Shown here: piece after piece, positions 1 through 64,000 of the stretch
Position numbering within the stretch: the first letter of the stretch is position 1
How the letters are laid out: each line of letters opens with the position of its first letter
Source of the DNA: Escherichia phage TH12
Length of the DNA: 64,000 bases
Direction: 5' to 3' (one strand)
Sequence record: MT446390.1
The notes under the pieces: model-generated
Seen by the model: only the letters and a program-made list of their open reading frames with translations
Told to the model about the DNA's origin: nothing
Databases searched by the model: none
Translations under genes and position numbers: made by a program

Positions 1-1
1 C

Positions 2-406
2 ATAGGCCATTTAGTAACAAAGAACCCGTCTTTAGCCGTAGCTAAAGCTGAACTTGACAGAATGATCGGTCGTAAATGCAACGGTACAATTACCCTTGAT
101 GAGGCTGAAAAGCTATTTAATGAAGACGTCGATAAAGCCGTTCGCGGAATCTTGGGTAATGCTAAACTTAAACCGGTATATGATTCTTTAGACGCGGTTC
201 GTCGATGTGCATTGGTCAATATGGTCTTCCAAATGGGTGTAGCAGGCGTTGCTGGTTTTACTAATTCTCTTCGTATGCTTCAACAGAAACGTTGGGATGA
301 AGCGGCAGTAAATCTCGCCCAATCTAAATGGTATCGTCAGACACCTAATCGCGCGAAACGCGTAATCTCAACATTTAAAACAGGAACTTGGAAAGCGTAT
401 ATATGA
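2..406 (+). CDS. e: Lysozyme (endolysin), 5'-truncated at window edge
   Basis: Open frame from window start; translation [39 protein letters not shown]...[14 protein letters not shown]...QTPNRAKRV matches T4 lysozyme core; stop TGA 404-406. Confidence 0.95.
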
Positions 407-684
407 AAACATATAGTGAATTTTTATCAGAATCTATTCTTAACGAAGCTACTGACACATTTGCAACTAAGCTAGGTGCAGCTTTGGTTGAAGCCGAAAG
501 TCTATTAGCACGTATTTCTGAACTTGCTAGTAAGATAGATACTCGCAAATTTGAACGTACCAGCGATATCGCTAAGCTTGAAGCCTTGTTACGTATGTGC
601 GATAAACCGGAAGAAATCGCTAAGAACGGCTCGCTGATGAAACAACGTCTTGAAAAATATATTTCAGGCGCTTCAGAAAAATAG
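403..684 (+). CDS. Internal head protein-like (capsid-targeting N-terminus MKTYSEF...)
   Basis: ATG 403 overlaps e stop (ATGA); N-terminus resembles T4 internal-protein capsid targeting sequence MKTYQEFIAE; ORF-track start 388 is TTG. Confidence 0.6.
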
Positions 685-685
685 T

Positions 686-740
686 GTTTACTTCCTCCAA
701 GGGTTTTGATACTATACATTCATCAACTACTTGGAGGAAA
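686..740 (+). promoter_or_regulatory. T4-type early promoter (GTTTAC -35, TAnnnT -10) embedded in 10-bp inverted repeat whose distal arm covers the denV SD
   Basis: gtttac 686-691; tactat ~710-715; arms ttcctccaag 692-701 / cttggaggaa 730-739. Confidence 0.6.
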
Positions 741-742
741 TT

Positions 743-1156
743 ATGACTCGTATCAATTTAACACTTGTTTCTGAACTGACCGATCAACATCTTATGGCTG
801 AGTATCGTGAATTACCACGCGTATTTAGTGCAGTCCGTAAACATGTCCAAAACGGTAAACGTGTAAAGGATTTTAAAATCTCTCCAACATTTATCTTAGG
901 CACAGGTCACGTAACATTCTTTTACGACAAACTTGAATTTTTACGTTTACGACAAATCGAGCTAATCGCTGAATGCTTGAAACGTGGTTTCAAAATCAAG
1001 GACACGACAGTCCAGGATATTTCCGACATCCCTGCCGAATTTCGTAATAATTATGTCCCGTCCGAAGCGTCCGTTGCGATAAGTCAAGCACGCTTAGATG
1101 AAAAAATTGCTCAACGTCCTACTTGGTACAAATACTATGGTAAATCAATTTACTAA
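743..1156 (+). CDS. denV: Endonuclease V (pyrimidine-dimer DNA glycosylase)
   Basis: [12 protein letters not shown]...[13 protein letters not shown]...[22 protein letters not shown]...[12 protein letters not shown] matches T4 DenV; 137 aa; SD GGAGG upstream; track start 731 is TTG. Confidence 0.95.
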
Positions 1157-1162
1157 GGAAAA

Positions 1163-1423
1163 ATGAAAATGTATCAAGAATTTATCATTGAAGCAGATGC
1201 CAAAGGTCCTAAATTTAAAGTTAAAGCTTTCATTGGTGATGCCGAAGACTTTGGCTCATTAAAACGTAATGGGTATTCTTTCTTAGGTGGCGATGGTAAA
1301 GAAATCAACACCTATGCAAAACGTAGTGAAATTGCTTATGTTGTAGTAAATCCTAAAGTAGATGTTGACGATATTGGATACGATTTTAACAACTTCGGAA
1401 TTATTTCTGGCGGTAAAGCTTAA
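1163..1423 (+). CDS. Internal head protein-like (CTS-like N-terminus MKMYQEFIIEA)
   Basis: ATG start; N-terminal motif shared with T4 IP capsid-targeting sequence; 86 aa. Confidence 0.6.
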   Translation: MKMYQEFIIEADAKGPKFKVKAFIGDAEDFGSLKRNGYSFLGGDGKEINTYAKRSEIAYVVVNPKVDVDDIGYDFNNFGIISGGKA

Positions 1424-1426
1424 ATT

Positions 1427-1456
1427 GTTTACGCTTAAGTATTAATATGGTATAAT
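1427..1456 (+). promoter_or_regulatory. T4-type early promoter
   Basis: gtttac 1427-1432, 18-bp spacer, tataat 1451-1456, upstream of ATG 1488. Confidence 0.65.
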
Positions 1457-1487
1457 TACTCTATCAAAACAAACAAGGAAACAAAAA

Positions 1488-1790
1488 ATGAAAACATATC
1501 AAGAATTTATTACTGAAGCGCGAGTGAGTGCAGGTAAATTAGAAGCCGCTATAAATAAAAAGGCCCATTCATTTCATGATTTGTCCGATAAAGACCGTAA
1601 GAAACTTGTAAGCCTTTATATTGACAAAGAGCGTATTCTCGCTCTTCCTGGCGCTAATGAAGGTAAACAGGCCAAGCCTTTGAATGCTGTCGAAAAGAAA
1701 ATTGATAACTTTGCTTCTAAATTCGGTATGTCTATGGATGACCTTCAGCAAGCGGCTATCGAAGCAGCTAAAGTAATTAAAGGTAAATAA
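1488..1790 (+). CDS. Internal head protein (IP family; MKTYQEFITEA N-terminus)
   Basis: 100 aa; near-consensus T4 IP capsid-targeting sequence; own early promoter. Confidence 0.7.
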   Translation: MKTYQEFITEARVSAGKLEAAINKKAHSFHDLSDKDRKKLVSLYIDKERILALPGANEGKQAKPLNAVEKKIDNFASKFGMSMDDLQQAAIEAAKVIKGK

Positions 1791-1903
1791 CAGTTTACTT
1801 TCTCCTAGAATTGTGATAGTATATTCATAATTACTTAGAGGGGTAAATACAGAAATGGACAATTCATGCGCCACGGAATGGCCCAACCTAAAAGAGAAAC
1901 TAA

Positions 1904-2443
1904 ATGAGAACATTTTTAACTGGTCCTTATCTATCCCTGATGAATGCTTTTACACACCATTCTGATGTTAGAGTAGAAGAAATTTGTAAGAACGGTTATG
2001 CCCCACCATTTGAAGACGTACTCAAGCAGTACTGTACACTTCGTTTAGACGGCGGCAGACAATCAGGTAAATCGACTGCAGTAACTAATTTTGCTGTTAA
2101 TTGGCTGTATGACGGTGGAACAGTTATTGTTCTTTCTAATACTTCAGCCTATGCTAAAATTTCTGCTGGCAACATTAAAAAAGAATTTTCTCGTTATTCT
2201 AGCGATGATATTCGATTCCGTTTATTTACCGATTCTGTCCGTAGTTTTATTGGCAATGAAGGTTCTAAATTCCGTGGATTAACGCTTTCTCGTATTCTGT
2301 ACATAATTGACGAGCCTATTAAAGCTCCTGATATGGATAAGATTTACAATGTCCATATTAAAACAGTCCAACACTGTTGCAAAAGCAAATATTGCATCGG
2401 CGGTAATGCTCGTCCTCAATTTTTTGTGATTGGAATGCAATGA
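1904..2443 (+). CDS. P-loop NTPase, unknown function
   Basis: Walker A GGRQSGKST, Walker B-like LYIIDEP; 179 aa. Confidence 0.65.
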   Translation: MRTFLTGPYLSLMNAFTHHSDVRVEEICKNGYAPPFEDVLKQYCTLRLDGGRQSGKSTAVTNFAVNWLYDGGTVIVLSNTSAYAKISAGNIKKEFSRYSSDDIRFRLFTDSVRSFIGNEGSKFRGLTLSRILYIIDEPIKAPDMDKIYNVHIKTVQHCCKSKYCIGGNARPQFFVIGMQ

Positions 2444-2748
2444 TGACCACTATTGAAGTTTTTGAATATTGTTATAACAGCCCAGTATGCAATAAAAGGG
2501 CTCTTGTAGAAAATTATGAGATTTACCATTTTAAACCTAAACGATATCGTTTGACTAAAGGCCCGTTCGCAGGGCAGCAGGTTCTTTGTACTGCTCCTAA
2601 TGCACGGTTTATGACTAGTATTCCGCATTTCAAAATGGAATTTATTGATGGGCCGTTTAAGGGATTAATCACTCAAAGTTTAATGGCGTTTAATTCTGAC
2701 CCATTTTTGATTAAAGAAAAAACTTGGATAAATTTATTTTCTAATTGA
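2440..2748 (+). CDS. Hypothetical protein (102 aa)
   Basis: ATGATG start overlapping upstream stop (translational coupling); same-strand compact packing. Confidence 0.55.
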   Translation: MMTTIEVFEYCYNSPVCNKRALVENYEIYHFKPKRYRLTKGPFAGQQVLCTAPNARFMTSIPHFKMEFIDGPFKGLITQSLMAFNSDPFLIKEKTWINLFSN

Positions 2749-2754
2749 GGTTAT

Positions 2755-3117
2755 ATGAAAGCATATCAAATTCTTGAAGGCACACACAAAGGCACTATTT
2801 ATTTTGAAGACGGTACTCAAGCCCGGATTATTGTCTCTAAGACTTTTAAAGAAGACGCTATTGTAGACCCGGAAATTTTCTACGGTTTGAATGCCCGTGA
2901 AATTGAAATTGAACATCAACCTAAAGTTAAAATTGAAGGTGGTCAACACCTGAACGTTAATGTTCTGCGTCGTGAAACTCTGGAAGATGCAGTTAAGCAT
3001 CCAGAAAAATATCCGCAGTTGACCATCCGTGTATCCGGTTATGCAGTTCGCTTTAACTCTCTGACTCCGGAACAGCAGCGTGACGTTATCGCTCGTACCT
3101 TTACTGAGAGTCTATAA
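2755..3117 (+). CDS. GrcA/YfiD-like autonomous glycyl-radical cofactor protein
   Basis: C-terminal [60 protein letters not shown] carries the RVSGY glycyl-radical motif and matches recalled E. coli GrcA/PFL C-terminus; segment is GC-richer than flanks. Confidence 0.85.
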
Positions 3118-3341
3118 TGGCTAAATTGATTATAGAAGGGTCTGAAGATGTTTTAAAATGTTTTGCCGCCTGGTTTAGTTGCTCAGGCGAGCAATCATTC
3201 ATTGAAGCATTTAGAATGGGTGATATTACTGGAAACTATCCGACAACTGATATAATTGTACGTGGATATGGCATTAATGAGCCTATCCAATTAGTCGAAT
3301 ATGACCTTGCCACTGATGAGGAAATTCCTTATGTCGATTGA
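3117..3341 (+). CDS. Hypothetical protein (74 aa)
   Basis: TAATG overlap with upstream stop; compact packing. Confidence 0.5.
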   Translation: MAKLIIEGSEDVLKCFAAWFSCSGEQSFIEAFRMGDITGNYPTTDIIVRGYGINEPIQLVEYDLATDEEIPYVD

Positions 3342-3597
3342 AGACATCAAAGGCTACAAGCCGCATACCGATGATAAAATCGGTAAAGTGAACGCTATTA
3401 AAGATGCAGAAGTCCGTCTTGGATTGTTGTTTGATGCTCTGATTGAAGAAGCATATATCTTGAAAGAAAATGAAACAGAGCAACAAACCAAAGAAGATAT
3501 GGATGCAGTACAGGCTCTTAAGTATGCTAAGCAACATCTAAAAGAAGCCAGCATGTGGGCCTGTCGTGCAGTATTTCGACCTGAGGAAAAATACTAA
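3331..3597 (+). CDS. Hypothetical protein (88 aa)
   Basis: Internal ATG (MSIEDIK) preceded by GAGGA; track start 3301 lies inside upstream gene. Confidence 0.5.
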
Positions 3598-3896
3598 TGG
3601 CTCAAATCCTATCAGGCTTTGGAACTCATTATGAAGCATCTAGACGCATAACTGAAAGCAATCCTTTTGGCCTTGTTCCGAAGCACAAGAAAATTCAAAG
3701 CCTTGATGACTTTGAGAACCGCCTATGGGCCCTCTTTAATGAGTACAAGGCATATCTGAAAGAAGACGCTGACGATTGTCTTGAAGAAGATGAGATTGCG
3801 TATTACGAACAACGCCTTGAACAGCTCAAGAACTTCCATCAGGTTCGTGACGAAGTATCTAAAGCAGTTAAAAAGTTAATTCCTTTCAAAGAGTAG
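3597..3896 (+). CDS. Hypothetical protein (99 aa)
   Basis: ATG overlapping upstream stop (TAATG); compact packing. Confidence 0.55.
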
Positions 3897-3946
3897 TTTA
3901 CTTCTCCTCTAGTTGTGTTACTATAGACTTGTCAACTAGAGGAGAA
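3896..3946 (+). promoter_or_regulatory. T4-type early promoter within 14-bp perfect inverted repeat that includes the regB SD
   Basis: gtttac 3896-3901, tactat 3919-3924; arms ttctcctctagttg 3902-3915 / caactagaggagaa 3933-3946. Confidence 0.65.
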
Positions 3947-3952
3947 ATCAAA

Positions 3953-4411
3953 ATGACTATCAATTCGGAAGTTTTTATCCGCCGTAATAAACTCCGTCGA
4001 ATCTTTGAAACGGAGTTCCGCAAAATAAATGCCGGTATAAAAGATGCTGCAAAGTCTCTTGGACTACCAGGCTTTCATATCAAGTATTCTCAACATCTCT
4101 TAGATCGTGCCATCCAGAGAGAAATAGATGAGAATTACGTTTTTGAATTATTTCATAAAGTAAAAAATCATGTTAAAGAAGTTGCAGAATTTTTATCAAT
4201 GCCGGCACGTCCAGATGTTGATGAAGATTTTGTCGAAGGTGTCGAATATCGCCCAGGCCGTTTAGAAATAACTGATGGAAATCTTTGGTTAGGTCTTACA
4301 GTTTGTCGCGAAAATCCGGCATTCAAAATGAAGACTCTTCAATGTAGAATGGCTATTATTAACAGTAAACGACTACCAGGAAAAGCTTCTAAAGCAGTGA
4401 TTAAAATCTAG
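3953..4411 (+). CDS. regB: RegB site-specific endoribonuclease
   Basis: MTINSEVFIRRNKLRR...HLLDRAIQREIDENYVFELFHK...GVEYRPGRLEITDGNLWLG...PGKASKAVIK matches recalled T4 RegB; 152 aa; track start 3929 is TTG. Confidence 0.85.
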   Translation: MTINSEVFIRRNKLRRIFETEFRKINAGIKDAAKSLGLPGFHIKYSQHLLDRAIQREIDENYVFELFHKVKNHVKEVAEFLSMPARPDVDEDFVEGVEYRPGRLEITDGNLWLGLTVCRENPAFKMKTLQCRMAIINSKRLPGKASKAVIKI

Positions 4412-4419
4412 AGGTAAAC

Positions 4420-4962
4420 ATGAGAAAAGCACTACTCGCTGGTCTATTTGCTCTTTCGTTATCAGCACATAGCTCCGAGCATACTTTTAGTAATGTCCAA
4501 CTCGATAACTTGAATTATGCTTATCAGTTTGGGGAACAGTTTTCTAAGGACGGAAAATTTAAAACGCATGAAAATATGCATAAGAAAGGACTTGGATACA
4601 TAATGGCCGCAATACTATGGCAAGAATCATCCGCAGGTATTAATCTTAAAGATAAGAAAGGTCACCATGCGTATGGAATGTTCCAAAACTATCTACCAAC
4701 AATGAGGGCAAGAATTAACCAGCTTGGTTATAATATGACTGATGCCCAAATTAAGAAAATGCTATCTAAGCGGTCTAATTCAGCAAGATGGGCTTATATC
4801 GAATTTTCTTATTGGTTAAATATACATAACGGGGATATAAGAAAAGCTATATCCTCATATAATGCGGGATGGAAGACAAGTGCTGGAAGTAAATATGCTT
4901 CTGAAGTCCTAGAAAAGGCTAATTACCTTAAATCAAATAAACTACTGGAAATAAAAGAATGA
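4420..4962 (+). CDS. Secreted SLT-domain lytic transglycosylase-like protein
   Basis: N-terminal signal peptide MRKALLAGLFALSLSAHS; SLT motifs ILWQESS...GMFQ and YNAG. Confidence 0.75.
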   Translation: MRKALLAGLFALSLSAHSSEHTFSNVQLDNLNYAYQFGEQFSKDGKFKTHENMHKKGLGYIMAAILWQESSAGINLKDKKGHHAYGMFQNYLPTMRARINQLGYNMTDAQIKKMLSKRSNSARWAYIEFSYWLNIHNGDIRKAISSYNAGWKTSAGSKYASEVLEKANYLKSNKLLEIKE

Positions 4963-5306
4963 CCAAAATGTTGGCTTTAATAGTTAGCTTGGTTTCATTT
5001 AACGCTCTTGCTAATACTACATATACTGATGTAACGGAGTATACAAACAGAACGGCGTCTGATTATTGTGGTAAAAGTCAAGAGTGTAAAGTAGATTTTT
5101 CACAAAAATTGTTATATGCGTATAAAGACGGAGAAAAAGATGGGGCGTCTAGTAGGTTCAAGGCGTCTACTTTAATTAAAAGATACTATAAAAAATGGCA
5201 AATATTAGAATGCTCGGTGGCGGAACCTAAAGATAAGGCAGCATGCAATTCTATGGTGGACCGTCTAGTTGACTCTTATACTAGAGGACTTGTAGCAAGT
5301 GATTAA
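4959..5306 (+). CDS. Small secreted protein (signal peptide, 115 aa)
   Basis: ATGA overlap with upstream stop; N-terminus MLALIVSLVSFNALANT is signal-peptide-like. Confidence 0.6.
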   Translation: MTKMLALIVSLVSFNALANTTYTDVTEYTNRTASDYCGKSQECKVDFSQKLLYAYKDGEKDGASSRFKASTLIKRYYKKWQILECSVAEPKDKAACNSMVDRLVDSYTRGLVASD

Positions 5307-5766
5307 AAACTATATCAAGGGCGATATTGTCGCCCTGTTTTCTAAAGGTAATAATATTGCTCATGGGTGCAATTGTTTTCATACAATGGGTGCCGGTGTA
5401 GCAGGTCAATTGGCAAAGGCTTATCCAAAAATTTTAGAAGCCGATAAACTTCAAACCGAATTCGGAGACGAGACTAAACTCGGGACTTATTCGGTTTATG
5501 AAAAATATTTTAAGACCCATAAAGCTTATTGCTTTAATCTTTATACACAGTTTGAGCCGGGACCTAATTTTGAGTACTCTGCTTTAATGAATTGTATAAT
5601 AGAATTAAATGAATTCGGAAAAAATAAGATAACAAAGCCTGTAATTTATATGCCAAGAATTGGTGCAGGTATTGGTGGTGGAAACTGGGATGTCATCGAA
5701 GAGATTTTAGATACGTATTCCACTAAACTAGAAATTGTGATTGTTGATTGGGAACCATTGTTATGA
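5299..5766 (+). CDS. Macro-domain (ADP-ribose-binding/hydrolase-like) protein
   Basis: GDI...IAHGCNC...MGAGVAGQLAK and C-terminal PRIGAGIGGGNW resemble macro-domain glycine-rich loops; 155 aa. Confidence 0.65.
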   Translation: MIKNYIKGDIVALFSKGNNIAHGCNCFHTMGAGVAGQLAKAYPKILEADKLQTEFGDETKLGTYSVYEKYFKTHKAYCFNLYTQFEPGPNFEYSALMNCIIELNEFGKNKITKPVIYMPRIGAGIGGGNWDVIEEILDTYSTKLEIVIVDWEPLL

Positions 5767-5969
5767 GCCAAACAAAAATTCTTACAGGTGCTAAATGCGA
5801 AAAATGCGAATGGCCTGTAGTTTTTGCTTTATGCAATGACGAAATGGCTTGTGATTTTGATTATTGGTGTTACTGTTCGAACAAAGGTTGTAGCAATCAT
5901 AAAGGTGAAGGGTTTTACTCAGGATTTTACCCTTACCCAGATTTCGTTAAAGAAGGTGAACCTAAATGA
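5763..5969 (+). CDS. Cys-rich small protein (68 aa)
   Basis: ATG 5763 overlaps upstream stop (ATGA); CEKCEW...CNDEMACDF...CYCSNKGC. Confidence 0.5.
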   Translation: MSQTKILTGAKCEKCEWPVVFALCNDEMACDFDYWCYCSNKGCSNHKGEGFYSGFYPYPDFVKEGEPK

Positions 5970-6148
5970 AATTGACTAAAGAAGAGAAAACTAAACTGTT
6001 CGAACTTATCCATGACCTATTGGATGAGCAAGCAGCCACTAATGCGTACGATGAATATGCTCCTTTAACAGACGAAGAATATCAAGCATTGATGGAATCA
6101 TTTGACAGGAAAGAACAAGAACTCATTGACTACGTGAATTCACTATAA
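5966..6148 (+). CDS. Hypothetical small acidic protein (60 aa)
   Basis: ATGA overlap; shares LIHDL motif with ORF 7954-8133. Confidence 0.5.
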   Translation: MKLTKEEKTKLFELIHDLLDEQAATNAYDEYAPLTDEEYQALMESFDRKEQELIDYVNSL

Positions 6149-6157
6149 GGGACTCTT

Positions 6158-6739
6158 ATGGCTAGTTTAATTTTTACCTATGCCGCTATGAACGCTGGTA
6201 AGTCTGCTTCATTACTTACTGCCGCACATAACTATAAAGAACGTGGCATGGGTGTATTAGTTCTTAAACCGGCTATTGATACTCGCGATTCAAAAGGTGA
6301 AATAGTCTCCCGTATTGGTATTCGTCAGGATGCCAATATAATTACAAAAGACATGGATATCTTTGAATTTTATAAATGGGCTGCAGCACAAAAGGATATT
6401 CACTGTGTATTTGTTGACGAAGCTCAGTTCTTAACTACTGAAAAGGTGTATCAACTTAGTCGTATTGTTGACGTATACAATGTGCCGGTAATGGCATACG
6501 GACTACGAACAGATTTTAAAGGTAATCTATTTGAAGGTTCTCAAGCATTAATGGCTATTGCCGATAAGCTTGTTGAACTTAAAGGTGTCTGTCATTGTGG
6601 TAAAAAGGCCACTATGGTAGCTAGAGTCACGGAAGACGGACTTCCAATTACAGATGGCAGTCAAATTGAAATTGGTGATACCGATAGATACGTGTCATTA
6701 TGCCGGAAGCATTGGAATGATTTGACAGGGTTGTTATAA
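6158..6739 (+). CDS. tk: Thymidine kinase
   Basis: MASLIFTYAAMNAGKSASLL...VFVDEAQFL...CHCGKKA...LCRKHW matches T4 Tk; 193 aa. Confidence 0.95.
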   Translation: MASLIFTYAAMNAGKSASLLTAAHNYKERGMGVLVLKPAIDTRDSKGEIVSRIGIRQDANIITKDMDIFEFYKWAAAQKDIHCVFVDEAQFLTTEKVYQLSRIVDVYNVPVMAYGLRTDFKGNLFEGSQALMAIADKLVELKGVCHCGKKATMVARVTEDGLPITDGSQIEIGDTDRYVSLCRKHWNDLTGLL

Positions 6740-6766
6740 ATACTAATATCTAACCAAGAGGTATAT

Positions 6767-6979
6767 ATGCAGCAATTAAACGAAAGACAACTTCGTAATC
6801 TTACTGTAACCCAATTGGATGAAATCCGAAGAGAATTAGGACATTCTATTTCTCATTTAAACGAGGATATCCGTCAAACTGGTTCTAAAGCTGATTATAC
6901 ACGCAAGCGCAAGCTGGAAAAATACCTCACAGATGTTAAGGCCGTCCAAAGGCGAAAAATAAATACTGGCCAAAATTAA
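6767..6979 (+). CDS. Hypothetical protein (70 aa)
   Basis: ATG with SD-like AGAGG upstream. Confidence 0.5.
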
Positions 6980-6991
6980 CAGGAGGCCTAT

Positions 6992-7294
6992 ATGGCCTTA
7001 AGAGCGATAGCTGTCATGGCGATGCTGGGGTTTTTTGCAGCAACAACTCCTATCGTTGGTACTGCACATATTGACCCATATTTTGATAACTTTATGGAAT
7101 CAGGGATTAAAAACGTATATACTTTGTTTGAAATTCAAAATGTCGAGAATTCTGAAAAATTCTATAAGTATATGGCAAAGCATTACAAAAATAGCCCCTG
7201 TGATGATGCATTTGAATGTCATGAACAAGGCATAAAAACTGCCAGACAATTTGCTGAGTTCATGAAAATAAAATTAGAGCCTACATCTATCTAA
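6992..7294 (+). CDS. Hypothetical protein with hydrophobic N-terminus (100 aa)
   Basis: SD CAGGAGG upstream; N-terminus MALRAIAVMAMLGFFAATTPIVG is signal/TM-like. Confidence 0.55.
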   Translation: MALRAIAVMAMLGFFAATTPIVGTAHIDPYFDNFMESGIKNVYTLFEIQNVENSEKFYKYMAKHYKNSPCDDAFECHEQGIKTARQFAEFMKIKLEPTSI

Positions 7295-7301
7295 TTTACT
7301 A

Positions 7302-7330
7302 GCCCCTTCCTTATGGTTGGGGCTTTTTGG
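7302..7330 (+). terminator. Putative intrinsic terminator
   Basis: agcccc...ggggct hairpin followed by ttttt. Confidence 0.5.
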
Positions 7331-7339
7331 CATTTAACA

Positions 7340-7368
7340 GTTTACTTCTCCTTGAGATGTGTTATAGT
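7340..7368 (+). promoter_or_regulatory. T4-type early promoter
   Basis: gtttac 7340-7345, 17-bp spacer, tatagt 7363-7368. Confidence 0.6.
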
Positions 7369-7395
7369 AGTCCTTACTTACTAGAGGAGAACGTT

Positions 7396-7575
7396 ATGAC
7401 ACGTAAAGAAAAGATTTCTAAGTTGATGTTTTTGATTGAAGAGTACGCTAATGCGGTATCTGATTGGGAAAATGCTCATGGTTGCGAAGATGGAGACATC
7501 GACATTAACAGGGCTATGAAAAAGATGGCCGACGCTCACACCGAATTGCAAATGTATGTTAACGAGATTATGTGA
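7396..7575 (+). CDS. Hypothetical protein (59 aa)
   Basis: Internal ATG (MTRKEK) after SD AGAGGAG; track start 7327 lies in promoter region. Confidence 0.5.
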   Translation: MTRKEKISKLMFLIEEYANAVSDWENAHGCEDGDIDINRAMKKMADAHTELQMYVNEIM

Positions 7576-7582
7576 GGATATT

Positions 7583-7789
7583 ATGCTTTACGATTATACT
7601 GGAAAATCTGAAGACGGTGTACTTGAACTTTTACCTGAAAGCGCTGAAGATGATGATATGGTGGTGATGTTTTGTAAAAATGGCCCTGGGGATAAGGGAT
7701 GGATTTATCTTCGCCAAGAAAATGACCTAATTGTTTTAGACCCTAAACAAGTTGAAGAACTTTATCAACATTTAAAACACAATCGGTAG
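7583..7789 (+). CDS. Hypothetical acidic protein (68 aa)
   Basis: ATG 7583 after GAGGA; alternative ATG 7556. Confidence 0.5.
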   Translation: MLYDYTGKSEDGVLELLPESAEDDDMVVMFCKNGPGDKGWIYLRQENDLIVLDPKQVEELYQHLKHNR

Positions 7790-7829
7790 TTTACATCTTG
7801 GTAGGACTATGTTATAGTAGTCCTACCAA
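7789..7829 (+). promoter_or_regulatory. T4-type early promoter with 11-bp inverted repeat flanking the -10
   Basis: gtttac 7789-7794, tatagt 7813-7818; arms ttggtaggact 7798-7808 / agtcctaccaa 7819-7829. Confidence 0.6.
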
Positions 7830-7846
7830 AACAAACGGAGAACAAA

Positions 7847-7957
7847 ATGAAACTTTTGCTTATCGCTTATGTTGTAGTACAATACAATTATCCGATGTTT
7901 ACTTATAACATGGTAAACGGCATAGTGAATCTTATTGAAACGAGTATGGTAAAATGA
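7847..7957 (+). CDS. Small ORF (36 aa), uncertain
   Basis: ATG after SD-like ACGGAG; below ORF-track cutoff; stop overlaps next ATG (ATGA). Confidence 0.3.
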   Translation: MKLLLIAYVVVQYNYPMFTYNMVNGIVNLIETSMVK

Positions 7958-8133
7958 CCCGTGAACAAGCTAATAAATTGATGGACCTTATCCATGACCT
8001 ACGTGAAGCCGATTCAGATTTGAATGATGTAGCTTATCACGCGGTAAATGATAACGGAGACTTTTATGAAAATCAGGTTGATGCTTGTCAGAATGATTTG
8101 GTGAATTTTGTTGAAACTTTAATTGGTGAATAA
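7954..8133 (+). CDS. Hypothetical small acidic protein (59 aa), paralog-like to 5966-6148
   Basis: MTREQANKLMDLIHDLREAD resembles KLFELIHDLLDEQ of the 5966 ORF; below track cutoff. Confidence 0.45.
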   Translation: MTREQANKLMDLIHDLREADSDLNDVAYHAVNDNGDFYENQVDACQNDLVNFVETLIGE

Positions 8134-8134
8134 T

Positions 8135-8665
8135 ATGAAAATTGTAATTGAAACAACCGAGTTGTTTGGTGATTTATGTATCGAAAAACGTGGTTATGCT
8201 TACGTTCTGACACAAGAAGATGATTCTGTTACTATTCTTCCTATGGAACTGGACAAGATTTTGAAACTCAATCCACCGGGCCATGCATCTGTAATTAACA
8301 TTGATGAAGACCTTCAAGTTCGTTTTTATCATGGACTTTATAGTGGGGTTAATATCGAAACAGAAGATGAATGCCTTTCTATTAATAATTGGAAAACATT
8401 CGTCACTAAAGTGAAAGAATTCATTGAATCTGAAACAGCCAAAAAGGCCAAACTTCAATGGGCTAAATGCCGTAATGCTTTTATTACAAATCAGGACCGC
8501 CCTGACTATACAACGGTCCTAGGCGTTAATCCTTCTTATGAAGATGGCGATGTTGTAGTTATTCGTCAAATTGATGACCTTCGTCAACATATCGTTACAT
8601 TAGACAAAGATGAAGCAGTTGCTCTTAAAGCTTATCTTGATTCTATTATCCCAACTTTGAAATAA
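8135..8665 (+). CDS. Hypothetical protein (176 aa)
   Basis: Internal ATG (MKIVIETT) directly after upstream stop; track start 8123 not ATG. Confidence 0.6.
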   Translation: MKIVIETTELFGDLCIEKRGYAYVLTQEDDSVTILPMELDKILKLNPPGHASVINIDEDLQVRFYHGLYSGVNIETEDECLSINNWKTFVTKVKEFIESETAKKAKLQWAKCRNAFITNQDRPDYTTVLGVNPSYEDGDVVVIRQIDDLRQHIVTLDKDEAVALKAYLDSIIPTLK

Positions 8666-8674
8666 GGAATTATT

Positions 8675-9148
8675 ATGATTATCAATGAAAACTCTTGGCA
8701 CTTTAAAATTTATGCCGCGTTCAATAGTACATGGAATCGTCCGAAAACGTTGTGTGCTTATTTTTGGAAAACGTTAATCCCAGTATTGTCTGTTTCAATT
8801 ATTGGATTTGCGATTTTAGCAGCAGTCGTAATCATTGGCCAGGAAATTTTAACTAGATTCTTTGTTTTTAGCAGTCTATGGACATTAGTTCCGGCCTCAA
8901 TTGGCGTAGGCATTTTAATGGTAGCAGTCATGTCTCTTATTGCTGTCGGGTTGGTAATTGGCCCGTCTTGGTTGTTAGACAAATATAACGACAGAAAATA
9001 TTATAAAGAAGTTGAGCTCATTGCACAAAACCAAGAACGAATTAAAAATGGACTTGAGCCTATTGAACGTAAGAAATCATTAATAGGTGAATACCTTAAA
9101 GCTCGTAAAGAAAAAGTCTGTCCTACTCTTGAATATAAGGCTAAATGA
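8675..9148 (+). CDS. Membrane protein (157 aa)
   Basis: Two to three hydrophobic helices (LIPVLSVSIIGFAILAAVVIIG; VPASIGVGILMVAVMSLIAVGLVIG). Confidence 0.6.
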   Translation: MIINENSWHFKIYAAFNSTWNRPKTLCAYFWKTLIPVLSVSIIGFAILAAVVIIGQEILTRFFVFSSLWTLVPASIGVGILMVAVMSLIAVGLVIGPSWLLDKYNDRKYYKEVELIAQNQERIKNGLEPIERKKSLIGEYLKARKEKVCPTLEYKAK

Positions 9149-10134
9149 TGAAAACAATTATGAAAGGCTACTTTGGTAGTCACCTTTATGGAACGTCTAC
9201 TCCTGAATCTGACGTCGATTTTAAAGAAATTTATGTCCCTCATGCTCGTGATATCTTGACCGGTAACGTTAAAGAACACATGAGCAAGAACACGAATAAC
9301 ACATCTTCTAAGAACACAAAAGACGACGTGGACCATGAGTTGTATAGTCTCAAATATTTCTTTAAACTAGCTGTGGATGGTGAAACCGTCGCATTAGATA
9401 TGCTTCACACTCCACAAAGTCTAGTAGTTAAATCTGATTTGCCTGATGTATGGAAGTATATTCAAGATAACAGATCTCGTTTCTATACCACTAACATGAA
9501 ATCTTATTTAGGGTATGTCCGTAAGCAAGCTTCTAAATATGGCGTCAAGGGTTCTCGTCTGGCTGTTCTCCGCCAAGCCCTTAAACGTTCTAATGAATGG
9601 GGACGATACTTTGATAATGGCGCAGTAATTCGTTTATCACATATGAAGAACGTTCTGCCTGTAGGTGAATTTGCTTCATGGGTTGAAACTGAAAACGAGA
9701 AAACAGGTAAGCAAACATTCTATAGTCTGTTGGACCGTAAATTCCAAGACACGTTAACCAATAAAGAGTTCAATGCCATCCTGGTTAAACTTGAAGAGAA
9801 CTACGGTGAACGTGCTCGTAAGGCAGAAGCCAATGAAGGTATTGATTGGAAAGCATTGAGTCATGCATGCCGTGGTGGACTTCAGCTCTTAGAAATTTAC
9901 AAAACCGGCGACCTGGTTTACCCGCTTCAGGATGCTCCATTTATTCTCGATGTTAAGCTTGGTAAACATACGTTTAAAACCGTACAGGAATTCTTAGAAG
10001 ATATCGTTGACCAAGTTGAACATGCGGCAGAACAAGCTGCTAAGAACGGTATGCAGCAAAAAGTAGATATGAGTTTCTGGGATGACTTCCTTGAGCAAGT
10101 CTACTTAGAAAACCACAATTCATACTATAAATGA
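9145..10134 (+). CDS. Pol-beta-superfamily nucleotidyltransferase-like protein
   Basis: N-terminal GS-x10-DVD motif (GYFGSHLYGTSTPESDVDF) typical of minimal nucleotidyltransferases; 329 aa. Confidence 0.65.
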   Translation: MMKTIMKGYFGSHLYGTSTPESDVDFKEIYVPHARDILTGNVKEHMSKNTNNTSSKNTKDDVDHELYSLKYFFKLAVDGETVALDMLHTPQSLVVKSDLPDVWKYIQDNRSRFYTTNMKSYLGYVRKQASKYGVKGSRLAVLRQALKRSNEWGRYFDNGAVIRLSHMKNVLPVGEFASWVETENEKTGKQTFYSLLDRKFQDTLTNKEFNAILVKLEENYGERARKAEANEGIDWKALSHACRGGLQLLEIYKTGDLVYPLQDAPFILDVKLGKHTFKTVQEFLEDIVDQVEHAAEQAAKNGMQQKVDMSFWDDFLEQVYLENHNSYYK

Positions 10135-10135
10135 T

Positions 10136-10153
10136 AAGGGCCTTCGGGCCCTT
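10136..10153 (+). terminator. Hairpin terminator candidate (UUCG loop)
   Basis: aagggcc-ttcg-ggccctt; weak T-tract. Confidence 0.5.
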
Positions 10154-10181
10154 TAGGGGGTCAAAATATTTTTAAAAAGTA

Positions 10182-10210
10182 GTGTACATGTTTTTAGGAT
10201 ATGTTATTAT
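10182..10210 (+). promoter_or_regulatory. T4-type early promoter
   Basis: gtgtac 10182-10187, 17-bp spacer, tattat 10205-10210, followed by tatagacctatcaa element. Confidence 0.55.
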
Positions 10211-10249
10211 AGACCTATCAAAACGAAATGAGTAAATTTGGAGAATAAA

Positions 10250-11230
10250 ATGTTCAACGTTCAAATCAAAAAAGGTATCTATCGTAATAATGAAATCTCC
10301 GGTTCTTATGTTGCCACAAAGACATGGTTCCCAGCAAAGCTTAATCCTGAATGTTCCCACTTAGGTGACGGTAAAATTTTCGTTATGATTGATGGTTCTG
10401 AACGTGGAGTATGGGTCTTCAAATCAGACATCGTAATGGAAGGAGTTGAGACGACACCAGTTGCAGTTGTTGAAAGCACTGAAGATATGAAAACTCGTAT
10501 CAACAAACGCTTTAAAGTAATGAACATGATGACGAATGGCATTATCGATGGCAAAATTCGTTCACTCATTATTTCAGGTGCAGCTGGTATTGGTAAGACG
10601 TATTCTCTGGATAAAGCGCTTAATAATGCTAATGATAATGGTTTCATCAAATACAAAAGCATTAATGGTAAAATCTCTGGTATTGGCCTTTACGAACAAC
10701 TTTGGCTCAACCGTGATGCAGACAGCGTTCTCTTAATCGACGATGTTGATGTATTCTCGGATATGGATATCTTGAACCTTCTTAAAGCAGCATTAGATAC
10801 TGGTGATAAACGCAAAGTTTGCTGGAGCACTGCATCATCTTATCTTGATGATAAGGGTATCGATAAAGAATTTGAGTTTGAAGGTACTATTGTTTTCATT
10901 ACAAACGTTGATATCGATAAAGAGTTAGAACGCGGTTCGAAACTTGCTCCGCACCTTCAAGCTTTAGTATCTCGTTCAGTGTATCTCGACCTTGGAGTAC
11001 ACTCTAATGAAGAGATTATGGTTCGAGTTGAAGATGTAATATTATCTACTGACATGATGCAGAAACGTGGTCTGACGGATGCAGAAACGTATAAAGCATT
11101 GTCCTGGATGAAGGCTAACGTATCTCGTCTTCGCAATGTATCATTACGTACGGCTCTTTATGTAGCAGATTTTATTTCAACCGATAAAGATGGTTGGGAG
11201 GAAATCTCTGAAGTAACTTTACTGAAATAA
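10250..11230 (+). CDS. AAA+ ATPase-like protein
   Basis: Walker A ISGAAGIGKT, Walker B VLLIDDVD; 326 aa; track start 10238 is TTG. Confidence 0.7.
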   Translation: MFNVQIKKGIYRNNEISGSYVATKTWFPAKLNPECSHLGDGKIFVMIDGSERGVWVFKSDIVMEGVETTPVAVVESTEDMKTRINKRFKVMNMMTNGIIDGKIRSLIISGAAGIGKTYSLDKALNNANDNGFIKYKSINGKISGIGLYEQLWLNRDADSVLLIDDVDVFSDMDILNLLKAALDTGDKRKVCWSTASSYLDDKGIDKEFEFEGTIVFITNVDIDKELERGSKLAPHLQALVSRSVYLDLGVHSNEEIMVRVEDVILSTDMMQKRGLTDAETYKALSWMKANVSRLRNVSLRTALYVADFISTDKDGWEEISEVTLLK

Positions 11231-11362
11231 GCTTATAGGAAGTTCTGAGGTAAGCCATAAAGATGAATAATCATATGGCTTACCTCAAAGAAGGACACCA
11301 GGAACCTACTGAGGGCATAGAAATATTTAAAATAATGATGTACAAATCAAAGAGGATATGTT

Positions 11363-11650
11363 ATGGATTTTATGCAAAAAAATAAAGCCGCAGTCGAACT
11401 CTATGCTCATCGTATGGTTAGTTCTACAATGCAATATAGCGAGGAAGTTCGCCAGGACTCTTCCTTGAAAGGAAAAACTAAAGCCTTAATTACCTTAGAT
11501 CGTTTGCAAAAGAATGCCATAGAGATGCTCCAGTACGACAAGAGTGTATATAAGAAAGAACAGGAAGAGAAACTTAAATCTGAAAAGTTACAGAAAACCC
11601 CGAAGTCGGTTTGGTTCAGTGGAAAAAATACTGAAAAAAGTTTCTTTTAG
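11363..11650 (+). CDS. Hypothetical protein (95 aa)
   Basis: ATG after AGAGGA. Confidence 0.55.
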   Translation: MDFMQKNKAAVELYAHRMVSSTMQYSEEVRQDSSLKGKTKALITLDRLQKNAIEMLQYDKSVYKKEQEEKLKSEKLQKTPKSVWFSGKNTEKSFF

Positions 11651-11708
11651 TTGTTTACAAGGTCTATGGTTGTGTTATTATAGACCTATCAACTACTGGA
11701 GGTAAAAC

Positions 11709-12236
11709 ATGAACGCTAAAGATATTTTCAACCTGGTAAATTATAACGACGGTAAATTTAAATCTGAAGCACAGAGCAAGTTCTTTAATGACGTTGCTTA
11801 TGGTAACGAGATTACCGTGGATGGAGGTCAGATTTTCAAATCTCGCTGGAATTGGATTGCTATCATCGATTCAGTTGGAATTGTGGAAGTCTACAAAAAC
11901 ACTAACAAAAAACGTACATTATTCTGGTCTCGTGAAACTAACGAACAGTACAAAAAGGATAAAGCATCTCGTTTATCCAAAGTAACCCAGGAAGATATCG
12001 AGTTTATCAAGAAAGATATCGAGATGTACGAAAATTTAATAGCTGAAGACCAGGCAGTACTCGATAAGTTTGATGAAATTAAAGCTTCTCGTGAAATCCC
12101 TGACTTCATGAAAGAAACAGTAAACGAACGATACGCTCTCACTTCAGAACGTATTGCAAACTATACAAAACAGAAAGCAGAACGTATTAGTACTCTTCGG
12201 AAATTTGAAGAACGTTTAAAGACGGTTCACGCATAA
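11709..12236 (+). CDS. Hypothetical protein (175 aa)
   Basis: ATG after TGGAGG; early promoter upstream. Confidence 0.6.
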   Translation: MNAKDIFNLVNYNDGKFKSEAQSKFFNDVAYGNEITVDGGQIFKSRWNWIAIIDSVGIVEVYKNTNKKRTLFWSRETNEQYKKDKASRLSKVTQEDIEFIKKDIEMYENLIAEDQAVLDKFDEIKASREIPDFMKETVNERYALTSERIANYTKQKAERISTLRKFEERLKTVHA

Positions 12237-12298
12237 ACGCTTTACCCAAGGACGGGTTATAATGGTTTTGAGTTCCAATTCAATCTGAGGAAATAGTT

Positions 12299-13294
12299 AT
12301 GAGCATTATATCTGATGCGGTAAAACATGAAATTAACGGTTTATGTGCTTCACAGATTAAAGTGTGGTTTAAAGACCATAACGATCGCAGAGCACTTAAT
12401 TATGAGCAAATTGCTATCCAAGTTCATCAATTACTGACTAGTAAATTTGATTTTCATATGCCATCTGAAATCTATACTAATCTGCCACGAGCACTTATTA
12501 AAGCGTGTAAAGGTTATGGAAAATCAATGGCTGATGGAATCTTCAGCGCGCTGAATAAACTTAACGTTCTGTCGATGATTAACTCTAACAATATCCTGCG
12601 TAATCTAGGACGTACTGATTTGTTCGGACGTGAACAGTGTAAAATGCCTTTGAAATGGATTGTTGCTCATCTTAACGAGAACCAAACACGTTTTATGGCC
12701 GTAACAGCACGTTTACAAATGGGCTTAGATCGTCAGATGAACTTTAAAACTCATCCATGTTATTCAGGTTCAACAGACTTTTATAAATGCGAGCTTCAAA
12801 AGGTCGGTGGCAAAACTGTCTTAGTAGTTCGTGTAACGTTTGAAGGACGACGTCAAGGATATTTTGACATAATCGGCTCTGGTCTTAAACATTGTGGATT
12901 TATCAACGAAGTTGATATCAAGCGAGACAGCGTTGGATACCGTATTGGGTATGTTTGTACTCTTAAAGAAGAGATTTCAGGACCAGCACCAGGACTAAAA
13001 GACGTTAGATATAAAGACGAGCTCGTTGAAGAAATAAAAGAAGTTGAATATGATATCAACCAAGAAGATGCTCTTAAAGACCTTATTGACGAACTAAACC
13101 AAGACGTTATTCCGGTTCAGAAATTTGAATCAAAACATGCTGAGCAAATCAAATACTTTGAAGCTTTGATTAACGAACTTAATGTAACTATTCAACAGAC
13201 TGACGATGAAATCTCACGATTAGCAGGCTTAAATGGTAAAAATAAAACAGAACGAGCTAATCTTATTCAAGTAGTAAAACTTCTTAAGGAATGA
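12299..13294 (+). CDS. Hypothetical protein (331 aa) with C-terminal coiled-coil-like segment
   Basis: ATG after TGAGGA; heptad-like C-terminus. Confidence 0.65.
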   Translation: MSIISDAVKHEINGLCASQIKVWFKDHNDRRALNYEQIAIQVHQLLTSKFDFHMPSEIYTNLPRALIKACKGYGKSMADGIFSALNKLNVLSMINSNNILRNLGRTDLFGREQCKMPLKWIVAHLNENQTRFMAVTARLQMGLDRQMNFKTHPCYSGSTDFYKCELQKVGGKTVLVVRVTFEGRRQGYFDIIGSGLKHCGFINEVDIKRDSVGYRIGYVCTLKEEISGPAPGLKDVRYKDELVEEIKEVEYDINQEDALKDLIDELNQDVIPVQKFESKHAEQIKYFEALINELNVTIQQTDDEISRLAGLNGKNKTERANLIQVVKLLKE

Positions 13295-13323
13295 TGTACA
13301 ACCAAGGATGGTTGGAGTATAAT
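13295..13323 (+). promoter_or_regulatory. Early promoter with spacer stem-loop (caacc-AAGGAT-ggttg) abutting TATAAT
   Basis: tgtaca 13295-13300, spacer hairpin, tataat 13318-13323. Confidence 0.6.
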
Positions 13324-13349
13324 AAATTTTTCAACATGAGGAATATAAA

Positions 13350-14309
13350 ATGGCTTTTATTACACGTAGAGAACTTATCAAAGAATTTACCTCGAACGCA
13401 TATACTCCAGGACCTAATCCTATCCGTATGCCTGTAAAGACTCCTGAAGAGATTGAGGAAATCTGTTCGTATTATGGGATTACTTCTCGTATGTTTACTC
13501 AATTTGAATGTGTTACTAACACGCCCGTTAAAGAGTTCATTAAAAATGGTGAGTTCAGCCGTTTATTAGCCAAACAGAAACTTCGTAATTTTTGTATTGG
13601 CGGTTGTGGACAATATTTCGCTAAGCAGTTCCGGAATAACCTTAACAATCTGATGGCCATTGCTTCTCGTATTCGTCCTCAAGCAATTAACATGAAACAT
13701 TTGAAATATACTTACGATAAGTTAGAAATCATGGTTATCAGTGAGAACGAGTTCACTCTTACGTATAAACCTAAGAATGATAACGTTGCTCGTGTATTCC
13801 ACCAAGCGCTAGAAGTGTTAGGCGATAATATCCATGAGATTAAAGCAATTTATTCTCGTGAGCTTAATATTATCGACCCTATCAAGAATAAGGGCCATAT
13901 CGCTATCCAGGCTCGTGTATCTATTGGTAAAAAGGTTCCTGCGCCATGGTGGCACAAAGACTCTGAATACTATCAAAATCTTAAAAAGGAAAATGCAACG
14001 TTCGAAGGCAATATCACAGCAACACCAGTCGGTAATGCAGAGGTTCTAAGCGCATATTCTCCGACACAACCCGGTATGTTTAAAGGTTTGCCAAATGTGT
14101 GCAAACTGTCGGCAGTAAAACTAAATGTTTCTAATGACCTTCTTCCGGCCGAAGATTATCATTACAACCAAATCAAGGCTACTGTAGACCAACTGTCCGT
14201 TGAACTTGACAAAGCACAAGCTAAGCTTCGTGATGCTCAAAGTGTTGTAACGAATCTCCAGTTGCAGTACTCTAAACTTTTTAATGCAATGAATGCATTA
14301 AAATCATAA
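13350..14309 (+). CDS. Hypothetical protein (319 aa) with C-terminal coiled-coil-like segment
   Basis: ATG after TGAGGA; own promoter. Confidence 0.65.
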   Translation: MAFITRRELIKEFTSNAYTPGPNPIRMPVKTPEEIEEICSYYGITSRMFTQFECVTNTPVKEFIKNGEFSRLLAKQKLRNFCIGGCGQYFAKQFRNNLNNLMAIASRIRPQAINMKHLKYTYDKLEIMVISENEFTLTYKPKNDNVARVFHQALEVLGDNIHEIKAIYSRELNIIDPIKNKGHIAIQARVSIGKKVPAPWWHKDSEYYQNLKKENATFEGNITATPVGNAEVLSAYSPTQPGMFKGLPNVCKLSAVKLNVSNDLLPAEDYHYNQIKATVDQLSVELDKAQAKLRDAQSVVTNLQLQYSKLFNAMNALKS

Positions 14310-14313
14310 AACG

Positions 14314-14343
14314 GTTTACAACCAAGGATGGTTGGAGTATAAT
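14314..14343 (+). promoter_or_regulatory. Early promoter with spacer stem-loop (caacc-AAGGAT-ggttg) abutting TATAAT
   Basis: gtttac 14314-14319, tataat 14338-14343; 26-nt identical to 13298-13323 and 56460-56485. Confidence 0.6.
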
Positions 14344-14371
14344 GAATCTATCTTAACGAGAGGAAAATATT

Positions 14372-15322
14372 ATGACACGTTCACATTACATTGAATACTT
14401 TGCCGGTCTTATCGCTAACGTTCATGCCCAGCGCGCTGTTGGTGCACTAGGATTTGATGTTCCACACCGAGATGTAGTAAGTGGTATTCTTCGCGATTTT
14501 GGTACATACACAGGTCAAGAAAATCATATCTGTAAAGATACTCAGAATGCGTATTCTCATTCATTAGGGACACTGCTTCAATGGTTCAAACGTTCTCGTT
14601 TATTATCTTCTACTGTAGCTCGCGATAACATTAAAAACTTTATGAAACCGAGCTTTATTAAATCTGTGACATCTAAAACCGATTTGGTTGAATTCACTAT
14701 TGTTAATGATGTTAAAAAGACTCATTTGGCTGATTGGTTATCTACCATTCCTGAAACTAAATTCGCTGATAAATTTGCTTGTGAATTCAATAACCAAGTG
14801 AATATGCTTTTTAAACATTCTCGTAAATTATTCACGGGCGGTGATGGTCGTACAAATAAAGTTCATGTTAAAGATTGGGTTACTGCAGTATTCAAACCGA
14901 CCGGTAATGGTAACGCATCATTATCAATTGATATCCAGGTTCCTTATTACTACTCACGTAATCTCGGTACCATGAAAGCTGAAGAAATTAATAAGCATAA
15001 CAAAACCGTTCGTTCATTGTCTTATAAACTTATTACATTGTTAGAGACTATGGATGTTGTTGAAACGTTCGACGAATCCGAAGATAACGGTTCAATGTTA
15101 TACAGTTCTCGCACCCGAATTAAGCTGAAGAACCCTAACGAGTATAAACTTAAGACTATTAAAGAACCTAAAGTAGAAAAAGTTGACAACTTGAGCGAAG
15201 AACGTGAATATCTCAAATCTCGTCTGAAAGAAGTCGAAGCCCAGATTAAAGAACAGACTAAATCATTAAAAGCTCTGAATGCAAAAGCTGATGGTTTACG
15301 AAATGCTATTGAGGTTTTATAA
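14372..15322 (+). CDS. Hypothetical protein (316 aa) with C-terminal coiled-coil-like segment
   Basis: ATG after AGAGGA; C-terminus LKSRLKEVEAQIKEQTKSLKALNAKADGLRNAIEVL. Confidence 0.65.
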   Translation: MTRSHYIEYFAGLIANVHAQRAVGALGFDVPHRDVVSGILRDFGTYTGQENHICKDTQNAYSHSLGTLLQWFKRSRLLSSTVARDNIKNFMKPSFIKSVTSKTDLVEFTIVNDVKKTHLADWLSTIPETKFADKFACEFNNQVNMLFKHSRKLFTGGDGRTNKVHVKDWVTAVFKPTGNGNASLSIDIQVPYYYSRNLGTMKAEEINKHNKTVRSLSYKLITLLETMDVVETFDESEDNGSMLYSSRTRIKLKNPNEYKLKTIKEPKVEKVDNLSEEREYLKSRLKEVEAQIKEQTKSLKALNAKADGLRNAIEVL

Positions 15323-15627
15323 TGAAACTACGTCTTTTAGAGGATATTGATATGAGCACTAATCATGGCTTGGTTAAGTTTATTGACGATAGTTCAAAGA
15401 TTGAATTTGTTCAGCGAGATAAAATCCACGGTGAAGAAGAGTTCGTTCCTCCGGCATGGAACGAAATCATGAAAATGGTTGAACGACGTGAAAATGCTGC
15501 CAAATCGGCGGCAAAACATCCATGCCCGGAATGTGGAACTATCCAAGTCCAACTGGTTAACTGGACCACTGATAACTTGAAATTGAAATGCCGTAAATGC
15601 TTCCACAAATTTGAGAGAATATTATAA
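15322..15627 (+). CDS. Zinc-ribbon protein (101 aa)
   Basis: C-terminal CPECG...CRKC motif; TAATG overlap with upstream stop. Confidence 0.6.
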   Translation: MKLRLLEDIDMSTNHGLVKFIDDSSKIEFVQRDKIHGEEEFVPPAWNEIMKMVERRENAAKSAAKHPCPECGTIQVQLVNWTTDNLKLKCRKCFHKFERIL

Positions 15628-16040
15628 TGAGATATAGCCTTCGTTGTTTTATCGCAGCTTTAGTTTTTGCCGTTATTCCATTCATTTGGAACAGTCAGAA
15701 TACTTACATGGAAACTAAAGTAATTCCTGTGGAGGTAGTGGAATTAATCTCAGGCCAATCTACAGGAAAATATTCTAAATTAGAATTTATTGCAGTCTAT
15801 AAAGATGAGCAAGGACGAGTTTTTGACAGGCGTGTATCGCCATCGTTTTATACGCTTCTGAATAAAGGTGATACGATAGCTATAGAAATTCGTGAGATGG
15901 ATATCAAACAAACTACTAAAGATAACTTGATTTGGTTCTTTGGTACAGTGTTGTTGGTTTCTATTTGTATCACAGGTTTTATTACATGTATTGTATTTGG
16001 CATTGCATATTTAATCGATGAAAGGAAAAATAATGTTTAA
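15627..16040 (+). CDS. Membrane protein (137 aa)
   Basis: N- and C-terminal hydrophobic helices. Confidence 0.6.
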   Translation: MRYSLRCFIAALVFAVIPFIWNSQNTYMETKVIPVEVVELISGQSTGKYSKLEFIAVYKDEQGRVFDRRVSPSFYTLLNKGDTIAIEIREMDIKQTTKDNLIWFFGTVLLVSICITGFITCIVFGIAYLIDERKNNV

Positions 16041-16296
16041 AGTGTACGGGTATGACTCTACTATTCATAAATGCATTTATTGCGATAATGCGAAACGACT
16101 GCTGACTGTTAAGAAACAGCCATTCGAATTCATTAACGTTATGCCAGAAAAAGGTGTATTCGATGATGAGAAAATTGCTGAGCTTCTGGTTAAGCTTGGA
16201 CGTGAATCACAAGTTGGATTGACTATGCCTCAAGTGTTTGCTCCTGACGGAAGTCACATTGGTGGATTTGACCAACTACGAGAATATTTTAAATGA
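16033..16296 (+). CDS. nrdC: Thioredoxin/glutaredoxin NrdC
   Basis: MFKVYGYDSTIHKCIYCDNAKRLL...QVFAPDGSHIGGFDQLREYFK matches T4 NrdC; 87 aa; track start 16018 lies upstream. Confidence 0.9.
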   Translation: MFKVYGYDSTIHKCIYCDNAKRLLTVKKQPFEFINVMPEKGVFDDEKIAELLVKLGRESQVGLTMPQVFAPDGSHIGGFDQLREYFK

Positions 16297-16589
16297 GTAT
16301 TGATTTAACTTTCCCTGGCCCTTATGACCAGAACGAATTAGAAACTTTGTTATATCAAGAAATGTGCTCTCGTGCTAAGAACGATATTCAGTATGCTATT
16401 GATAATCCATGGGGCGAATTTCGGGTAATGATGGGTAATAGAATCATCGGTGTCCAATGGCGATTCGTTGGCCTTGAGCCTGAGGACTATGAAGAAAACG
16501 AGCATGGTGACTGGATTCCTGTTGGTGAATACCACTGGGAATACGGTGGTCCTGACTTCGAAGTTTCCTGTGCATGGGTAGAACAATAA
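16293..16589 (+). CDS. Hypothetical protein (98 aa), bracketed by a direct repeat
   Basis: ATGA overlap with nrdC stop; flanked by repeats 16279-16296 / 16594-16611. Confidence 0.55.
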   Translation: MSIDLTFPGPYDQNELETLLYQEMCSRAKNDIQYAIDNPWGEFRVMMGNRIIGVQWRFVGLEPEDYEENEHGDWIPVGEYHWEYGGPDFEVSCAWVEQ

Positions 16590-16607
16590 ACTGCGAGAAT
16601 ATTTTAA

Positions 16608-16943
16608 ATGAACGATATTGATTTCGCCAAAGCATATAAATTTGTAGCAACTCTTCTCGGTCCTGACGCTCCTACTAAGCTTGAAGTTTTAAATTCTATT
16701 CCGACTTCATTGGTTCGAGATGCTGAAATATGGACATGGGACGACTCGGCTGTTTGTGAAGATCTGTACATTCTGATGAATGACATGATGGTTAAAAAGC
16801 CTGAAACAATGGTTACTATTACTGTTGAAGAATATAATCGCCTGCAAGCCATTGAAGAGCTTCTGTGGAACATTGAATGTGACCTGCCGTCAGGGCTAGA
16901 ATCCTGGATTGATTATGAAGAGCTCAATAAACTCCGGGGTTAA
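16608..16943 (+). CDS. Hypothetical acidic protein (111 aa)
   Basis: ATG immediately after second repeat copy. Confidence 0.55.
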   Translation: MNDIDFAKAYKFVATLLGPDAPTKLEVLNSIPTSLVRDAEIWTWDDSAVCEDLYILMNDMMVKKPETMVTITVEEYNRLQAIEELLWNIECDLPSGLESWIDYEELNKLRG

Positions 16944-17071
16944 ACCGTGGTATTCTGCTCGATGGGAGACTGTCGAGCCAGACGTCGAAACGGTTTACAA
17001 CGACGAAGAACCATGTTATGATGAACCTTCAATAAATGAATTAATTGATATGGAAATGGGAAGAGATTATT

Positions 17072-17242
17072 ATGCAAGTTAAATTATTGTACCGTTTATT
17101 AAAAAATGGCAAGCATGATTGGTATTTGCTTATTAAAACCGATCCGAATTTTTTCTCTGGACAACCATTTACAGTTCGTCCTACTAAACGTCAGCTTCGC
17201 AAAGCTAAACGTTCTCATCGTAACTTTTATAGAGAATATTGA
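17072..17242 (+). CDS. Small basic protein (56 aa), paralog-like to 45627-45839
   Basis: Internal ATG (MQVKLLY) after GGGAAGAG; C-terminal FTVRPTKRQLRKAKR matches FAVRPTKRQIRQEKR. Confidence 0.45.
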   Translation: MQVKLLYRLLKNGKHDWYLLIKTDPNFFSGQPFTVRPTKRQLRKAKRSHRNFYREY

Positions 17243-17243
17243 T

Positions 17244-17657
17244 ATGAATATTTCTGAAACTCGCGGTAAATGGTTCAAGATTGTTAAAGAAGACGAAGAA
17301 CTACAAGACAAGTTTCCTGAATTAAAGAAAGGAACAATCATCAAGGTAATTGGTACTACTACCGAAGATGGTTATGGCGACCATGGCATTATCGAAGTGA
17401 TGTTGAACACAGGTGAGAAACTTTGCATCTATGACCGTGATACTTCTCTTTGGTGCTTCTGGGAATCCCATTCAATAGATGAACTCGAAGAAATTGACCA
17501 AGTAGTTTGTGATGGTGGACTTGGTGAATTCGAAGGTGAACGTATTTCTTATGCTTTAGCTAAATTAGCTGGTCAAGAAAATAATGACGGTTATGAAGGT
17601 AATCTGATGCAAGCCGCAGCGGAATACATTGAATATTTAGAAAGACGTTTAAGTTAA
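17244..17657 (+). CDS. Hypothetical acidic protein (137 aa)
   Basis: Internal ATG (MNISETRG); track start 17106 lies inside upstream gene. Confidence 0.55.
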   Translation: MNISETRGKWFKIVKEDEELQDKFPELKKGTIIKVIGTTTEDGYGDHGIIEVMLNTGEKLCIYDRDTSLWCFWESHSIDELEEIDQVVCDGGLGEFEGERISYALAKLAGQENNDGYEGNLMQAAAEYIEYLERRLS

Positions 17658-17692
17658 TAAATACCCTTATCTATTTAAGGTAAGGGTTTATT

Positions 17693-18166
17693 ATGTTATT
17701 ATCTGGCAAATTATACAAAGAAGAAAAACAAAAATTTTATGATGCACAGAACGGTAAGTGTCCTATTTGCCACCGTGAATTAGACCCTGATGTTCAAGGT
17801 AACCATCTTGACCACGACCACGAGTTAAACGGGCCAAAAGCCGGTAGAGTTCGTGGATTACTCTGTAATCTGTGCAACGCAGCAGAAGGCCAAATGAAGC
17901 ATAAGTTCAACCGTTCTGGTCTTAAAGGTCAAAACGTTGATTACCTCGAATGGCTTGAAGCTCTTCTTGCTTATTTGAAACAAGATTATTCTGATAATAA
18001 TATCCATCCTAATTTTGTTCCAGACAAAACTAAAGAGTTCTCAAGACTAGGTAAAGAGGAAATGATGGCTGAGATGCTTCAAAGAGGATTTGAATATACT
18101 GAATCTGATACTAAAACACAATTAATAGCTTCATTCAAAAAGCAGCTTAGAAAGAGTTTAAAATGA
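17693..18166 (+). CDS. 49: Endonuclease VII (Holliday-junction resolvase)
   Basis: MLLSGKLYKEEKQKFYDAQNGKCPICHREL...HLDHDHELNGPKAG...LCNLCN matches T4 gp49; 157 aa. Confidence 0.95.
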   Translation: MLLSGKLYKEEKQKFYDAQNGKCPICHRELDPDVQGNHLDHDHELNGPKAGRVRGLLCNLCNAAEGQMKHKFNRSGLKGQNVDYLEWLEALLAYLKQDYSDNNIHPNFVPDKTKEFSRLGKEEMMAEMLQRGFEYTESDTKTQLIASFKKQLRKSLK

Positions 18167-19980
18167 AAATTGAAAAAGAAATTGAAGGATTAATTTATAA
18201 AACTAATAAAGATCTTTTGAACGAGAATGCTAATAAAGATTCTCGTGTTTTTCCAACTCAACGGGACCTTATGGCTGGTATTGTGTCTAAGCACATTGCC
18301 AAAAATATGGTCCCGTCTTTTATTATGAATGCGCATGAAAGCGGAATCATTCATATGCATGATATTGATTATTCTCCTGCTCTTCCGTTTACTAATTGTT
18401 GTTTAGTCGATTTAAAGGGGATGCTTGAGAATGGATTTAAATTAGGCAATGCTCAAATTGAAACGCCTAAATCGATTGGTGTTGCTACTGCAATTATGGC
18501 ACAAATTACTGCACAAGTTGCTTCCCATCAGTATGGCGGAACTACATTTGCGAATGTCGATAAAGTTCTTTCTCCTTATGTTAAACGTACATACGCTAAA
18601 CATGTTGAAGATGCAGAAAAATGGCAAATACCAGACATTCTGAATTATGCTCAATCTAAAACAGAAAAAGACGTATACGATGCATTCCAAGCTTATGAAT
18701 ATGAGGTAAATACTCTTTTTAGTTCAAACGGTCAAACGCCTTTTGTAACAATTACATTTGGTACTGGAACTGATTGGACCGAACGAATGATTCAGAAAGC
18801 AATTCTGAAAAATCGGATTAAAGGTCTCGGTCGTGATGGAATAACTCCTATTTTTCCTAAACTTGTTATGTTTGTTGAAGAAGGTGTTAATCTTTATAAA
18901 GATGATCCGAACTATGATATTAAACAACTTGCGTTAGAATGTGCAAGCAAAAGAATGTATCCTGACATTATTTCGGTTAAGAATAATAAAGCTATTACTG
19001 GTTCTTCAGTTCCAGTTTCTCCAATGGGTTGCCGTAGTTTCTTGAGTGTATGGAAAGATTCGACTGGTAATGAAATTCTTGATGGACGTAATAATCTCGG
19101 TGTTGTAACACTGAATCTTCCTCGCATCGCGTTAGATTCTTATATTGGAACACAGTTCAATGAACAGAAATTTGTTGAGCTATTTAATGAACGAATGGAT
19201 CTGTGCTTTGAAGCCTTGATGTGTAGAATTAGTTCCTTAAAAGGAGTTAAAGCGACTGTTGCTCCTATTCTTTACCAAGAAGGTGCATTCGGGGTTCGTC
19301 TTAAACCTGATGACGACATAATTGAGTTATTTAAAAACGGTAGAAGTTCAGTGTCTTTAGGATACATTGGTATTCACGAATTGAATATTCTTGTCGGACG
19401 TGATATTGGACAAGAAATTTTAACTAAAATGAATGCTCATCTTAAACAGTGGACCGAAAGAACTGGATTTGCTTTTAGCTTATATTCTACTCCTGCTGAA
19501 AACCTTTGTTATCGCTTCTGTAAACTTGATACAGAAAAATATGGAAGTGTAAAAGATGTCACTGATAAAGGCTGGTACACTAACAGTTTCCATGTTTCAG
19601 TAGAAGAAAATATTACTCCGTTTGAAAAGATTTCTCGTGAAGCCCCATATCATTTCATTGCGACAGGCGGTCACATTTCTTATGTTGAACTTCCTGATAT
19701 GAAAAATAACCTAAAAGGTCTTGAGGCTGTATGGGATTATGCTGCACAACATTTAGATTATTTTGGTGTTAATATGCCAGTAGATAAATGTTTTACATGT
19801 GGAAGTACTCATGAAATGACTCCTACTGAAAATGGATTTGTTTGTTCAGTTTGCGGAGAAACTGATCCTAAAAAGATGAACACTATAAGAAGGACCTGCG
19901 GTTATTTGGGAAATCCGAACGAGCGCGGATTTAATCTAGGCAAAAATAAAGAAATCATGCATAGGGTTAAACACCAATGA
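18163..19980 (+). CDS. nrdD: Anaerobic ribonucleoside-triphosphate reductase
   Basis: 605 aa; C-terminal glycyl-radical motif RRTCGYLG and zinc-ribbon CFTCGS...CSVCGE. Confidence 0.95.
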   Translation: MKIEKEIEGLIYKTNKDLLNENANKDSRVFPTQRDLMAGIVSKHIAKNMVPSFIMNAHESGIIHMHDIDYSPALPFTNCCLVDLKGMLENGFKLGNAQIETPKSIGVATAIMAQITAQVASHQYGGTTFANVDKVLSPYVKRTYAKHVEDAEKWQIPDILNYAQSKTEKDVYDAFQAYEYEVNTLFSSNGQTPFVTITFGTGTDWTERMIQKAILKNRIKGLGRDGITPIFPKLVMFVEEGVNLYKDDPNYDIKQLALECASKRMYPDIISVKNNKAITGSSVPVSPMGCRSFLSVWKDSTGNEILDGRNNLGVVTLNLPRIALDSYIGTQFNEQKFVELFNERMDLCFEALMCRISSLKGVKATVAPILYQEGAFGVRLKPDDDIIELFKNGRSSVSLGYIGIHELNILVGRDIGQEILTKMNAHLKQWTERTGFAFSLYSTPAENLCYRFCKLDTEKYGSVKDVTDKGWYTNSFHVSVEENITPFEKISREAPYHFIATGGHISYVELPDMKNNLKGLEAVWDYAAQHLDYFGVNMPVDKCFTCGSTHEMTPTENGFVCSVCGETDPKKMNTIRRTCGYLGNPNERGFNLGKNKEIMHRVKHQ

Positions 19981-20447
19981 ATTATGATAGATTTTATCCT
20001 TGCGATTTTGTGAATGGTCCTGGTTGTAGGGTCGTTCTTTTCGTTACGGGGTGTTTGCATAAATGCGAAGGGTGTTATAATAAATCAACATGGAATGCTA
20101 GAAATGGTATTCCATTCACTGGTGAAACACTAGAACAATTAATTGAATGTTTGAATAATTATTATATAGAAGGATTAACTATAACCGGAGGAGACCCTCT
20201 CTATCCTGATAACCGAGATGTTATTCATTACATTGTTCAAACAGTAAAAAATCTTTATCCCAATAAAAGCATTTGGTTGTGGACAGGATATAAGTTTGAA
20301 GATATTAAACAGCTAGAAATGCTTAAATATGTTGATGTTATTATTGATGGGAAGTATGAGAAAAATCTTCCGACCAAAAAGCTGTGGCGAGGATCAGATA
20401 ATCAGCGACTTTGGTCAAATACCGATGGGGTGTGGAAACATGATTAA
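19977..20447 (+). CDS. nrdG: Anaerobic RNR activating enzyme (radical SAM)
   Basis: ATGA overlap with nrdD; radical-SAM cysteine triad GCLHKCEGCYN; 156 aa. Confidence 0.9.
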   Translation: MNYDRFYPCDFVNGPGCRVVLFVTGCLHKCEGCYNKSTWNARNGIPFTGETLEQLIECLNNYYIEGLTITGGDPLYPDNRDVIHYIVQTVKNLYPNKSIWLWTGYKFEDIKQLEMLKYVDVIIDGKYEKNLPTKKLWRGSDNQRLWSNTDGVWKHD

Positions 20448-20550
20448 ATTGAATTACATTATGGATACTATAAATGATATGATTTTTCATTTTGGTCCAG
20501 AATTTTATTCGCAATATGGTTTGCTTATCAATGCTTGGTTAATTAATTAA
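20440..20550 (+). CDS. Small ORF (36 aa), uncertain
   Basis: ATG overlapping nrdG 3' end; below cutoff; track ORF 20329 runs through nrdG in another frame. Confidence 0.3.
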   Translation: MIKLNYIMDTINDMIFHFGPEFYSQYGLLINAWLIN

Positions 20551-20558
20551 GGGTAAAT

Positions 20559-20774
20559 ATGTATAAATTTCGTAAAGGTTTAGCTGATTTTCTTACAACT
20601 GTAACGTTCTTTTTGTTTATGGCAGTTGGAGCTATTTTTCTTATTCCTTTTACTGGTGTATTTTTCGTGATTAGTTTAATTTCTCCAGAAAAGGGCTTAT
20701 CTTCTAATGAGTTCAATGAGCGTCTGGATAAAATTACTAACAAACTGAATTCTGTTCTTGATAAAAAGGCTTAA
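20559..20774 (+). CDS. Small membrane protein (71 aa)
   Basis: Hydrophobic core FLTTVTFFLFMAVGAIFLIPFTGVFFVISLI. Confidence 0.5.
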   Translation: MYKFRKGLADFLTTVTFFLFMAVGAIFLIPFTGVFFVISLISPEKGLSSNEFNERLDKITNKLNSVLDKKA

Positions 20775-20776
20775 TT

Positions 20777-21094
20777 ATGATTAGTTTTGAGCGGTATGTA
20801 GTAGAGAGTTGGAATGGGTTTGATATGTTCGGTAATGACTATTATTTTTACGAATGTAATCTAAATCCTAGTTTTTGGGCTGGACGTGAACGAGATCTCG
20901 AAGAAATTAATGCTCGCGCCGAATTGTTAGGTGAACTGCCTACAGTTTATTTTACATTTGATGAATCTGGATTTGTTATCCAGGTTTATTTTCCTGAAGA
21001 AAACTCTGGTGAGGATTCTGTTAATCCTCCTTATTGGGCTTATCAAGGAATTATTTCTCGTGGAACAAAACTCGAACTTAAAGAACAAGATTGA
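20777..21094 (+). CDS. Hypothetical acidic protein (105 aa)
   Basis: ATG right after upstream stop; stop TGA 21092-21094. Confidence 0.55.
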   Translation: MISFERYVVESWNGFDMFGNDYYFYECNLNPSFWAGRERDLEEINARAELLGELPTVYFTFDESGFVIQVYFPEENSGEDSVNPPYWAYQGIISRGTKLELKEQD

Positions 21095-21383
21095 AATCTA
21101 TGGCATCCCTGAAGAAGTTGGACGTTGTCCAGGATGTTATACTGTTACAAAACTTTTAAAGGAGCTCAATGCTCCTTATACATTTTATAAAGTCCTCACT
21201 AATAATGGTAAGATTGAATATGACCGTCCTTTAATCGTATCTCTTGCTAAACGTGCAGGATTCACTTCACTTAATATTCGTTATCCTGTCATATTTTTAA
21301 ATGGTAAGAAACAAAAGAATATTGCAGAGTTTAAAAAGTCCTTGATTTCATTAGGATACGACTCTGATATCATAGAAGATTGA
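21090..21383 (+). CDS. Glutaredoxin/thioredoxin-like protein (NrdH-like by position), apparent non-AUG start
   Basis: IEIYGIPEEVGRCPGCYT redox-active CxxC; no in-frame ATG/GTG/TTG between upstream stop and domain; proposed ATT 21090 overlapping TGA (ATTGA). Confidence 0.5.
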   Translation: MEIYGIPEEVGRCPGCYTVTKLLKELNAPYTFYKVLTNNGKIEYDRPLIVSLAKRAGFTSLNIRYPVIFLNGKKQKNIAEFKKSLISLGYDSDIIED

Positions 21384-21385
21384 CC

Positions 21386-21412
21386 AGGTGCCGCCTGGTC
21401 TTCTTTATCCCA
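21386..21412 (+). terminator. Putative intrinsic terminator
   Basis: gaccagg-tgccg-cctggtc hairpin followed by ttcttt. Confidence 0.5.
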
Positions 21413-21548
21413 TTTCTAATATAATCTATTGGAACCCTCACTTCACTATCTCCTTGTGCCCCTCTCAAATCAAAAATATTTTCATAAAACAGTTTACATC
21501 CTCGATAGATATGTTAAGATTAAACCATCTGCTATAGAGGAAAACAAA

Positions 21549-21731
21549 ATGACAATTGAAGATAAAGAAATTAAGGTTGACCAGTACTATTCTGTCAACG
21601 GTAATGCAGTACAGATAACCAGAGTTTCAAGCCTGGATGTTTGGTACCGTTCAATCAAATATCCAGAAATTGGTGAAATGCTTTGTGACCGTAGTATCTT
21701 CTGTTCAATTGCGAAGGAAATTAAGCCATGA
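21549..21731 (+). CDS. Hypothetical protein (60 aa)
   Basis: Internal ATG (MTIEDKEIK) after AGAGGA; early-promoter-like gtttac upstream. Confidence 0.5.
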   Translation: MTIEDKEIKVDQYYSVNGNAVQITRVSSLDVWYRSIKYPEIGEMLCDRSIFCSIAKEIKP

Positions 21732-21976
21732 TTAGTTTAGATTCAAAGAAAGTTGTTCTAACCCTTAAAGTTAATGATGAGCGACCGGTATTCGTTACCA
21801 TTTCCGATTTGCATGTTGAAATTGCTAATGGCGTTCGTACTTATCAAACGTCTAAAACTCAATGGGACTATATCCCAATGTTGACGCTTACTCAGCGTTT
21901 AGAATCAATCGGACTTAAAGACCTTTCAGTAAGTGAAGTGAATTTTATCAAACGCATTGTATCAATCAACCTCTGA
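21728..21976 (+). CDS. Hypothetical protein (82 aa)
   Basis: ATGA overlap with upstream stop. Confidence 0.55.
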   Translation: MISLDSKKVVLTLKVNDERPVFVTISDLHVEIANGVRTYQTSKTQWDYIPMLTLTQRLESIGLKDLSVSEVNFIKRIVSINL

Positions 21977-21983
21977 GGTACTT

Positions 21984-22277
21984 ATGGGTAAAACATATCG
22001 TCGTAAAGATTTGAAAGTTCGCGATTACGACTATTTTGGTAAGCGTAAAGCTCCTGATGGTGTTAGCCACAAAGACATGGTTGAAAACATCTTCCGCTCA
22101 GATAAATGGAAACGTATGAAAGGCGTTGATTCTGAAGTCAAGAATGAAATGAATCGACAACTCCGCAAAGAAGTTCGTAAGTTGAAAAAAGATGTTTACA
22201 GTAAAGAAGATTATGATTATAATACTTCTCATACTGAAGCCAAACGTAAAGCTAACGAATGTTATCGTTACAGTTGA
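21984..22277 (+). CDS. Basic protein (97 aa)
   Basis: Internal ATG (MGKTYRRK) after GAGGT; Lys/Arg-rich. Confidence 0.55.
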   Translation: MGKTYRRKDLKVRDYDYFGKRKAPDGVSHKDMVENIFRSDKWKRMKGVDSEVKNEMNRQLRKEVRKLKKDVYSKEDYDYNTSHTEAKRKANECYRYS

Positions 22278-22284
22278 GGAAATT

Positions 22285-22419
22285 ATGAATATCAAACGAA
22301 TGCTTTTTAAGCAGGGATTATATACTTTAAATGTTAATCCAAAGGGTGATACAACTAAATGGTCTGTAAATGACTGGATTAAGTTCATCGATGAAAATGG
22401 GGCATGGAACACAAAATGA
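22285..22419 (+). CDS. Small ORF (44 aa), uncertain
   Basis: ATG after GAGGA; track start 22192 overlaps upstream gene. Confidence 0.35.
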   Translation: MNIKRMLFKQGLYTLNVNPKGDTTKWSVNDWIKFIDENGAWNTK

Positions 22420-22616
22420 ATCCTGAAAATATTGTGTCATGGCAACTTCGTGAAGAACGTGCAGAATTCTTTGCCAATATGAAACTCAACGGTGTTGAGG
22501 ATGAAGACTTTTTACGCTGGTTCTGGATTTACAAATACAAAGAATGCCAACATGCTGTGCTATTGACTTGCGCAATTATGTACGAAGGCTGGAAAGGCGC
22601 TAAAAAGTTCGGTTAA
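22416..22616 (+). CDS. Hypothetical protein (66 aa)
   Basis: ATGA overlap with upstream stop. Confidence 0.5.
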   Translation: MNPENIVSWQLREERAEFFANMKLNGVEDEDFLRWFWIYKYKECQHAVLLTCAIMYEGWKGAKKFG

Positions 22617-22671
22617 TAGTTTATGATGGTAGGAAGATAACACTTCTTCCTACCAATTTGAGGAGAATATC

Positions 22672-22911
22672 ATGGAACAAGAATTAGACATTATTACATC
22701 GAAAAAACGTCTTGAAGTTGTAGTGAATGGCTCAACTATTAAGTTTGTATATGACACTTTAACTGATGCTATTACCGTTAGTTGTGGTGGAAAGGCTTTT
22801 AGTCTAGATTCTACTGAAAACAAATACCCGTTCTATAAAGGTATCTTTGATATGGGTGTTGATATCAGTGTTCGTCAAGCAAACTATTTACATTATCTTA
22901 TCACTAAATAA
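22672..22911 (+). CDS. Hypothetical protein (79 aa)
   Basis: ATG after GAGGAG; upstream inverted repeat ggtaggaag...cttcctacc. Confidence 0.55.
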   Translation: MEQELDIITSKKRLEVVVNGSTIKFVYDTLTDAITVSCGGKAFSLDSTENKYPFYKGIFDMGVDISVRQANYLHYLITK

Positions 22912-22977
22912 CGCACAAACTCTTGAGAGCAGAGTATAATGTTCTCATTGGATAATAAAATAACCGAGGAAAATAAT

Positions 22978-23310
22978 ATGTCTACTAAAATCAAAAACGT
23001 GGTGAACTCTTTCGCTTTCGATAAAGTTGTTAGTCTTCTAGAAAAAGGCGGTATTGTTACTCCTCAAGTTCTTGACGCATGGGAATTCCGTCTTTATGAA
23101 ATCATGCAAAAACACGACCAGAAAATTGGACGTAATTCTATTCGCGAAATTCTAGTACAATATATTCTTTCTGAATTTGACGTTGCTGCATTTGGTGTTG
23201 AATCTAAAGCTTATCAGAAACATGAAATCTCTGAAAAGACTATCCGTCGTATGAAAAATCAACGTAAGAAAAAATTCGTTGACCTGAAAATTGTTAAGGC
23301 GGTAAAATGA
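22978..23310 (+). CDS. Hypothetical protein (110 aa)
   Basis: Internal ATG (MSTKIKN) after CGAGGA. Confidence 0.55.
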   Translation: MSTKIKNVVNSFAFDKVVSLLEKGGIVTPQVLDAWEFRLYEIMQKHDQKIGRNSIREILVQYILSEFDVAAFGVESKAYQKHEISEKTIRRMKNQRKKKFVDLKIVKAVK

Positions 23311-23534
23311 GCGTATTAACAGAAACTTTGATTAATGACCTGCGTCTAGCTGGTTACGAAGTTGGTACAAATAGTCTAGGTCTTCCTCAGATTGAAGGTC
23401 CTGGATTTATTCTAGAATATGAATTTAAACAATGGTGGCTATATGCTACGGTTGACGATGCGTTGAATATTGATTTCGTTGACCAATTTGATTCGCTGGA
23501 TGCTGCTCTTGAAGCAGCAAAGGAACTAGAATGA
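23307..23534 (+). CDS. Hypothetical acidic protein (75 aa)
   Basis: ATGA overlap. Confidence 0.55.
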   Translation: MSVLTETLINDLRLAGYEVGTNSLGLPQIEGPGFILEYEFKQWWLYATVDDALNIDFVDQFDSLDAALEAAKELE

Positions 23535-23800
23535 AACTATCTCGAATCGCTATAACTGAAGAAAAGCTGGGCGAATTTTACGTCGACAACTTTATGAAAG
23601 TTACGTATTTTCCATTTGTTAAAGGTGTCGGTTTTTGGGAAACTCATGTATCTCAATTAAATGAAGGCGACTATAACGAAACACATGAGAACTTTTTAGA
23701 TTTTCTTTATAACGCTGGTCTTACTGAGCTTTATATCGATATCCATGAGTTCAAACGTTTAATGGAAAAAGTATTCCAGGCGTATTGTTTGCTCCGATAG
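23531..23800 (+). CDS. Hypothetical protein (89 aa)
   Basis: ATGA overlap. Confidence 0.55.
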   Translation: MKLSRIAITEEKLGEFYVDNFMKVTYFPFVKGVGFWETHVSQLNEGDYNETHENFLDFLYNAGLTELYIDIHEFKRLMEKVFQAYCLLR

Positions 23801-23872
23801 TATCTCGTGCTTTAAGATAGGTCTCTAAATATTATGATATAATAGACCTATGAATTGAGCCAAGAGGTACTT

Positions 23873-24430
23873 ATGACTGAACAAAAACCTAAAAATAACT
23901 ATGTGAATAATAAAGAGCTTCTCGCCGCTATAATCGAGTGGAAAAAGGAGCTCTTAAATAATAAAGACCCAAACAAAATTATTCGTCAGAATGATACCAT
24001 CGGTTTAGCAATTATGCTTATCGCCGAAGGCCTGTCCAAACGTTTCAACTTTTCAGGATATACCCAGTCTTGGAAGCAGGAGATGATTGCAGATGGGATT
24101 GAAGCCTCTATTAAGGGACTTCATAATTTCGACGAAACTAAGTACAATAACCCACATGCATACATAACTCGAGCTTGTTTTAATGCTTTTGTCCAACGTA
24201 TCAAAAAAGAACGTAAGGAAGTTGCAAAGAAATATAGTTACTTCGTTCATAATGTCTACGACAGTCATGACGATGATATGGTAGCGTTGGTAGATGAAAC
24301 GTTTATTCAAGACATCTACGATAAAATGACGCATTATGAAGAATCCGCTTATAAAGCTCCTGGGGCTGAAAAGAAGGAAGTTGTTAGCGATTCGCCTAGT
24401 TTGGATTTTTTATATGAGGATGACAATTGA
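23873..24430 (+). CDS. 55: Late-transcription sigma factor gp55
   Basis: [27 protein letters not shown]...[38 protein letters not shown] matches T4 gp55; 185 aa; track start 23855 is non-ATG. Confidence 0.95.
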
Positions 24431-24629
24431 TATCTCTAACTACTTAGAAGAACCTTTTGACGAAGCAATCCCTTATTTGGTAAAACTGTTGGGTCGAGAA
24501 TTTAAAATTAATTTTGACATCGACCCTTTGAACCCACATGACGTGTCATTTTCGATAAATGGGACTCCAGTTGAGTACGAGTTCTGTATTGAAGAGGACG
24601 GACGTTTTTATTTTAATTTAATGAGATAA
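24414..24629 (+). CDS. Hypothetical protein (71 aa)
   Basis: Internal ATG overlapping 55 3' end; start uncertain (24414 or 24420). Confidence 0.45.
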
Positions 24630-24630
24630 T

Positions 24631-24954
24631 ATGACTACCGAGATTATTGAAAATAAAGAAGCAGAAGATGCAGTAGCTAAAATGCTACAAGAAATCCAAA
24701 AGAAAAATGAAGCTGAAGCACGTAAAAAATCCGAAAAGATTCTTAAAAAGAATCGTTTTGAACTAAACCGTCTTTATGCTCATGCTCAAGAAGCAGCAAT
24801 TCAAAACAACTTCGAAGCTTACGAATATGCTATTAAGAAATCTCGGGATATTCTACGACAACCATATAATGAAAAGTTAATTAAAATCCAATGGGTTACT
24901 ACTCGTCAGGCTATTGAGGACATCATTAATGGCACTACTTCAAACAAAGTTTAA
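24631..24954 (+). CDS. Hypothetical protein (107 aa)
   Basis: ATG right after upstream stop. Confidence 0.55.
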   Translation: MTTEIIENKEAEDAVAKMLQEIQKKNEAEARKKSEKILKKNRFELNRLYAHAQEAAIQNNFEAYEYAIKKSRDILRQPYNEKLIKIQWVTTRQAIEDIINGTTSNKV

Positions 24955-25224
24955 ACGTCTGAATTTGAACGCAGGGTTCACCCTTAAATTGGGAGGTCCT
25001 CTTTGTGTTAAAATTTCTGAAAAGGAATATCACGACGGTTCTATTACAGAAATTTGTCCGCCTATTGTAAAGGCAGACCCAAAACAACTCGTGTGGGTTG
25101 ATTCATTTCAAGTTAAGAAATGGTGGAAACGATGATAACGTGGACAGGTGGCTAATGAAAGACGAACACCCGGATTTTTAAGCTTATGAATGACAAATAC
25201 GAAAAAGTTTAAGGGGTCATATGA

Positions 25225-25398
25225 ATGACGAATTTGACGGATTTTGATAAGATTAAATCTGACAAAAATGAGATGATACTTCAATTTGAAGCCGCTCGTA
25301 TTAAAGCAGAAAATGAAGGTACTATTACCCGCAAGAAAATCAAGTTCACGTCTAGTCGCGAACCTCTGTACGGTGTGTTAATTGGAAAGGAAGCCTAG
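25225..25398 (+). CDS. Small ORF (57 aa), uncertain
   Basis: ATG after AAGGGG; below track cutoff; ends inside terminator hairpin. Confidence 0.35.
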   Translation: MTNLTDFDKIKSDKNEMILQFEAARIKAENEGTITRKKIKFTSSREPLYGVLIGKEA

Positions 25399-25412
25399 TG
25401 CTTCCTTTTTTT
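25387..25412 (+). terminator. Intrinsic terminator
   Basis: aaggaagc-ctagt-gcttcctt followed by ttttt. Confidence 0.6.
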
Positions 25413-25459
25413 GCTTTATATTCTGGATGATAAAATGAACCAACTAATGAGGAAAACAT

Positions 25460-25603
25460 ATGATTATATTTTTAGGTGTGACCATATTGATATTAGCCTT
25501 CTATCTATTCACTAGGGCGTGCTGGATAGGTTTCTTTAGTGCCCCAGATGGATTAATTTCTGTGGTTTTATTTTGCATTGCGATAACGGCGTTAGACTTA
25601 TGA
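25460..25603 (+). CDS. Small membrane peptide (47 aa), uncertain
   Basis: ATG after TGAGGA; hydrophobic; stop overlaps gene 47 start (ATGA). Confidence 0.4.
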   Translation: MIIFLGVTILILAFYLFTRACWIGFFSAPDGLISVVLFCIAITALDL

Positions 25604-26619
25604 AAATTTTACATTTAGGTGACTTCCATATCGGCGTTAAACAGGACGACCCATGGGTTCAAGATATTCAACGGGATGGTATTCGTCAAGCAATTGAATA
25701 CTCTAAGAAACACGGTATTAAAACTTGGATTCAGTACGGTGATTGGTTTGACGTCCGTAAAGCAATTACACATCGTACGATGGAATTCAATCGTGAAATA
25801 GTTGATATGATTTCTAAGGCAGGCATTCACGTTCATGTCACGATAGGAAACCATGACATGGCGTTTAAGAATACAATAACACCTAACACTGTTTCTGAAT
25901 TGTTAACTCAATTTGAAAACTTTACTATTTACGAACATCCAACTACTGTAGATTTTGACGGATGTCTGATCGATATCGTTCCGTGGATGTGTGAAGAAAA
26001 TACAGGTGAAATCTTAGAGCACATCAAGACTTCTTCCGCAGCGTACTGTGTTGGGCACTGGGAACTGAACGGCTTTTATTTCTATAAAGGAATGAAGTCT
26101 CATGGGCTTGAACCTGATTTCTTAAAGACCTATAAACAAGTCTGGTCTGGCCACTTCCACACAATCTCTGAAGCTGCTAACGTCAAATATATTGGGACAC
26201 CATGGACCCTTACTGCAGGTGATGAGAACGATCCGCGAGGATTCTGGGTATTTGACACTGTTGTTGAACGTATGGAATTTATTCCCAATGAAACGACATG
26301 GCATCGACGAATCACTTATCCATTTAAAGGCAAAATCAATTATTCTGATTATACTAATCTAGCCGTACGTGTTATAGTATCAGAAATTGATTCAGAGTTG
26401 ACTAAATTTGAATCTGAACTTGAAAAAGTAGTTCACTCTCTTCGTATGGTTTCTAAAGTTGATAACAGTGTTGAATCTGATGACGACCAGGAAATCGAGA
26501 TTAAATCACTTCAAGATATCATTAAAGAATATATTGACGCGATTCCGGATATCTCAGACGAAGACAGAGAAGCGCTGGTCAAATATTCCAACGAACTTTA
26601 TATTGAGGCAACACAATGA
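25600..26619 (+). CDS. 47: Mre11-like recombination nuclease subunit gp47
   Basis: MKILHLGDFH...GDWFDV...GNHDM phosphoesterase motifs; 339 aa as in T4. Confidence 0.95.
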   Translation: MKILHLGDFHIGVKQDDPWVQDIQRDGIRQAIEYSKKHGIKTWIQYGDWFDVRKAITHRTMEFNREIVDMISKAGIHVHVTIGNHDMAFKNTITPNTVSELLTQFENFTIYEHPTTVDFDGCLIDIVPWMCEENTGEILEHIKTSSAAYCVGHWELNGFYFYKGMKSHGLEPDFLKTYKQVWSGHFHTISEAANVKYIGTPWTLTAGDENDPRGFWVFDTVVERMEFIPNETTWHRRITYPFKGKINYSDYTNLAVRVIVSEIDSELTKFESELEKVVHSLRMVSKVDNSVESDDDQEIEIKSLQDIIKEYIDAIPDISDEDREALVKYSNELYIEATQ

Positions 26620-26873
26620 CTTTAGATGAATTTAACAATGCTGGGCTTGGGCTTGAAGTTGAAATAGACGTTAAAGATGATGATGGATTCGAGAACACTA
26701 TCAAGTATTGGATTGAGCCATTACGCGTTGAAGGCAATGAAGTTAAAGCCGTTCATGTCTGTACCGACTGGGCTATTGAATTTAGCTTTAATATAATGGA
26801 CAACGATACTCCTGGCTCTATTCTTAAAATGGCTGAAGCGTGTATTGAGGATGCGTATAATGACGAAGACTGA
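26616..26873 (+). CDS. Hypothetical acidic protein (85 aa)
   Basis: ATGA overlap with 47. Confidence 0.55.
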   Translation: MTLDEFNNAGLGLEVEIDVKDDDGFENTIKYWIEPLRVEGNEVKAVHVCTDWAIEFSFNIMDNDTPGSILKMAEACIEDAYNDED

Positions 26874-27099
26874 TTATGAAATCCATCGTCATGAATTTAG
26901 TATTGGTGATGGTTATATTGGTATCGTTGAATGGACTGAGAATTACGAGGAATCAACTCCTCGTTTCTTTGGAACAATGTATGTTACCTGTGAGTACGCA
27001 CCAGGTGTTGTTATGTATGCAGAACTAGATGAATATTTTGCTGATAGGGATGACATGTTAAAATATGTAGAGGACTTCATTCGAAGAGAATACATATGA
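26860..27099 (+). CDS. Hypothetical protein (79 aa)
   Basis: Internal ATG (MTKTDYE); start uncertain (26851 or 26860). Confidence 0.5.
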   Translation: MTKTDYEIHRHEFSIGDGYIGIVEWTENYEESTPRFFGTMYVTCEYAPGVVMYAELDEYFADRDDMLKYVEDFIRREYI

Positions 27100-28784
27100 A
27101 ATCATTTAAATTAAATCGTGTTCGTTATCAAAACATCATGTCGGTAGGTGGGAATCCTATTGATATCCAATTAGATAAAGTCCAAAAGACATTAATCACT
27201 GGTAAAAATGGTGGTGGTAAATCTACGATGTTAGAAGCCATTACTTTCGGACTTTTCGGTAAACCATTTCGTGATGTTAAGAAAGGACAAATCATTAATA
27301 GCACTAACAAGAAAGAGCTCTTAGTTGAGCTTTGGATGGAATTCGATGATAAAAAATACTTCATTAAACGTGGCCAAAAGCCCAATATTTTCGAAATCTC
27401 CGTTGACGGTGTTCGTCTTGATGAATCTGCCAGCAGTCGCGACTTCCAAGAAGAATTTGAACGTAGCATCGGAATGTCATACGCGTCTTTTAAACAGATC
27501 GTTGTGCTTGGGACGGCAGGGTATACCCCTTTCATGGCTCTTAGCACCCCTGCTCGCAGAAAACTTGTTGAAGACTTATTAGAAGTTGGAATACTTGCCG
27601 AAATGGATAAAATCAATAAGTCTCAAGTTCGAGAACTTAATTCCCAGGGACAAGTTCTCGATGCCAAGAAAGATGGTGTTATCCAACAAATTAAGATTTA
27701 TAATGAGAATATCGAACGTCAAAAGAAATTATCTGGTGATAATGTAGCGCGTCTACAGAATATGTATGACGACCTAGCCAAAGAAGCTCGTTCATTAAAA
27801 GCAGAAATTGAAGAAGCTAACGAGCGTCTACTTAATATCGTTCTTGACGAAGACCCTACTGAGGCATTCAACAAGATAGGACAAGAAGCATTCTTGATTA
27901 AATCTAAAATTGACTCATATAACAAAGTTATTAAGATGTATCATGATGGCGGTACATGTCCTACTTGCGCATCACAGTTGCACCAGGGTGACCCTATTGT
28001 CTCTAAGATTACCGATAAGCTTCATGAATGTAATCACTCATTCGAGCAACTTACCTGTCACAGAGATAACCTGAGTGTCCTAGTGGACGAATATAGAGCT
28101 AATGTTAAGACTAAACAGGACCTTGCATCTGATATTCGTACCAAGAAACAAGCAATGATTGCCACTATTGATAAAGCTAAGAAAGTTAAAGCTGCAATAG
28201 AACAAGCCTCGGCGGAATTTATCGACCATGCCGATGAGATAGCTTTGCTTCAAAAAGAACTTGATAAAATCATTAAAACAAAATCGGATATCGTTCTTGA
28301 AAAATACCATCGTGGTATTATCACAGATATGTTAAAAGATTCTGGTATTAAAGGTGCTATCATTAAAAAATATGTGCCTCTGTTCAACAAGCAGATTAAC
28401 CATTATCTTAAAATCATGGAAGCCGATTACGTGTTTTCTATTGATGAAGAATTCAATGAATCTATAAAATCACGTGGTCGTGAAGAGTTCAGTTATGCTT
28501 CATTTAGTCAAGGTGAAAAGGCACGTATCGATATCGCATTGTTGTTTACATGGCGAGATATTGCTGAAAAGGTCTCTGGTGTTAGAATCAATACATTAAT
28601 TATGGACGAAGTCATGGATTCCGCGACTGATTCTGAAGGTATTAAAGCTATTTCAACAATTCTTAACTCTCTAACCGATGCAAACGTGTTTATAATTAGT
28701 CACAGAGACCATGACCCACAAGCTTATGGACAACATCTTCAAATGAGCAAAGTTGGACGATTTACTGTAATGACTGTTTCATAA
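27096..28784 (+). CDS. 46: Rad50/SbcC-like recombination ATPase gp46
   Basis: Walker A TGKNGGGKST; coiled-coil middle with CPTC zinc hook; C-terminal LIMDEV; 562 aa. Confidence 0.95.
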   Translation: MKSFKLNRVRYQNIMSVGGNPIDIQLDKVQKTLITGKNGGGKSTMLEAITFGLFGKPFRDVKKGQIINSTNKKELLVELWMEFDDKKYFIKRGQKPNIFEISVDGVRLDESASSRDFQEEFERSIGMSYASFKQIVVLGTAGYTPFMALSTPARRKLVEDLLEVGILAEMDKINKSQVRELNSQGQVLDAKKDGVIQQIKIYNENIERQKKLSGDNVARLQNMYDDLAKEARSLKAEIEEANERLLNIVLDEDPTEAFNKIGQEAFLIKSKIDSYNKVIKMYHDGGTCPTCASQLHQGDPIVSKITDKLHECNHSFEQLTCHRDNLSVLVDEYRANVKTKQDLASDIRTKKQAMIATIDKAKKVKAAIEQASAEFIDHADEIALLQKELDKIIKTKSDIVLEKYHRGIITDMLKDSGIKGAIIKKYVPLFNKQINHYLKIMEADYVFSIDEEFNESIKSRGREEFSYASFSQGEKARIDIALLFTWRDIAEKVSGVRINTLIMDEVMDSATDSEGIKAISTILNSLTDANVFIISHRDHDPQAYGQHLQMSKVGRFTVMTVS

Positions 28785-28838
28785 ACGCTTTAACACGATG
28801 TGGTTATAATGACCACATCAAATTAAATGGAGAACAAC

Positions 28839-29027
28839 ATGGAGTATTCAACCGGACAACATCTTCTTGTTGTCCCTGAAATTAAAAAATATGTTTTGAC
28901 CAATACGTTTTCAGGTGAAGAACATATTGTTACTGAACAAATGCTCAAATCTGCTTTTAAAGATGAGTATAATAAAATAATGTCTAATCGCAATTCCGCA
29001 TGGACAGTTACTGACTTCTACGAATAA
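28839..29027 (+). CDS. Hypothetical protein (62 aa)
   Basis: Internal ATG after GGAG; upstream inverted repeat gatgtggt-tataat-gaccacatc. Confidence 0.45.
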   Translation: MEYSTGQHLLVVPEIKKYVLTNTFSGEEHIVTEQMLKSAFKDEYNKIMSNRNSAWTVTDFYE

Positions 29028-29039
29028 GAGAGAAATAAT

Positions 29040-29456
29040 ATGTTTACTACTGCTAAAGGTTTCACTGCTGCTGATCTGAAAGTTACTTCTATCCGTACTG
29101 ACGCTAACCCGCATAACCATAATCGTGTTCGTAAAGCATGGGTCCTGCATTGTGATGACGCAAGTGCTAAAAAGCTTCAATCTTTGCCACAAGAAACTCG
29201 TTTTATGATTTATGGTTTTATTGATAACGATGTATCTGATATGTGGATTCATCTGATGCGTAAGCACTATAAAGATTCTATTGAAGCTGGTGGAAAAATC
29301 GTTCTTGATAAAGATGGTTCTGAGCGTCTGGAAGATTTCTACTGTGTTGATGCCGACGAACAATTAATTGCAGCTGGCGAAATTGTTGCTTCTAAAATTC
29401 CAGAATATATTGAATCACTACCTGAAGCTATTAAAAAGCAGATGGTCGCTGCATAA
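29040..29456 (+). CDS. Hypothetical protein, RpbA-like by synteny (138 aa)
   Basis: Located between 46 and 45 where T4 carries rpbA; no motif verified. Confidence 0.5.
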   Translation: MFTTAKGFTAADLKVTSIRTDANPHNHNRVRKAWVLHCDDASAKKLQSLPQETRFMIYGFIDNDVSDMWIHLMRKHYKDSIEAGGKIVLDKDGSERLEDFYCVDADEQLIAAGEIVASKIPEYIESLPEAIKKQMVAA

Positions 29457-29498
29457 TAAATTTGTTATAAACTTTGAATTGTCTTGAAAGGAAATAAA

Positions 29499-30185
29499 AT
29501 GAAACTGTCTAAAGATACTATCGCTATTCTGAAAAACTTTGCCTCTATTAACTCCGGTATTCTGCTGAGTCAAGGTAAATTTATTATGACGCGTGCAGTT
29601 AATGGCACTACTTATGCGGAAGCAAATATCTCTGATGAAATTGATTTTGACGTAGCACTTTATGATTTGAATAGCTTCTTAAGCATTTTGAGTCTAGTGT
29701 CTGACGATGCTGAAATTTCAATGCACACTGACGGCAATATTAAAATTGCCGATACGCGTTCCACAGTTTATTGGCCTGCTGCCGACAAGAGCACCATTGT
29801 TTTTCCTAATAAGCCAATTCAATTCCCAGTGGCTTCTGTGATTACTGAAATTAAAGCTGAAGACCTTCAACAATTGCTTCGAGTTTCACGTGGTCTTCAG
29901 ATTGATACAATTGCTATTACAAATAAAGATGGTAAAATTGTTATCAATGGTTACAATAAAGTTGAAGATTCTGGCTTGACTCGTCCTAAGTATTCTTTGA
30001 CTCTTACCGATTATGATGGTTCTAACAACTTTAACTTCGTAATCAACATGGCTAATATGAAAATCCAGCCAGGTAACTATAAAGTAATGTTGTGGGGAGC
30101 TGGTGATAAAGTTGCAGCCAAGTTTGAAAGCTCTCAAGTAAGTTATGTTATTGCAATGGAAGCCGATTCTACTCACGACTTCTAA
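29499..30185 (+). CDS. 45: Sliding clamp gp45
   Basis: MKLSKDTIAILKNFASINSGILL...EADSTHDF matches T4 gp45; 228 aa; track start 29484 is TTG. Confidence 0.95.
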   Translation: MKLSKDTIAILKNFASINSGILLSQGKFIMTRAVNGTTYAEANISDEIDFDVALYDLNSFLSILSLVSDDAEISMHTDGNIKIADTRSTVYWPAADKSTIVFPNKPIQFPVASVITEIKAEDLQQLLRVSRGLQIDTIAITNKDGKIVINGYNKVEDSGLTRPKYSLTLTDYDGSNNFNFVINMANMKIQPGNYKVMLWGAGDKVAAKFESSQVSYVIAMEADSTHDF

Positions 30186-30217
30186 GTCAAAGCTTTACGT
30201 TTAATGTAGTACGATTA

Positions 30218-30235
30218 TGGAGGAGAAATCCTCCA
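30218..30235 (+). promoter_or_regulatory. Stable hairpin in gene 44 leader (possible translational operator)
   Basis: tggagga-gaaa-tcctcca, 7-bp stem with GAAA loop, 25 nt upstream of ATG 30261. Confidence 0.45.
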
Positions 30236-30260
30236 GATTAATGATAATGAGGAAAATTAC

Positions 30261-31223
30261 ATGATTACTATCAATTCCAAAGAACACATTCTAGAACAGA
30301 AATATCGTCCTTCTTCCATTGACGAATGTATTCTGCCTGCGTATGACCATGAAATATTCAAGTCTTTAGTATCTAAAGGAAAACTTCCTCATATTATTTT
30401 GCACTCTCCTTCTCCTGGTACAGGTAAAACAACCGTAGCAAAAGCATTATGTAATGATATCAATGCCGAAATGATGTTCGTCAACGGTTCTGATTGTAAG
30501 ATTGATTTTGTGCGTGGTCCGTTAACTGCATTCGCTCGTTCAGTCTCAATGGAAGGCAAGCCTAAAGTTATTGTTATTGACGAATTTGACCGTAGTGGCC
30601 TTGCCGAATCACAACGTCACCTTCGTACGTTTATGGAAGAATTCTCTAGTAACTGCTCTATTATTATCACTGCTAACAATATTGATGGAATTATTGAACC
30701 ATTACGTAGTCGTTGTCGAGTTATCGAATTCGGTCGTCCGACTGAAGAAGATAAAATCTCGATGATGAAGAAAATGATTCATCGTATGGTTGAAATCTGT
30801 AAGAACGAAAATATCGAAATCGCTGATATGAAAGTTGTTGCAGCTCTGGTTAAAAAGAACTTCCCAGACTTTCGTCGTACAATTGGCCAATTAGACCAGT
30901 ACTCGTCTAAAGGTGTTCTTGATGCAGGTATTCTGTCTATCGTAACTAATGACCGTGGCACAGTCTCCGATGTTATCGAAGCAATGAAGAACAAAGATAT
31001 CAAACAACTTCGTGCATTAGCTCCAAAATATGCTGCAGATTATTCATGGTTCATCGATAAATTAGTTTCAGAATGTTATGATCAAGTTGCACCTGGTAAA
31101 AGTATTATTTCGCTTTACGAAATTGCAGGCGAAAATAATAAGTTTCATGGACTAGCAAGTAATATTGAATTACATGTTATGTATATGCTTCTTCAACTGA
31201 CCTGCGAACTGACTTGGAAATAA
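30261..31223 (+). CDS. 44: Clamp-loader large subunit gp44 (AAA+)
   Basis: Walker [12 protein letters not shown], Walker B VIVIDEFD; 320 aa. Confidence 0.95.
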
Positions 31224-31224
31224 T

Positions 31225-31788
31225 ATGAACTTATTCGATGATGACGTCCAGCTTAACGAGCACCAAATTGCATGGAAGTCTAATGACGCTGATGCGATTC
31301 AAAAATGTGCTGATATGTTTAAAGAAAAACCTGAGAATGAATTCTTTAAAATCATTAATGCTATTAATGAAAAGAAATCTATGTCAATTGCTCAGGTCGA
31401 CTACTCAAAATTTATGGTTGAGAACTCATTATCACAGTTTCCAGAATGTATGCCAGCCGTTTACATGATGAACTTAGTCGGTTCTGAATTAAGTGATGAA
31501 GCGCACTTCAACTATATGATGGCGGCAATTCCACGTGGTCGTCGATTCTCTAAATGGGCTAAACTAGTCGAAGACACTTCAGAGTTACTAGTTATCAAAC
31601 TGTTGATGAAACATTACACAATCAACATGAATGATGCTACCGAGTATAAGCGGCTCCTTGAAAAAAATAACAAGTTGCCAATAGTCCTTAAAGAACTGAA
31701 GGCCATGGTCACTGATGAATTTCTCAAAGAAGTTACTAAAAACGTAAAAGAACAAAAACAATTTAAAAAATTAGCATTGGAATGGTAA
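31225..31788 (+). CDS. 62: Clamp-loader small subunit gp62
   Basis: Directly downstream of 44, upstream of regA as in T4; 187 aa. Confidence 0.85.
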
Positions 31789-31790
31789 AA

Positions 31791-32159
31791 ATGATTGAAA
31801 TTAAATTGAAGAACCCTGAAGATTTTCTGAAAGTCAAAGAGACTCTAACCCGTATGGGCATCGCTAATAACAAAGATAAAGTCCTTTATCAGTCCTGTCA
31901 TATCCTCCAAAAGCAAGGTAAATATTACATCGTCCACTTTAAAGAAATGCTGCGTATGGACGGACGTCAGGTTGATATTGATGGTGAAGACTATCAGCGA
32001 CGTGATTCGATTGCTCAGCTGCTTGAAGACTGGGGATTGATTGTTATTGAAGACTCTGCTCGTGAAGATCTGTTTGGCCTGACTAATAACTTCCGTGTTA
32101 TCTCTTTTAAACAGAAAGATGACTGGACTTTGAAAGCAAAATACACAATTGGTAATTAA
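31791..32159 (+). CDS. regA: Translational repressor RegA
   Basis: MIEIKLKNPEDFLKVKETLTRMGIANNKDKVLYQSCHILQK...NNFRVISFKQK matches T4 RegA; 122 aa. Confidence 0.9.
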   Translation: MIEIKLKNPEDFLKVKETLTRMGIANNKDKVLYQSCHILQKQGKYYIVHFKEMLRMDGRQVDIDGEDYQRRDSIAQLLEDWGLIVIEDSAREDLFGLTNNFRVISFKQKDDWTLKAKYTIGN

Positions 32160-32162
32160 AGC

Positions 32163-32193
32163 AATGGGACTTCGGTCCCATTTGGAGTATAAT
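32163..32193 (+). promoter_or_regulatory. UUCG hairpin followed by GGAG-TATAAT (-10-like) upstream of gene 43
   Basis: aatgggac-ttcg-gtcccatt 32163-32182; tataat 32188-32193. Confidence 0.45.
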
Positions 32194-32240
32194 AAGTTCA
32201 TCAACAAACAAAAGACAATAACTCGTCTAAAGGAAATTAA

Positions 32241-34952
32241 ATGAAAGAATTTTACTTAACGGTTGAACAGATTGGTGATTCAATTTTTGAACGTTACATC
32301 GATTCTAATGGCCGTGAACGTACTCGTGAAGTAGAATATAAACCATCGTTGTTTGCACATTGTCCAGAAAGTCAGGCTACTAAATATTTCGATATCTACG
32401 GTAAACCTTGTACTCGTAAGTTGTTCGCTAATATGCGTGATGCCTCCCAATGGATTAAACGCATGGAAGATATCGGACTTGAAGCACTTGGCATGGACGA
32501 TTTCAAATTGGCGTATTTGTCTGACACTTATAACTATGAAATCAAATACGACCATACAAAAATTCGTGTGGCTAACTTCGACATCGAAGTAACATCTCCG
32601 GATGGGTTCCCTGAGCCGTCACAAGCAAAACATCCGATTGATGCTATCACCCATTATGACTCAATTGACGACAGGTTCTACGTATTTGATCTATTGAATT
32701 CTCCGTATGGTAATGTAGAAGAATGGTCTATCGAAATTGCGGCTAAGCTTCAAGAACAAGGCGGTGATGAAGTTCCATCTGAAATTATCGATAAAATCAT
32801 TTATATGCCATTCGATAACGAAAAAGAATTGTTGATGGAATATCTCAACTTCTGGCAACAGAAAACTCCTGTCATTTTGACTGGATGGAACGTTGAGTCA
32901 TTTGATATTCCATATGTGTATAACCGAATCAAGAATATTTTTGGCGAATCTACTGCGAAACGTTTATCACCACATCGTAAAACTCGTGTTAAAGTTATCG
33001 AAAACATGTATGGTTCTCGTGAAATCATTACATTGTTCGGTATCTCTGTTCTTGATTACATTGACCTTTACAAAAAATTCTCTTTTACCAATCAACCGTC
33101 GTATTCTCTGGATTACATTTCAGAATTTGAATTGAACGTTGGTAAACTGAAATATGACGGCCCTATTTCTAAGCTTCGTGAAAGCAATCACCAACGATAT
33201 ATAAGCTATAACATCATCGACGTGTATCGTGTATTGCAAATTGATGCTAAGCGCCAGTTCATCAACTTGAGTTTGGACATGGGTTATTATGCTAAGATAC
33301 AGATTCAATCTGTGTTTAGCCCAATTAAAACATGGGATGCTATTATTTTTAATAGCCTTAAAGAGCAGAACAAGGTGATTCCACAAGGTCGTTCTCACCC
33401 GGTTCAACCTTATCCTGGCGCTTTTGTTAAGGAACCTATTCCAAATCGATACAAATATGTAATGAGTTTCGACCTTACATCTCTGTATCCAAGTATTATT
33501 CGCCAAGTGAATATTAGCCCAGAAACAATAGCAGGAACGTTTAAAGTAGCTCCATTGCATGATTATATTAACGCAATCGCTGAACGTCCTTCAGATGTGT
33601 ACAGTTGCTCCCCTAACGGCATGATGTATTATAAAGACCGTGATGGTGTAGTTCCAACTGAAATCACTAAGGTCTTTAATCAACGTAAAGAACATAAAGG
33701 TTACATGCTTGCAGCTCAACGTAATGGTGAAATAATTAAAGAGGCATTGCATAATCCTAATCTTTCTGTTGACGAACCATTAGATGTTGATTATCGTTTC
33801 GACTTCACTGATGAGATTAAAGAAAAGATTAAAAAGTTGTCTGCTAAATCTCTTAATGAAATGTTGTTTAGAGCTCAACGTACTGAAGTTGCAGGTATGA
33901 CTGCACAGATTAACCGTAAATTGCTCATCAACTCACTTTATGGTGCACTTGGCAACGTTTGGTTCCGTTATTATGATTTGCGTAATGCTACTGCAATCAC
34001 AACATTTGGTCAAATGGCTTTACAATGGATTGAACGTAAAGTTAATGAATATCTGAACGAAGTTTGTGGTACAGAAGGTGAAGCTTTCGTTCTTTATGGT
34101 GATACAGACTCTATTTACGTATCTGCAGATAAAATTATTGATAAGGTTGGTGAATCTAAATTCCGTGATACCAACCATTGGGTAGACTTCTTAGATAAGT
34201 TCGCACGTGAACGTATGGAACCAGCTATTGATAAAGGTTTCCGTGAAATGTGTGAATACATGAACAATAAACAACACTTAATGTTCATGGACCGAGAAGC
34301 TATCGCTGGTCCTCCGCTTGGTTCTAAAGGTATTGGCGGATTCTGGACTGGTAAGAAACGTTATGCATTAAACGTGTGGGATATGGAAGGAACCAGATAC
34401 GCTGAGCCTAAACTCAAAATCATGGGTCTCGAAACACAGAAATCTTCGACCCCTAAAGCAGTACAGAAAGCTCTTAAAGAATGTATTCGCCGTATGCTTC
34501 AAGAAGGTGAAGAATCATTACAAGAATATTTTAAAGAGTTTGAAAAAGAATTCCGTCAATTGAATTATATTAGCATCGCGTCGGTATCTTCTGCGAATAA
34601 CATTGCTAAATATGACGTTGGTGGATTCCCTGGTCCTAAATGTCCGTTCCATATTCGTGGAATTCTGACATATAACCGAGCTATCAAAGGTAATATTGAT
34701 GCTCCACAAGTTGTAGAAGGCGAAAAGGTATACGTTCTGCCTTTACGTGATGGAAACCCGTTCGGTGATAAATGTATCGCATGGCCTTCTGGTACTGAAA
34801 TCACAGATTTAATTAAAGACGACGTACTTCATTGGATGGACTACACTGTTCTCCTTGAGAAGACATTTATTAAACCACTTGAAGGATTCACATCAGCAGC
34901 GAAACTCGATTACGAGAAGAAAGCATCTCTGTTCGATATGTTCGATTTTTGA
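32241..34952 (+). CDS. 43: DNA polymerase (family B) gp43
   Basis: 903 aa; N-terminus MKEFYLTVEQIGDSIFERYIDSNGRERTREVEYKPSLF matches recalled RB69 gp43; exo FDIEV, pol motifs DxxSLYPS and YGDTDS. Confidence 0.98.
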   Translation: MKEFYLTVEQIGDSIFERYIDSNGRERTREVEYKPSLFAHCPESQATKYFDIYGKPCTRKLFANMRDASQWIKRMEDIGLEALGMDDFKLAYLSDTYNYEIKYDHTKIRVANFDIEVTSPDGFPEPSQAKHPIDAITHYDSIDDRFYVFDLLNSPYGNVEEWSIEIAAKLQEQGGDEVPSEIIDKIIYMPFDNEKELLMEYLNFWQQKTPVILTGWNVESFDIPYVYNRIKNIFGESTAKRLSPHRKTRVKVIENMYGSREIITLFGISVLDYIDLYKKFSFTNQPSYSLDYISEFELNVGKLKYDGPISKLRESNHQRYISYNIIDVYRVLQIDAKRQFINLSLDMGYYAKIQIQSVFSPIKTWDAIIFNSLKEQNKVIPQGRSHPVQPYPGAFVKEPIPNRYKYVMSFDLTSLYPSIIRQVNISPETIAGTFKVAPLHDYINAIAERPSDVYSCSPNGMMYYKDRDGVVPTEITKVFNQRKEHKGYMLAAQRNGEIIKEALHNPNLSVDEPLDVDYRFDFTDEIKEKIKKLSAKSLNEMLFRAQRTEVAGMTAQINRKLLINSLYGALGNVWFRYYDLRNATAITTFGQMALQWIERKVNEYLNEVCGTEGEAFVLYGDTDSIYVSADKIIDKVGESKFRDTNHWVDFLDKFARERMEPAIDKGFREMCEYMNNKQHLMFMDREAIAGPPLGSKGIGGFWTGKKRYALNVWDMEGTRYAEPKLKIMGLETQKSSTPKAVQKALKECIRRMLQEGEESLQEYFKEFEKEFRQLNYISIASVSSANNIAKYDVGGFPGPKCPFHIRGILTYNRAIKGNIDAPQVVEGEKVYVLPLRDGNPFGDKCIAWPSGTEITDLIKDDVLHWMDYTVLLEKTFIKPLEGFTSAAKLDYEKKASLFDMFDF

Positions 34953-34992
34953 TATAATGCCATGGACGGTAAACTAATTAAATGAGAGAAAT

Positions 34993-35628
34993 ATGAAAAC
35001 TACACCAATCACTATCGCTATTGACGCAATCGTAAAACAAGCTTCATCTCTTGCCACTATGGCTAAAGTAATTAGTCAAAACTCTGCCCGATATAATGCT
35101 ATTCTTGAAACTCTTCGTCGCCCTGGACTGAGTAATTATGAAAGCCGAGTAATTATTACAGGTGTTGGTAAGAACGCTAATATCGCAACTAAAGCTTCCG
35201 AGACTTTTGCTTCACTAGGTATTCCTAGCATGTATTTGAACACCGGGCATTATTCTCATGGCGACGCAGGGTTTATTGCACCTAATGATGTATTAGTTCA
35301 CATCAGTCGTTCTGGTAAGACTGAAGAAATGATAGGTGTTGCTAAACATCTTCGTATGATTCGTCCTCAGGTTAAACAGATTCTGTTACATTGTAACCCT
35401 GACATTCCGCAAGAATACGAAGCTCTTTTTGATTATACGTTCTGTACAGGCATCGCGGTAGAGGTTGATGAGAATTCTCTGGCTCCGACCATGTCCACTA
35501 CATTGTTGTTAGCGCTTATCGATACGTTTGCTATCAACCTTTCGTCTGAACGTGGATTTACCTCTAATGACTTCCTTAAGTTCCACCCTGGTGGTGCACT
35601 AGGTGCCATGTTACGAGGCGAACAATGA
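34993..35628 (+). CDS. SIS-domain sugar-phosphate isomerase (arabinose-5-phosphate isomerase-like)
   Basis: SIS motifs ITGVGKNANIATK, SRSGKTEE, HPGGALG; 211 aa. Confidence 0.8.
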   Translation: MKTTPITIAIDAIVKQASSLATMAKVISQNSARYNAILETLRRPGLSNYESRVIITGVGKNANIATKASETFASLGIPSMYLNTGHYSHGDAGFIAPNDVLVHISRSGKTEEMIGVAKHLRMIRPQVKQILLHCNPDIPQEYEALFDYTFCTGIAVEVDENSLAPTMSTTLLLALIDTFAINLSSERGFTSNDFLKFHPGGALGAMLRGEQ

Positions 35629-35768
35629 AAGCAATAACAATAGGACTTTTACTATTGATGCTTGTCATGACTATCTACTGGAGCTTAACGGCTCCAGTAA
35701 TGATTCCGACTCTTATAATCGGATGGATTATGATTGGACTACAAACAAAGTATGAATGCTTTAACTAG
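35625..35768 (+). CDS. Small membrane peptide (47 aa), uncertain
   Basis: ATGA overlap with SIS gene stop; hydrophobic; below track cutoff. Confidence 0.4.
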   Translation: MKAITIGLLLLMLVMTIYWSLTAPVMIPTLIIGWIMIGLQTKYECFN

Positions 35769-35809
35769 AATAGTGTACAATACACCTACTTACCAATGAG
35801 GACCACAAC

Positions 35810-37495
35810 ATGAAAAAAGCTGTTATTCTTGGTGCTGGACTGGCAACTCGTTTGTATCCAATAACGCACCATATTCCTAAGGTGCTTGTTAACTATAAAC
35901 AAGACACTATTCTGAGCAATTTGTATACAATTTATTCTGACCTTGGTGCAGATGAAATTATTGTAGTAGTTCATTCAAAATTTGTTGAAACTGTTCGAGC
36001 TTATTGTGAGCAAGAAGGGTTCAATGTGACTATTCGTACAGTTGATGAAGCGTATGGTTCTGCTTATGCTCTTGCTAAATTATACAAAGATTTAGATGGC
36101 CATAATGTAATTGTTAACTGGTGTGATATTATTCCTGATTTTGGTTCATGGTCTTGGAATGTTAACGCAATCTATGTTAAGGGTGACGAATGTCGATATA
36201 ATTTCGACGGTGAAAATATCACTAGCGTAGGTTCAACAGGTGGTAATGTTGTAGGAATTTATCAGTTCAAAGACTGGGAATTCTATATGGGTTCTACTGA
36301 TGAGGAAATTCATGAATACTGCAAAGGACGTGATTTCGTAGAATTCCTTTACGGCAGCGCATTCAATAAATCAGAGCTTATGAATCTAATTGATTTAGGT
36401 GATATGCCTAAACTTGAAAAAGCTCATGAAGTTCGTGAACTTAATCGTAGTTTTAATGCAGTTGAAATTGGTGAAGAAACTGTAACTAAATTCGCATTAA
36501 CCGAACAGGGCCGAGCTCTTCAGAAAGATGAGATTTCATGGTATCTTAAAGTGAAATCAGATTCAGTTCCTCAGTTAGTTTCTGTTAATGAAAATAACTT
36601 TGAAATGGAACGCATTAAAGGTAAGCCGGCATTTGAATATATTAAATCCAAATCGAGTCTTGCTCGTCCACAAATTGTTGATGCAATTTTAGATGCACTG
36701 AAATTCAGCACAGACACTTATTTTGTAAGTCCTGAAACTGTTCGTCGTGATTTCACTAAAGAATTCTATACGAAAGTTATTGATCGTTGTGAAAGCATTC
36801 AACCATTGATTGATTCATTTGGTAAAATCACACATGTGAACTACACTAAGATTGGACGTCTGAAGCCAATGCTGAAACAAGCTTTAGAACACCTTATTCG
36901 TTATCATAACCGTTCTCAGGGACAGTACTCTGTTATTCATGGTGACCCGAACTTCAGTAATACTATGATTACTGATAACGGCGAAGTCAAGTTTATCGAC
37001 CCTCGTGGATATTTTGGCGAAACCAAGATTTACGGGCCAAAATTGTACGATGAAGCTAAAGTGCTTTATGCTGTTTCAGGTTATGATGAATTCAATGCTA
37101 ATCCGACCTGGGGACAGTTTACTATTGATGAAACAACTTGTAATGTGACTATTAACATCAATCCATTAATTTACAAATATGGAAAGATGAGTTCGTTTAA
37201 CGAGTATCATCATTTGGCGGTGGCAATTATCTGGATTGCATTAGGTGGTTATTTCAAGAATAATCCACTTAAAGCGGTAGCCGCATATTATAAAGGTATG
37301 GAACTTCTGACTAAGCAATTACGCAACATGGGCCGTGTACTTCAAGACGGCTCTATTAGTTATGACGTAGCAGAACCTGTAACGGCTACTCTGATTACAA
37401 AAAATCCTGGTAAATGGGTACTAACTGATAAAGAAACTGGTGTTTCCTATCGTCCAATCGGTGGCGATATCACTCATCAATGGGAACGAATCTAA
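35810..37495 (+). CDS. Bifunctional sugar-1-phosphate nucleotidyltransferase / APH-fold sugar kinase
   Basis: N-term AVILGAGLATRLYPITHHIPKVLV (NDP-sugar pyrophosphorylase G-loop); C-term VIHGDPNFSNTMI...FIDPRG (APH/choline-kinase-type motifs); 561 aa. Confidence 0.75.
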   Translation: MKKAVILGAGLATRLYPITHHIPKVLVNYKQDTILSNLYTIYSDLGADEIIVVVHSKFVETVRAYCEQEGFNVTIRTVDEAYGSAYALAKLYKDLDGHNVIVNWCDIIPDFGSWSWNVNAIYVKGDECRYNFDGENITSVGSTGGNVVGIYQFKDWEFYMGSTDEEIHEYCKGRDFVEFLYGSAFNKSELMNLIDLGDMPKLEKAHEVRELNRSFNAVEIGEETVTKFALTEQGRALQKDEISWYLKVKSDSVPQLVSVNENNFEMERIKGKPAFEYIKSKSSLARPQIVDAILDALKFSTDTYFVSPETVRRDFTKEFYTKVIDRCESIQPLIDSFGKITHVNYTKIGRLKPMLKQALEHLIRYHNRSQGQYSVIHGDPNFSNTMITDNGEVKFIDPRGYFGETKIYGPKLYDEAKVLYAVSGYDEFNANPTWGQFTIDETTCNVTININPLIYKYGKMSSFNEYHHLAVAIIWIALGGYFKNNPLKAVAAYYKGMELLTKQLRNMGRVLQDGSISYDVAEPVTATLITKNPGKWVLTDKETGVSYRPIGGDITHQWERI

Positions 37496-37881
37496 TGCAC
37501 CGTGTAGAAAACATGCTTAATCTTTGTTTTGATGTCGATGATTGTATAACAGAGTGGAATAACAATCGTGATTACGTGAACTTCAAACCAGACGTCGAAA
37601 TGGTGTCTGCCATTAATGCCCTGTATGATGCAGGGCATACCATAACGCTTTACACTGCTCGTGGTATGAAGTCAGTAGGTCCTGGTCGTATAGCAATTGA
37701 CATTCTCCCAAGTCTGATTCAGAACTTGGCAAACATTGGCTTGAAGTACCATAATTTGCTAACACATAAACCAGTATATGATTGGATTATCGACGACAAA
37801 GCTATGCGTCCTGACGAATTCAAAGCTCTTATGAATAAAGGCGAATTCGAAACATTTAAATCGTATAAACCGAATCTATAA
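37495..37881 (+). CDS. HAD-superfamily phosphatase-like protein
   Basis: Motif I FDVDDCIT near N-terminus; TAATG overlap with upstream stop; 128 aa. Confidence 0.65.
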   Translation: MHRVENMLNLCFDVDDCITEWNNNRDYVNFKPDVEMVSAINALYDAGHTITLYTARGMKSVGPGRIAIDILPSLIQNLANIGLKYHNLLTHKPVYDWIIDDKAMRPDEFKALMNKGEFETFKSYKPNL

Positions 37882-37939
37882 TAATTTAAGTAAGACCTGC
37901 AAAAAAACCATCGCATCAATTAACGCGAGATGCAAAAAA

Positions 37940-39100
37940 ATGAATACTTTTAAAATCGGAACGAATTTTGATTTAGCTCTTCTTGATAAAATCGTAGAGC
38001 TCAATAAAACCTATCCTAATAGCTTGATAAACGAAGTATATGGCTCTACAAGAGAAATGGCTTTTGTAGCAGCCAGACCTGATTTTAGGCTTCCTGACGT
38101 TGACAAAAAGATGTTAGAAGACTACGTTAAACGTTGTAACGAATTAGGTATTTGCTTTAACTATACACTCAACACGATAAATCCTGGTTCAAAAAGAGAA
38201 CTAGTTGAGTGGAAGAAGAAAGCTATTCAGGATTATGTTCAGTATCTTTGGTCAATAGGCGTATGGCGTATTACTATCGCTAACCCTGTTGTTATGGAAA
38301 TTGTTCGTGAAGTCAATAAAGATATTGAGATTGAAGTTTCAACAATTCTACATGTCGATGCGGTAACTCAAATCAAATACTTACATGACCAATATAACAT
38401 CAAAAAGGTCTGTTGCGGAATTCATAAGAACCGTTCAGTTTCTTTCCTGAAGCGTGCAGCAGAGTTTTGCAATAAGAACAATATAATATTTGAAGTTCTT
38501 GTAAATGAGTTCTGTTCTAATGCTGGTAAAGGGTATACAACACATTGTAGTTATCGTGACTCTTGCTATATTTTCCATAGTACTGATGTTACAGCTGATG
38601 ATGCTAAATCCTTAAATGGATATCCAATGCAACACTGCATTAAAGCTCGTGATACAGACCCATTTAACTGGTTGAGAACTCGTTTTGTTCGTCCTCAAGA
38701 TTTGAAACTTTATAATGATATTGGTATCACTCAATTCAAAGTTTCAGGACGTACAGGTAGCACAGACTACATTTTGAAAGTTCTTGAAGCATACGCTTCT
38801 GAAAAGTTTGAAGGTAATTTGTTAGAACTGTGGAAGCCTTTAGAGACTATTTTCACTCTTGAAAATGAGACTGAGTTTTCACATACAGTAAATATTGAAA
38901 CCTCTTTGTTAGATGGCTTTTTAGAAAAAAGGTGGTTCAGACATCCAGATTTTGATTGTGCTAATGAAATCTGTGGGTCAACGTGTACATATTGTGAAAG
39001 GTATTATAAACGTCAATTATCTAAAAACGGGTTAGCAGAAAACTCCATATCTATTATTGATATAACTAACTCTGATGACGCTTTGAGGTACCCGGAATGA
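37940..39100 (+). CDS. Cys-rich enzyme, tentatively peptidase-U32-like (Fe-S?)
   Basis: 386 aa; Cys clusters VCCG, EFCSNAGKGYTTHCSYRDSCY, DCANEICGSTCTYC; family call is weak by-eye resemblance only. Confidence 0.6.
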   Translation: MNTFKIGTNFDLALLDKIVELNKTYPNSLINEVYGSTREMAFVAARPDFRLPDVDKKMLEDYVKRCNELGICFNYTLNTINPGSKRELVEWKKKAIQDYVQYLWSIGVWRITIANPVVMEIVREVNKDIEIEVSTILHVDAVTQIKYLHDQYNIKKVCCGIHKNRSVSFLKRAAEFCNKNNIIFEVLVNEFCSNAGKGYTTHCSYRDSCYIFHSTDVTADDAKSLNGYPMQHCIKARDTDPFNWLRTRFVRPQDLKLYNDIGITQFKVSGRTGSTDYILKVLEAYASEKFEGNLLELWKPLETIFTLENETEFSHTVNIETSLLDGFLEKRWFRHPDFDCANEICGSTCTYCERYYKRQLSKNGLAENSISIIDITNSDDALRYPE

Positions 39101-39336
39101 TTTCTAGAAAAAGTTTTAATTATAAACTTAACGAAGAGATTTTGACTATGAAACTGAACACTAACGAACAAATTCTTAAAAAGGCCCTTATGGGCCTGTT
39201 TGAAACCAAAGCGGCTAAAGTGATTAAAGAACCTGTTCAATTGGAATACTACACTGATGCATTCCTTCATAGTGTTCTTGGAAGTATAGATTCTGAAGCT
39301 TTACGTTATATCAACATTGTCAAGAAATTCAAATAA
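39097..39336 (+). CDS. Hypothetical protein (79 aa)
   Basis: ATGA overlap; GAGGT upstream. Confidence 0.5.
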   Translation: MISRKSFNYKLNEEILTMKLNTNEQILKKALMGLFETKAAKVIKEPVQLEYYTDAFLHSVLGSIDSEALRYINIVKKFK

Positions 39337-39378
39337 GCTTTATGAATTGAGTATATAATAAATTGTATTGAGGTAAAT

Positions 39379-40095
39379 ATGGGAAAACATAACACAATGA
39401 AATATATCAAAGCCGCAGATTTTCAAACCGCATTTAAAGCAGTCAATCGTGAAATTTTAGAAAACCCCGAATTCGTAACTGATTCTCGTATTGGACGTTG
39501 TAATGAAATTGGGTCTATGACAGTAGTTGTTGACACTCCATCATCATTCAAAATGACCGACCCACGTATTAACCGCATCTCTTATGAATATGCCGAAGAC
39601 TTCTGGAAGTTTATGATTTCTGGTGGTACCAACGCAGAAGAAGCGTTTAAGGCATATCCTAATGTCGCTAAATTTATTTCTAAACCAAAATCAGATGTTT
39701 TGCCGGCGAACTTCAACACTTTCTATGGTCCTCGCATTGCGGCCCAATTACCAACTCTTCTAAAAGAACTTAAAGAAAAACCTAACTCTCGAAGAGTTGT
39801 GTTCCAAATTCTAGAAAGTTCTGATCAGGCTTTGCTTGATTCGGACGAAACACTTGAATATCCATGTACTGACTCAGTAACTTATTATATTCGTGATGGT
39901 AAGCTTTATACCCACTGTCATATGCGTTCTCAGAACTGTGCTGTTGTTATGCAGTTGGATTTTTATCTCCAAGGAAAATTACTTCATTATATCGCTAACG
40001 AATGTGGTGTAGAAGTTGGTGATTATACTCATACCATGGTAAGTGCCCATGTGTTTGAACGTGATTTTGATTATGTTAAAGGATTCCTTGACTAA
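39379..40095 (+). CDS. 42: dCMP hydroxymethylase homolog (thymidylate-synthase superfamily), divergent
   Basis: KPNSRRVVFQIL vs T4 NPDSRRGIMIY; PCTDSVTYYIRDGK...HMRSQN vs T4 MCTNTVQYLIRDKK...NMRSND; SAHVFERDF vs SLHVYSRHF; 238 aa. Confidence 0.75.
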   Translation: MGKHNTMKYIKAADFQTAFKAVNREILENPEFVTDSRIGRCNEIGSMTVVVDTPSSFKMTDPRINRISYEYAEDFWKFMISGGTNAEEAFKAYPNVAKFISKPKSDVLPANFNTFYGPRIAAQLPTLLKELKEKPNSRRVVFQILESSDQALLDSDETLEYPCTDSVTYYIRDGKLYTHCHMRSQNCAVVMQLDFYLQGKLLHYIANECGVEVGDYTHTMVSAHVFERDFDYVKGFLD

Positions 40096-40994
40096 TGGCT
40101 ATTTTCCGCGTACCAATCTTGAGTATGCGGTCTTATGAAACTGGACAGTATGCTATCCTTAAGGATGGCAACTTCCAACTTCATTTGCACCGTGCTAATC
40201 CGGGTGATGTGATTACATATCCACGTAATGCATCTGATATTAAAGAATGCGAACGTCTTTTCCCAGAATTTAAGTTTGTTCCATTATGGTATAAAGATAA
40301 CGCGTATAACACTCGTAAATATTTCTGGACTGAAAATGAATTTGTGGTTGATTCATTAATTGATTATTATGATTGTGATTTTCTAATCACAGATATCACT
40401 GGTTATGGCGGCGCTTTTGATGTGGAATTCAATTTCAATATCACTGCAGACCCTAATAAACCACGTTTTTATATTGATGAATTCTTAAAAACCGACATGT
40501 TGTCTGTTAATCGTTCACTTCAAACTACTGTGTTGAATGAACGTCAAAAAGGAGTGCTGGTTAACGCAGGTGCAGATGGTAATAAGATTATCGTAACGCA
40601 GAAAGTTATACGTCCTTCCATCATGCAGCGTCTTGTAGGTGATTTGGCTCCTATTCATCTAGATGGTATTTTTCATCCATTTCGAATTAGTGACCCATGT
40701 TATCGTTTTGAACAAGTGGTTGAATGTGCAATTCAATTAGGTCAACCGCTTTATATAACCGATCCAAATAATAGCTTCGACAGAAATAAGTATCCTGAAG
40801 AAGCGCTGATTCGAATTTTTAAACCAACTAAAACTGAGTACTATCAAATTCTTAAAGGACGTCCGAAAATTCAATATTTCGAAAATCCTGAAGAAGTATT
40901 CCATCCAGGTCTTGGTGAGTTCATCTACTTTAATGCTTTAATTTCTTCGCCGTATAATATACCTAAATACGAAGATGTCGTAATCGAGGAATAA
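40095..40994 (+). CDS. Hypothetical protein (299 aa) at the T4 beta-gt position
   Basis: TAATG overlap with 42 homolog; no family recognised. Confidence 0.6.
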   Translation: MAIFRVPILSMRSYETGQYAILKDGNFQLHLHRANPGDVITYPRNASDIKECERLFPEFKFVPLWYKDNAYNTRKYFWTENEFVVDSLIDYYDCDFLITDITGYGGAFDVEFNFNITADPNKPRFYIDEFLKTDMLSVNRSLQTTVLNERQKGVLVNAGADGNKIIVTQKVIRPSIMQRLVGDLAPIHLDGIFHPFRISDPCYRFEQVVECAIQLGQPLYITDPNNSFDRNKYPEEALIRIFKPTKTEYYQILKGRPKIQYFENPEEVFHPGLGEFIYFNALISSPYNIPKYEDVVIEE

Positions 40995-40995
40995 A

Positions 40996-41544
40996 ATGGC
41001 TAAAATTATTTTAGTAGACGGCCCAGATAATGCTGGTAAAACAACTTTCATTAATGACATAATGGAAATTAGTGAAAGATATGTAAAGATTGATTTCCCT
41101 AAACGAACAGTTGATGGACGTTTCGATGTTAAGTCTCGAAATGAAGTTGGTTGTTTCGAAACGATGTTGAATTATTTAGACCCTACTAAGATTTATCTGT
41201 TAGACCGTGGATATATTAGTAACTGGGTTTATGGACGTATTCGACAAGATGCGGACTCGGTTCTTGACGTTTATGAACAGGACTATGTTCGTCTTTGCCA
41301 AAACCATGATGTGTTCACAATTATTTTAACACGTAACGAAATGACTGAAAGTTTTGAAGACGACCTTATTACTTTGTCTTCATTCGGTTTTAATACAGTC
41401 GTTTCACATTTTGAAGAGTTTGCAATTCATAACAAAATCCAAACATATCAATTACTTAATCATGATGGTGCTAACAAAGTTATAGGATTTAATGCAAGCG
41501 AACGTAATTGTTTGATTACAGAAATCATCAAATGGGCTCGTTAA
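40996..41544 (+). CDS. P-loop kinase, thymidylate/dNMP-kinase-like
   Basis: Walker A ILVDGPDNAGKTT; LLDRGYISNWVYGR resembles Tmk DR(Y/H) region; 182 aa. Confidence 0.6.
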   Translation: MAKIILVDGPDNAGKTTFINDIMEISERYVKIDFPKRTVDGRFDVKSRNEVGCFETMLNYLDPTKIYLLDRGYISNWVYGRIRQDADSVLDVYEQDYVRLCQNHDVFTIILTRNEMTESFEDDLITLSSFGFNTVVSHFEEFAIHNKIQTYQLLNHDGANKVIGFNASERNCLITEIIKWAR

Positions 41545-41562
41545 GAGCCATTTAAAGTTTTA

Positions 41563-41589
41563 AATGCTGTATAACCCTTAGTATATAAT
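41563..41589 (+). promoter_or_regulatory. Candidate MotA-dependent middle promoter for uvsX
   Basis: aaTGCTgtA MotA-box-like 41563-41571, 12-bp gap, tataat 41584-41589. Confidence 0.45.
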
Positions 41590-41642
41590 CGTCTTATCTT
41601 TTAAACATGAGTAAAATATAATGATGCCTATGGAAAAATACA

Positions 41643-42815
41643 ATGTCTGATTTAAAATCTCGTCTGATTAAAGCTTCTACTTCTAAAATGACTGCGGACT
41701 TGACTAAGTCTAAGCTGTTTAATAATCGTGATGAAGTCCCTACTCGTATTCCGATGTTGAATATCGCACTAGGTGGTGCTCTGAATGCAGGATTGCAATC
41801 AGGCTTGACTATTTTTGCTGCACCTTCTAAACACTTTAAAACGCTGTTTGGACTAACTATGGTTGCAGCGTATATGAAGAAATATAAAGATGCAATCTGT
41901 TTGTTTTATGACTCAGAATTTGGTGCTTCAGAATCTTATTTTCGTTCAATGGGTGTTGATTTAGACCGTGTAGTTCATACTCCGATTCAATCTGTCGAAC
42001 AACTTAAAGTTGATATGACTAATCAGCTTGACGCGATTGAACGCGGTGATAAAGTTATTATCTTTATCGATTCAATCGGTAATACTGCATCTAAGAAAGA
42101 AACCGAAGATGCATTGAATGAGAAAGTCGTAGGTGATATGTCTCGTGCTAAGGCACTTAAATCTCTGTTCCGTATTGTGACTCCTTATCTGACTATTAAA
42201 GATATTCCATGTGTTGCAATCAACCATACAGCAATGGAAATCGGCGGATTGTATCCTAAAGAGATTATGGGCGGTGGTACAGGTATTCTTTATTCTGCCA
42301 ACACGGTATTTTTTATCTCTAAACGTCAGGTTAAAGAAGGTACAGAATTGACCGGTTATGACTTCACGTTGAAAGCGGAAAAATCTCGTACAGTTAAAGA
42401 GAAATCTACTTTCCCGATCACGGTTAATTTTGATGGCGGTATTGACCCATTCAGTGGCTTGTTAGAAATGGCAACTGAAATTGGTTTTGTAGTTAAGCCT
42501 AAAGCCGGGTGGTATGCTCGTGAATTCCTTGACGAAGAAACAGGCGAAATGATTCGTGAAGAGAAATCATGGCGTGCTAAAGCTACTGATTGTGTAGAAT
42601 TCTGGGGACCTTTGTTTAAACATAAGCCTTTCCGAGATGCAATTGAAACTAAATATAAACTAGGTGCTATCTCTTCTATTAAAGAAGTTGATGACGCTGT
42701 TAACGACCTTATTAATTGCAAAGCAACAACTAAAGTTCCGGTTAAAGCTTCTGATGCTCCGTCTGCAGCAGATATAGAAAACGACCTTGACGAAATGGAA
42801 GATTTCGATGAATAA
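41643..42815 (+). CDS. uvsX: RecA-like recombinase UvsX
   Basis: MSDLKSRLIKASTSKMTADLT...matches T4 UvsX N-terminus; C-terminal acidic tail; 390 aa. Confidence 0.95.
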   Translation: MSDLKSRLIKASTSKMTADLTKSKLFNNRDEVPTRIPMLNIALGGALNAGLQSGLTIFAAPSKHFKTLFGLTMVAAYMKKYKDAICLFYDSEFGASESYFRSMGVDLDRVVHTPIQSVEQLKVDMTNQLDAIERGDKVIIFIDSIGNTASKKETEDALNEKVVGDMSRAKALKSLFRIVTPYLTIKDIPCVAINHTAMEIGGLYPKEIMGGGTGILYSANTVFFISKRQVKEGTELTGYDFTLKAEKSRTVKEKSTFPITVNFDGGIDPFSGLLEMATEIGFVVKPKAGWYAREFLDEETGEMIREEKSWRAKATDCVEFWGPLFKHKPFRDAIETKYKLGAISSIKEVDDAVNDLINCKATTKVPVKASDAPSAADIENDLDEMEDFDE

Positions 42816-43149
42816 TCTCGATGATTTAAATCTAGAAATCGTTGATGAATCCCCTTCTTCGGAAGGGGAAGACATTCGCAAAGAACGAGTGTTTAATGAA
42901 TCTCTTAAAATTATCCGTTCAGCAATGGAAAATGTCATTCAAGAGATTCTGATTACACTTGAAGACGGTTCTCATCATATAGTCTATATTACAAAACTAG
43001 ACTGGGTTGATGGTAAAATCGTAATGGACTTTGCAGTTCTTGACCAGGACAGAAAAGCAGAACTTGCACCACATGTTGAAAAATGTGTTACAATGCAGGT
43101 ACAACAAGCTTTTAATGAACGAACCAAGAAAAAATTTAAATTCTTTTAA
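42808..43149 (+). CDS. Hypothetical protein, gp40-like by synteny (113 aa)
   Basis: Internal ATG overlapping uvsX stop; sits between uvsX and 41 as T4 gene 40. Confidence 0.5.
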   Translation: MNNLDDLNLEIVDESPSSEGEDIRKERVFNESLKIIRSAMENVIQEILITLEDGSHHIVYITKLDWVDGKIVMDFAVLDQDRKAELAPHVEKCVTMQVQQAFNERTKKKFKFF

Positions 43150-43158
43150 GGAGTTATC

Positions 43159-44601
43159 GTGGTAGAAATTATTTTGTCTCATCTCGTATATGACCAGGCT
43201 TATTTTTCTAAGGTCTGGCCTTATATGGATTCTGATTACTTTGAGCGTGGACCGGCAAAAAATGTCTTTAAAATTATAAAGAACCACGTTAACGAATATA
43301 ACGCAATGCCATCCATTAATGCATTAAAGGTGGCTTTAGATAACAGTTCTTTAACTGAAGCCGAATATAAAGGAACTTCAGACTTAATTGAAAAATTGGC
43401 TGATACTCCTGAAGACCACGAATGGTTGGTTAAAGAAACTGAGAAATATGTCCAGCAAAAAGCGATGTATAATGCTACATCCAAAATCATTGAGATTCAG
43501 TCTAATGCTGAACTACCTCCAGAACAACGTAACAAGAAAATGCCTGATGTAGGAGCTATTCCTGATATTATGCGTCAAGCACTTTCAATTTCGTTCGATA
43601 GTTATGTTGGACATGACTGGATGGAAGACTACGAAGCACGCTGGCTTTCTTATCTAAATAAAGCACGTAAGGTCCCGTTCAAATTAAACATTTTGAATAA
43701 AATAACCAAAGGTGGTGCAGAAACAGGTACACTAAACGTTTTAATGGCCGGTGTTAACGTCGGTAAATCTTTAGGCCTTTGTTCACTTGCTGCAGATTAT
43801 CTTCAAACAGGTCATAATGTTCTTTATATTTCCATGGAAATGGCTGAAGAAGTTTGTGCTAAGCGTATAGATGCAAACATGCTTGACGTATCACTCGATG
43901 ATATCGATGATGGTAACGTATCTTATGCTGAATATAAAGCCAAGATGGAAAAATGGCGTTCAAAAACAACATTAGGACGTTTAGTAGTTAAACAGTATCC
44001 TACTGGTGGAGCTAATGCTAATACATTCCGTGCGTTGCTTAATGAGTTAAAACTTAAGAAGAACTTTGTGCCATCTGTAATCATGGTTGATTACTTAGGT
44101 ATTTGTGGGTCTTGTCGTATCAGAGTTTACACTGAAAATAGCTACACATTAGTTAAAGCTATCGCAGAAGAACTTCGTGCATTAGCAGTAGAATCTGAAA
44201 CAGTTCTATGGACTGCAGCTCAAGTAGGACGTGCAGCATGGGATGCTTCAGACATGAACATGAGTGATATCGCAGAATCAGCAGGTTTACCAGCAACGGC
44301 AGATTTCATGTTGGCCGTAATTGAAACCGAAGAACTTGCACAAGCTGAACAACAACTTATCAAACAAATCAAATCACGATACGGTGATAAGAATAAGTGG
44401 AACAAGTTCTTGATGGGTGTACGTAAAGGCAATCAGAAATGGGTTGAGATTGAGCAAGAAGGCATGAACACACCTAACACAGTAAATGAAAACGCAGGTG
44501 CTCAGATGCGTCAGGCAGAGGTGAATCGTACGGAACGCGTAGGTAAAGCCAAAGCAACACGTGCTGACCTAGATAGCTTAGCCAATGAGTTAAAATTTTA
44601 A
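43159..44601 (+). CDS. 41: Replicative DNA helicase gp41 (DnaB-like)
   Basis: GTG start after TAAGGAG; MVEIILSHLVYDQAYFSKVWPYMDS and Walker A GVNVGKS; 480 aa. Confidence 0.95.
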   Translation: MVEIILSHLVYDQAYFSKVWPYMDSDYFERGPAKNVFKIIKNHVNEYNAMPSINALKVALDNSSLTEAEYKGTSDLIEKLADTPEDHEWLVKETEKYVQQKAMYNATSKIIEIQSNAELPPEQRNKKMPDVGAIPDIMRQALSISFDSYVGHDWMEDYEARWLSYLNKARKVPFKLNILNKITKGGAETGTLNVLMAGVNVGKSLGLCSLAADYLQTGHNVLYISMEMAEEVCAKRIDANMLDVSLDDIDDGNVSYAEYKAKMEKWRSKTTLGRLVVKQYPTGGANANTFRALLNELKLKKNFVPSVIMVDYLGICGSCRIRVYTENSYTLVKAIAEELRALAVESETVLWTAAQVGRAAWDASDMNMSDIAESAGLPATADFMLAVIETEELAQAEQQLIKQIKSRYGDKNKWNKFLMGVRKGNQKWVEIEQEGMNTPNTVNENAGAQMRQAEVNRTERVGKAKATRADLDSLANELKF

Positions 44602-44605
44602 TAAA

Positions 44606-44625
44606 AAGGAGACTTCGGTCTCCTT
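44606..44625 (+). terminator. UUCG hairpin (terminator/processing candidate)
   Basis: aaggagac-ttcg-gtctcctt; short T-tract. Confidence 0.5.
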
Positions 44626-44689
44626 TCGGGGTTTACATCTTCCTCTAGGCATGATATGATGAACTTACACCAACCAAGAGGAAAACATT

Positions 44690-45064
44690 ATGAATATGTC
44701 TCAAGCAATTTTTACTGCAATCACAGAAAACACAACTGTTGAAGTAGTTTCTCCACTGGCAACCTACGTTATTCTTGCCCCTAAAACTATTGTATCTCGT
44801 ATGGAAAACATGGGCAAACGTATCGTACAAATTGTCGGAGCCGGAAATCAAAAACTTGATTATCTGCGAACCATCAAAGCTTATGAACATTTCCAACTCG
44901 AAAAAGGTTCTCCTATCCGGGTAGAACTCGTAAATGGTGATATCGTTCGAGCAATGTTCCATCATTTCTATGCATTGAATGACCCATCTAAAGCGGTTCG
45001 TTTAATTGCATACGACGCAAACCAAAACGAAATCAACGCAGATATATCTAAATTACGTTTTTAA
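44690..45064 (+). CDS. Hypothetical protein (124 aa)
   Basis: ATG after AGAGGA; early-promoter-like gtttac upstream. Confidence 0.6.
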   Translation: MNMSQAIFTAITENTTVEVVSPLATYVILAPKTIVSRMENMGKRIVQIVGAGNQKLDYLRTIKAYEHFQLEKGSPIRVELVNGDIVRAMFHHFYALNDPSKAVRLIAYDANQNEINADISKLRF

Positions 45065-45115
45065 GTTTACTTCTCCGGTAGTTGTGTTATTATAGACCTA
45101 TCAACTACTGGAGAA
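45065..45115 (+). promoter_or_regulatory. T4-type early promoter with 14-bp inverted repeat sequestering the SD
   Basis: gtttac 45065-45070, tattat 45088-45093; arms ttctccggtagttg / caactactggagaa. Confidence 0.6.
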
Positions 45116-45119
45116 CAAA

Positions 45120-45437
45120 ATGAAAACCATCGATTGTAAAGCAGAATTTAAGATTTTTTATCACGGTTCAAGTAGTTCAGCTAACATCGAAAACATGCTT
45201 TGTCCTCCTGAAGAAACAGGAGTTCTGTCTGAAACTGGACGTAAGAAAAACTTGGATCGTGTATTCTTTACTGAAGATATCGGTTTAGCAAAGATTTATG
45301 CAGGACGAGCAGCACGCTCTTATGGAGGTGAACCACGTCTCTATCGAGTAATTTCTCCGGTAGACGTAGTTCAAATGAATAATACTAAAGGTGCTACAGT
45401 TTATCACGCTGAATGGGCCTTCTGTGAGGAAATATGA
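45120..45437 (+). CDS. Hypothetical protein (105 aa)
   Basis: ATG after TGGAG. Confidence 0.6.
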   Translation: MKTIDCKAEFKIFYHGSSSSANIENMLCPPEETGVLSETGRKKNLDRVFFTEDIGLAKIYAGRAARSYGGEPRLYRVISPVDVVQMNNTKGATVYHAEWAFCEEI

Positions 45438-45625
45438 GCAAATTAACTAAAGTTACTTTTATCGGTTGGTTTAAAAGCGGCGAGATGTTCACTAAAGATA
45501 TCATGTTATCAGGTGATCGCGAAGAAATCGAGTGGGTTGCGGTACAACTTGCTGAAGTGAACAAAGCATTAGTTAAAGCATTTGTTAATGACGAGAAAGT
45601 TTTTGAAGCTGATTTCAGAGGATAA
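45434..45625 (+). CDS. dmd: Dmd (discriminator of mRNA degradation; RnlA/LsoA antitoxin)
   Basis: VTFIGWFKSGEMFTKDIML...AEVNKALVKAFVNDEKVFEADFRG matches recalled T4 Dmd; 63 aa. Confidence 0.8.
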   Translation: MSKLTKVTFIGWFKSGEMFTKDIMLSGDREEIEWVAVQLAEVNKALVKAFVNDEKVFEADFRG

Positions 45626-45626
45626 T

Positions 45627-45839
45627 ATGTATTCAACTGTGTTTAAACCATCGACATACGAATTTGCATCAACTACACAATGGAAAGCTCTTATTCTGGA
45701 AGGATGGGAACTAATGATGGACTGCGAAGCATCTGAAAAGTTTCCACACGGCAAAGTGGACTTCGTTAAATTTGCTGTACGTCCGACTAAACGACAAATT
45801 CGTCAAGAAAAACGCAAATTTCGCAAAAGTTTAAAATAG
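45627..45839 (+). CDS. Small basic protein (70 aa), paralog-like to 17072-17242
   Basis: ATG after GAGGA; C-terminal FAVRPTKRQIRQEKRKFRK. Confidence 0.5.
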   Translation: MYSTVFKPSTYEFASTTQWKALILEGWELMMDCEASEKFPHGKVDFVKFAVRPTKRQIRQEKRKFRKSLK

Positions 45840-45899
45840 CTGTTTACAAGCACTACATAATGTGTTACTATCTTTCTATCAACTACAGAGGAAATTGAA

Positions 45900-46268
45900 A
45901 TGAAAAAATTAATCACTTTAGCAATGGTATTTGGATTAACCGGATGTGGTGCCCATGGCTTTATCCCTAATAATGTTGGCCAATTGATTTATAACCCGAA
46001 TGTTAAACAGTACAACCAACCTAAAGTTGAAGTGGAAGACCCGGTTACTGTAGGTAATCGAATGATTCAAGCTGATGCCCATGCTCAACGTTATCGTGAT
46101 TCTGATACTGTAGCATTGTCAAAAGAACAACGCGTTAAAGAACATTGTCTACAGGCTACTGAAATCGCATTCATTCGCTATGTTGAAACAACTGGTAAAG
46201 AGCCTTCCCAGAAACAAATCGCGAATAACTACGTCCAGTGTATTGAACGTTTAAACAAATTTAATTAA
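45900..46268 (+). CDS. Lipoprotein (122 aa)
   Basis: Signal peptide MKKLITLAMVFGLTGC with lipobox LTGC; own early promoter. Confidence 0.65.
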   Translation: MKKLITLAMVFGLTGCGAHGFIPNNVGQLIYNPNVKQYNQPKVEVEDPVTVGNRMIQADAHAQRYRDSDTVALSKEQRVKEHCLQATEIAFIRYVETTGKEPSQKQIANNYVQCIERLNKFN

Positions 46269-46329
46269 TTGGTTTACGCCAAAGTTAAAACAAGATACTA
46301 TAAACATAACAAATCAAGAGGAAATTAAC

Positions 46330-46578
46330 ATGGAATTATTCGTAGCTAGTTCAGTAGCAGTTTTAATCGCAGGTATTGGTTCAATCATCATTTACATGTT
46401 GCCTTGGGTAATCGCACTTATTCGTGGCACAAAAAGCACAACAGCAATCTTCTTTGTATCTTTACTCTTTAACTGGACGATGATTGGTTGGATTGGAACT
46501 TTAATTTGGTCTATCGTTGCCGAAAAGAAATCTGCTCAGCAGCCTCAACAAGTAATTATTATTCGCGAAAAAGAATAA
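46330..46578 (+). CDS. Superinfection-immunity (Imm)-family membrane protein
   Basis: LPWVIALIRGTKSTTAIFFVSLLFNWTMIGWIGTLIWSI resembles Imm-family signature; 82 aa, two TM. Confidence 0.65.
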   Translation: MELFVASSVAVLIAGIGSIIIYMLPWVIALIRGTKSTTAIFFVSLLFNWTMIGWIGTLIWSIVAEKKSAQQPQQVIIIREKE

Positions 46579-46641
46579 ACTTGTTTACATTATAGATGGA
46601 CTATGGTATAGTAGTCCTATCAAATCAACTAAGGAGTTAAA

Positions 46642-46935
46642 ATGAAAAAGTTATCATTGGCAGCAATCTTACTCGCAGTATCATGTGCACCAGCTCCAGT
46701 TACAGCAGGTTATGATAAAGACCTCTGTGAGTGGTCAATGACTGCAAATCAAGAAGATGTTGAACAACAAATCTTCTCTGATATCGTGAACATCACTAAA
46801 CGAGACCGTCCTAATATGGTTAATAAAGTTGTTGAACAACTTAAGTCTGGCGGTATCATGCAGTACAACTATGTTTTGTATTGTGACCCTAATTTCGATA
46901 ACAAAGATATCGTAACCGAAATCACAGGTGAGTAA
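46642..46935 (+). CDS. sp: Spackle-like periplasmic superinfection-exclusion protein
   Basis: Signal peptide MKKLSLAAILLAVSCAPAPVTA then GYDKDLCEWSMTA...SGGIMQYNYVLYCD, as recalled for T4 Sp (61.3); 97 aa. Confidence 0.7.
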   Translation: MKKLSLAAILLAVSCAPAPVTAGYDKDLCEWSMTANQEDVEQQIFSDIVNITKRDRPNMVNKVVEQLKSGGIMQYNYVLYCDPNFDNKDIVTEITGE

Positions 46936-46936
46936 T

Positions 46937-47587
46937 ATGATTTATTATATGCACAAAAATGCACCATTTAAATATGGTAAATTTCCTAATGCACAATGTT
47001 ATAATATAACGCCGAATGAAAATAATAACGGATACCATATTGGTGTAATTTTTGTAATTGTTAAAGATAATGAAATCGTTGCCTGGGCAGATTTTAAAGG
47101 TACAACATATGATGTTAATCCTGTGCCTTTCACATATTACAATATAATGGATTTGGCATATGATTATAATTGGTTTACTCATGATACTCTGGCACATGTT
47201 GAAGGCGTAGGATTTGATATCTCTTATTCTAGTTATTCATTATGTCCTATGAGCCGAGCTCACGGTAAAGATGTATCATATCTTTCAATTCGGAAACGTG
47301 TAAACTTCAAACGTAGTACAGAGTATGTTGGTGGACTCTTTGTTAAAGATAATAAAATAACTCGTATTAGTTATCCTTTAAGTGTAGGTCAAAAAGATGT
47401 TGATGTTGATTTAGACTTAACTGAAAGTAACATTAATCGTATTGCTTCTGTATATTTTGATATCGATGAAAAAATTGTAGTGTGTGGATACGAATTACCA
47501 CCTGAAGAAAAGGTTGAAGCAATTGAAGTCGAATTAGAAATTTCTGTTGATGACCAAATATTTAATGCATTTATGAATCGAGGTTAA
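46937..47587 (+). CDS. Hypothetical protein (216 aa), AT-rich
   Basis: ATG after AGGTGAG; track start 46928 is GTG. Confidence 0.6.
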   Translation: MIYYMHKNAPFKYGKFPNAQCYNITPNENNNGYHIGVIFVIVKDNEIVAWADFKGTTYDVNPVPFTYYNIMDLAYDYNWFTHDTLAHVEGVGFDISYSSYSLCPMSRAHGKDVSYLSIRKRVNFKRSTEYVGGLFVKDNKITRISYPLSVGQKDVDVDLDLTESNINRIASVYFDIDEKIVVCGYELPPEEKVEAIEVELEISVDDQIFNAFMNRG

Positions 47588-47588
47588 A

Positions 47589-47786
47589 ATGACTACTGCA
47601 ATTTGCACTGGTTCTAAAATTAGTGTTTTTACAAGTTTTGAAGATTATGAAGTTGTTTCAAAACACCAATACAATATTAGCGTAAAAGCTAATGATGGTG
47701 TAATTTGGAATATTCCACACTATGAAGACACTACATATGAAGTCACAGATGCGAACGGTGATAAAGCGATCTTTGTGATTGATTAA
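47589..47786 (+). CDS. Hypothetical protein (65 aa)
   Basis: ATG after GAGGT. Confidence 0.5.
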   Translation: MTTAICTGSKISVFTSFEDYEVVSKHQYNISVKANDGVIWNIPHYEDTTYEVTDANGDKAIFVID

Positions 47787-47805
47787 ATATACTCAGGAGG
47801 TACCT

Positions 47806-48273
47806 ATGGGTATTATTAACACTGCAATAGATTCTGTTTACGCATATAAGTTTATTCGACTAATGCAAAAACCTTTTACCGAATGGAAAGCGTACGAAGC
47901 CAAAATAATCGACGAACGTGGAAGTGTTCTTAAACGTCCTTCTACTCCCGAAGAGAAAGCGGCTTATACACCTTTTCATGCTTCAGTTCGTTCAATGAAG
48001 CGAATGATGAGTACTGTTCCAGGTCTTAATGGAATGGCCTCAATGATGTCTGCCTGGAGTGCTGTAGCTTCACGCTATAACATTACAGAAGAACAGCAGA
48101 AAGAAATATTTAAAGAACTCCCTTTATTTGAGGATATGGTGGCTGGTGATTCAGGTGGCAGTCCTCAAGCTATTGCATCAGGAACTACTACAGGTGCAAT
48201 TGTAAATAAAGGTCCAGAACAAATTCCTTCCAAGAAAAGAAAGCGAATTAAAGTAAATATTAATAAGTTGTGA
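47806..48273 (+). CDS. Hypothetical protein (155 aa)
   Basis: Internal ATG after AGGAGG. Confidence 0.55.
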   Translation: MGIINTAIDSVYAYKFIRLMQKPFTEWKAYEAKIIDERGSVLKRPSTPEEKAAYTPFHASVRSMKRMMSTVPGLNGMASMMSAWSAVASRYNITEEQQKEIFKELPLFEDMVAGDSGGSPQAIASGTTTGAIVNKGPEQIPSKKRKRIKVNINKL

Positions 48274-48312
48274 TAAGATGGCCTTATTAATTTAAGGCCT
48301 CTGGAGAATACT

Positions 48313-49335
48313 ATGGCTGAATGGATAGATAATGAATTTGCTTATCGTGCGTTTTCTCACCTCCCTCGTTTTAGACAAATCAATAATTCAAGCACATTTA
48401 AATTAACATTTCGTTGTCCAGTTTGTGGCGACTCTCAGACAGATGCAATGAAAGCCCGCGGATGGTATTATGGCGGTACTCCAGGTAATGTGCATTGCTA
48501 TAACTGTCAATATCATAATACAATTTCTGGATACTTAAAAGAGTACGATGAAGAGCTTTATCGCGAGTATCTAATGGAAGTTCGTAAAGAAAAAGCTAGA
48601 ATGGAACCAAAGATTGAAAAGGTTCCTGAAGCTAAGCCGGAGCCAGAGAAAAAGACTATAAATTCTTTGCCGTCTTGTTCTCGTCTGGACAAGTTGCCTG
48701 AAGAGCATCCTATTGTGAAATATGTTAAGTCTCGGTGTATTCCTAAAGAATCATGGAACAGATTATGGTTCACATTAGAATGGCCCAAATTGGTCAACAA
48801 GATTCAACCTGGTACGTATAAGAAAGAGATTCCTGAACCGCGTTTAGTGATTCCTATTTTTAATAAAGATGGGAAGGCCGAGTCATTCCAAGGACGTGCA
48901 CTTCGTAAAGATGCTCCTCAGAAATATATCACTATTAAAGCGTTTGAGTCTGCAACAAAAATTTATGGTGTTGAACGTGTTAAGGAAGGAGACGTCTGGG
49001 TAATGGAAGGTCCTATTGATAGTTTATTCATACCCAATGCAATCGCTATTACAGGCGGCTCAATAGATTTAGATGTGGTACCATTTAAAGAACGTCGGGT
49101 ATGGGTAATGGATAATGAACCTAGGCATCCAGATACTATAGCTCGTATGAAGCGATTAGTTGATGCAGGCGAACGTGTCATGTTCTGGGACCGAGCTCCA
49201 TGGAGATCAAAGGATGTGAATGATATGGTAATGAAAGAAAATGCAACACCACAAGAAATTTTAGAATATATGAAACAGAATATTTCAAGTGGGTTGCATG
49301 CTAAAATGAGATTATCTCGTTATTCGAAGATTTAA
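48313..49335 (+). CDS. 61: DNA primase gp61
   Basis: N-terminal zinc ribbon CPVCGDS...CYNC and TOPRIM-like region; 340 aa; position upstream of 56. Confidence 0.9.
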   Translation: MAEWIDNEFAYRAFSHLPRFRQINNSSTFKLTFRCPVCGDSQTDAMKARGWYYGGTPGNVHCYNCQYHNTISGYLKEYDEELYREYLMEVRKEKARMEPKIEKVPEAKPEPEKKTINSLPSCSRLDKLPEEHPIVKYVKSRCIPKESWNRLWFTLEWPKLVNKIQPGTYKKEIPEPRLVIPIFNKDGKAESFQGRALRKDAPQKYITIKAFESATKIYGVERVKEGDVWVMEGPIDSLFIPNAIAITGGSIDLDVVPFKERRVWVMDNEPRHPDTIARMKRLVDAGERVMFWDRAPWRSKDVNDMVMKENATPQEILEYMKQNISSGLHAKMRLSRYSKI

Positions 49336-49529
49336 ACAAGCCCTATAATAGCAAAGGCCAAATCAACTACAGTATCCAATGGAACAGAAGGAACTATAAT
49401 ACCATTAGCAACTAACAATGGTGCAATCCCGAAGTTCCATGAAATAATGCCACCTACAACTATTGCAGCGATAGCAGTTTTCTTTTTATTGCCTTTAATA
49501 GCGTTGATTAACGATGGAAGTTTAAACAT
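49332..49529 (-). CDS. Small membrane protein (65 aa), only minus-strand gene called
   Basis: On minus strand ATG preceded by AAGGAG at 5-nt spacing; two hydrophobic helices; fills an otherwise ORF-free gap between 61 and 56. Confidence 0.6.
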   Translation of the reverse strand: MFKLPSLINAIKGNKKKTAIAAIVVGGIISWNFGIAPLLVANGIIVPSVPLDTVVDLAFAIIGLV

Positions 49530-49618
49530 AATATCTCCTTAGTTACCTATTATTTATTACGCTTTATAAAATTAATGTTAGAATTAAACTCTCTTACACT
49601 GAATTGAAAGGAAAAATA

Positions 49619-50140
49619 ATGGCGCACTTTAACGAATGTTCACAACTTATTTCTGGTGTTGATAAAGCAGAAGAAGCTTATTTTAATGCTCTGATTCACG
49701 AAGATAAAGACCCACTGCAGGTAATGCTTGATATGCAGAAATCTTTACAGGTTCGTTTGGCAAATGACAAGCCTGAACATAACAAACATCCTGATGAATT
49801 GGCTACTGCCGGTGATGTTGTTGATTGGCTGCGTAATCAGAAAGATTATATTGATGATGAATTCCGTGAACTGTTGACTTCACTTGGCGGTATGAGCAAT
49901 GGTGAAAAAGCCGCCAGCAGTGTATGGAAGCCGTGGAAAGCACAACATGCCGAATATCGTAATCGTCGTATCGATGAACTGTCTCCTGAAGACCAGCTTG
50001 AAATTAAATTCGAGATGATTGATATCCTCCACTTTGTTCTGAACATGTTCCAAGGCCTTGGACTTACTGCAGAAGAAATCTTTAAACTTTACTACTTGAA
50101 AAACCAACACAACTTTGAACGCCAGGATAATGGTTACTAA
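49619..50140 (+). CDS. 56: dCTP/dCDP pyrophosphatase gp56
   Basis: 173 aa; internal ATG (MAHFNEC); MazG-like; position between 61 and soc. Confidence 0.85.
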   Translation: MAHFNECSQLISGVDKAEEAYFNALIHEDKDPLQVMLDMQKSLQVRLANDKPEHNKHPDELATAGDVVDWLRNQKDYIDDEFRELLTSLGGMSNGEKAASSVWKPWKAQHAEYRNRRIDELSPEDQLEIKFEMIDILHFVLNMFQGLGLTAEEIFKLYYLKNQHNFERQDNGY

Positions 50141-50146
50141 TTAAGT

Positions 50147-50154
50147 TATAAATA
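50147..50154 (+). promoter_or_regulatory. T4 late promoter (TATAAATA) for soc
   Basis: Exact TATAAATA ~35 nt upstream of soc ATG. Confidence 0.65.
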
Positions 50155-50185
50155 CACCTGTAATTAAACAACAAAGGAGTTAATT

Positions 50186-50422
50186 ATGGGTGGTTACGTT
50201 AATATCAAAACCTTTACACATCCGGCTGGCGAAGGCAAAGAAGTTAAAGGTATGGAAGTTTCTGTACCGTTTGAGATTTATTCAAACGAACATCGAATTG
50301 CAGATTCCCATTACCAAATCTTTCCATCAGAAAAGGCAGCTTATTCTGATGTCGTTTCTGATGCAGCAACTTGGAAAACTAAGAACGCTGCAATGTTTAC
50401 CCCTACACCAGTAAGTGGTTAA
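50186..50422 (+). CDS. soc: Small outer capsid protein Soc
   Basis: GYVNIKTF...HYQIFPSEKAAYS...matches T4 Soc pattern; 78 aa; SD AAGGAG. Confidence 0.85.
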   Translation: MGGYVNIKTFTHPAGEGKEVKGMEVSVPFEIYSNEHRIADSHYQIFPSEKAAYSDVVSDAATWKTKNAAMFTPTPVSG

Positions 50423-50430
50423 ATAATTTA

Positions 50431-50456
50431 AGGAATCCTTCGGGATTCCTTTTTTC
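50431..50456 (+). terminator. Intrinsic terminator
   Basis: aggaatcc-ttcg-ggattcct followed by ttttt. Confidence 0.7.
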
Positions 50457-50523
50457 GTTTCTAGAGTTTACAACCACTAAAAACTGTGTTAAGATATTCT
50501 TACTTACTCAAGAGGAGAACAAT

Positions 50524-50751
50524 ATGTTAAATCGTTGGATTAAACCTAATAACACATTAGGTGCTTTGATTGCTCAAGAAGTTTCGTTGAAATACGGTCT
50601 TGGATATTACGATGATGTAGTCGTACACTCATTCATGATGGATGGTGAAGACGTCAAATTTAATGCCGAAATCCGTTGGGATGATGGTGGTGTTCGTTTT
50701 GTTCGAGGAACAATTAATGCTTACGATGCTGAAGAAGTTTTTTGCTGTTAA
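50524..50751 (+). CDS. Hypothetical protein (75 aa)
   Basis: ATG after AGAGGAG; early-promoter-like gtttac upstream. Confidence 0.55.
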   Translation: MLNRWIKPNNTLGALIAQEVSLKYGLGYYDDVVVHSFMMDGEDVKFNAEIRWDDGGVRFVRGTINAYDAEEVFCC

Positions 50752-50764
50752 ACCAGGCGAAGGT

Positions 50765-50953
50765 ATGATGCCTATTCCTGATACACACGAAAAAAGTTGG
50801 GAATACATTGGTGACGGCATGATGGAAGAAGTTGTTCGTCCTAAGTCTGCTTTAAACTCTTCAAGTTATAATCATTCATACGTATCGTCTTGGCCTGGTG
50901 ATTCCGGGTCAAGTTATTCTGATTGTGGTTCAAGCTCAGGGAGCTGCGAATGA
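50765..50953 (+). CDS. Hypothetical Ser-rich protein (62 aa)
   Basis: Internal ATGATG just after upstream stop; track start 50642 overlaps upstream gene. Confidence 0.4.
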   Translation: MMPIPDTHEKSWEYIGDGMMEEVVRPKSALNSSSYNHSYVSSWPGDSGSSYSDCGSSSGSCE

Positions 50954-51129
50954 ACAAGATAGTTAAATGGTTTAAAAGCTGGGACGATGGTGTCGGTCCA
51001 GAAGATTGGCTGGATGTTCTTGAAGAGAATATGGCTAAAGAATTCCAGAAACATGAAGAAAAGCTCGTCGAAGATGAAGGCGAACGTATTGTAAAACTTT
51101 ATATGGGTGAACCATCGAGGAAATTATAA
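50950..51129 (+). CDS. Hypothetical protein (59 aa)
   Basis: ATGA overlap. Confidence 0.45.
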   Translation: MNKIVKWFKSWDDGVGPEDWLDVLEENMAKEFQKHEEKLVEDEGERIVKLYMGEPSRKL

Positions 51130-51593
51130 TGGATGCTATGCTATTTAAAATGTATTTGCTTGAAGCCAAGTCATTTAAACATATACCGGTGGAAGATAAG
51201 ACTCCACTAGAAATAGCTATTCTCATTAACAAAAGTCTAAATAATCCGCAATATATCGTAGAAGAATTCTGTAAATTGCAGATTCCTAAAGGTTACAAAA
51301 TTCGTGTAGAGCGAGTTGGAGCTATTACTCGTTCTAAAAATTCTCCGTTTAGTCTTGAAGAAGGCATAAAGGACTTAGGTTATGAATCTACGGAAAATGC
51401 AGTTTATGTGAATCCTGAAAAGCGTTTAGACTTGTTTGAAAAGCGAGACCATAAGTATTTTGCCAAAAAATACTTTATTACATCATTAGCAGATTTAGTC
51501 CATTTGCAACGAGCTATTTGGAAATTTTTTAAGACAAAAGGTGTAGCACTAGAAACATTCTCTGAACCAGCTAGTTTTTATCTAGGTGAATAA
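51129..51593 (+). CDS. Hypothetical protein (154 aa)
   Basis: TAATG overlap; CGAGGA upstream. Confidence 0.6.
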   Translation: MDAMLFKMYLLEAKSFKHIPVEDKTPLEIAILINKSLNNPQYIVEEFCKLQIPKGYKIRVERVGAITRSKNSPFSLEEGIKDLGYESTENAVYVNPEKRLDLFEKRDHKYFAKKYFITSLADLVHLQRAIWKFFKTKGVALETFSEPASFYLGE

Positions 51594-51594
51594 T

Positions 51595-51774
51595 ATGGAC
51601 CTTATGAGTATGTTTGACGAGCCTGAAGTTGAGGCTCCTAAAGTGCATCGTAGTGAACTTGTTGATGAACTAGATAGTATTATACAACGACACGGCTTTA
51701 GTTTACCTGTTGAAGCCCTGAAAGACCTTGCATCTTATTATGACGACCCTCCACCATGGAGTCCTTGGAAATGA
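51595..51774 (+). CDS. Hypothetical acidic protein (59 aa)
   Basis: Internal ATG after AGGTGA. Confidence 0.45.
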   Translation: MDLMSMFDEPEVEAPKVHRSELVDELDSIIQRHGFSLPVEALKDLASYYDDPPPWSPWK

Positions 51775-51935
51775 AAGAGAAATTTAAAGAGAAATTCTTA
51801 CTAGAAATCAAGGAAAAAGACTTTGAGACATGGTACCGAATGGTGAAAGGGTTGACATTGCTTTTTAAAGCATCCTTATTCATGTTAGAACAACCCGGTC
51901 CTGATGGTCCTTTAGTAGGAAAGCTTAAAAAGTAG
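51771..51935 (+). CDS. Small ORF (54 aa), uncertain
   Basis: ATGA overlap; below track cutoff. Confidence 0.35.
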   Translation: MKEKFKEKFLLEIKEKDFETWYRMVKGLTLLFKASLFMLEQPGPDGPLVGKLKK

Positions 51936-51990
51936 TTTACATTCCCTCCTCTCGTGTTATGATAGGCTTATCTTTAAATGGAGGTCTATC

Positions 51991-52572
51991 ATGACATGTC
52001 AATCTGAACTTCAAGAACGCGAATACCTAACAAATCTGATTGATAGCAAATTCACCCGCCAAGAACAAAACATTCTCTGGGCTTGCACTGATTCTAAGGA
52101 AGACCCAGATTTCCACTATGAATTAGACCATCTTGTCCGTAAGCATATGACTTCTACAGTACCAGTAGAACTCTACCGTGGTGTAACTCCAGAAGAAGTA
52201 GAACGTCTTTCCCTTCTTTCTGTTGGATGCCATTGGTCTCCTGGACGCGCGACATCATTCACAACTGATTTCAGTACAGCTCGTCAATTCTCTGGGAGAT
52301 GGGAATATCAAACGTACACTATTCTTAGTCTTCGAAATGCTCCATTCATTTTTGATTACTACCAAAACATGGTTAACATTATACTCGCTGGAAAGAATCC
52401 TAAGCATGTTATGGAAGAAACGCGTGTTGACGTCCTAGATATGATTGAATCTGAACAAGAATACATGGTCTCAGGTATCTCTAGATTTGAGATTGTGGAA
52501 ATTGAAGACTTAGAATATGACCCTTTATCTCGGTTATACAAAATCATTCATTTGAAAATGTTGAATTTTTAG
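51991..52572 (+). CDS. modB: ADP-ribosyltransferase ModB-like
   Basis: R-S-ExE-type elements (LYRG; SFTTDFSTA; EQEYMV); paralog of next gene; position as T4 modB. Confidence 0.65.
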   Translation: MTCQSELQEREYLTNLIDSKFTRQEQNILWACTDSKEDPDFHYELDHLVRKHMTSTVPVELYRGVTPEEVERLSLLSVGCHWSPGRATSFTTDFSTARQFSGRWEYQTYTILSLRNAPFIFDYYQNMVNIILAGKNPKHVMEETRVDVLDMIESEQEYMVSGISRFEIVEIEDLEYDPLSRLYKIIHLKMLNF

Positions 52573-52629
52573 TGTACAAACTCTTCCGATGATGATATTA
52601 TACTTTTATCAACCACAGGAGAAACCTAA

Positions 52630-53238
52630 ATGTTTATGCCGTATAACGAGTGTGAAATTGAAGAAATGGTTCGTCGTGCTCAAAACCCCGAATATCAAGA
52701 TGTATTGCAGTACGAAATTGATAGTCAATTCAGCGACATTGAACAAAGTGTACTGTGGCAGTGTATGGAAAACAAGCCAGATAGCATCCAACAGGAGTTA
52801 AGTTCAATCGTTCGTAGAAATTGGACGTCTTCTGTTCCTGAGACAATGTATCGTGGAATCTCTAAGAAAACTATGGCCACACTTGATGATAAAGGCATTG
52901 GTAGTATTATTAAATTTGACAGAGTAATGAGCTTCAGCCCAGTGTTCGGTGTAGCACGTAACTTTGCTTCGTATAATTTTTACGGAACATTTAATATGTT
53001 CTGCATCAAAGATGCACCATTTGCTTTCAACTTCCGTGAACATATGCTTAATATGATTCTGGCTGCGCCATCTTGCGAGTTCAATGGAGCTTTCCCTGAA
53101 GCAACAAGACGGTCTAATGCTAGACTTATATCTGACGAATGCGAATTTATGCTCCCTATAGGGACTACACTGCGTGTAGATTCTATTATTCAAGATGGAC
53201 GTTATACAATCTGGAATCTGTCTATTGTCAGTTACTGA
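52630..53238 (+). CDS. modA: ADP-ribosyltransferase ModA-like
   Basis: MYRG; SFSPVFGVA; DECEFML; paralog of 51991 ORF; position as T4 modA. Confidence 0.65.
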   Translation: MFMPYNECEIEEMVRRAQNPEYQDVLQYEIDSQFSDIEQSVLWQCMENKPDSIQQELSSIVRRNWTSSVPETMYRGISKKTMATLDDKGIGSIIKFDRVMSFSPVFGVARNFASYNFYGTFNMFCIKDAPFAFNFREHMLNMILAAPSCEFNGAFPEATRRSNARLISDECEFMLPIGTTLRVDSIIQDGRYTIWNLSIVSY

Positions 53239-53392
53239 CTGAATTAGAATAACCGGATGGAACTCAGAACCATTATAACACATAAAAAATTAAAGCATTT
53301 TATGAAAAAAAGAGTGTACACTACCTGAGGGCATGATATTATAGACTTATCAGCTAAATGACCTTAACGTCCGTAAGACAGAGGAAAATATT

Positions 53393-54139
53393 ATGTTATC
53401 AAATAATAAAATTAACAAAATCAATCGTCGTCTTGACCACACCAGAGCTTCTGCGAAGAGACGCTCTAAGGATTTTAACTTAGACTTTAATTACCTTAAA
53501 AACATTCTTGATCAAAAGGTCTGCGCTTACTCAGGTGAATCTTTCAATAACTCTGTTGAAGGTGAGAAATTATCCTTAGAACGTTTTAATAACGATATCG
53601 GCTACATTAAAGGTAATGTTATCCCAGTTAAGAAAAAATATAACACGGCTCGTTCTGATTTAACATTAGAAGAACTTATTGAGAAACGTGATGCCATTGC
53701 AAGACGTATCGCTAATCCTTCTGCCCGTAAAGTAGAGAAACTTAATCTCGACGAGAAGAAATGGGCCCAAATCAAAAAGGTTTATGGTACTATTTTAAAA
53801 ATCCGAGCAAAACGTGAAAATCGTGTTAAGCATATGGCGAACATGTTGAAAAATCAACCTTTATCTAACGAATCTAAACTTAGAATTGTTGCTTTGAAAG
53901 CACGCATTAATGGCTCACATCAAGCAGAAGGCCATGAACTTACTAAACTCAACGTTCTTCTTAAAGGCTCTGACTGGAAAACTAAAACTAAATTAACCGA
54001 TGCTGAATCGCTTTTCGATACATATGATAAAGTTATCCAAGGTCTGCAACGTTTTGAAAAGATTGGTTTCATTGGTAAATTAAAATTGAAACGTGGCTTA
54101 CCACTTAGCGCATCATTATTCCAACTGATTAAAGGTTAA
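53393..54139 (+). CDS. Basic protein, Srd-like by synteny (248 aa)
   Basis: Between modA and dda as T4 srd; no motif verified. Confidence 0.5.
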   Translation: MLSNNKINKINRRLDHTRASAKRRSKDFNLDFNYLKNILDQKVCAYSGESFNNSVEGEKLSLERFNNDIGYIKGNVIPVKKKYNTARSDLTLEELIEKRDAIARRIANPSARKVEKLNLDEKKWAQIKKVYGTILKIRAKRENRVKHMANMLKNQPLSNESKLRIVALKARINGSHQAEGHELTKLNVLLKGSDWKTKTKLTDAESLFDTYDKVIQGLQRFEKIGFIGKLKLKRGLPLSASLFQLIKG

Positions 54140-54141
54140 TT

Positions 54142-54453
54142 ATGGTTTATGTATATGCAATAGTTTATCGAGATATGGAAGGATTTACTGTCCCGGTTCC
54201 ACTTGATGAGCATCGTCCTGCAGTATTTTTTAGAAAGGATATTGCAGATAAAGTTTTCGATACTTTGAAAACACAGTATAAAACAGATTTAAAAATGGGA
54301 GTTCTAAGAATGGTCGAAACTCCGCGTAAGTTCTGGTTTAATAAGCTTGAAATGAAACACGTTAAACTAGATGCGGAGACGCAAAGATTGTATCAACGAA
54401 TCCTGGACACAGGCCGTATTGTTAGTATTCCAATTGCAGGGACTTTACGATGA
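54142..54453 (+). CDS. Hypothetical protein (103 aa)
   Basis: ATG right after upstream stop. Confidence 0.55.
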   Translation: MVYVYAIVYRDMEGFTVPVPLDEHRPAVFFRKDIADKVFDTLKTQYKTDLKMGVLRMVETPRKFWFNKLEMKHVKLDAETQRLYQRILDTGRIVSIPIAGTLR

Positions 54454-55763
54454 TATTTGATGATTTGACTGAAGGCCAGAAAAACGCCTTCAACGTTGTT
54501 ATGGAAGCTATTAAAGAAAAGAAACATCACGTAACTATTAATGGGCCTGCCGGTACAGGTAAAACAACCCTTACTAGATTCATCGTTGAAGCCCTTATTT
54601 CTTCTGGAGAATCAGGTATTATTTTAGCAGCCCCTACACATGCTGCTAAAAAGGTTCTAAGCAAACTTGCAGGCCAAGAAGCATCGACTATTCATAGCAT
54701 TCTTAAAATCAACCCAACTACATACGAAGAAAACGTATTATTTGAACAGAAAAAGGTTCCAGACTTAGCCTTGTGTCGTGTACTGTTATTTGATGAAGCG
54801 TCAATGTGCGACCGTTCTCTGTTTAAAATAATGTTAGCTAGTATCCCTAAATGGTGTACAGTAATTGGAATTGGTGACCGATGTCAGATTCGACCTGTAG
54901 ACCCAGGCGAATCAACTGCGTATCTAAGTCCTTTCTTCACTCACAAAGACTTCGTGCAATGCAACCTTACAGAAGTTAAACGTAGCAATGCGCCAATTAT
55001 TGATGTTGCGACCGATATTCGTAATGGCAAATGGATTTACGATAAAGTAGTTGATGGGCACGGTGTTCATGGATATACAGACCTTAAATCGTATATGATG
55101 AACTATTTTAACGTCGTTAAAACTCCTGAAGACCTTTTCGAAAATCGAATGATGGCATTCACAAATAAGTCGGTGGATAAGTTGAATTCAATTATTCGCC
55201 GAAAACTTCTCGAAACAGAAAAGCCATTTATTAAAGATGAAGTCATTGTTCTACAAGAGCCGTTTACCAAGACGTATAAGCTAGATGGCAAAAATATGAC
55301 CGAAATGCTTTTCAATAACGGGCAATTCGTTCGTATTCGGGATGCTGTAGAAACGTCTACATTCGTTAAAGCACGTGGTGTTTCAGGCGAATATATGATA
55401 CGATACTGGAATCTTACAGTAGAAACATATGGCGACGATGATGAATACGTCCGCGAGGATATAAAGGTTATTTCTTCTGAAGAAGAGCTTTATAAATTCA
55501 ATTTGTTTTTGGCTAAGACTGCAGAAACATACAAATTCTGGAATAAAGGTGGTAAAGCTCCATGGAGTGAATTCTGGGATGCTAAACGTATGTTCACTAA
55601 GGTGAAGGCACTACCAGTATCAACCTTCCATAAGGCCCAGGGTATGTCTGTTGACACGGCCTTTGTTTATACACCGTGTATCCATTATGCCGATTCAGAA
55701 TTAGCTAAACAGTTATTGTATGTCGGCACAACTCGTGGTCGTTTTGACGTCCATTTTATTTGA
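54450..55763 (+). CDS. dda: SF1 DNA helicase Dda
   Basis: Walker A GPAGTGKTT, Walker B LLFDEASM; 437 aa. Confidence 0.95.
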   Translation: MIFDDLTEGQKNAFNVVMEAIKEKKHHVTINGPAGTGKTTLTRFIVEALISSGESGIILAAPTHAAKKVLSKLAGQEASTIHSILKINPTTYEENVLFEQKKVPDLALCRVLLFDEASMCDRSLFKIMLASIPKWCTVIGIGDRCQIRPVDPGESTAYLSPFFTHKDFVQCNLTEVKRSNAPIIDVATDIRNGKWIYDKVVDGHGVHGYTDLKSYMMNYFNVVKTPEDLFENRMMAFTNKSVDKLNSIIRRKLLETEKPFIKDEVIVLQEPFTKTYKLDGKNMTEMLFNNGQFVRIRDAVETSTFVKARGVSGEYMIRYWNLTVETYGDDDEYVREDIKVISSEEELYKFNLFLAKTAETYKFWNKGGKAPWSEFWDAKRMFTKVKALPVSTFHKAQGMSVDTAFVYTPCIHYADSELAKQLLYVGTTRGRFDVHFI

Positions 55764-55772
55764 GAGAAAATT

Positions 55773-56450
55773 ATGAGCACTGATGTTATTATAGATTTTG
55801 AAACATTCGGCAATACATCAAAAGCGGCTGTTATTGACCTTGCGGTTATTGCATATAATTCCGACCCTGAAGTTGTTGAATCATTTGAAGAACTTGTTCA
55901 ACGTGGTAAGCGAATTAAATTTAATTTAGCTTCTCAAAAAGGGAAGCGAGTTTTCGCTAAATCCACTATGAAATGGTGGAAAGAACAATCAGCAGAAGCA
56001 CGTAAAAACCTTGCTCCGTCTGAAGATGATGTCACTACGCTTGAAGGCATTAAAATCTTTTTAGACTATTGCCGAGCTAATAAAGTTGACCAATGGAAAT
56101 CACAGATGTGGTGCCGTGGTATGAGCTTTGACTTCCCGATCTTGGTCGATTTGATTCGTGACCTCTATCGTGATGAAGGTGTTCTTGAACCGGATATTGA
56201 TACTGATAAATTAGAACCGGTTAAATTCTGGGCTCAACGTGATATTCGTACGGCAATCGAAGCTTACTCGTTGACACGAGGATTAAGTATGTGTCCATTA
56301 CCGATGGGTACGCTAAAAGGATTCGTTGCCCATGATAGTGTTCATGATTGTGCTAAAGATATTTTGATGTTAAAATATGCTCAGCGTTATGCGCTTGGCC
56401 TTGAAGATGTCCCTGAGAATCCTGACCCGTTAAGTGTAAAACAGCGATAA
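55773..56450 (+). CDS. dexA: Exonuclease A (DEDD family)
   Basis: IDFETFG exo motif, FDFPILVDLIRD, HDSVHDCAKD; 225 aa. Confidence 0.85.
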   Translation: MSTDVIIDFETFGNTSKAAVIDLAVIAYNSDPEVVESFEELVQRGKRIKFNLASQKGKRVFAKSTMKWWKEQSAEARKNLAPSEDDVTTLEGIKIFLDYCRANKVDQWKSQMWCRGMSFDFPILVDLIRDLYRDEGVLEPDIDTDKLEPVKFWAQRDIRTAIEAYSLTRGLSMCPLPMGTLKGFVAHDSVHDCAKDILMLKYAQRYALGLEDVPENPDPLSVKQR

Positions 56451-56455
56451 AAACA

Positions 56456-56485
56456 GTTTACAACCAAGGATGGTTGGAGTATAAT
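56456..56485 (+). promoter_or_regulatory. Early promoter with spacer stem-loop (caacc-AAGGAT-ggttg)
   Basis: gtttac 56456-56461; tataat 56480-56485. Confidence 0.6.
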
Positions 56486-56515
56486 CTTTCTATCTTAACC
56501 AAACGGGAAAACATT

Positions 56516-57010
56516 ATGAATATCAATACCACGGCTACTTACATCCTGAAAGACGAAAAACAAATCAACTGGTACAGTGCTTCAGTGCGAGCTTATGAAA
56601 AGTTTTGTGAAATTTTAGGTGCCACTCAAGGTAATAGTTTCACTATTGTTAACTTCATCAAACAAGTTGAAGGCCCTTGGTTATTCTTAGAAATTAAAAA
56701 TTCATATGGTACAATTTCTACTACCGCCCTTCCAAGCACCGACTTTGAACTGTTGATTGAAGAAGTAGAACCCGTTAAAGATATCTGTATTGATATGGAT
56801 ATCACTTGTATGTACGGTACTCTGATTAAGCCTATTGAGCCTACTGATTTGTTGTGTAAATATGTTTCAATTCGACGCCCATTCGCTGGTCCAGTAAATG
56901 GATGGGTAACTGACCAATGGATTGAAGACGATGTTGAACTTCTGAACGTTGTTCATGCAGGTGATTTTAGTGTAGTTCCACGTAGTGCTGTGGTTAATAT
57001 CCTTAATTAA
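56516..57010 (+). CDS. Paralog family member 1 (164 aa)
   Basis: Internal ATG (MNINTT); C-terminal NGWVTDQWIEDDVELLNVVHAGDFSVV shared with next two genes. Confidence 0.6.
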   Translation: MNINTTATYILKDEKQINWYSASVRAYEKFCEILGATQGNSFTIVNFIKQVEGPWLFLEIKNSYGTISTTALPSTDFELLIEEVEPVKDICIDMDITCMYGTLIKPIEPTDLLCKYVSIRRPFAGPVNGWVTDQWIEDDVELLNVVHAGDFSVVPRSAVVNILN

Positions 57011-57013
57011 TGT

Positions 57014-57042
57014 TGTACATCCAAGGACGGATGGAGTATAAT
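57014..57042 (+). promoter_or_regulatory. Early promoter with compensated spacer stem-loop (catcc-AAGGAC-ggatg)
   Basis: tgtaca 57014-57019; tataat 57037-57042. Confidence 0.6.
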
Positions 57043-57072
57043 GAATTCAACTTAAACAAAGAGAGAGAAATT

Positions 57073-57528
57073 ATGATTACTATTGGTGAAATTAAGCGTG
57101 TATCATCTGCATCTCGTTCTAAAGCTGCAGGTCGTCTGGTTGAAGTTGTCGGACTTCGTACTAATGGTACTGGACGTGTTAAAGAAGTTAAAGTTCGAAT
57201 CATTCCTAGTTCCGGAAAAACTGAAACTCAGTACGCTTACGTAAGTCCTAAATTCTTGGAAACTCATGTGAGCGCTCATTTTGCTTCTACTGAACCTAAT
57301 GTACAGTTCAAATGGGCCTTGTGTAAAGGTGTTGAATTCCAGACTGATAAAGAATTTGACTTCATCGATGAATACGGTTATCCAAGCAAAACTGATACTA
57401 TGTGCGGCTTCATTAGTGACCAATGGGTTGAAGATGGTGAAAAGTTATACAATATCGTATTCTTAGGTGACTTCCGAGTTGTTAAAGAATCTGAAATCAC
57501 TCGCTATGTGTCTCCTCGTAAAGCTTAA
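57073..57528 (+). CDS. Paralog family member 2 (151 aa)
   Basis: Internal ATG (MITIGEIK); SRSKAAGRLVEV...GFISDQWVEDGEKLYNIVFLGDFRVV. Confidence 0.6.
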   Translation: MITIGEIKRVSSASRSKAAGRLVEVVGLRTNGTGRVKEVKVRIIPSSGKTETQYAYVSPKFLETHVSAHFASTEPNVQFKWALCKGVEFQTDKEFDFIDEYGYPSKTDTMCGFISDQWVEDGEKLYNIVFLGDFRVVKESEITRYVSPRKA

Positions 57529-57537
57529 GGAATTATT

Positions 57538-57957
57538 ATGAATATTGTAAATCTCTCTACAGGTGATTACGTATATGTATCTGTTGCTTCTCGCTCTAAA
57601 GTTGCCGGGAAGTTGGTTGAAGTTCTTTCTGTGAGTGATCCGGTTTTTGGTCGTAACCAAGTTAAAGTTCGTGATGCTAATGGTAATATTGGCTACGTCT
57701 CAAGCCAGTTCATTGAGCCAGAAGAAAAAGCGTTCAAATGGGGACTATGCAGATCAGTTTCTGTTGAAAAAGACCATGAATTCACTATTGCTGCGGCAAC
57801 TGATGGAACGCCATGGAAAACTAAGCAAATCGGCGGATTTATTAGCGACCGTTGGGTAGAAGATGGTGTTAAGCTTTATAACATCGTTTTCGCTGGTCAG
57901 TTCATGGTAGTTCCTGAATTCCAAATTAAAAAATATAGCCCAGCTGCTTTCGCATAA
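57538..57957 (+). CDS. Paralog family member 3 (139 aa)
   Basis: SRSKVAGKLVEV...GFISDRWVEDGVKLYNIVFAGQFMVV. Confidence 0.65.
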   Translation: MNIVNLSTGDYVYVSVASRSKVAGKLVEVLSVSDPVFGRNQVKVRDANGNIGYVSSQFIEPEEKAFKWGLCRSVSVEKDHEFTIAAATDGTPWKTKQIGGFISDRWVEDGVKLYNIVFAGQFMVVPEFQIKKYSPAAFA

Positions 57958-57961
57958 AGTT

Positions 57962-58012
57962 GTTTACTTCTCCTCTGGTTTTGATATTATAACCATATCA
58001 ACCAGAGGAGAA
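57962..58012 (+). promoter_or_regulatory. T4-type early promoter with 13-bp perfect inverted repeat sequestering the SD
   Basis: gtttac 57962-57967, tattat 57985-57990; arms ttctcctctggtt 57968-57980 / aaccagaggagaa 58000-58012. Confidence 0.65.
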
Positions 58013-58016
58013 TAAT

Positions 58017-58541
58017 ATGTTAGTTTACCGCGTAGAACGTAGTTTTTGTACTCAACGTGAATCATTACCAGGAATTGCTATCGAAGACGGTAAAGCCGTC
58101 AGAATTTGGGAAACCTCTTGGAATAAAGAACCTCGCTCGCCATACGGTTGGTCGGGCACCGACAACTCTGAAGAAACATGGGAGTTCCTTGATAAACATG
58201 GAATACTCTCAGGTAACTTCTACCATCACGGCGACAACTATAATGTCCCTAATCGTCCTACAGTAAATGAAGACAAACTCCTTGAACAAAATATCTTAAG
58301 ATACTATAGAATTGAGCACACATTTGAATTGAGTGAAGATTGGGCTCAAGGGTTCTATTTTGGATTTGAAAGTGTTGATGCGGTTTATGCATGGTTTGAT
58401 GACCAGGTGGATGTTGAACTCTTGAAAGCTAAAGGATACTACATCGCGGTCTATGAAGCACCTGATTTCATCCTCGGAAGTTGTCAATTAATGTTTAGAC
58501 GTTCATTGGCAGAACAAGTTGATTTTATTTTGCTAAAATGA
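58017..58541 (+). CDS. Hypothetical protein (174 aa)
   Basis: ATG after GAGGAG. Confidence 0.6.
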   Translation: MLVYRVERSFCTQRESLPGIAIEDGKAVRIWETSWNKEPRSPYGWSGTDNSEETWEFLDKHGILSGNFYHHGDNYNVPNRPTVNEDKLLEQNILRYYRIEHTFELSEDWAQGFYFGFESVDAVYAWFDDQVDVELLKAKGYYIAVYEAPDFILGSCQLMFRRSLAEQVDFILLK

Positions 58542-58598
58542 TGTACAACAACTATGGTCTATGATACTATAGACCTATCAAAACAAGAGGAGAATATT

Positions 58599-58826
58599 AT
58601 GAAACGTCAAATCATTAAAAACGTAACTACTGATTCAAATATCGATGAGTTTGAAGATGTTCTGTTTAATCCTGATTTAGTTGTTGTACAGAAAAACTGG
58701 ACTGAATTTTTATGCTACACTGAAGTGGTTTACGTTTACGAAAAACTAGGCGATGAAATGCCTATCTATGGTATCTTCCGTGAAATCACTGAAAATGGTA
58801 CAACTTATTGGAAGGAAACTTACTAA
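58599..58826 (+). CDS. Hypothetical protein (75 aa)
   Basis: Internal ATG after AGAGGAG; track start 58554 lies in promoter. Confidence 0.5.
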
Positions 58827-59236
58827 TGGCTAATAAATTCCGCGTTAACTTATGGTACCAATTTAAAGATAAACGTGCCCAAGAAGAGTTTATTAAAAAC
58901 CACACTGATAATGGGATTTATGCACGACGTCTTGGCCTGGAACCATTTAAAGTATTAGATGTTGACCATCTTGGTCGTCCTACTAAAATTGTGACATCTA
59001 CTGGCATGGTTGGATACGCAACAGGCGGTGATATTCTTGATGAAAACTTTATCTGGCTCTCTACTAGTGAAGCAGAGTTTTTTGATGAAGTGGGAAATCC
59101 GTATCAAGCGTCCGAAGAGCAAGATTCTGGTGAACTTGACGAATTGTCTGAATTTCCGGTGATGACAATTACTATCGAAAATAACGACCAGGCATGGTCT
59201 TTGTATCAAATGTTGAAAGCACATTTTAAGGAATAA
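58826..59236 (+). CDS. Hypothetical acidic protein (136 aa)
   Basis: TAATG overlap. Confidence 0.55.
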
Positions 59237-59241
59237 TAATA

Positions 59242-59421
59242 ATGCCGTTATACGACTATAAATGTCAATCTGAAGGTTGTGGCCATGAATATGAAAAAAT
59301 TAAAAGGATTTCTGAACGAGAAAACGATGTTTGCCCTGAATGTCATCGTCTGTCTACTCGTCGGGTTTCTGCTCCTAAACATGTGAACGGTGGTTTTTAC
59401 GACTTACTTAAGAAGGGTTAA
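59242..59421 (+). CDS. Zinc-ribbon small protein (59 aa)
   Basis: CQSEGCGH...CPECH two CxxC pairs; below track cutoff. Confidence 0.5.
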   Translation: MPLYDYKCQSEGCGHEYEKIKRISERENDVCPECHRLSTRRVSAPKHVNGGFYDLLKKG

Positions 59422-59423
59422 TT

Positions 59424-59849
59424 ATGGCTTTTAAAGGTTTTGAAGTTGGTAAGAAATATCGTATTATCAAAGGACAGGAAGATAATTTCTTGAGAATTCT
59501 TAATACGACTGGTAAACGTCTTAATACTAATCTGCATACTACTTTATTGTCCAAAGATTTTATTGTGGAAGAGATGATTGGTTACGGTGTTTCAATGATT
59601 GCTGTAGAAGCCGTAGGCGATTATGGCCGAACTATTCATAGTATGCAAGGTGATATTCTGCTTTATGGTGCAGAATTTAAATTCTTTGAAGAAGTTCAGG
59701 AACCAGATACAGCTGTCGATTTCAAAAAAGGCTCTATAGAATTTGTTGATGGTTCGGTGATCGTATCAGGCGATGTGGTCATTACAGTTAAAAGTGAACA
59801 AGGGCGTTTGGCTGTAATTGATGCACTTCAGAAAATTAAATTTAAATAA
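59424..59849 (+). CDS. Hypothetical protein (141 aa)
   Basis: ATG right after upstream stop. Confidence 0.6.
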   Translation: MAFKGFEVGKKYRIIKGQEDNFLRILNTTGKRLNTNLHTTLLSKDFIVEEMIGYGVSMIAVEAVGDYGRTIHSMQGDILLYGAEFKFFEEVQEPDTAVDFKKGSIEFVDGSVIVSGDVVITVKSEQGRLAVIDALQKIKFK

Positions 59850-59866
59850 GGGCTTCGGCCCTTTTT
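59848..59866 (+). terminator. Intrinsic terminator
   Basis: aagggc-ttcg-gccctt followed by ttttt. Confidence 0.65.
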
Positions 59867-59912
59867 GCTTTAGATTTCGGATGATAGAATACCTTCATAA
59901 CGAGGAGACAAT

Positions 59913-61733
59913 ATGATTAAAAATGAAATTAAGGTATTGTCAGATGTAGAACATATTAAGAAACGTAGTGGTATGTATATTGGTTCTTCTGCTAAAGAAG
60001 CCCACGAGCGTTTTTTGTTTGGTAAATATCAACAAGTTGAATATGTTCCAGGTCTGGTTAAATTAATCGATGAGATTATTGACAACTCGGTTGATGAAGC
60101 TATTCGTACATCATTTAAGTTTGCAAATAAAATTGATGTGCAAATTAAAAATAATCAAGTTTCGGTGGAAGATAATGGACGTGGTATTCCTCAAGGTTTA
60201 GTTACCGACCAAACAGGTGAACAAATTCCTGGGCCTGTAGCAGCCTGGACTATTCCAAAGGCCGGTGGTAACTTTGGCGATGACTCTGAACGCAAGACTG
60301 GTGGTATGAACGGCGTCGGGAGTAGTTTAACTAATATCTTCTCTACGTTGTTTACAGGCATTACGTCAGATGGCGAAAATGAAATCACTGTTAACTGTTC
60401 AAACGGAATGGAAAACAAATCATGGTCTTCTAAGAAATCTAAAGGTAAAGGCACTAAAGTAATCTTCACTCCTGATTTCACTTCATTTGAAGAGCATAAT
60501 TTATCTCAAATTTATTTAGATATTACTTTAGACCGACTTCAAACATTGGCAGTCGTTTATCCTGATATCAAGTTCACATTTAATGGTAAAAAGGTTGATG
60601 GTAATTTTAAACGATTTGCTAAACAATTTGGTGAAGATAACATCATTCAAGAAAATGATAAAGTCTCTATAGCATTCACAACATCACCAGATGGCTTCCG
60701 TCATTTAACTTATGTGAATAACATCCATACTAAAAACGGCGGTCATCATGTTGAATGTGTAATGGATGATATCTGTGAACATCTTTTGCCTGGTATTAAA
60801 AAGAAATATAAGGGTATTGAAGTCACTAAAGCTCGTGTTAAAGAATGTCTCACAATGTTGATGTTTATTAGAGACATGAGCAACATGCGTTTTGATTCTC
60901 AGACTAAAGAACGTTTAACGTCAACGTATGGTGATATTCGTAATCATATCCAATTAGATGCTAAGAAAATTGCTCAGGCACTTCTTAAAAATGAAGCCTT
61001 GATTATGCCTATTGTTGAAGCAGCATTAGCTCGTAAATTGGCGGCAGAAAAGGCTGCAGAAACTAAAGCGGCTAAAAAGGCAACTAAAGCTAAGGTTCAT
61101 AAGCATATTAAAGCTAACCAATGTGGTAAAGATGCAGATACGACATTGTTCTTAACAGAAGGTGATTCGGCAATTGGTTATCTCATTGATGTTCGTGACC
61201 GTGAACTACATGGTGGATTCCCATTACGTGGTAAGGTGATGAATAGCTGGGGTATGTCATATGCTGATATGATGAAGAACAAAGAGCTCTTTGATATCTG
61301 TGCTATCACAGGTCTTATTCTTGGTGAAAAGGCAGAGAATACGAACTATCGTAATATTGCAATTATGACTGATGCCGATCATGACGGCCTTGGAAGTATT
61401 TATCCGGCTTTGCTTGCTTTCTTTAGTAATTGGCCTGAATTGTTTGAACAAGGACGTATTCGCTTTGTTAAAACGCCTGTAATTATTGCACAAATTGGCA
61501 AAACTCAAAAATGGTTTTATACTGTAGCTGAGTATGAAGAAGTTAAAGATACACTGCCTAAGCATAGTATTCGATACATCAAGGGATTGGGCTCACTTCA
61601 GCGGGATGAATATAAAGAAATGATTCAAAACCCTGTGTACGACGTAGTTAAACTTCCTGAAAATTGGAAAGAACTATTTGAAATGCTCATGGGTAACGAC
61701 CCTGAACTCCGTAAAGATTGGATGCTTGGTTAA
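59913..61733 (+). CDS. 39: Topoisomerase II ATPase subunit, uninterrupted gp39/gp60 fusion form
   Basis: 606 aa; GHKL ATPase IDNSVDE...EDNGRGIP...GGMNGVGSS and TOPRIM-like TEGDSA...DADHDG in one ORF. Confidence 0.9.
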   Translation: MIKNEIKVLSDVEHIKKRSGMYIGSSAKEAHERFLFGKYQQVEYVPGLVKLIDEIIDNSVDEAIRTSFKFANKIDVQIKNNQVSVEDNGRGIPQGLVTDQTGEQIPGPVAAWTIPKAGGNFGDDSERKTGGMNGVGSSLTNIFSTLFTGITSDGENEITVNCSNGMENKSWSSKKSKGKGTKVIFTPDFTSFEEHNLSQIYLDITLDRLQTLAVVYPDIKFTFNGKKVDGNFKRFAKQFGEDNIIQENDKVSIAFTTSPDGFRHLTYVNNIHTKNGGHHVECVMDDICEHLLPGIKKKYKGIEVTKARVKECLTMLMFIRDMSNMRFDSQTKERLTSTYGDIRNHIQLDAKKIAQALLKNEALIMPIVEAALARKLAAEKAAETKAAKKATKAKVHKHIKANQCGKDADTTLFLTEGDSAIGYLIDVRDRELHGGFPLRGKVMNSWGMSYADMMKNKELFDICAITGLILGEKAENTNYRNIAIMTDADHDGLGSIYPALLAFFSNWPELFEQGRIRFVKTPVIIAQIGKTQKWFYTVAEYEEVKDTLPKHSIRYIKGLGSLQRDEYKEMIQNPVYDVVKLPENWKELFEMLMGNDPELRKDWMLG

Positions 61734-61747
61734 TTGATAGATGTCCT

Positions 61748-61775
61748 AAGCTCCTTCGGGAGCTTCATTTTAATT
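61748..61775 (+). terminator. Hairpin terminator candidate
   Basis: aagctcc-ttcg-ggagctt then cattttaatttt. Confidence 0.55.
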
Positions 61776-61791
61776 TTAATAAGGCTTAATT

Positions 61792-62892
61792 ATGAAAGTT
61801 ATGTTTATCCCATCTCGCGCAGTCCCATTTAACCCAGAACGTGTACAAGGTGGTCTTGAAGCAGTACATTTAAATGTGTTGAAATATCTTGTGTCCATCG
61901 GTGCTGATATTGATTATATCGGCTTTGATAATGACACATTTGGTGATTGGAAGGTTAATCATCATCCTGTTGGTCATCTGACTAAATTCAGTCTAGGTAT
62001 GAGTTATACTATGGCTCGTAAGATTGTTGAACTAGCCGGCATCCATGAATACGATTTCGTTGTTACTATGGAACCGACTAAACTAACCGTTCAGGCAATT
62101 AAAGACGCAGGTCTCTCTAAAGTTCATAAGAATTTTATGGCAACACCATTTGAACCGGTATCTCGTGGCATTGTTCAAATTTGGGACCAGACTATTCAAA
62201 TTCATAAGAACGGTGGTAAGAGTTATGCTCCTACTAAAGCCTTCCGTGAATTTGAACGTAAATATTGTTATATGACTTCAGGTCTGACTGACAAAATTGA
62301 TTATGATTATTGGCGAGCAAATCCGTTGTTTGAAGCCGAAGATTATCCGGTTATTTGTTTGAATGAGAAACCTGAAGTTCTTCCGGCGACTGATCTGATT
62401 ATTAGTGCACAACGTTATGACACTAAAATGCGTCGTACTGATGTTGCTCTTGAAGCGATTAAAGCACTAGGCGAAAATGGTGCAGGATACTGTCCTAGTA
62501 AATGGGCACCACCGGCTAAGTATCCTGTTATTATTGATGCTCCACACAGTGAAATCATGGAACGTCTTAAAACAGCTAAAGCACTTATTAATACGTGTCC
62601 TGACACAGGTACGGTAGAGAATAGTTCTATTGAAGCCATCTCTAAAGGTGTCCCTGTAATCCAGTTAGTTTTTAAGGATTATCCTCATGCGACATTTGAA
62701 TATGACCCAGATACTGTGCGTGTAGAAATTGATTCCTCTACTCCTAAGAAAGAAGTAGTTGCGCTTTACACAAAAGCTGTATTAGAATTCACTGACACAT
62801 ACGAAGCTCGAGTTAAACGCGCTGAAGCAGTGTGGAAGAAGTATAATCGAGATGCAGTTGTTGCGATGTGGGATAAAATCTTCACAGCGTAA
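61792..62892 (+). CDS. Candidate GT-B-fold glycosyltransferase (possible DNA glycosyltransferase)
   Basis: 366 aa; C-terminal TGTVENSSIEAISKGVPVIQ resembles GT-B nucleotide-sugar-binding E-x7-E region; fold not verified. Confidence 0.6.
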   Translation: MKVMFIPSRAVPFNPERVQGGLEAVHLNVLKYLVSIGADIDYIGFDNDTFGDWKVNHHPVGHLTKFSLGMSYTMARKIVELAGIHEYDFVVTMEPTKLTVQAIKDAGLSKVHKNFMATPFEPVSRGIVQIWDQTIQIHKNGGKSYAPTKAFREFERKYCYMTSGLTDKIDYDYWRANPLFEAEDYPVICLNEKPEVLPATDLIISAQRYDTKMRRTDVALEAIKALGENGAGYCPSKWAPPAKYPVIIDAPHSEIMERLKTAKALINTCPDTGTVENSSIEAISKGVPVIQLVFKDYPHATFEYDPDTVRVEIDSSTPKKEVVALYTKAVLEFTDTYEARVKRAEAVWKKYNRDAVVAMWDKIFTA

Positions 62893-62984
62893 ATCCTGAA
62901 TAGCCTGAGGCACTATTACACATAAGATGATAGATTATATGGTCTTTAGTAATAGTGCCCTAGGAATCTACTGAAGAGAATATT

Positions 62985-63185
62985 ATGAGAACATATAACG
63001 TGGACTTGGAACTTTTTGATAAAGCAGTGCTCCGGGAATTCCGGCTTATCCAAAGATTTTTTGATATCGAGTCAGCAGAGTCCTTTAAAGAACGCTTTAA
63101 AGAAATTCGATATAAAATACAAACCGATACAGCTACTAAAGAAGAACTTCTTGAAGTAGCAGAAATTTTTAAACGTAACTTGTGA
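62985..63185 (+). CDS. Small protein (66 aa), rIIA.1-like by position
   Basis: ATG after GAAGAG; immediately upstream of rIIA. Confidence 0.55.
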   Translation: MRTYNVDLELFDKAVLREFRLIQRFFDIESAESFKERFKEIRYKIQTDTATKEELLEVAEIFKRNL

Positions 63186-63197
63186 TGAGAGAAAAAT

Positions 63198-64000
63198 ATG
63201 ATTATTGAAACGGCTAAAGAAACGATTATTGGTTCTGGTGGTAAAAGCACAGCATTTACTATTCAAGGCAATAGCAAAGTTTATAAGATTTTGTCTAATG
63301 ACCTTTATACAAACAAAGAATTGGCTTGTGTACGTGAATTAATTACAAACTGTATCGATGGACAAATTCTTAACGGTTGCACTGATAAGTTTATTGTTCA
63401 GGCTCCAGGTCGTTTAGACCCACGTTTTGTAGTTCGTGATTTTGGACCGGGTATGAGCGATTTCACCATTCGAGGTAATGACGAAGAGCCAGGAATCTAT
63501 AACTCATATTTTGCTTCAACTAAAACATCGAGTAACGATTTCATTGGTGGATTCGGACTCGGCTCTAAAGCTCCATTAGCATATACTGATACGTTTAACC
63601 TTACGTCTTATCATAATGGTGAAGTTCGTGGTTACGTAATCTACCAAGATGACACAGGTCCACAGATTAAGCCGACCTTTGTAGATAAGATGGGTCCTGA
63701 TGACCGTACGGGTGTAGAAGTAGTTGTACCGGTTAACCCGGAAGATTTTGGAAAGTTTGCATCCGAAATTGCATATGTTATGCGTCCTCTAGGTGATATT
63801 GCAGAAGTTCGTGGTGTTAAAGATATTAAATACTTCCCAGAATTTGATGATGTATATTTGGCCAAGGAAGCTCCATGGGGTGAACGTGGTAATATCATGG
63901 CTGTTTATGGCGGTATTGTATATCCAATCGGAAGTGTTATTAAAGAACAAACATGGATGATGACACGATGCACTACAGCTTATATTAAATTCCCTATGGG
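63198..64000 (+). CDS. rIIA: rIIA protein, 3'-truncated at window edge
   Basis: [55 protein letters not shown]...DFGPGMSDF...GGIVYPIG matches T4 rIIA N-terminal region; open to window end. Confidence 0.95.

Follow-up and report, generated by a model that had tools for sequence, protein, structure and literature searches.

A covarying stem-loop with a conserved ANGGAN loop at early promoters of T4-type phages, and its possible reading as a CsrA-type operator

A small hairpin that recurs beside the TATAAT hexamers of several early promoters raises the question of whether it is selected as a structure and, if so, whether it acts in DNA or in RNA and what might read it. The window analysed here is a stretch of 64,000 nt from Escherichia phage TH12, a T4-like phage (Tequatrovirus) with ~99% identity to Shf125875. 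Five hairpins with an AAGGAT or AAGGAC loop beside TATAAT had been picked out by the original prediction, and all five were found where it had placed them (Table 1). They fall in the variable regions nrdC.x and dexA/motB.x, and each of them lies on the early-transcribed (+) strand and adjoins TATAAT.

Table 1. Hairpins, promoters and SD-region GGA motifs at the five sites in the window
Feature	Coordinates	Strand	Remarks
Short hairpin ACCC-AAGGAC-GGGT	12244..12257	+	7 nt past the stop codon of nrdC.8-like ORF
TATAAT abutting the short hairpin	12258..12263	+	-35-like CTTTAC 11 nt off
SD-region GGA	12289..12291	+	39 nt past loop GGA; candidate second CsrA contact
Early promoter TGTACA-N17-TATAAT	13295..13323	+	5' of nrdC.5-like gene; promoter scan
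Hairpin CAACC-AAGGAT-GGTTG, then GAG and TATAAT	13299-13314	+	nrdC.5-like site; GGAG at 13314-13317
SD-region GGA	13340..13342	+	34 nt past loop GGA
Early promoter TTTACA-N17-TATAAT	14315..14343	+	5' of nrdC.3-like gene; promoter scan
Hairpin CAACC-AAGGAT-GGTTG, then GAG and TATAAT	14319-14334	+	nrdC.3-like site; GGAG at 14334-14337
SD-region GGA	14362..14364	+	36 nt past loop GGA
Early promoter TTTACA-N17-TATAAT	56457..56485	+	dexA / motB.2-like junction; promoter scan
Hairpin CAACC-AAGGAT-GGTTG, then GAG and TATAAT	56461-56476	+	motB.2-like site; GGAG at 56476-56479
SD-region GGA	56506..56508	+	38 nt past loop GGA
Early promoter TGTACA-N17-TATAAT	57014..57042	+	5' of motB.1-like gene; promoter scan
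Hairpin CATCC-AAGGAC-GGATG, then GAG and TATAAT	57018-57033	+	motB.1-like site; GGAG at 57033-57036

The string CCAAGGAYGG, for which 0.08 occurrences are expected, occurs five times on the + strand of the window and not once on the - strand. Among the 37 AAGGAY hexamers of the + strand, the five sites have at least four Watson-Crick flanking pairs and the remainder at most two, while every one of the 25 hexamers of the - strand has at most one. Of the 20 early-type promoters in the window, 7 have a spacer region with a minimum free energy (MFE) of -4.5 kcal/mol or lower, compared with 0.75 +/- 0.85 for shuffled spacers, and seven such promoters were reached in 0 of 300 shuffles. The MFE fold puts the GGA in the hairpin loop. 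Taken singly, the hairpins (-4.9 to -9.4 kcal/mol) do not stand out significantly from dinucleotide shuffles, z lying between +0.1 and -1.9, and a search of the whole window against the curated Rfam families at the gathering score returned no matches. The window also has spacer hairpins whose loops lack GGA, at 11654-11695 and 58543-58580, so that a more general function of such hairpins is possible.

Because three of the five copies (CAACC/GGTTG) are identical across 27 nt, the window alone provides a single unambiguous compensatory change, from A-U to U-A, together with a shortened form of the stem; the case for covariation is strong only once related phages are added. The module is also present in T4, RB69, IME08, VR7, JS10, Salmonella phage STML-198 and Serratia phages PS2, Muldoon and SP1, with four to five sites per genome, each before non-essential genes without known function. 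About 12 differing stems of 4-7 bp were found among these phages, and all of them still pair. In a set of 12 distinct stems, which was picked for pairing, 96.7% are paired versus 60.7% in shuffles, and four of the five pairs change on both sides, the closing C-G being constant. In a sample not picked for pairing, collected from IMG/VR with the pattern GTTTAC-N3-C-ANGGAN-G-N7-TATNAT, the three free pairs are all complementary in 21 of 23 matches, and the remaining two matches are without T4-type features. When the stems were fixed and the loop was left free, ANGGAN was recovered at 16 of 16 loci. The five loop variants (AAGGAU, AAGGAC, AUGGAC, AUGGAA and AUGGAU) differ at positions 2 and 6 only, and the loop core is constant across six phage genera; the T-even copies are limited to AAGGAY, and the copy of Serratia phage SP1 reads CAACC-AUGGAA-GGUUG. 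The second stem pair is C-G in most copies (CC/GG beside the loop) and A-U at the T4 sites 5' of nrdC.4 and rIIA.1, which read ACAAGGAUGU. Sites orthologous to that at 12244 pair via compensatory changes (TATACC/GGTATA in T4 and IME08, TATC/GATA in sequence L113). Four G-U pairs are found on the + strand versus one terminal A-C, and every copy lies on the early strand, both of them signs of strand specificity. The motif occurs only in T-even-type phages that have GTTTAC promoters, and a scan with TTGAC as the -35 yielded no maintained stems. The hairpin is a covarying structure with an invariant ANGGAN loop, and the earlier argument from covariation to selection on structure is supported, beyond what the window by itself shows, by the pairing stems, the + strand G-U pairs and the shared loop core.

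The original prediction had also suggested that the hairpin may correspond to promoter-associated stem-loop cassettes of T4-type genomes. In these cassettes, the PeSLs, a GC-rich terminator forms the stem-loop and precedes an AT-rich/-35 region (PMC2839356, PMC4122927). The likeness holds for the repeated promoter cassettes at gene-content breakpoints. As with PeSLs, an early-promoter cassette is repeated in hyperplastic regions, between variable ORFs of small size and at the junctions of indels or replacements. PeSL promoters are strong early promoters of the sigma-70 type with a conserved sequence, and such a promoter, T(T/G)TACA-N17-TATAAT, is present at four sites in the nrdC.x and motB.x regions. 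It does not hold for the hairpin itself, as a 5-bp spacer hairpin is no upstream GC-rich terminator. Unlike the PeSL stem-loops (Arbiol 2010; Comeau 2014), the hairpin has a 4-6 bp stem without a U-tract, and its conserved GGA loop is absent from the PeSL papers. The hairpin was ruled out as a PeSL stem-loop: it sits in the spacer from -35 to -10, lacks a T-run and was missed by the terminator scan. A true PeSL-type unit is found elsewhere in the window, at 10147-10210.

At four of the window sites the elements of a T4-type early promoter are present (GTTTAC-type -35, spacer of 16-18 nt, TATAAT-type -10), and for these the earlier placement of the hairpin in the spacer is right; as a description it falls short, the hairpin being an autonomous module. 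The 12244 site is not a canonical promoter because only 11 nt lie between its -35-like and -10 hexamers, and the promoter scan of the window did not recover it. In T4, 5' of nrdC.3, the -35 is lost and the -10 is TATAAA, and the stem is kept by a change from AACC/GGTT to AGCC/GGCT. In IME08 (L129:1597-1612), ACCAC-AUGGAU-GUGGU abuts the Shine-Dalgarno sequence (SD), with no promoter. Counted from the -10, the loop occupies positions -26..-21, -22..-17 or, at yet other sites, -20..-15. Since the hairpin outlasts promoter decay and varies in its distance to the -10, it is a module of its own and not a promoter element, independent of promoter geometry.

These observations bear on the reading that the element works in DNA, either as a spacer that tunes promoter strength or as an operator at which a DNA-binding protein silences some of the early promoters. 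Most copies do have it in the spacer from -35 to -10, its 3' arms overlap in part with promoter positions that are conserved (in T4 GTGG ahead of the -10, in TH12 GGTTG), and the way T4 shuts off its early promoters has not been explained in full (PMC2988021). However, a dimeric operator would show the reverse of variable arms around a constant asymmetric centre, the GGA is displaced by 4-6 bp with respect to the -10 from one site type to another, and the element is kept without a usable promoter. Moreover, G-U is a mismatch in a DNA hairpin, and arms of 4-5 bp will not extrude as a cruciform. We consider a DNA-level role very improbable.

Alternatively, the hairpin might have no function at all, if a promoter cassette of ~50 bp has been spread and homogenised by recombination in the manner of PeSLs, the palindrome being incidental or kept by templated (quasi-palindrome) mutation. 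The three identical window copies have unrelated flanks and downstream proteins; cassettes sit at gene-order breakpoints (nrdC.7 versus nrdC.6 after the same cassette, nrdC.4 present or absent); P8.1, a promoter of a different class without a hairpin at the dexA/motB.2 junction of T4, is replaced in the window by a hairpin-class promoter; and the hairpin energies are unexceptional. Such an origin without function nevertheless appears distinctly unlikely, as it fails to account for the restriction of loop changes in six genera to positions 2 and 6, for G-U pairs limited to one strand, for stems that were kept by double changes at orthologous sites whose promoter had decayed, and for the promoter-less IME08 copy. 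The related A/T-rich pseudo-stems of other phages (L168-L172) are not maintained, and hence pairing is not automatic.

As the hairpin lies upstream of the start site of its own promoter, it is present in read-through RNA only. The terminator scan of the window found none on the + strand between 10162 and ~15.3 kb, nor from 54 to 59.2 kb, and read-through from upstream promoters would be expected since terminators are lacking there.

A candidate reader of such RNA is suggested by the loop. The RsmE consensus is ANGGAN, with N at loop positions 2 and 6 (PMC7652899), and the CsrA SELEX consensus, RUACARGGAUGU, combines AC/GU pairing with a loop of 6 nt and stems no longer than 4 bp. Like CsrA/RsmE sites, the phage hairpin has GGA in a hexaloop, A at position 1, a closing C-G and a short stem; the GGA is unpaired in the loop of all promoter-linked copies, the loops vary at both N positions of the RsmE consensus and nowhere else, and the T4 copies 5' of nrdC.4 and rIIA.1 carry the SELEX core ACAAGGAUGU. 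Judged by its sequence and shape, the hairpin fits the published CsrA consensus and resembles a high-affinity site for CsrA, an RNA-binding regulator of the host. Most copies depart from the ACA...UGU of the SELEX consensus in having C-G, not A-U, as the second pair, and the element differs from known CsrA/RsmE sites in being phage-borne, inside a promoter spacer and carried by read-through transcripts only. We tentatively suggest, at a little below an even chance, that the hairpin may be a CsrA-type operator on read-through transcripts; its role as RNA, CsrA as its reader and the regulatory outcome are what we infer.

The hairpin module has been packed into the early-promoter spacer, the one stretch left free where intergenic regions are very short. 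Under the CsrA reading, a CsrA dimer would dock on the loop and reach the SD GGA downstream, as in glgC, and the outcome would be lower translation or altered stability of the downstream early gene, on read-through transcripts only. An SD GGA is located 34-39 nt past the loop GGA at four of the five window sites and is absent at 57018 and at two T4 sites. This spacing parallels the E. coli glgC leader, where the hairpin GGA precedes the SD GGA by 31 nt, and is inside the 10-63 nt range over which CsrA bridges two GGA sites; the second-site argument is weak because most ribosome sites contain GGA anyway. Against CsrA, the loop could have been conserved in part through common descent of the copies from a mobile cassette; the small number of sites per genome, their position before non-essential genes and the unremarkable hairpin energies also speak against it. 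The literature searched contains no experiment that connects CsrA with T4. Other readers of GGA are RegB, S1 and 16S rRNA.

The original prediction had left the choice between a regulator and a nuclease site, and both parts are plausible: the loop fits the CsrA consensus, and the GGAG after most copies resembles the RegB site of motB. The phage endoribonuclease RegB, with S1, might cut GG^AG in GGAGUAUAAU, the GGAG plus A/U-rich -10 beside the hairpin, on read-through RNA, leaving the upstream message hairpin-capped and the downstream part open to decay. The RegB/S1 site consensus is GGAGRAYARAA, in which GGAG, or rarely GGAU, is single-stranded and precedes a 7-mer rich in A. In four of the window's five sites GGAG begins at the last stem base, and in the GGAGUAUAAU that follows the hairpin six of the seven positions 5-11 are acceptable, the exception being at positions 10/11. 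Together with the -10 hexamer, the GGAG of most copies resembles, and aligns with, GGAGUAUAAAA, the site in the T4 motB leader at which RegB cleavage is proven (PMC1702504); the cassette's 3' half and the T4 relic 5' of nrdC.3 both align with this leader. RegB reads GGA, and one S1-independent substrate holds GGA in a hairpin loop. However, GGAG is not common to all hairpin copies: it is missing after the hairpin at the T4 sites 5' of nrdC.4, nrdC.7 and rIIA.1, at 12244-type sites and in all Salmonella and Serratia phage copies, where hairpin and loop are kept, and GGAGUAUAAU is absent at the other site types. The loop GGAY has no A-rich sequence after it, GGAC and GGAA are poor RegB substrates, and RegB requires single-stranded RNA with A at positions 10-11. 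Among all 30 intergenic GGAU of T4, which were tested in vivo, cuts occurred only at 55.2 and motB.2, which indicates that the T4 loop GGAUs are resistant. Processing by RegB as the role of the hairpin seems quite improbable.

The covariation and strand evidence that the CsrA reading draws on would serve equally for an RNA hairpin that is read by a phage-encoded factor or acts alone, as a boxB-like anti-termination or RNA-protection site, a pause hairpin or a 3'-end stabiliser. The boxB of lambdoid phages (nut) likewise has a 5-bp stem that varies between phages and a conserved purine-rich loop in early read-through RNA, though its loop is a GNRA-like pentaloop and not an ANGGAN hexaloop; T4 is not known to encode an N-like protein. 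The restriction of the motif to T-even-type phages with GTTTAC promoters and the existence of further spacer hairpin classes would agree with a phage factor, and T4 delayed-early RNA is thought to need a protective or anti-termination function (PMC2988021). On the other hand, no candidate protein is known, the position-by-position match of the loop to the CsrA/RsmE consensus would be left as coincidence, and the stems are too weak, and lack the U-tract, for termination or strong 3' protection. We hold such a reading to be unlikely, if still credible.

Neither the PeSL papers and T4 reviews nor full-text sequence searches mention a conserved covarying promoter-spacer hairpin, and after decades of study on T4 early promoters and post-transcriptional control it is still undescribed in the literature searched. 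It is conceivable, though rather doubtful, that the same 30 bp serve as a strong early promoter in DNA and as an operator for CsrA or another GGA reader in upstream-derived RNA, so that a regulator or phage factor could treat read-through and local mRNAs differently. If true, this would be a switch based on transcript origin, and it would for the first time tie the Csr system directly to the expression of T4 genes. Should CsrA be the reader, host global post-transcriptional control would extend to T4 early gene expression, and the hairpin would be a case of a compact genome overlaying an RNA operator, carried by read-through transcripts only, on a DNA promoter. Whatever its function, the hairpin is a small and clear-cut example of selection at the level of structure, and it marks the junctions of gene exchange in T4-type phages.

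The five hairpins of the original prediction, each directly 5' of a TATAAT, are all present in the window exactly as described, and are named here by their start positions (see table). With 0.08 occurrences expected, the sequence CCAAGGAYGG is found five times on the + strand and not at all on the - strand; among the 37 occurrences of AAGGAY on the + strand, these five sites have 4-5 flanking Watson-Crick pairs and the remainder at most two. The + strand has about 20 T4-type early promoters, and the spacer region folds at -4.5 kcal/mol or below in seven of these, compared with 0.75 expected with shuffled spacers; the four AAGGAY promoters form the most stable class of promoter spacers. Single hairpins (-4.9 to -9.4 kcal/mol) have z-scores without significance against dinucleotide shuffles, and since they are also small, folding energy is not used as an argument here. 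An Rfam search of the whole window gave no match.

Stem-loop cassettes and other promoter hairpins in the window, T4 and related phages
Genome	Feature	Position	Strand	Sequence	Context
Window	Sites 13301, 14320, 56462 (three identical copies)	Loops at 13304, 14324, 56466	+	TACAACC-AAGGAT-GGTTGGAGTATAAT	Before nrdC.5 homologue, nrdC.3 homologue and (after dexA) motB.2-like gene
Window	Site 57018 (one copy)	Loop at 57023	+	CATCC-AAGGAC-GGATG	After dexA, before motB.1-like gene
Window	Site 12244 (one copy), short, abutting TATAAT	Loop at 12248	+	ACCC-AAGGAC-GGGT	Before nrdC.6 homologue
T4	Hairpin		Early	TTATACC-AAGGAT-GGTATAA	Upstream of nrdC.7
T4	Hairpin		Early	GTTTACTTTGCCAC-AAGGAT-GTGGTATAAT	Upstream of nrdC.4
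T4	Hairpin		Early	AGCC-AAGGAT-GGCT	Upstream of nrdC.3
T4	Hairpin		Early	TACCAC-AAGGAT-GTGGTA	Upstream of rIIA.1
T4	Hairpin RNA			ACCACAAGGAUGUGGU	
Window	Hairpin RNAs			CAACCAAGGAUGGUUG, CAUCCAAGGACGGAUG	
STML-198	Hairpin RNA			CAUCCAUGGACGGAUG	
Window	PeSL-type unit	10147-10210		GGCCCTTTAGGGGGTC AAAATATTTT	After nrdC.11-like gene
Window	Second promoter-hairpin class	11654-11695, 58543-58580		Spacer AGGTCTAT or GGTCTAT, pairing with ATAGACCT	Pairing with -10/+1 region
Window	Recurring spacer family	3919, 45088, 57985, 710	+	TTTACTTCTCC...GTTGTGT-TAYTAT-AGACCTATCA	Promoters
T4	Spacer hairpin	7139-7215	-	ACTCT-TGGGACC-AGAGT	motB promoter
IME08	Variant module	38520-38552		GTTTACATACCAC-AUGGAAC-GUGGUAGTAT	Within promoter
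IME08	Promoter-less hairpin	1597-1625		ACCAC-AUGGAU-GUGGU	Immediately 5' of AGGAGG ribosome site

The window belongs to a Tequatrovirus with ~99% identity to Shigella phage Shf125875 and Escherichia phage CCU7, and its orientation is opposite to that of the T4 GenBank record. Each hairpin starts 4-10 nt past the stop codon of the preceding gene and 41-51 nt ahead of the next start codon; between sites, both the flanking DNA and the downstream proteins are unrelated, and the repeated unit is a ~50-bp cassette, not a duplicated gene. The same cassette lies upstream of nrdC.7 in T4 and of nrdC.6 in the window and RB69; T4 has an nrdC.4 that is missing from the window, and at the dexA/motB.2 junction T4 carries the hairpin-less promoter P8.1 where the window has a hairpin promoter. 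A search with the nrdC.5-like protein gave two related loci, and the comparison genomes were taken from the phage collection. Gene order differs at the cassettes between window 9145-15322, T4 48.9-56.4 kb and RB69, and nrdC.7 has moved to a position after nrdC.2 in the window, as in RB69. In the deposited annotation of Escherichia phage CAU_ECP01 (PQ572755) one small ORF carries the name 'pyruvate decarboxylase' and most nrdC.x genes are called 'thioredoxin', names that are unreliable.

A location at gene-content breakpoints is the one respect in which these cassettes resemble the promoter-early stem-loop (PeSL) cassettes of T4-type phages, and to that extent the suggested PeSL match holds; the stem-loop itself is a different element, since PeSLs are defined by a terminator stem-loop that is GC-rich and precedes the AT-rich/-35 region (PMC2839356, PMC4122927), which rules out identity. 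A true PeSL-type unit does occur in the window, where a GC-rich hairpin with a T-run is followed by an early promoter, TGTACA-N16-TATTAT. The second promoter-hairpin class, with 7-8 bp, an MFE of ~-5 kcal/mol and a loop without GGA, is an arrangement also found in early promoters of T4, RB69 and IME08. In the spacer hairpin of the T4 motB promoter GGA lies in a 7-nt loop, and a second inverted repeat, GGGACC/GGTCCC, spans the -10; the IME08 variant module also has a 7-nt loop. Furthermore, the recurring spacer family, present at several of the early promoters, indicates that promoter cassettes fall into a few sequence classes rather than varying around one consensus.

In T4 there are four hairpin copies, every one on the early strand, and a scan of 119-169 kb found no additional copy. 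RB69, IME08, VR7, JS10, VR5, mogra, F2, FL31 and several metagenome contigs added the stems AACC/GGTT, AGCC/GGTT (G-U), ATCC/GGAT, TTCC/GGAG (U-G) and TATC/GATA, and the orthologous junction after nrdC.8 alone carries three stems (TATACC/GGTATA, ACCC/GGGT and TATC/GATA). Across 12 distinct hairpin sequences selected for pairing, 96.7% of cells are paired versus 60.7% in shuffles, four of the five stem pairs have changes in both arms, and the loop-closing pair is always C-G. Because this set had been chosen for pairing, stem-free search patterns were added. With GTTTAC-N3-C-ANGGAN-G-N7-TATNAT in IMG/VR, the three free pairs were all complementary in 21 of 23 matches, the remaining two having no T4-type features; with a type-A pattern in the metagenome collection, again leaving three pairs free, all T4-like matches were paired, and one GC-rich chance match was also returned. 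Selection on structure, as originally argued from the covariation, is supported. Several candidates were rejected. A set of IMG/VR sequences, TGATACYAAC-AAGGAC-GTTGGT..TTATAAT, resembled a second family but proved to be a chance palindrome within conserved coding sequence (..DTNKDVGVIMNYYSG..); three retrieved sequences (L141, L159, L163) without T4-type features, unpaired or wobble-only, were treated as chance. A canonical TTGAC -35 scan gave promoters of the form TTGACAAAAC-A(G/U)GGAT-GTTTT..TATAAT in an unrelated phage group (L168-L172; IMG/VR contigs of 118-141 kb, GC 44%), with a loop GGGAT complementary to ATCCC just 3' of the -10; these are not the same element, as related phages do not preserve their AAAAC/GTTTT arms.

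Tequatro-, Mosig-, Dhaka- and Gaprivervirus, the T-even genera, have AAGGAU or AAGGAC as the loop; the homologous cassettes of Salmonella phage STML-198, of phages related to it and of Serratia phages PS2, Muldoon and SP1 have AUGGAC, AUGGAA or AUGGAU. When stems were fixed as AACC/GGTT or ATCC/GGAT and all six loop positions left free, A-N-G-G-A-N was found at 16 of 16 loci, positions 2 and 6 having changed repeatedly and positions 1, 3, 4 and 5 never. The A to U change at position 2 in the Salmonella and Serratia phages, which leaves only GGA complementary to 16S rRNA, weakens the view that the hairpin is a ribosome-binding or standby site. A mini-ORF or upstream ORF starting at the AUG of AAGGAUG or AUGGAN was rejected, as AAGGAC lacks an AUG and frames and stops vary among Muldoon, SP1 and PS2; the start codon annotated for the gene after the promoter-less IME08 hairpin, which is the loop AUG, is probably wrong. 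A neutral recombination cassette would fit the position of hairpin promoters at breakpoints, but seems rather improbable, as it leaves the loop pattern and compensatory changes unexplained.

The hairpin is a module of its own, not a promoter element, since the loop lies at -26 to -21, -22 to -17 or -20 to -15 relative to the -10 in three site types, a variation beyond what a promoter element would tolerate. Upstream of T4 nrdC.3 the -35 is lost and the -10 is TATAAA, and the stem still pairs, AACC/GGTT having become AGCC/GGCT through a double change; in IME08 the hairpin stands where the promoter is absent. At 12244-type sites only 11 nt separate the -35-like hexamer from the -10. The placement in early promoter spacers originally proposed holds for four of the five sites. 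In several copies conserved promoter bases (in T4, GTGG ahead of the -10) make up the 3' arm, to which the 5' arm is complementary, and it looks as if the hairpin had been superimposed on the promoter. A DNA-level element is very unlikely, because the arms vary around a constant asymmetric centre, the reverse of what a dimeric DNA operator would show. All copies lie on the transcribed early strand, with four G-U pairs on the + strand versus one terminal A-C. As the hairpin precedes the point at which its own promoter starts transcription, its RNA form is possible only on transcripts from upstream promoters; a terminator scan found none on the + strand between 10162 and ~15.3 kb or from 54 to 59.2 kb, so that read-through RNA is expected.

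Cleavage of such RNA by the phage endoribonuclease RegB, which cuts GG^AG, is the main specific rival to the reading proposed below and is plausible at copies of the commonest cassette type, where GGAGUAUAAU lies directly 3' of the hairpin. The T4 motB leader, a vestige of the AAGGAY cassette's 3' half, can be aligned both with that half and with the decayed T4 copy before nrdC.3, and it includes the proven RegB site GGAGUAUAAAA (PMC1702504). As the function common to all copies RegB cleavage is quite improbable, because GGAG is absent from the other site types and from every Salmonella and Serratia phage copy, all 30 T4 intergenic GGAU sequences tested in vivo were uncut except those at 55.2 and motB.2, and GGAC and GGAA are poor substrates.

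High-affinity sites of CsrA, a host RNA regulator, and RsmE have the SELEX consensus RUACARGGAUGU with invariant ACA and GGA, loops mostly of six nucleotides closed by AC/GU and stems usually of at most 4 bp; RsmE NMR structures show an ANGGAN hexaloop, and one CsrA dimer can bridge 10-63 nt (PMC7652899). The phage hairpin shares the closing C-G, the six-nucleotide A-N-G-G-A-N loop and the short stem, and in T4 the nrdC.4 and rIIA.1 sites contain the SELEX core ACAAGGAUGU. In four of the five window sites, 34-39 nt separate the loop GGA from the GGA of the downstream ribosome site, within bridging distance, compared with 31 nt between the CsrA hairpin and the SD GGA in the E. coli glgC leader. 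On these grounds we tentatively propose that read-through transcripts may carry a CsrA-type RNA operator; that the hairpin serves some other RNA-level reader or function is unlikely.

No paper in the literature searched connects CsrA with T4 mRNAs or contains the hairpin sequences, and the role of CsrA is a proposal from sequence. The original prediction is confirmed and extended: at least six genera of the Tevenvirinae have a hairpin with an ANGGAN loop, conserved and covarying, that overlies some of their T4-type early promoters, and the function of this hairpin is directly testable.

Follow-up and report, generated by a model that had tools for sequence, protein, structure and literature searches.

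The window (i.e., the whole 64-kb stretch of DNA that was analyzed) comes from an RB69-like T-even phage of the genus Mosigvirus. The 2.1 kb around the repeat described below is 98.1% identical to the corresponding region of phage Mizar and 91 to 97% identical to many other Mosigvirus records. The locus contains the following features.

16033 to 16296, plus strand: nrdC (phage glutaredoxin/thioredoxin, 87 aa), the last 23 nt of which are the upstream repeat copy.
16274 to 16296, plus strand: upstream repeat copy, consisting of the native 3' end of nrdC (…QLREYFK-stop) and the ATGA stop/start overlap that opens gene 49.3.
16293 to 16589, plus strand: gene 49.3 homologue (98 aa; T4 Y04L family), variably present among Mosigvirus genomes.
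16589 to 16611, plus strand: downstream repeat copy (the stub), a detached, noncoding remnant of the nrdC 3' end, located between the stop codon of 49.3 and the ATG of ORF111 (16608).
16608 to 16943, plus strand: ORF111 (111 aa), which starts at the ATG of the downstream copy.

The assignment of nrdC rests on a glutaredoxin signature (Pfam PF00462; E = 1.8e-6; 28.5 bits against a cutoff of 22.9) together with T-even synteny, and the gene is annotated as NrdC at the same coordinates in the near-identical RB69, PhAPEC2, and Mizar records. In the list of open reading frames, nrdC has a longer frame that begins at 16018, and the start annotated in those records falls at 16033. The 98-aa ORF downstream of nrdC matched T4 gp49.3 (BLASTP, 42% identity over 95 aa; E = 5e-26) and phrog_4203 (E = 4e-47; residues 2 to 98 of 98). 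Its homologues carry the domain PF26871 (Phage_T4_Y04L) in precomputed annotations, and the local Pfam copy gave no match for the ORF itself. Y04L is T4 gp49.3, labeled "11.9 kDa protein in the pin-nrdC intergenic region." Gene 49.3 is presumably a dispensable accessory gene of the hyperplastic region.

ORF111 is a fused form of RB69ORF092c and 091c. It matched phrog_11244 (E = 2.8e-62) and phrog_3402 (E = 9.9e-32) and aligned to proteins of RB69, PhAPEC2, S16, EC101, K65, and Merlin. Its C-terminal half falls in the small phrog_3402 family, which is labeled "antitoxin" in some records. An identification of ORF111 as T4 gp49.2 was rejected, as similarity was absent. Searches of Pfam, NCBIfam, and PDB sequences for the function of the 98-aa ORF and ORF111 gave no significant match. 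A GAG triplet resembling a Shine-Dalgarno sequence is located in the stub, 10 nt before the ORF111 ATG, and is annotated as a ribosome-binding site in the Mizar record. The stub is today probably the translation-initiation region (GAG-N10-ATG) of ORF111, a role that rests on the sequence and on the annotation of that one record.

By direct reading, the upstream copy (16274 to 16296) is AACTACGAGAATATTTTAAATGA, and the downstream copy (16589 to 16611) is AACTGCGAGAATATTTTAAATGA; their contexts are …GACCAACTACGAGAATATTTTAAATGAGTATTGAT… (16270 to 16306) and …GAACAATAAACTGCGAGAATATTTTAAATGAACGATATT… (16580 to 16619). The copies are identical at 22 of 23 positions, differ only at position 5 (A/G), and are separated by 315 nt from start to start. 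An earlier note on this DNA had reported an 18-nt repeat preceded by four matches in five bases, and an ORF (16293 to 16589) lying between the copies. Both statements are borne out by the sequence. The 18-mer CGAGAATATTTTAAATGA is exact at 16279 to 16296 and at 16594 to 16611, and the five bases before it match at four positions. The ORF starts at the ATG within the upstream copy, in an ATGA overlap with the nrdC stop codon, and ends in a TAA (16587 to 16589) whose last A is the first base of the downstream copy.

With up to three mismatches allowed, the 64-kb window contains two 23-mer sites, and none of 100 shuffles of the window contained two matches. Exact direct repeats of at least 18 nt within 500 nt occurred in 0 of 200 second-order Markov simulations of the window, in which the longest exact direct repeat was 17 nt. 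The 23-nt repeat is real and not a product of chance. A 9-mer core of the repeat, GAGAATATT, occurs in six copies (1.2 expected), of which four lie in the gene-junction-rich stretch from 15.6 to 17.3 kb. The full repeat was rejected as a general junction motif: an 18-nt spaced pattern had 0 matches, and only the 9-mer core was enriched.

The earlier note had proposed an alignment with relatives lacking the ORF, to see whether a single copy is kept at the empty site. This is what we found in RB69, PhAPEC2, phi25-307, AV112, RPN187, NHEP10, JS09, and mar005P1, in which 49.3 is absent, exactly one 23-mer is present (8/8), and nrdC overlaps ORF111 directly at ATGA. Wherever measured, pairwise alignments showed a gap of 315 bp (i.e., one repeat plus the ORF), and two-piece BLAST matches spanned 456 nt (141 + 315 nt) in every carrier listed. 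The long form has repeats at both ends, the short form has one copy, and the difference in length equals the spacing of the copies, which is the pattern of a repeat-bounded indel. The single copy at the empty sites and the 315-bp difference therefore indicate that short-homology recombination bounds the unit. Approximately 78 records lack 49.3 (approximately 57 with RB69-type and 21 with PhAPEC2-type ORF111), a count made after the removal of carriers matched in two pieces; the sequence-level reading covers the eight genomes named above.

The nrdC gene ends with the same 23-mer in Mosigvirus and in Tequatrovirus EC101, and with near-identical sequences in VR7 and T4. On these alignments, one copy is shown to be the native nrdC 3' end, and the other is shown to be a detached 23-nt relic of it. 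The comparisons likewise show, at the level of sequence, that the ATG of the stub is in the exact register of the nrdC/ORF111 overlap and that the unit of variation is 49.3 plus one repeat.

Phage records carrying 49.3 at ≥90% identity numbered 56. Junction BLAST queries spanning 49.3, the stub, and ORF111 matched 13 records with PhAPEC2-type and 43 with RB69-type ORF111, i.e., the stub is present in 56 of 56 carriers, although these record counts include RefSeq/GenBank duplicates and serial isolates (e.g., the LF82 series). It was also present in all 10 carrier sequences that were read (the window, Mizar, LF82-1, p000v, ATK47, AlbertHofmann, SF, ST0, NBG1, and APCEc01), and a metagenomic locus (L038) is a further carrier with a stub. 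The carriers belong to at least six named species or lineages. In LF82-1 and NBG1, the two copies are perfect (23/23). Drift of the stub affects positions 2, 12, and 23 and amounts to up to two substitutions. The stub of p000v, ATK47, AlbertHofmann, APCEc01, and L038 is ACCTGCGAGAAAATTTTAAATGA (this drifted p000v type begins ACCTGCGAGAAAATTTT…), that of SF is ACCTG…, and that of ST0 ends in …ATGT.

We compared the gene order with those of T4, VR7, Merlin, Klebsiella phage K65, EC101, S16, and three metagenomic contigs (L043 to L045). The pan-order is nrdC, an ORF of approximately 70 aa or 57 aa, 49.3, (an N module), a C module (the family of the C-terminal half of ORF111), 49.2, 49.1, pin, and 49; single genera lack differing members of this series. 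Gene 49.3 likewise lies between nrdC and pin/49 in T4, VR7, Merlin, K65, and L043 to L045. In T4, nrdC is joined directly to 49.3 by ATGA; in L044, whose 49.3 is 67% identical to that of the window, an ATGA joins nrdC to 49.3 and another joins 49.3 to the C-module gene. A C-module gene also follows 49.3 immediately, via an ATGA overlap, in Merlin, K65, L043, and L045. The window resembles the T4 order (nrdC–49.3–49.2–49.1–pin–49) in the nrdC/49.3 ATGA overlap and then in 49.1, pin, and 49, whereas T4 has 49.2 after 49.3, lacks an ORF111-family gene, and lacks a second copy of the nrdC end. Among the compared non-Mosigvirus T-even relatives, including T4, a second copy of the phage's own nrdC end (≤5 mismatches) was absent. 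The unusual feature of the window is the stub, i.e., 18 noncoding bases plus ATG(A) at the place where 49.3 usually overlaps the following gene.

As judged from these alignments, the order of nrdC, 49.3, and the ORF111 family in the window is the conserved T-even order, and 49.3 is therefore not a foreign insert. The earlier note had read the locus as a cassette insertion by short-homology recombination or duplication. The part concerning short homology at the boundaries of the unit holds, but the description as an inserted ORF or cassette does not, since the ORF is a 49.3 homologue at its conserved place. That note had also named two findings that would speak against its reading. One was made, in that relatives (T4, Merlin, K65, and L043 to L045) carry the ORF without a flanking repeat; the other was not, in that the full repeat is not widespread at gene junctions.

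Within Mosigvirus, the 49.3 alleles are 90 to 99% identical in nucleotide sequence, versus 95.4 to 98.8% for the left flank. Because the alleles diverge (by up to approximately 10%) and the stub has drifted, the join that produced the stub is, on this dating, old and precedes the split of the present Mosigvirus 49.3 alleles.

Both states occur within three named species: phapec2 (absent in PhAPEC2 and present in AlbertHofmann), JS09 (absent in JS09 and present in ST0), and mar005p1 (absent in mar005P1 and present in NBG1 and APCEc01). Presence and absence of 49.3 are found with each of two ORF111 N-terminal alleles, in all four combinations (approximately 43, 13, 57, and 21 records); these alleles cannot recombine internally, because they are only 49% identical in protein. 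All four gametes also exist for A/G at repeat position 5 and the state of 49.3. Over the 454 nt of the left flank that adjoin the junction, RB69 (absent) and p000v (present) have one difference. A private nrdC haplotype is common to mar005P1 (absent) and APCEc01 (present), which have one difference in the last 216 nt. By comparison, mar005P1 and p000v differ at 20 sites within the last 139 nt, of which the nearest is 34 nt from the nrdC end.

By these haplotypes, both states are found on two clearly different local nrdC backgrounds, and there must therefore have been independent precise deletions or insertions, or else crossovers that took place only in the stub or in the terminal ~33 nt of nrdC. 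The comparison of the flanks shows that at least one exchange at the repeat, or no more than a few bases from it, is required, and the combinations described above point to repeated exchange there. Ordinary homologous crossovers in the conserved 33 nt, with no special role for the downstream copy, could fit the recurrence as well. Other indels in the same 2.5-kb region have a boundary homology of only 0 to 4 nt; repeat-mediated exchange is therefore not the rule here, and no general stub mechanism is evident. Two attempts to polarize the indel failed. Repeat position 5 gave no polarity, as all four combinations exist, and neither did flank identities, as the nearest neighbors of 49.3-lacking genomes are a mixture of carriers and noncarriers. 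The relationships in the left and right flanks disagree because the region is strongly mosaic.

We consider it probable that the locus arose by one old unequal join between an nrdC→49.3 arrangement and an nrdC→ORF111 arrangement, and that the two states were switched later by recombination at the repeat, including precise deletion. One parent would have had nrdC followed by 49.3 (as in T4 and L044), and the other nrdC followed by ORF111 (as in RB69). The join would have connected the 49.3 stop codon to a point 23 nt before the nrdC end, where AACT is common to both, by short homology or microhomology. Such a join would have left ORF111 with the ribosome-binding region and the ATG that it used when it abutted nrdC. 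From that point on, 49.3 and one repeat (315 bp in all) have been a presence/absence polymorphism, probably switched by precise deletion between the direct copies and/or by crossing-over of coinfecting phages within the stub or the conserved ~33 nt that end nrdC. For example, mar005P1 could have arisen from an APCEc01-like carrier through a crossover within the last 11 identical nt, and NHEP10 and JS09 retain the A of the upstream copy of carriers. The same join is an insertion of 49.3 when seen from the RB69-type arrangement and an insertion of the stub and the N module when seen from the ancestral order. The genomes without 49.3 may be deletions.

A 49.3-bearing parent without a stub was sought in sequence records, metagenomes, IMG/VR, and large protein collections. 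No 49.3 with >68% amino acid identity was found outside Mosigvirus in these searches, so that such a parent was not shown. Protein scans of metagenomes and IMG/VR gave only Mosigvirus or relatives at ≤63% identity, and a search of 5.8 billion proteins returned nothing between 96% and 68% identity to 49.3. An exact-pattern scan of IMG/VR gave 14 loci, with two copies in phiE142 only.

It is possible to read more into the repeat, namely, that the nrdC 3' end plus the start codon is a portable recombination site, that 49.3 plus one copy is reversibly excisable and reinsertable as a promoterless counterpart of the promoter-early stem-loop (PeSL) cassettes discussed below, and that selection by host defense drives the switches. 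We regard this combination as unlikely. If it were true, gene-end stubs could serve to reconstruct module shuffling across T-even genomes.

A recent foreign ORF cassette in the nrdC/ORF111 junction, with duplication of 23 nt upon insertion and with the 49.3-lacking genomes as the unaltered ancestral state, would account for the one-copy empty sites and for an indel equal to the repeat spacing. It would also agree with the stub, which must stem from a preexisting nrdC→ORF111 junction, as its ATG has the same register as in the empty sites. We nevertheless find this origin rather improbable. The ORF is gene 49.3 at its conserved place, the family occurs in other genera without the repeat, and the carriers span the at least six named species or lineages given above. 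The allele differences of up to 10% and the drifted stub indicate that the event was not recent, and integrase, transposase, and homing-endonuclease domains are absent.

The opposite polarity, in which the two-copy carrier is ancestral in Mosigvirus, the genomes lacking 49.3 each result from a precise deletion of their own, and local duplication produced the stub, draws on the ancestral position of the family order nrdC–49.3–ORF111 in T-even phages and on the ready deletion between 6- to 10-bp homologies in T4. The A variant of NHEP10 and JS09, otherwise found in the upstream copy of carriers, would fit a crossover 3' of position 5, and the derivation of mar005P1 from an APCEc01-like carrier would fit equally. 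However, a local duplication must hit the exact register of the ORF111 start, which is automatic only with a preexisting nrdC/ORF111 junction, and the single copy of RB69 is not a simple hybrid of the two copies of p000v. This scenario accordingly has, in our estimation, a low probability.

In T4-type phages, modules are shuffled by means of PeSL and ORFan cassettes (Arbiol et al. 2010, PMC2839356; Comeau et al. 2014, PMC4122927). The present locus is similar to the cassettes of RB49 and phi1 (PMC2839356) in that direct repeats enclose a single small accessory ORF within a hyperplastic region. The layout, with a repeat on both sides of the ORF, would similarly permit excision and reinsertion by homologous recombination with the neighbors undamaged. 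In contrast to PeSLs, the repeat here lacks a promoter and a stem-loop, is 23 nt long, is present in two copies, and consists of a coding nrdC 3' end and a start codon; none of the defining PeSL features (an early sigma-70-type promoter, a stem-loop/terminator, and many dispersed copies) was found. No promoter-like hexamer pair or stem-loop lies in or beside either copy, and no plus-strand promoter-like site was detected in or beside 16274 to 16296 or 16589 to 16611. Only one promoter-like site overlaps the stub; it lies on the minus strand (16630 to 16601) and matches at 9/12 positions. The region is no richer in such sites than shuffles. A scan for terminator-like sites found none at either copy, and the RNA folds no better than shuffled sequences (z = +0.40 and +0.67). 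Only two copies exist in the 64 kb, and the true promoter-like repeat family of the window lies elsewhere (13290, 14310, 56452, and 57009). For the target of a homing endonuclease or transposon, nuclease and transposase domains are absent; the 98-aa ORF had no match in Pfam or NCBIfam and matched phrog_4203 only, and inverted repeats are absent from its ends. A dedicated mobile regulatory cassette of the PeSL kind, or such a target, is therefore highly improbable.

Functional convergence of two translation-initiation regions without a common origin could draw on the recurrence of the core GAGAATATT, followed by ATGA a few bases on, at the junctions at 15610 to 15630 and 17227 to 17247, but it is scarcely credible and effectively refuted by the empty-site alignment, in which the copies collapse into one; moreover, the 22/23 match (23/23 in LF82-1 and NBG1) extends to bases that play no part in initiation, the other junctions have only approximately 9 to 16 scattered bases in common, and the stub matches nrdC coding sequence that is constrained by the protein (…LREYFK-stop).

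Returning to the old unequal join with later switches, the closest known events are those of T4, in which recombination between 6- to 10-bp microhomologies yields deletions of 0.7 to 6 kb, with one copy left, and tandem amplifications (Srikant, Guegler & Laub 2022, PMC9391042). These events occur at experimentally observable rates, and that study cites Wu 1991, Kumagai 1993, and Mosig 1987. The 18- to 23-nt repeat would be an ample substrate, because homologies of 6 to 10 bp suffice in T4 (PMC9391042). As in the T4 deletions, short direct repeats enclose a dispensable segment of the early region, the short form has one copy, and the accessory-gene region around nrdC is concerned. Unlike in T4, the repeat is longer (18 to 23 nt versus 6 to 10 bp) and is a gene-end relic from an earlier join, and the polymorphism is known from sequences of natural isolates, whereas the T4 events come from laboratory evolution.

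The kind of event is well known, and a new mechanism is not revealed; in the literature searched, we found no paper describing this nrdC stub. The locus is a clean, datable case of T-even phages gaining or dropping a single accessory gene with the neighbors undisturbed. The downstream gene keeps its translation start across the seam, and the 18- to 23-nt direct repeat makes 49.3 precisely deletable. The logic of annotation is also corrected, in that what varies is the conserved 49.3 rather than a foreign cassette, and what is odd is the noncoding nrdC stub. The finding is of modest practical value: the stub can serve as a recombination marker among Mosigvirus isolates, many of which are phage therapy candidates, and spontaneous variants with a 315-bp deletion would be expected from it.

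The T4 gene 49.3 homologue of the window (16293-16589) is a mosaic gene, as seen by comparison with the Mosigvirus phages Mizar (L003) and SF (L010). Its first ~30 nt are of the Mizar/p000v type, and the sequence after these is SF/ST0-like (98-98.6%) and Mizar-like at only 93.9%. The stub (i.e., the noncoding downstream copy of the nrdC 3' end, 16589-16611) and the downstream flank are Mizar-like (99.5%).

In APCEc01 (L021) and mar005P1 (L037), nrdC has a private, highly divergent patch toward its 3' end (last ~120 nt), which stops 34 nt short of the stop codon; mar005P1 and p000v differ at 20 sites in the last 139 nt of nrdC. Given that the patch is common to a genome with 49.3 (APCEc01) and a genome without it (mar005P1), we conclude that it is a small mosaic tract adjoining the repeat. 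In ST0, the stub (L011, 1460-1482) ends in ATGT, not ATGA, and the next ORF therefore begins MS…, not MT…. Most of pin is also missing from ST0 (gaps of 78 and 333 nt relative to the window).

The gene 3' of the stub is as follows.

16608-16943 (L002, 994-1351): ORF111

ORF111 is a single reading frame, whereas two (ORF092c and ORF091c) are annotated in RB69, and the two alignments fall out of register ~149 nt into the gene. Mosigvirus has two alleles of the N-terminal ~55 aa, with a mutual identity of only 49%. The C-terminal ~55 aa correspond to a widely conserved small protein (phrog_3402; labeled "antitoxin" in some records) that adjoins 49.3 in several genera. The match of ORF111 to the T7 gp5.9 RecBCD inhibitor (Pfam) was weak (16.4 bits, below the cutoff of 24.5).

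Several shorter sequences recur in the window.

13290-13332, 14310-14352, 56452-56494, and 57009-57051: 43-nt repeat family, four copies of TTTACAACCAAGGATGGTTGGAGTATAAT
10163-10221 and 11634-11692: 59-nt direct repeat (family D2), 73% identity
15615, 16280, 16595, 17232, 58590, and 62976: 9-mer GAGAATATT
403-432, 1159-1194, and 1484-1519: AAAAATGAAAACATATCAAGAATTTAT… (MKTYQEF…) at three ORF starts (families D5 and D7)

The 43-nt family has a palindromic spacer between sigma-70-like -35 and -10 hexamers, and one copy (14315-14343), with nrdC.3 directly 3', has a promoter-like score of 11/12. These copies are likely T-even early promoters and possibly shuffling elements of the promoter-early stem-loop (PeSL) type. 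The 59-nt repeat appears to be another intergenic, promoter-like element, and both of its copies close with an identical TGTTATTATAGACCTATCAA. The 9-mer occurs six times (1.2 expected); four of these copies fall within 15.6-17.3 kb, at or near gene junctions, directly 5' of ATGA or TGA-ATG overlaps, and it may represent a preferred junction or ribosome-binding context. Finally, the AAAAATGAAAACATATCAAGAATTTAT… start common to three ORFs suggests a small tandem family of paralogous early ORFs.

Follow-up and report, generated by a model that had tools for sequence, protein, structure and literature searches.

What links two small basic proteins that carry the same VRPTKRQ(I/L)R motif at loci 28.5 kb apart on one phage genome, and what may the smaller of the two be doing there? 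The genome in the window (the whole stretch of 64,000 nucleotides analysed here) is that of an RB69-like T-even phage (Mosigvirus) and encodes on its + strand ORF A (56 aa; 17072..17242), which contains PFTVRPTKRQLRKAKRSHRNFYREY and is annotated as 'hypothetical protein', and ORF B (70 aa; 45627..45839), which contains KFAVRPTKRQIRQEKRKFRKSLK. A preliminary description had placed both ORFs and their shared motif correctly and saw in them paralogs whose basic tails might bind nucleic acid or mimic a host protein. When the 64-kb window was scanned in all six frames, the pattern [KR]P[TS]..Q[ILVM][KR] turned up in ORF A and ORF B only, and a family HMM run against 951 stop-to-stop segments likewise picked up these two only (next best E = 0.13); by neither approach was a third family member found in the window.

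ORF B is an already known protein, since it is 100% identical to RB69 TifA (ToxN inhibitory factor A, T4/RB69 gp61.4; Srikant et al. 2022, PMC9391042; Guegler et al. 2023, PMC10853763). TifA is a phage countermeasure to the type III toxin-antitoxin system ToxIN (PMC9391042), a role that the preliminary description had missed. RB69 TifA binds RNA and, in vitro, also ssDNA and dsDNA with little sequence specificity (PMC10853763); it co-precipitates with and neutralises ToxN, an endoribonuclease toxin of the host (PMC10853763), and, together with RNA, keeps the toxin in an inactive complex on abundant RNA, for example 16S rRNA (PMC9391042, PMC10853763). So for ORF B, being identical to a published RNA binder, the guess of nucleic acid binding was right. 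RNA binding and ToxN neutralisation are both lost in the P53A/T54A and K55A/R56A/R59A variants of RB69 TifA (PMC10853763), and as the shared motif (V51-R59 in TifA; 45777..45803, + strand) comprises the Pro-Thr helix cap (P53-T54) plus K55, R56 and R59, it contains residues published as function-critical. By the published mechanism, the capped basic C-terminal helix of TifA binds RNA and, with a beta-sheet/loop surface, holds ToxN, so that ToxIN abortive infection is defeated. As an aside, the PDF text of Table S2 in the published paper gives S16 for RB69 TifA; because RB69 TifA as deposited in GenBank matches ORF B at every residue, we treat this discrepancy as a text-extraction or strain detail.

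Is ORF A, then, related to TifA, or is the motif a chance (or compositional) resemblance in an ORF that may be no real gene? Both ORFs are short and K/R-rich, and their pairwise BLASTP alignment spans only 19 residues (63% identity, E = 8e-7), as would suit mere resemblance. Against this, both match PF23945 (DUF7279) over ~50 residues (ORF A: E = 1e-14, 54.5 bits; ORF B: E = 3.5e-20, 72.1 bits), with T4 TifA (72.7 bits) and other lineages also scoring above the gathering score of 24.5 bits. ORF A further matches phrog_3272 (E = 6e-27), and profile-profile comparison (hhalign) of the short with the long forms gives 97.6% probability (E = 4e-12) over residues 14-51 of ORF A and 24-67 of ORF B; by Pfam and profile-profile alignment alike, similarity between the two reaches past the motif. 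Moreover, ORF A is under purifying selection: all of 12 orthologs are intact at 56 aa, their variable sites are distributed 7/8/20 over the three codon positions (a third-position substitution excess), and pN/pS is 0.14-0.24 in the most divergent ortholog pairs, at pS up to 0.47. Most related genomes also have it annotated as a CDS. Chance resemblance and a spurious ORF A are effectively refuted by these data. By sequence comparison ORF A is a true paralog of TifA, as the preliminary description had claimed, and a new member of the TifA family. Its identity to TifA is low outside the helix and ~28% overall. Across the 19 aligned motif codons 38/57 nucleotides match and the codon is shared at only 5 of the 12 identical residues, which argues for an old duplication kept at the protein level rather than for a recent DNA copy. 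Recent gene conversion between the two loci, which we had also considered, is ruled out by the same nucleotide count and by differing synonymous codons.

The motif of ORF A (V35-R43; 17174..17200, + strand) can be aligned position by position with residues 51-59 of TifA, and its Pro-Thr cap and basic cluster (P37, T38, K39, R40, R43) correspond to P53, T54, K55, R56 and R59 of ORF B. Conservation in homologs, the check that the preliminary description had asked for, is evident: FTVRPTKRQLRK is invariant in 12/12 Mosigvirus ORF A orthologs. Over 12-24 family members the P and second R never vary, the T and K are nearly invariant, and the short forms share invariant R36-K39, R43, K46 and R47. 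Between lineages, the helix is conserved and the beta-sheet part divergent, in line with the published picture, in which the RNA-binding helix is kept and the partner surface varies (PMC10853763). Judging from the conserved cap and basic residues together with the predicted fold, ORF A most likely binds RNA.

AF2 models, both predicted from shallow alignments (22-24 sequences), agree with this kinship. In that of ORF A (pLDDT 87), strands at residues 2-9, 15-24 and 27-33 precede a helix at 39-55; in that of ORF B (pLDDT 81), strands at 2-6, 27-33 and 43-49 precede a helix at 55-69. The two models thus have in common a three-strand sheet followed by a basic helix, in the same order. This calls for one correction to the preliminary description: the shared motif stands, but what was called a tail is, in TifA, a basic segment predicted to form an alpha-helix packed on the beta-sheet rather than a disordered stretch. 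ORF A is without the TifA N-terminal insert after strand 1 (residues 7-26), and the beta2-beta3 loop (residues 34-42 in ORF B) is a 2-residue turn (P25-N26) in ORF A, where the alignments open 6 gap columns. Host-protein mimicry by ORF A or ORF B, for which we found no supporting point, is highly improbable: among PDB sequences no relatives of the ORFs were found, Foldseek against the PDB gave no significant fold match (best E = 0.63), and NCBIfam (bacterial and archaeal families) holds no matching model. Instead, the structural neighbours are only small T4-like phage proteins, with the same ones hit by both models (such as the Merlin protein A0A0K1LNJ9), and all homologs found are phage proteins. 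Word-indexed homolog searches returned 2 clusters per single-sequence query and an alignment query reached 23 proteins; IMG/VR scans yielded 5 and 3 loci only, and the single match to ORF A in a representative-protein search (891 aa) was uninformative.

Where does ORF A sit? It lies between a 49.1 homolog (16915..17082, + strand), the end of which, stop codon included, runs 11 nt into ORF A, suggesting translational coupling, and pin (17244..17657, + strand; PinA, inhibitor of the host Lon protease), which begins 1 nt past the stop codon of ORF A. It thus adjoins pin rather than following dmd, the neighbour of tifA, and its surroundings are rich in host-takeover genes, pin included. Pin is followed by a terminator-like hairpin (17663..17687, + strand). 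Relatives have a third TifA-like gene (RB69ORF087c / PP01_083) located between the stop codon of pin and the hairpin. The window has no such gene: compared with RB69, a clean 193-nt block is missing after pin. A candidate T4-type early promoter, GTTTACA-N-TGTTATGAT (16993..17022, + strand), is predicted by pattern match 50 nt upstream of the ORF A start, within the coding 3' end of the 49.1 homolog. The underlying pattern, GTTTAC[AT]N13-15TGNTANNAT, has 12 matches on the + strand and none on the - strand (0.03 expected per strand), and the -35 and -10 elements upstream of ORF A are kept in 10 orthologous loci while adjacent bases vary. Of the promoter scans only this stricter T4-early pattern was informative; a generic sigma-70 scan around ORF A showed no enrichment (13 found, 14.3 expected from shuffles).

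The family as a whole is mobile. T-even phages have up to four loci for its members, which have been gained and lost by clean indels; the last 15 residues of T4 PinA are a remnant of one such copy. ORF A is present in ~145 Mosigvirus records and tifA in ~68/144; some Mosigviruses carry both ORF A and the post-pin short form, and T4 has tifA alone and no ORF A. The complete LF82-1 genome has no family member besides ORF A, which is thus more than a spare copy. In RB69, an additional A in an A-run (corresponding to window positions 17102-17107) puts the reference copy of ORF A out of frame; if that sequence is correct, the gene is dispensable in this lab strain.

Compared with TifA, ORF A belongs to the same Pfam family and shares the PT cap with its K/R-R...R basic helix, the predicted sheet-helix core, small size, high pI and a probable early promoter. 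It differs in length (56 aa vs 70-85 aa) and in a distinctive H-R-x-F-Y tail. Its closest relatives are the post-pin short forms (RB69ORF087c / PP01_083, uncharacterised hypothetical proteins; 36-44% identity), which have in common with it the short architecture, an N-G-x-x-x-W turn, RPTK, a K-R-x-H-R-x-F-Y tail and a position flanking pin, albeit on the opposite side (between pin and gene 49); they differ from ORF A in a loop that is longer by 3 residues and in the sequence of the beta-sheet. The TifA homolog of the vB_EcoM_005 type (73 aa, Dhakavirus-like phages) is of the same family, bears the motif and has a basic helix, RPTKRQIRKLKKAHRQ, resembling that of ORF A, yet it is one of the long forms, with the loop still present, and is located between 61.2 and gene 61. 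This homolog neutralised no ToxN/TenpN in the published panel (PMC10853763). Altogether, Guegler et al. (2023, PMC10853763) tested six divergent TifA homologs, none of which neutralised any ToxN/TenpN toxin in the panel, so the TifA family includes members with other specificities.

What, then, is ORF A for? It is most likely a minimal RNA-binding counter-defence protein, and we lean, by a modest margin over even chances, towards a reduced TifA paralog that binds RNA and captures an RNA-targeting host effector different from the ToxN variants of TifA. In such a scenario, an old, independently maintained paralog would have been cut down to the core of the TifA fold, a three-strand beta meander and the same capped basic helix. 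Via that helix ORF A would most likely contact RNA and, presumably expressed early, it would probably serve counter-defence in early infection by trapping an RNA-targeting effector of the host, probably one distinct from the ToxN variants neutralised by TifA. The loop missing from ORF A could, however, be required for all toxin binding, which would leave ORF A an RNA binder only.

Might ORF A instead share the target of TifA, as a second ToxN inhibitor that serves as back-up or dosage copy and, where tifA is missing, as the sole anti-ToxIN factor? Family, RNA-binding residues and fold core are the same in both proteins, ORF A persists in genomes with tifA deleted, and T4 escapes ToxIN by raised tifA dosage (PMC9391042), so extra family copies can be advantageous. 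But ORF A has neither the 7-26 insert nor the beta2-beta3 loop, whose residue 41 has been proposed to tune TifA inhibition to particular ToxN homologs (PMC10853763); it resembles TifA little outside the helix, and divergent family members bearing the motif failed against ToxN (PMC10853763). We therefore regard a second ToxN inhibitor as unlikely. A comparably low probability attaches to ORF A being a general RNA- or ss/dsDNA-binding protein for phage gene expression or RNA metabolism (an mRNA stabiliser, translational regulator or chaperone, for example) that has no host defence target. This would fit with the nucleic-acid-binding helix being the only part strongly conserved across lineages, with the broad binding of RB69 TifA to RNA, ssDNA and dsDNA (PMC10853763), and with the near-universal presence of ORF A in the genus, which suits a core function better than a host-specific accessory gene. 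It fits less well with the sole characterised family member being a counter-defence factor, or with a family whose gain, loss and relocation are typical of accessory anti-defence genes; also, the RB69 frameshift and the absence from T4 imply that ORF A is not essential.

Our preferred reading, a reduced paralog directed at an effector other than ToxN, can be extended to the relatives beside pin. Tentatively, and with the odds rather against it, ORF A and the pin-flanking short forms may make up a distinct minimal RNA-binding anti-defence subfamily acting on a non-ToxN effector, one ancestral in Mosigvirus to which tifA is a dispensable add-on. Were there such a subfamily, trapping a nuclease on bulk RNA would amount to a modular strategy open to retargeting, with a capped basic helix of ~20 residues as its carrier on an exchangeable beta-sheet. 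TifA is one of few phage toxin-antitoxin inhibitors with a worked-out mechanism, and that work used T4, which has tifA only, and RB69, whose reference ORF A is frameshifted. Here, up to four TifA-family loci emerge in T-even phages, with a stripped-down 56-aa form kept more widely in Mosigvirus than tifA itself; a literature search gave no mention of TifA paralogs, DUF7279, RB69ORF087c or RB69ORF089c. ORF A, which can be synthesised as a peptide, is a cheap and concrete candidate for a new counter-defence specificity, and a natural minimal version for separating the RNA-binding from the toxin-recognising parts of TifA. For annotators, PF23945 'DUF7279' should be read as the TifA family.

At the second locus, tifA starts 1 nt after the stop codon of dmd (45434..45625, + strand; antitoxin against RnlA/LsoA), with which it shares an operon. 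This ORF040c-dmd-tifA operon has a candidate early promoter (45065..45093, + strand); in T4, an early promoter drives dmd-tifA (PMC9391042). Dmd (T4 gp61.5) is, like TifA, a small early phage protein directed against a host RNase toxin, but it is unrelated in sequence and binds its toxin directly, without RNA (PMC10853763, discussion, and established knowledge). Between positions 14000 and 48500 of the window, a toxI-like tandem array of ~36-nt units (pseudo-ToxI, as in PhiTE-type escape) is absent; the sole tandem repeat in that interval, a 12-nt unit in 2.2 copies, lies inside dmd.

The DNA under study comes from a Mosigvirus, an RB69-like T-even phage (99% identity to Mizar, 98% to RB69) and runs in reverse to the standard T4 map. 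ORF B (45627-45839, +; 70 aa: MYSTVFKPSTYEFASTTQWKALILEGWELMMDCEASEKFPHGKVDFVKFAVRPTKRQIRQEKRKFRKSLK), which begins 1 nt downstream of dmd, is gp61.4, the already known ToxN inhibitory factor TifA, and is identical in sequence to the RB69 protein reported to be the stronger inhibitor (PMC9391042). According to Guegler et al. 2023 (PMC10853763), TifA binds ToxN as well as RNA and is predicted by AlphaFold to pack a three-stranded sheet against a basic C-terminal helix with a Pro-Thr cap (PMC10853763). RNA no longer co-purifies with the P53A/T54A and K55A/R56A/R59A variants, which also fail to neutralise ToxN, and the equivalent T4 TifA variants lose ToxN co-immunoprecipitation (PMC10853763). 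By residue count, the motif V-R-P-T-K-R-Q-I-R singled out in the preliminary description is ORF B residues 51-59 and is thus this experimentally defined RNA-binding element, so that the nucleic-acid binding suggested there for the short basic tails is, for ORF B, borne out by published work (PMC10853763). A cluster of 26 RB69-type TifA members assembled from public reads (P0004 in our family alignment) has Leu in place of Pro at the cap (FVVRLTKRQ); the function-abolishing P53A/T54A variant changes this Pro53 and its neighbour (PMC10853763).

ORF A (17072-17242, +; 56 aa: MQVKLLYRLLKNGKHDWYLLIKTDPNFFSGQPFTVRPTKRQLRKAKRSHRNFYREY) shares 11 nt with the upstream 49.1 homolog (16915-17082), and a single nucleotide separates its end from pin (17244-17657). 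All 12 Mosigvirus orthologs compared are intact at 56 aa, they vary at 7/8/20 sites in codon positions 1/2/3, and the most divergent pairs combine pS of 0.42-0.47 with pN of 0.06-0.10 (pN/pS 0.14-0.24). Across the same 12, FTVRPTKRQLRK is invariant, and the motif is hence conserved in these orthologs. Judged by its sequence, ORF A is a real gene. It resembles ORF B over 19 aligned residues (63% identity, E = 8e-7, BLASTP); both exceed the gathering score of Pfam PF23945 (DUF7279) by a wide margin, and profile-profile comparison of the two forms gives 97.6% probability across 38 columns. In six-frame translation of the whole window the shared motif is confined to the two ORFs, which are also the only matches of a family HMM search. 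At sequence level, then, the two ORFs noted for their common motif are real relatives and chance is excluded; that the resemblance is fortuitous, or ORF A a non-gene, is scarcely conceivable to us. By tblastn, ~145 phage records contain ORF A at >=80% identity. Its sole annotation is 'hypothetical protein', and our literature search found no paper on it or on any TifA paralog. ORF A adds a new and uncharacterised member, of distinct short architecture, to a known family.

T-even genomes have at least four loci for PF23945 members: tifA directly 3' of dmd; the pre-pin short form (ORF A); a second, post-pin short form flanked by pin and gene 49 (e.g. RB69ORF087c, PP01_083), which is 36-44% identical to ORF A and shares its HRxFY tail; and, in Dhakavirus-like phages, a 73-aa form lying between genes 61.2 and 61 (L007 1399-1620, L009 1396-1617). 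The last is the vB_EcoM_005 homolog, which neutralised no toxin in a published panel (PMC10853763); at the corresponding junction of the window (47587/47589) there is no ORF. The window carries tifA and the pre-pin form and lacks the post-pin form (clean 193-nt indel vs RB69). SSE1 has both pin-flanking forms, PP01 has tifA and the post-pin form without the pre-pin one, and in LF82-1, lacking tifA (~205-nt gap) and the post-pin form, ORF A alone represents the family genome-wide. The RB69 reference has tifA and the post-pin form, and an extra A (A7 vs A6 run; L004 ~4014-4020, -, equivalent to window 17102-17107) frameshifts its ORF A, annotated only as the 38-aa, TTG-started RB69ORF089c; either a genuine mutation or a sequencing error could explain this. 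T4 has tifA and no pre-pin form. Compared with PP01 (L003 755-1377), a clean 137-nt deletion in T4 (L019 1898-2383, -) removed codons 1-43 of the post-pin gene together with the stop codon of pin, leaving the final 15 codons of that gene fused in frame with pin; the T4 PinA C-terminus MIQQYKRLHQMFYNT is hence a remnant of a TifA-like helix. In another locus (L020), a tailed pin coexists with an intact post-pin ORF.

While tifA is kept in ~65-68 of ~144 Mosigvirus records, ORF A is kept in essentially all. Where tifA is missing (more than half, ~79/144), the gap is a clean ~205-nt indel between dmd and imm.1 (window 45627-45839 vs L018 589-662), and in the pin-less SHSML-52-1, PECP20 and ESh27 (L012, L015, L016) ORF A lies directly upstream of gene 49. 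Since it is retained nearly universally, even without tifA or pin, ORF A is not a redundant spare. We regard a role as redundant ToxN inhibitor as unlikely, despite the fold core it is predicted to share with TifA.

AF2 models of ORF A (pLDDT 87; strands 2-9, 15-24, 27-33; helix 39-55) and ORF B (pLDDT 81; strands 2-6, 27-33, 43-49; helix 55-69) have a common fold core. In alignments, TifA differs by a ~15-residue insert after strand 1 (residues 7-26, a low-confidence prediction), for which ORF A has no equivalent, and by a beta2-beta3 loop (residues 34-42) where ORF A has a 2-residue turn. The loop includes residue 41, and published work considers this region the likely site of adaptation to individual ToxN homologs (PMC10853763). 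ORF A has a pI of 10.8, with K/R at 8 of the C-terminal 20 residues. The preliminary description also raised mimicry of a host protein, which we consider highly improbable: in BFVD both models match only small T4-like phage proteins, the Merlin protein A0A0K1LNJ9 among those in common, and nothing in the PDB resembles either.

The T4-early-promoter pattern GTTTAC[AT]-N13-15-TGNTANNAT (TGNTANNAT) has 12 matches on the gene (+) strand (686, 1793, 3896, 11653, 16993, 21492, 44631, 45065, 45842, 50466, 51935, 57962) and none on the opposite strand, with 0.03 per strand expected by chance. The match at 16993-17022 (+), a candidate promoter located 50 nt upstream of ORF A, keeps its -35 and -10 elements in 10 orthologous loci, which suggests early expression of ORF A. 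Of the others, 45065 precedes ORF040c-dmd-tifA and 45842 follows tifA; in T4, dmd-tifA is an early operon (PMC9391042, PMC10853763).

Taken together, we lean, with some reserve, towards a model in which the capped basic helix shared with TifA would let ORF A bind RNA and, as a counter-defence factor acting early, trap a host RNA-targeting effector. This target would probably be other than the ToxN variants recognised by TifA, since ORF A lacks the proposed specificity loop. That ORF A is a general nucleic-acid-binding protein without any defence target is a possibility that we find doubtful. No toxI-like repeat array was found in window 14000-48500. ORF A overturns nothing, yet provides a natural minimal TifA and, for a new counter-defence specificity, a candidate that can be tested.

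Further upstream, the C-terminus (EELLW.IE.DLPSGLESWIDYEELNKLR) of a 111-aa ORF (16608-16943, +) matches PP01_087 (L003 129-299), annotated as 'antitoxin from a toxin-antitoxin system', and the same ORF has a sub-threshold Pfam match to the T7 Gp5.9 RecBCD inhibitor (E = 0.0085; 16.4 bits vs a 24.5 cut-off).

Follow-up and report, generated by a model that had tools for sequence, protein, structure and literature searches.

The region studied here lies in a stretch of 64,000 nucleotides of Escherichia phage TH12 (sequence record MT446390.1), which we call the window. The region occupies positions 25136-25603, between the small ORFs that follow gene 55 and gene 47. All its elements are on the plus strand. 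They are, in order, a spacer, an ortholog of T4 a-gt.2, a hairpin that resembles an intrinsic terminator, a site that resembles a MotA-dependent middle promoter, a Shine-Dalgarno sequence and an ortholog of T4 gene 47.1, whose end overlaps the start of gene 47. An initial annotation, made without database searches, had described a 57-aa ORF, a terminator, a 47-aa hydrophobic ORF and an ATGA overlap with gene 47. Inspection of the sequence and of the ORF list finds each of them where it had been placed.

A nucleotide search with positions 24400-26000 returned Escherichia phage CCU7 at 99.5% identity and about 150 Mosigvirus (RB69-like) genomes at approximately 97% identity; coverage of this interval exceeds 80% in only four records. 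The source genome is a Mosigvirus, i.e., a T-even phage of the RB69-like kind. Elsewhere in the window, five ORFs of approximately 320 aa (9145-15322) were suspected to be paralogues and were found to be unrelated to one another.

The last of the post-55 ORFs (24929..25135, plus strand) is the ortholog of a-gt.3. It is 69% identical to T4 a-gt.3 (E 2e-28), matches phrog_1648, and forms the left edge of a mosaic patch that is described below. The spacer that follows it (25136..25224) contains degenerate copies of the 5' end of a-gt.2, which are out of frame, and the Shine-Dalgarno sequence of a-gt.2. Two mini-ORFs can be read in the spacer, MKDEHPDF and MNDKYEKV, each closed by a stop codon. 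A 14-nt direct repeat (TATGAATGACAAAT / TATGAATGACGAAT) is present in two copies 35 nt apart, and a weak tblastn match to residues 5-10 of T4 a-gt.2 falls at 25155-25172. JS98 matches the spacer at 92% identity, while almost nothing of it can be aligned in RB69.

The 57-aa ORF at 25225..25398 is the ortholog of a-gt.2 according to Pfam, phrog and T4 homology. Its product belongs to Pfam family PF17588 (DUF5486; E 2.5e-18, 66.1 bits versus a gathering cutoff of 27) and matches phrog_2140 (E 3e-28). At the protein level it is 57% identical to T4, 91% identical to the Gaprivervirus UPEC01 and about 52-54% identical to typical Mosigvirus alleles. The nucleotide sequence is only 65% identical to that of RB69 a-gt.2; in this respect the TH12 allele is Dhakavirus/Gaprivervirus-like, at 88-91%. 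The T4 gene (NP_049675) shares the homologous core, also stands after a-gt.3, and likewise has a hairpin at its end with a MotA box behind it. In contrast to T4, the N-terminus is recast in TH12: the 'KDEHP' start is left as an out-of-frame remnant of 8 codons (25155-25181), and the frame restarts at 25225. The a-gt.2 protein of T4 has been detected by mass spectrometry (PMC9697503 supplement). Our literature search found no functional study of a-gt.2 or of gp47.1.

The annotated gene order in T4 is 55, a-gt.5, a-gt.4, a-gt.3, a-gt.2, mobB, a-gt, 47.1, 47, 46.2, 46.1, 46. The order in TH12 is that of T4 minus mobB and a-gt. The stop of a-gt.3 and the start of gene 47 are 464 bp apart in TH12 and 2459 bp apart in T4, because mobB and a-gt are present in T4. 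The synteny comparison thus finds these two genes missing and the neighbouring genes kept. By tblastn in all six frames of the 64-kb window, we found no homologue of T4 a-gt (best E 2.4), T4 b-gt (best E 4.8) or mobB (best E 0.29). The ORF listing for 25136-25603 contains no ORF long enough for a-gt on either strand. These searches bear out the initial annotation in that the alpha-glucosyltransferase is absent from its T4 slot, and a proper search uncovered no glucosyltransferase homologue in the window that would contradict it. The same annotation had also regarded the slot as replaced by small ORFs. This part does not stand, as both ORFs are conserved T4 neighbours of a-gt, namely a-gt.2 and 47.1. 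Therefore, nothing has replaced a-gt; its conserved neighbours now abut. The minus strand of the region carries ORFs of 58, 35 and 25 aa, and all homologues and the codon-position pattern are on the plus strand. No Rfam family matched 24800-25900 at E values up to 1.

The lack of glucosyltransferase genes has a counterpart elsewhere in the window. An RB69-type arabinosyl-5-hydroxycytosine gene cluster was located by tblastn and Pfam on the plus strand at 34993..41544, in the interval between gene 43 and uvsX, where T4 has genes 42 and b-gt. According to tblastn, the RB69 set is complete (p055, p052:53, p051, p050, p048, p046:47, p045 and ORF003c), with 96-100% protein identity. Within the cluster, tblastn places p055 (arabinose-5-P isomerase) at 34993-35628, p052:53 (kinase/uridylyltransferase, one ORF of 561 aa) at 35810-37495, p051 at 37480-37881, p050 at 37940-39100, p048 (ThyA-like) at 39379-40095, p046:47 (glycosyltransferase, one ORF of 299 aa) at 40095-40994, and p045 at 40996-41544, all on the plus strand. 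By the assignments in PMC13326640, the products of the cluster are an arabinose-5-P isomerase, a kinase/uridylyltransferase, a phosphatase, a U32-like protein, a ThyA-like 5hodCMP synthase, arabinosyltransferase 1 and a nucleotide kinase. The Pfam families found in it are SIS, NTP_transferase, Peptidase_U32 and Thymidylat_synt. The homologue of RB69 ORF003c, a second arabinosyltransferase with the GT-B fold, lies apart from the cluster on the same strand (61792..62892; 99.5% identity over all 366 aa); its function is taken from PMC6024577 and PMC13326640.

RB69 is known to have no homologue of a-gt, b-gt or ba-gt and to carry arabose in place of glucose (Thomas 2018, PMC6024577). The modified base of RB69 is arabinosylated 5-hydroxycytosine, which is made by the ThyA homologue gp48, and the other genes have been assigned as well (Lee 2026, PMC13326640): gp48 is the 5hodCMP synthase, gp46:47 and gp3 are GT-B arabinosyltransferases, and gp55, gp52:53 and gp51 serve UDP-arabinose synthesis (PMC13326640). 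TH12 resembles RB69 both in having neither a-gt nor b-gt and in its gene set for arabinosyl-5-hydroxycytosine. The absence of both glucosyltransferases together with the full arabinosylation set argues that glucosylation in TH12 has indeed been replaced by the RB69-type modification, as already published, and the glucosyltransferase would be missing because an RB69-like phage uses an arabinose-based DNA modification instead. The loss or replacement of glucosylation that was suspected from the empty slot is thereby upheld. The arabinosylated base has been shown in virion DNA of RB69 only (PMC13326640); in TH12 it is predicted from the gene set.

The end of a-gt.2 is built into a hairpin (25384..25412, plus strand) with an 11-bp stem, a CUAGU loop and a run of T's. 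Positions 25384-25394 pair with 25400-25410, the stem runs into the T-tract, and the loop includes the a-gt.2 stop codon. By its sequence, the structure has the form of an intrinsic terminator, a GC-rich 11-bp stem-loop with a tract of 7 T's. A terminator scan found 6 sites in 4 kb versus 2.2 +/- 1.4 expected, and this hairpin has the longest stem among them. Its folding energy is modest taken alone (-12.9 kcal/mol, z = -2.3; 8 of 200 shuffled sequences fold equally well). A hairpin occupies the same position, with other stem sequences, in RB69, SA79RD, JS98, UPEC01, T4, IME523, CHI14, CF1, Roth67, KARL-1 and phiAS4. In every relative examined, including phages of Klebsiella, Acinetobacter and Aeromonas, a GC-rich hairpin, often with a UUCG loop, stands in front of 47.1 or 47. 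A consensus fold of 11 hairpin regions by RNAalifold came out weak, as stems of differing length had been aligned out of register by MAFFT; we relied on the individual folds instead.

Directly behind the hairpin is a candidate middle promoter (25410..25436, plus strand), recognized by consensus match, enrichment and conservation. It consists of a MotA box, TTTGCTTTA, at 25410-25418, a 12-bp spacer and a -10 element TAAAAT at 25431-25436. The consensus of middle promoters is (a/t)(a/t)(a/t)TGCTTtA at a distance of 12 +/- 1 bp from TAtaaT (Hinton 2010, PMC2988021), and the sequence of the TH12 site is a perfect match to it. The pattern of MotA box and -10 element occurs 17 times in the window versus 3.7 expected, and none of 100 shuffles reaches 17. 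Both the box and the -10 element are invariant in the alignment of TH12, Mizar, UPEC01, SA79RD and RB69. The initial annotation had overlooked this site between the terminator and 47.1.

The candidate promoter corresponds in sequence to T4 PmobB (P-alpha-gt.1), where the a-gt.2 hairpin is likewise followed at once by the TGCTTTATA box, a 12-bp spacer and TAAAAT. The mapped start of PmobB, 38682, sits 6 nt past TAAAAT. By analogy, transcription in TH12 is predicted to start near 25442-25443, giving a leader of approximately 17 nt with the Shine-Dalgarno sequence GAGG. The two promoters differ in what they serve: in T4, PmobB transcribes mobB and a-gt from a start 3 nt ahead of the mobB ATG, whereas its TH12 counterpart would drive 47.1 and 47. 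The PmobB-like module of TH12 includes the Shine-Dalgarno sequence and the ATG of 47.1.

The arrangement suggests a mechanism in which transcription from upstream would end, or the RNA would be stabilised, at the hairpin that holds the a-gt.2 stop codon, and a new transcript would begin near 25442 from a MotA/AsiA-dependent middle promoter immediately after the hairpin. It is possible, though the less probable reading, that the hairpin is not a terminator and mainly acts as a stabiliser of RNA 3' ends or a barrier to processing, so that 47.1 and 47 are expressed largely by read-through from early promoters upstream. The equivalent hairpins of T4 are stems with CUUCGG-type tetraloops, several of which lack a long uninterrupted U-run; the 47.1 RNA of T4 was classed as early (PMC9697503 supplement); and middle RNAs come in part from extended early transcripts (PMC2988021). 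However, the TH12 stem is followed by, and partly built of, seven consecutive T's, which is the classical form of a terminator, and a promoter immediately behind the hairpin is what would be expected if upstream transcription stops there.

The gene that the putative promoter would serve first is the ortholog of 47.1 (25460..25603, plus strand), which encodes a predicted two-helix membrane peptide of 47 aa and is assigned by T4 homology and phrog_6693. By tblastn it is 74% identical to T4 gp47.1 over 46 aa (E 4e-20), and it matches phrog_6693 over profile positions 1-47 of 47 (E 1.2e-26). In T4, JS98 and JS10, gp47.1 is annotated as a "hypothetical predicted membrane protein". The peptide has a GRAVY of +1.95, with hydropathy peaks at residues 1-17 and 30-45. 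Its AlphaFold2 model, built from a 3-sequence alignment (pLDDT 73), has helices at 2-27 and 31-44. Hydropathy and the model fit a membrane hairpin of two helices. T4 gp47.1 has the same length of 46-47 aa and two predicted hydrophobic helices, and its gene likewise lies directly upstream of gene 47 with a 4-nt ATGA overlap. The genes differ in their surroundings: in T4, 47.1 follows a-gt and has a mapped P47 start inside it, while in TH12 it follows a-gt.2 and the PmobB-like promoter.

Intact copies of 46-47 codons with the ATGA overlap are present in Tequatro-, Dhaka-, Gapriver-, Moon-, Winkler- and Kanagawavirus, and the 47.1/47 overlap is seen in T4, JS98, UPEC01, CF1, CHI14 and IME523. Pairwise dN/dS across the six genera is 0.07-0.32. 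Differences fall mostly on third codon positions (569), followed by first (302) and second (150) positions. Synonymous sites are saturated, and the core FTRACWIGFFS(T/A)PDG is nearly invariant. The low dN/dS and the near-invariant core argue that the peptide sequence itself is selected, and 47.1 is evidently a genuine gene under purifying selection. The small hydrophobic ORF noticed at first sight has thus proved to be real, conserved and tied to gene 47, as indicated by dN/dS, phrog_6693 and the ATGA overlap across genera. Since the overlap of 4 nt between 47.1 and 47 is also present in T4, the connection of the putative membrane peptide with gene 47 is unrelated to the loss of a-gt.

The gene was found in 601 phage records, and gene 47 in 2371. 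A Pfam search with 47.1 gave no family match. A word-indexed search of 5.8 billion proteins returned only the ESh27 ortholog, and an exhaustive phmmer search of 1.84 billion representatives returned a single 50%-identity cluster; therefore, there is no remote homologue to suggest a function. The family appears to be confined to T-even-type phages of enterobacteria. The peptide seems to be dispensable, because RB69 and most Mosigviruses are without exactly this ORF.

Gene 47 (25600..26619, plus strand) encodes the Mre11/SbcD-like nuclease subunit (Pfam Metallophos), and its ATG is inside the ATGA overlap. A Shine-Dalgarno sequence, GAGG, is located at 25449..25452 on the plus strand and serves 47.1 according to the anti-SD duplex and the alignment. 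The predicted anti-SD duplex is -6.3 kcal/mol at the 47.1 start versus -1.7 kcal/mol at the gene 47 start in TH12. The same relation holds in all seven of the seven phages with 47.1, where the values are -6.1 to -9.3 kcal/mol for 47.1 and -1.7 to -3.0 kcal/mol for gene 47. In RB69 and SA79RD, which are without 47.1, the gene 47 start itself has -6.3 kcal/mol. Alignment of the a-gt.2-47 junction with RB69, whose flanks are 97% identical, demonstrates that the 47.1 ORF is absent exactly, from ATG to ATG, while the terminator, the MotA box, the -10 element and the Shine-Dalgarno sequence are all retained. Gene 47 of RB69 is thereby placed right behind this Shine-Dalgarno sequence, and its start codon is the ATG used by 47.1 in TH12; the a-gt.2 allele of RB69 is also a different one. 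The 5' ends of 47.1 and 47 resemble each other over 16 nt. This could be a remnant of duplication or have served as a deletion substrate, but so short a similarity cannot be told from chance.

In sequence, 47.1 and 47 have the marks of a coupled pair, i.e., an ATGA stop/start overlap and a downstream gene without its own Shine-Dalgarno sequence. We infer that gene 47 of TH12 is probably translated mainly by termination-reinitiation after 47.1. Ribosomes would load at the strong GAGG Shine-Dalgarno sequence, translate the predicted two-helix membrane peptide of 47.1 and, at the UGA of AUGA, reinitiate on gene 47. If reinitiation occurs in this way, 47.1 would be both a small protein and a translational entry point for gp47. 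Coupling may nevertheless be non-essential in TH12. The mapped P47 start of T4 (36576) lies 9 nt inside 47.1, so T4 makes gene 47 transcripts that are unable to encode 47.1, and coupling is therefore not the sole route to gp47 in T4.

If 47.1 delivers ribosomes to gene 47, one could regard it as a mere leader ORF with a functionless peptide. Such a view would agree with the lack of a Shine-Dalgarno sequence of gene 47 behind 47.1, with the RB69-type phages that dispense with the ORF yet keep the same Shine-Dalgarno sequence, with the T4 proteome, in which the 47.1 protein was not detected (PMC9697503 supplement), and with the single 50%-identity cluster among the 1.84 billion representatives. 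We nevertheless consider this unlikely, as a pure leader would not conserve amino acids. The dN/dS values over six genera, the near-invariant core and the fixed length of 46-47 aa speak against it.

Taken together, it is very likely that the region is a normal junction between the small post-55 genes and the 47-46 recombination-nuclease operon, without the mobB/a-gt cassette, and with expression by the hairpin, middle promoter and coupled translation proposed above. The feature as such is already known: a-gt.2 and 47.1 are T4 genes, the promoter is of the PmobB type, and arabinosylation instead of glucosylation is of the RB69 type.

One aspect of the region is specific to a few phages. In blastn against RB69, 97% identity extends to 25135 and resumes from 25599, and the middle can be aligned only partly; therefore, the limits given in the initial annotation coincide with a mosaic patch. 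Identities of the separate segments, at the nucleotide level, vary accordingly. The a-gt.3 segment is 98% identical to RB69 and 61-64% to UPEC01 and JS98, whereas the spacer and a-gt.2 are 85-92% identical to JS98/UPEC01 and 65% to RB69. The terminator and promoter segment is about 90% identical to RB69, JS98 and UPEC01 alike. The 47.1 segment is roughly equidistant from T4, JS98 and UPEC01 (72-76% to each), and gene 47 is 96% identical to RB69 in this comparison and 97.6% in blastn from 25599 onward. The whole patch is common only to CCU7 (98.9%), ESh27 (97.2%) and Mizar (94.2%). A small Mosigvirus subgroup thus combines an a-gt.2 allele of the Dhakavirus kind with a 47.1 allele of its own, which is ordinary T-even mosaicism. 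The presence of this patch, with its retained 47.1, in TH12 and about three relatives is the sole mildly new point of our analysis.

The order a-gt.3, a-gt.2, 47.1, 47, with neither a-gt nor mobB, is identical in the Dhakaviruses JS98 (NC_010105) and JS10 (NC_012741), whose records already annotate a-gt.2, 47.1 and 47 without a-gt. Their hairpin, MotA box, -10 element and Shine-Dalgarno sequence form the same module as in TH12. Only a segment of about 460 bp in TH12 resembles the JS98 type; the surrounding genome is that of a Mosigvirus (97% to RB69), not of a Dhakavirus. Synteny was compared across T4, RB69, JS98, UPEC01 and Mizar, and UPEC01 also has the order without a-gt. Beyond these phages, the layout without a-gt is found in Mosig-, Dhaka-, Gapriver-, Moon-, Winkler-, Kanagawa- and Karamvirus and in Acinetobacter and Aeromonas relatives. 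Klebsiella phage Roth67 has an a-gt that is 66% identical to that of T4, directly upstream of 47 and without 47.1, and KARL-1, phiAS4 and Pet-CM3-4 have neither a-gt nor 47.1. The a-gt slot therefore appears to be a plastic site.

Such a site could be taken for the scene of a recent event, namely deletion of a-gt (with mobB) in the TH12 lineage by recombination between the hairpin-plus-MotA-box modules that flank the T4 cassette. The modules are indeed similar (GGAGCTTCGGCTCC..TGCTTTATA before mobB and AGGGCTTCGGCCCT..AGCTTTATA before 47.1), and the a-gt of Roth67, at 66% identity to that of T4 in the same slot, implies that a-gt at this site is old. We find the scenario improbable. The layout without a-gt is common to many genera and is therefore neither recent nor private to TH12. 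The sequence past the MotA box matches the upstream (PmobB) module of T4, not the product expected from recombination of the two T4 modules, and tblastn found no remnants of an a-gt pseudogene in the spacer.

The proposal that gp47.1 functions as a partner of the gp46/gp47 Mre11-Rad50-like nuclease, for example in tethering or timing it at the place on the inner membrane to which injected or replicating DNA is bound, is very unlikely; if it were true, lineages such as RB69 would have lost this layer of control, and the invariant stop/start linkage across six genera would mean stoichiometric co-synthesis and not merely ribosome delivery.

The finding matters little beyond correct annotation. 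The interval between 55 and 47 without a-gt is the common state among T-even relatives, and the loss of glucosylation in TH12 would be the switch to arabinosyl-5-hydroxycytosine already known from the RB69 type. In many GenBank records, 47.1 is missing or called wrongly. The phages that have 47.1 (TH12, CCU7, ESh27 and Mizar) and RB69, which is otherwise 97% identical, provide a natural contrast for the role of the peptide and for the dependence of gene 47 translation on it.

Compared with RB69, the stretch 25136-25598 is a mosaic patch whose breakpoints coincide precisely with the stop of a-gt.3 on one side and the start of gene 47 on the other. Of about 150 Mosigvirus records, only those of CCU7, ESh27 and Mizar, and in part that of TH58, have this patch. 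The a-gt.2 part of the patch resembles Dhakavirus and Gaprivervirus sequences (88-92%), and the 47.1 allele is about equidistant from its counterparts in T4, JS98 and UPEC01 (72-76% to each). The patch therefore combines at least two histories.

Between a-gt.3 and a-gt.2, the spacer (25136-25224) contains out-of-frame, degenerate copies of the a-gt.2 5' end. One is a plus-strand mini-ORF, MKDEHPDF-stop (25155-25181), that matches the N-terminus of T4 a-gt.2; another plus-strand mini-ORF within the spacer reads MNDKYEKV-stop. The spacer also carries a 14-nt repeat, TATGAATGACAAAT / TATGAATGACGAAT, spaced 35 nt. The UPEC01 spacer has one unit fewer. The copies look like scars of slippage or recombination that recast the a-gt.2 N-terminus.

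Another similarity, of 16 nt and 81%, was observed between the 5' ends of 47.1 (25463-25478, codons 2-6, IIFLGV) and gene 47 (25606-25621, codons 3-7, ILHLGD). It may be due to chance, may be a trace of 5'-end duplication, or may have provided the microhomology for the exact deletion of 47.1 in RB69.

The occupancy of the slot ahead of gene 47 differs among phages. In Klebsiella phage Roth67, gene 47 is immediately preceded by an a-gt gene (234-1430 of the Roth67 locus) that is 66% identical to that of T4; the presence of a-gt at this site is therefore not limited to Tequatrovirus. The Roth67 a-gt is followed by a hairpin, a promoter-like box and a Shine-Dalgarno sequence, without 47.1. In T4, the mapped start of the middle promoter P47 (3966-4012 of the T4 locus) is at 36576, i.e., locus position 4012, 9 nt inside 47.1, and its -10 element TATAAT overlaps the 47.1 ATG. 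Thus P47 transcripts cannot encode 47.1, and initiation of gene 47 on them would need to be uncoupled.

In phage records 47.1 is frequently mis-called or left without annotation. A 36-aa ORF of another frame is annotated in its place in UPEC01 (2710-2820 of the locus), and only the endonuclease is annotated at the IME523 match (2501-2644), as in many other records. Homologs of a-gt.2 are named “head maturation protease” in phrog_17354 and some records, a label that seems to be a propagated error. In the Mizar record, gene 47 (2675-3721 of its locus, 348 aa) begins at a TTG inside 47.1 (window counterpart 25573), 27 nt upstream of the ATG. We favour the ATG at 25600 (339 aa) because of the junctions in RB69 and T4 and the metallophosphatase motif MKILHLGDFH at the N-terminus.

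Patterns of a MotA box with a -10 element occur at 17 sites in the window versus 3.7 expected (4.6-fold enrichment), mostly on the coding (plus) strand (e.g., 28246, 35757, 40934, 50848 and 59866), and provide a list of candidate middle promoters in TH12. Those at 35208, 35757, 37062 and 40934 lie within or ahead of arabinosylation genes. Two such genes, split in the RB69 reference record as p052/p053 and p046/p047, are single uninterrupted plus-strand ORFs here (35810-37495, 561 aa, and 40095-40994, 299 aa, respectively). The RB69 splits are regarded as sequencing errors in published work (PMC6024577, PMC13326640), and the unbroken ORFs support this view.
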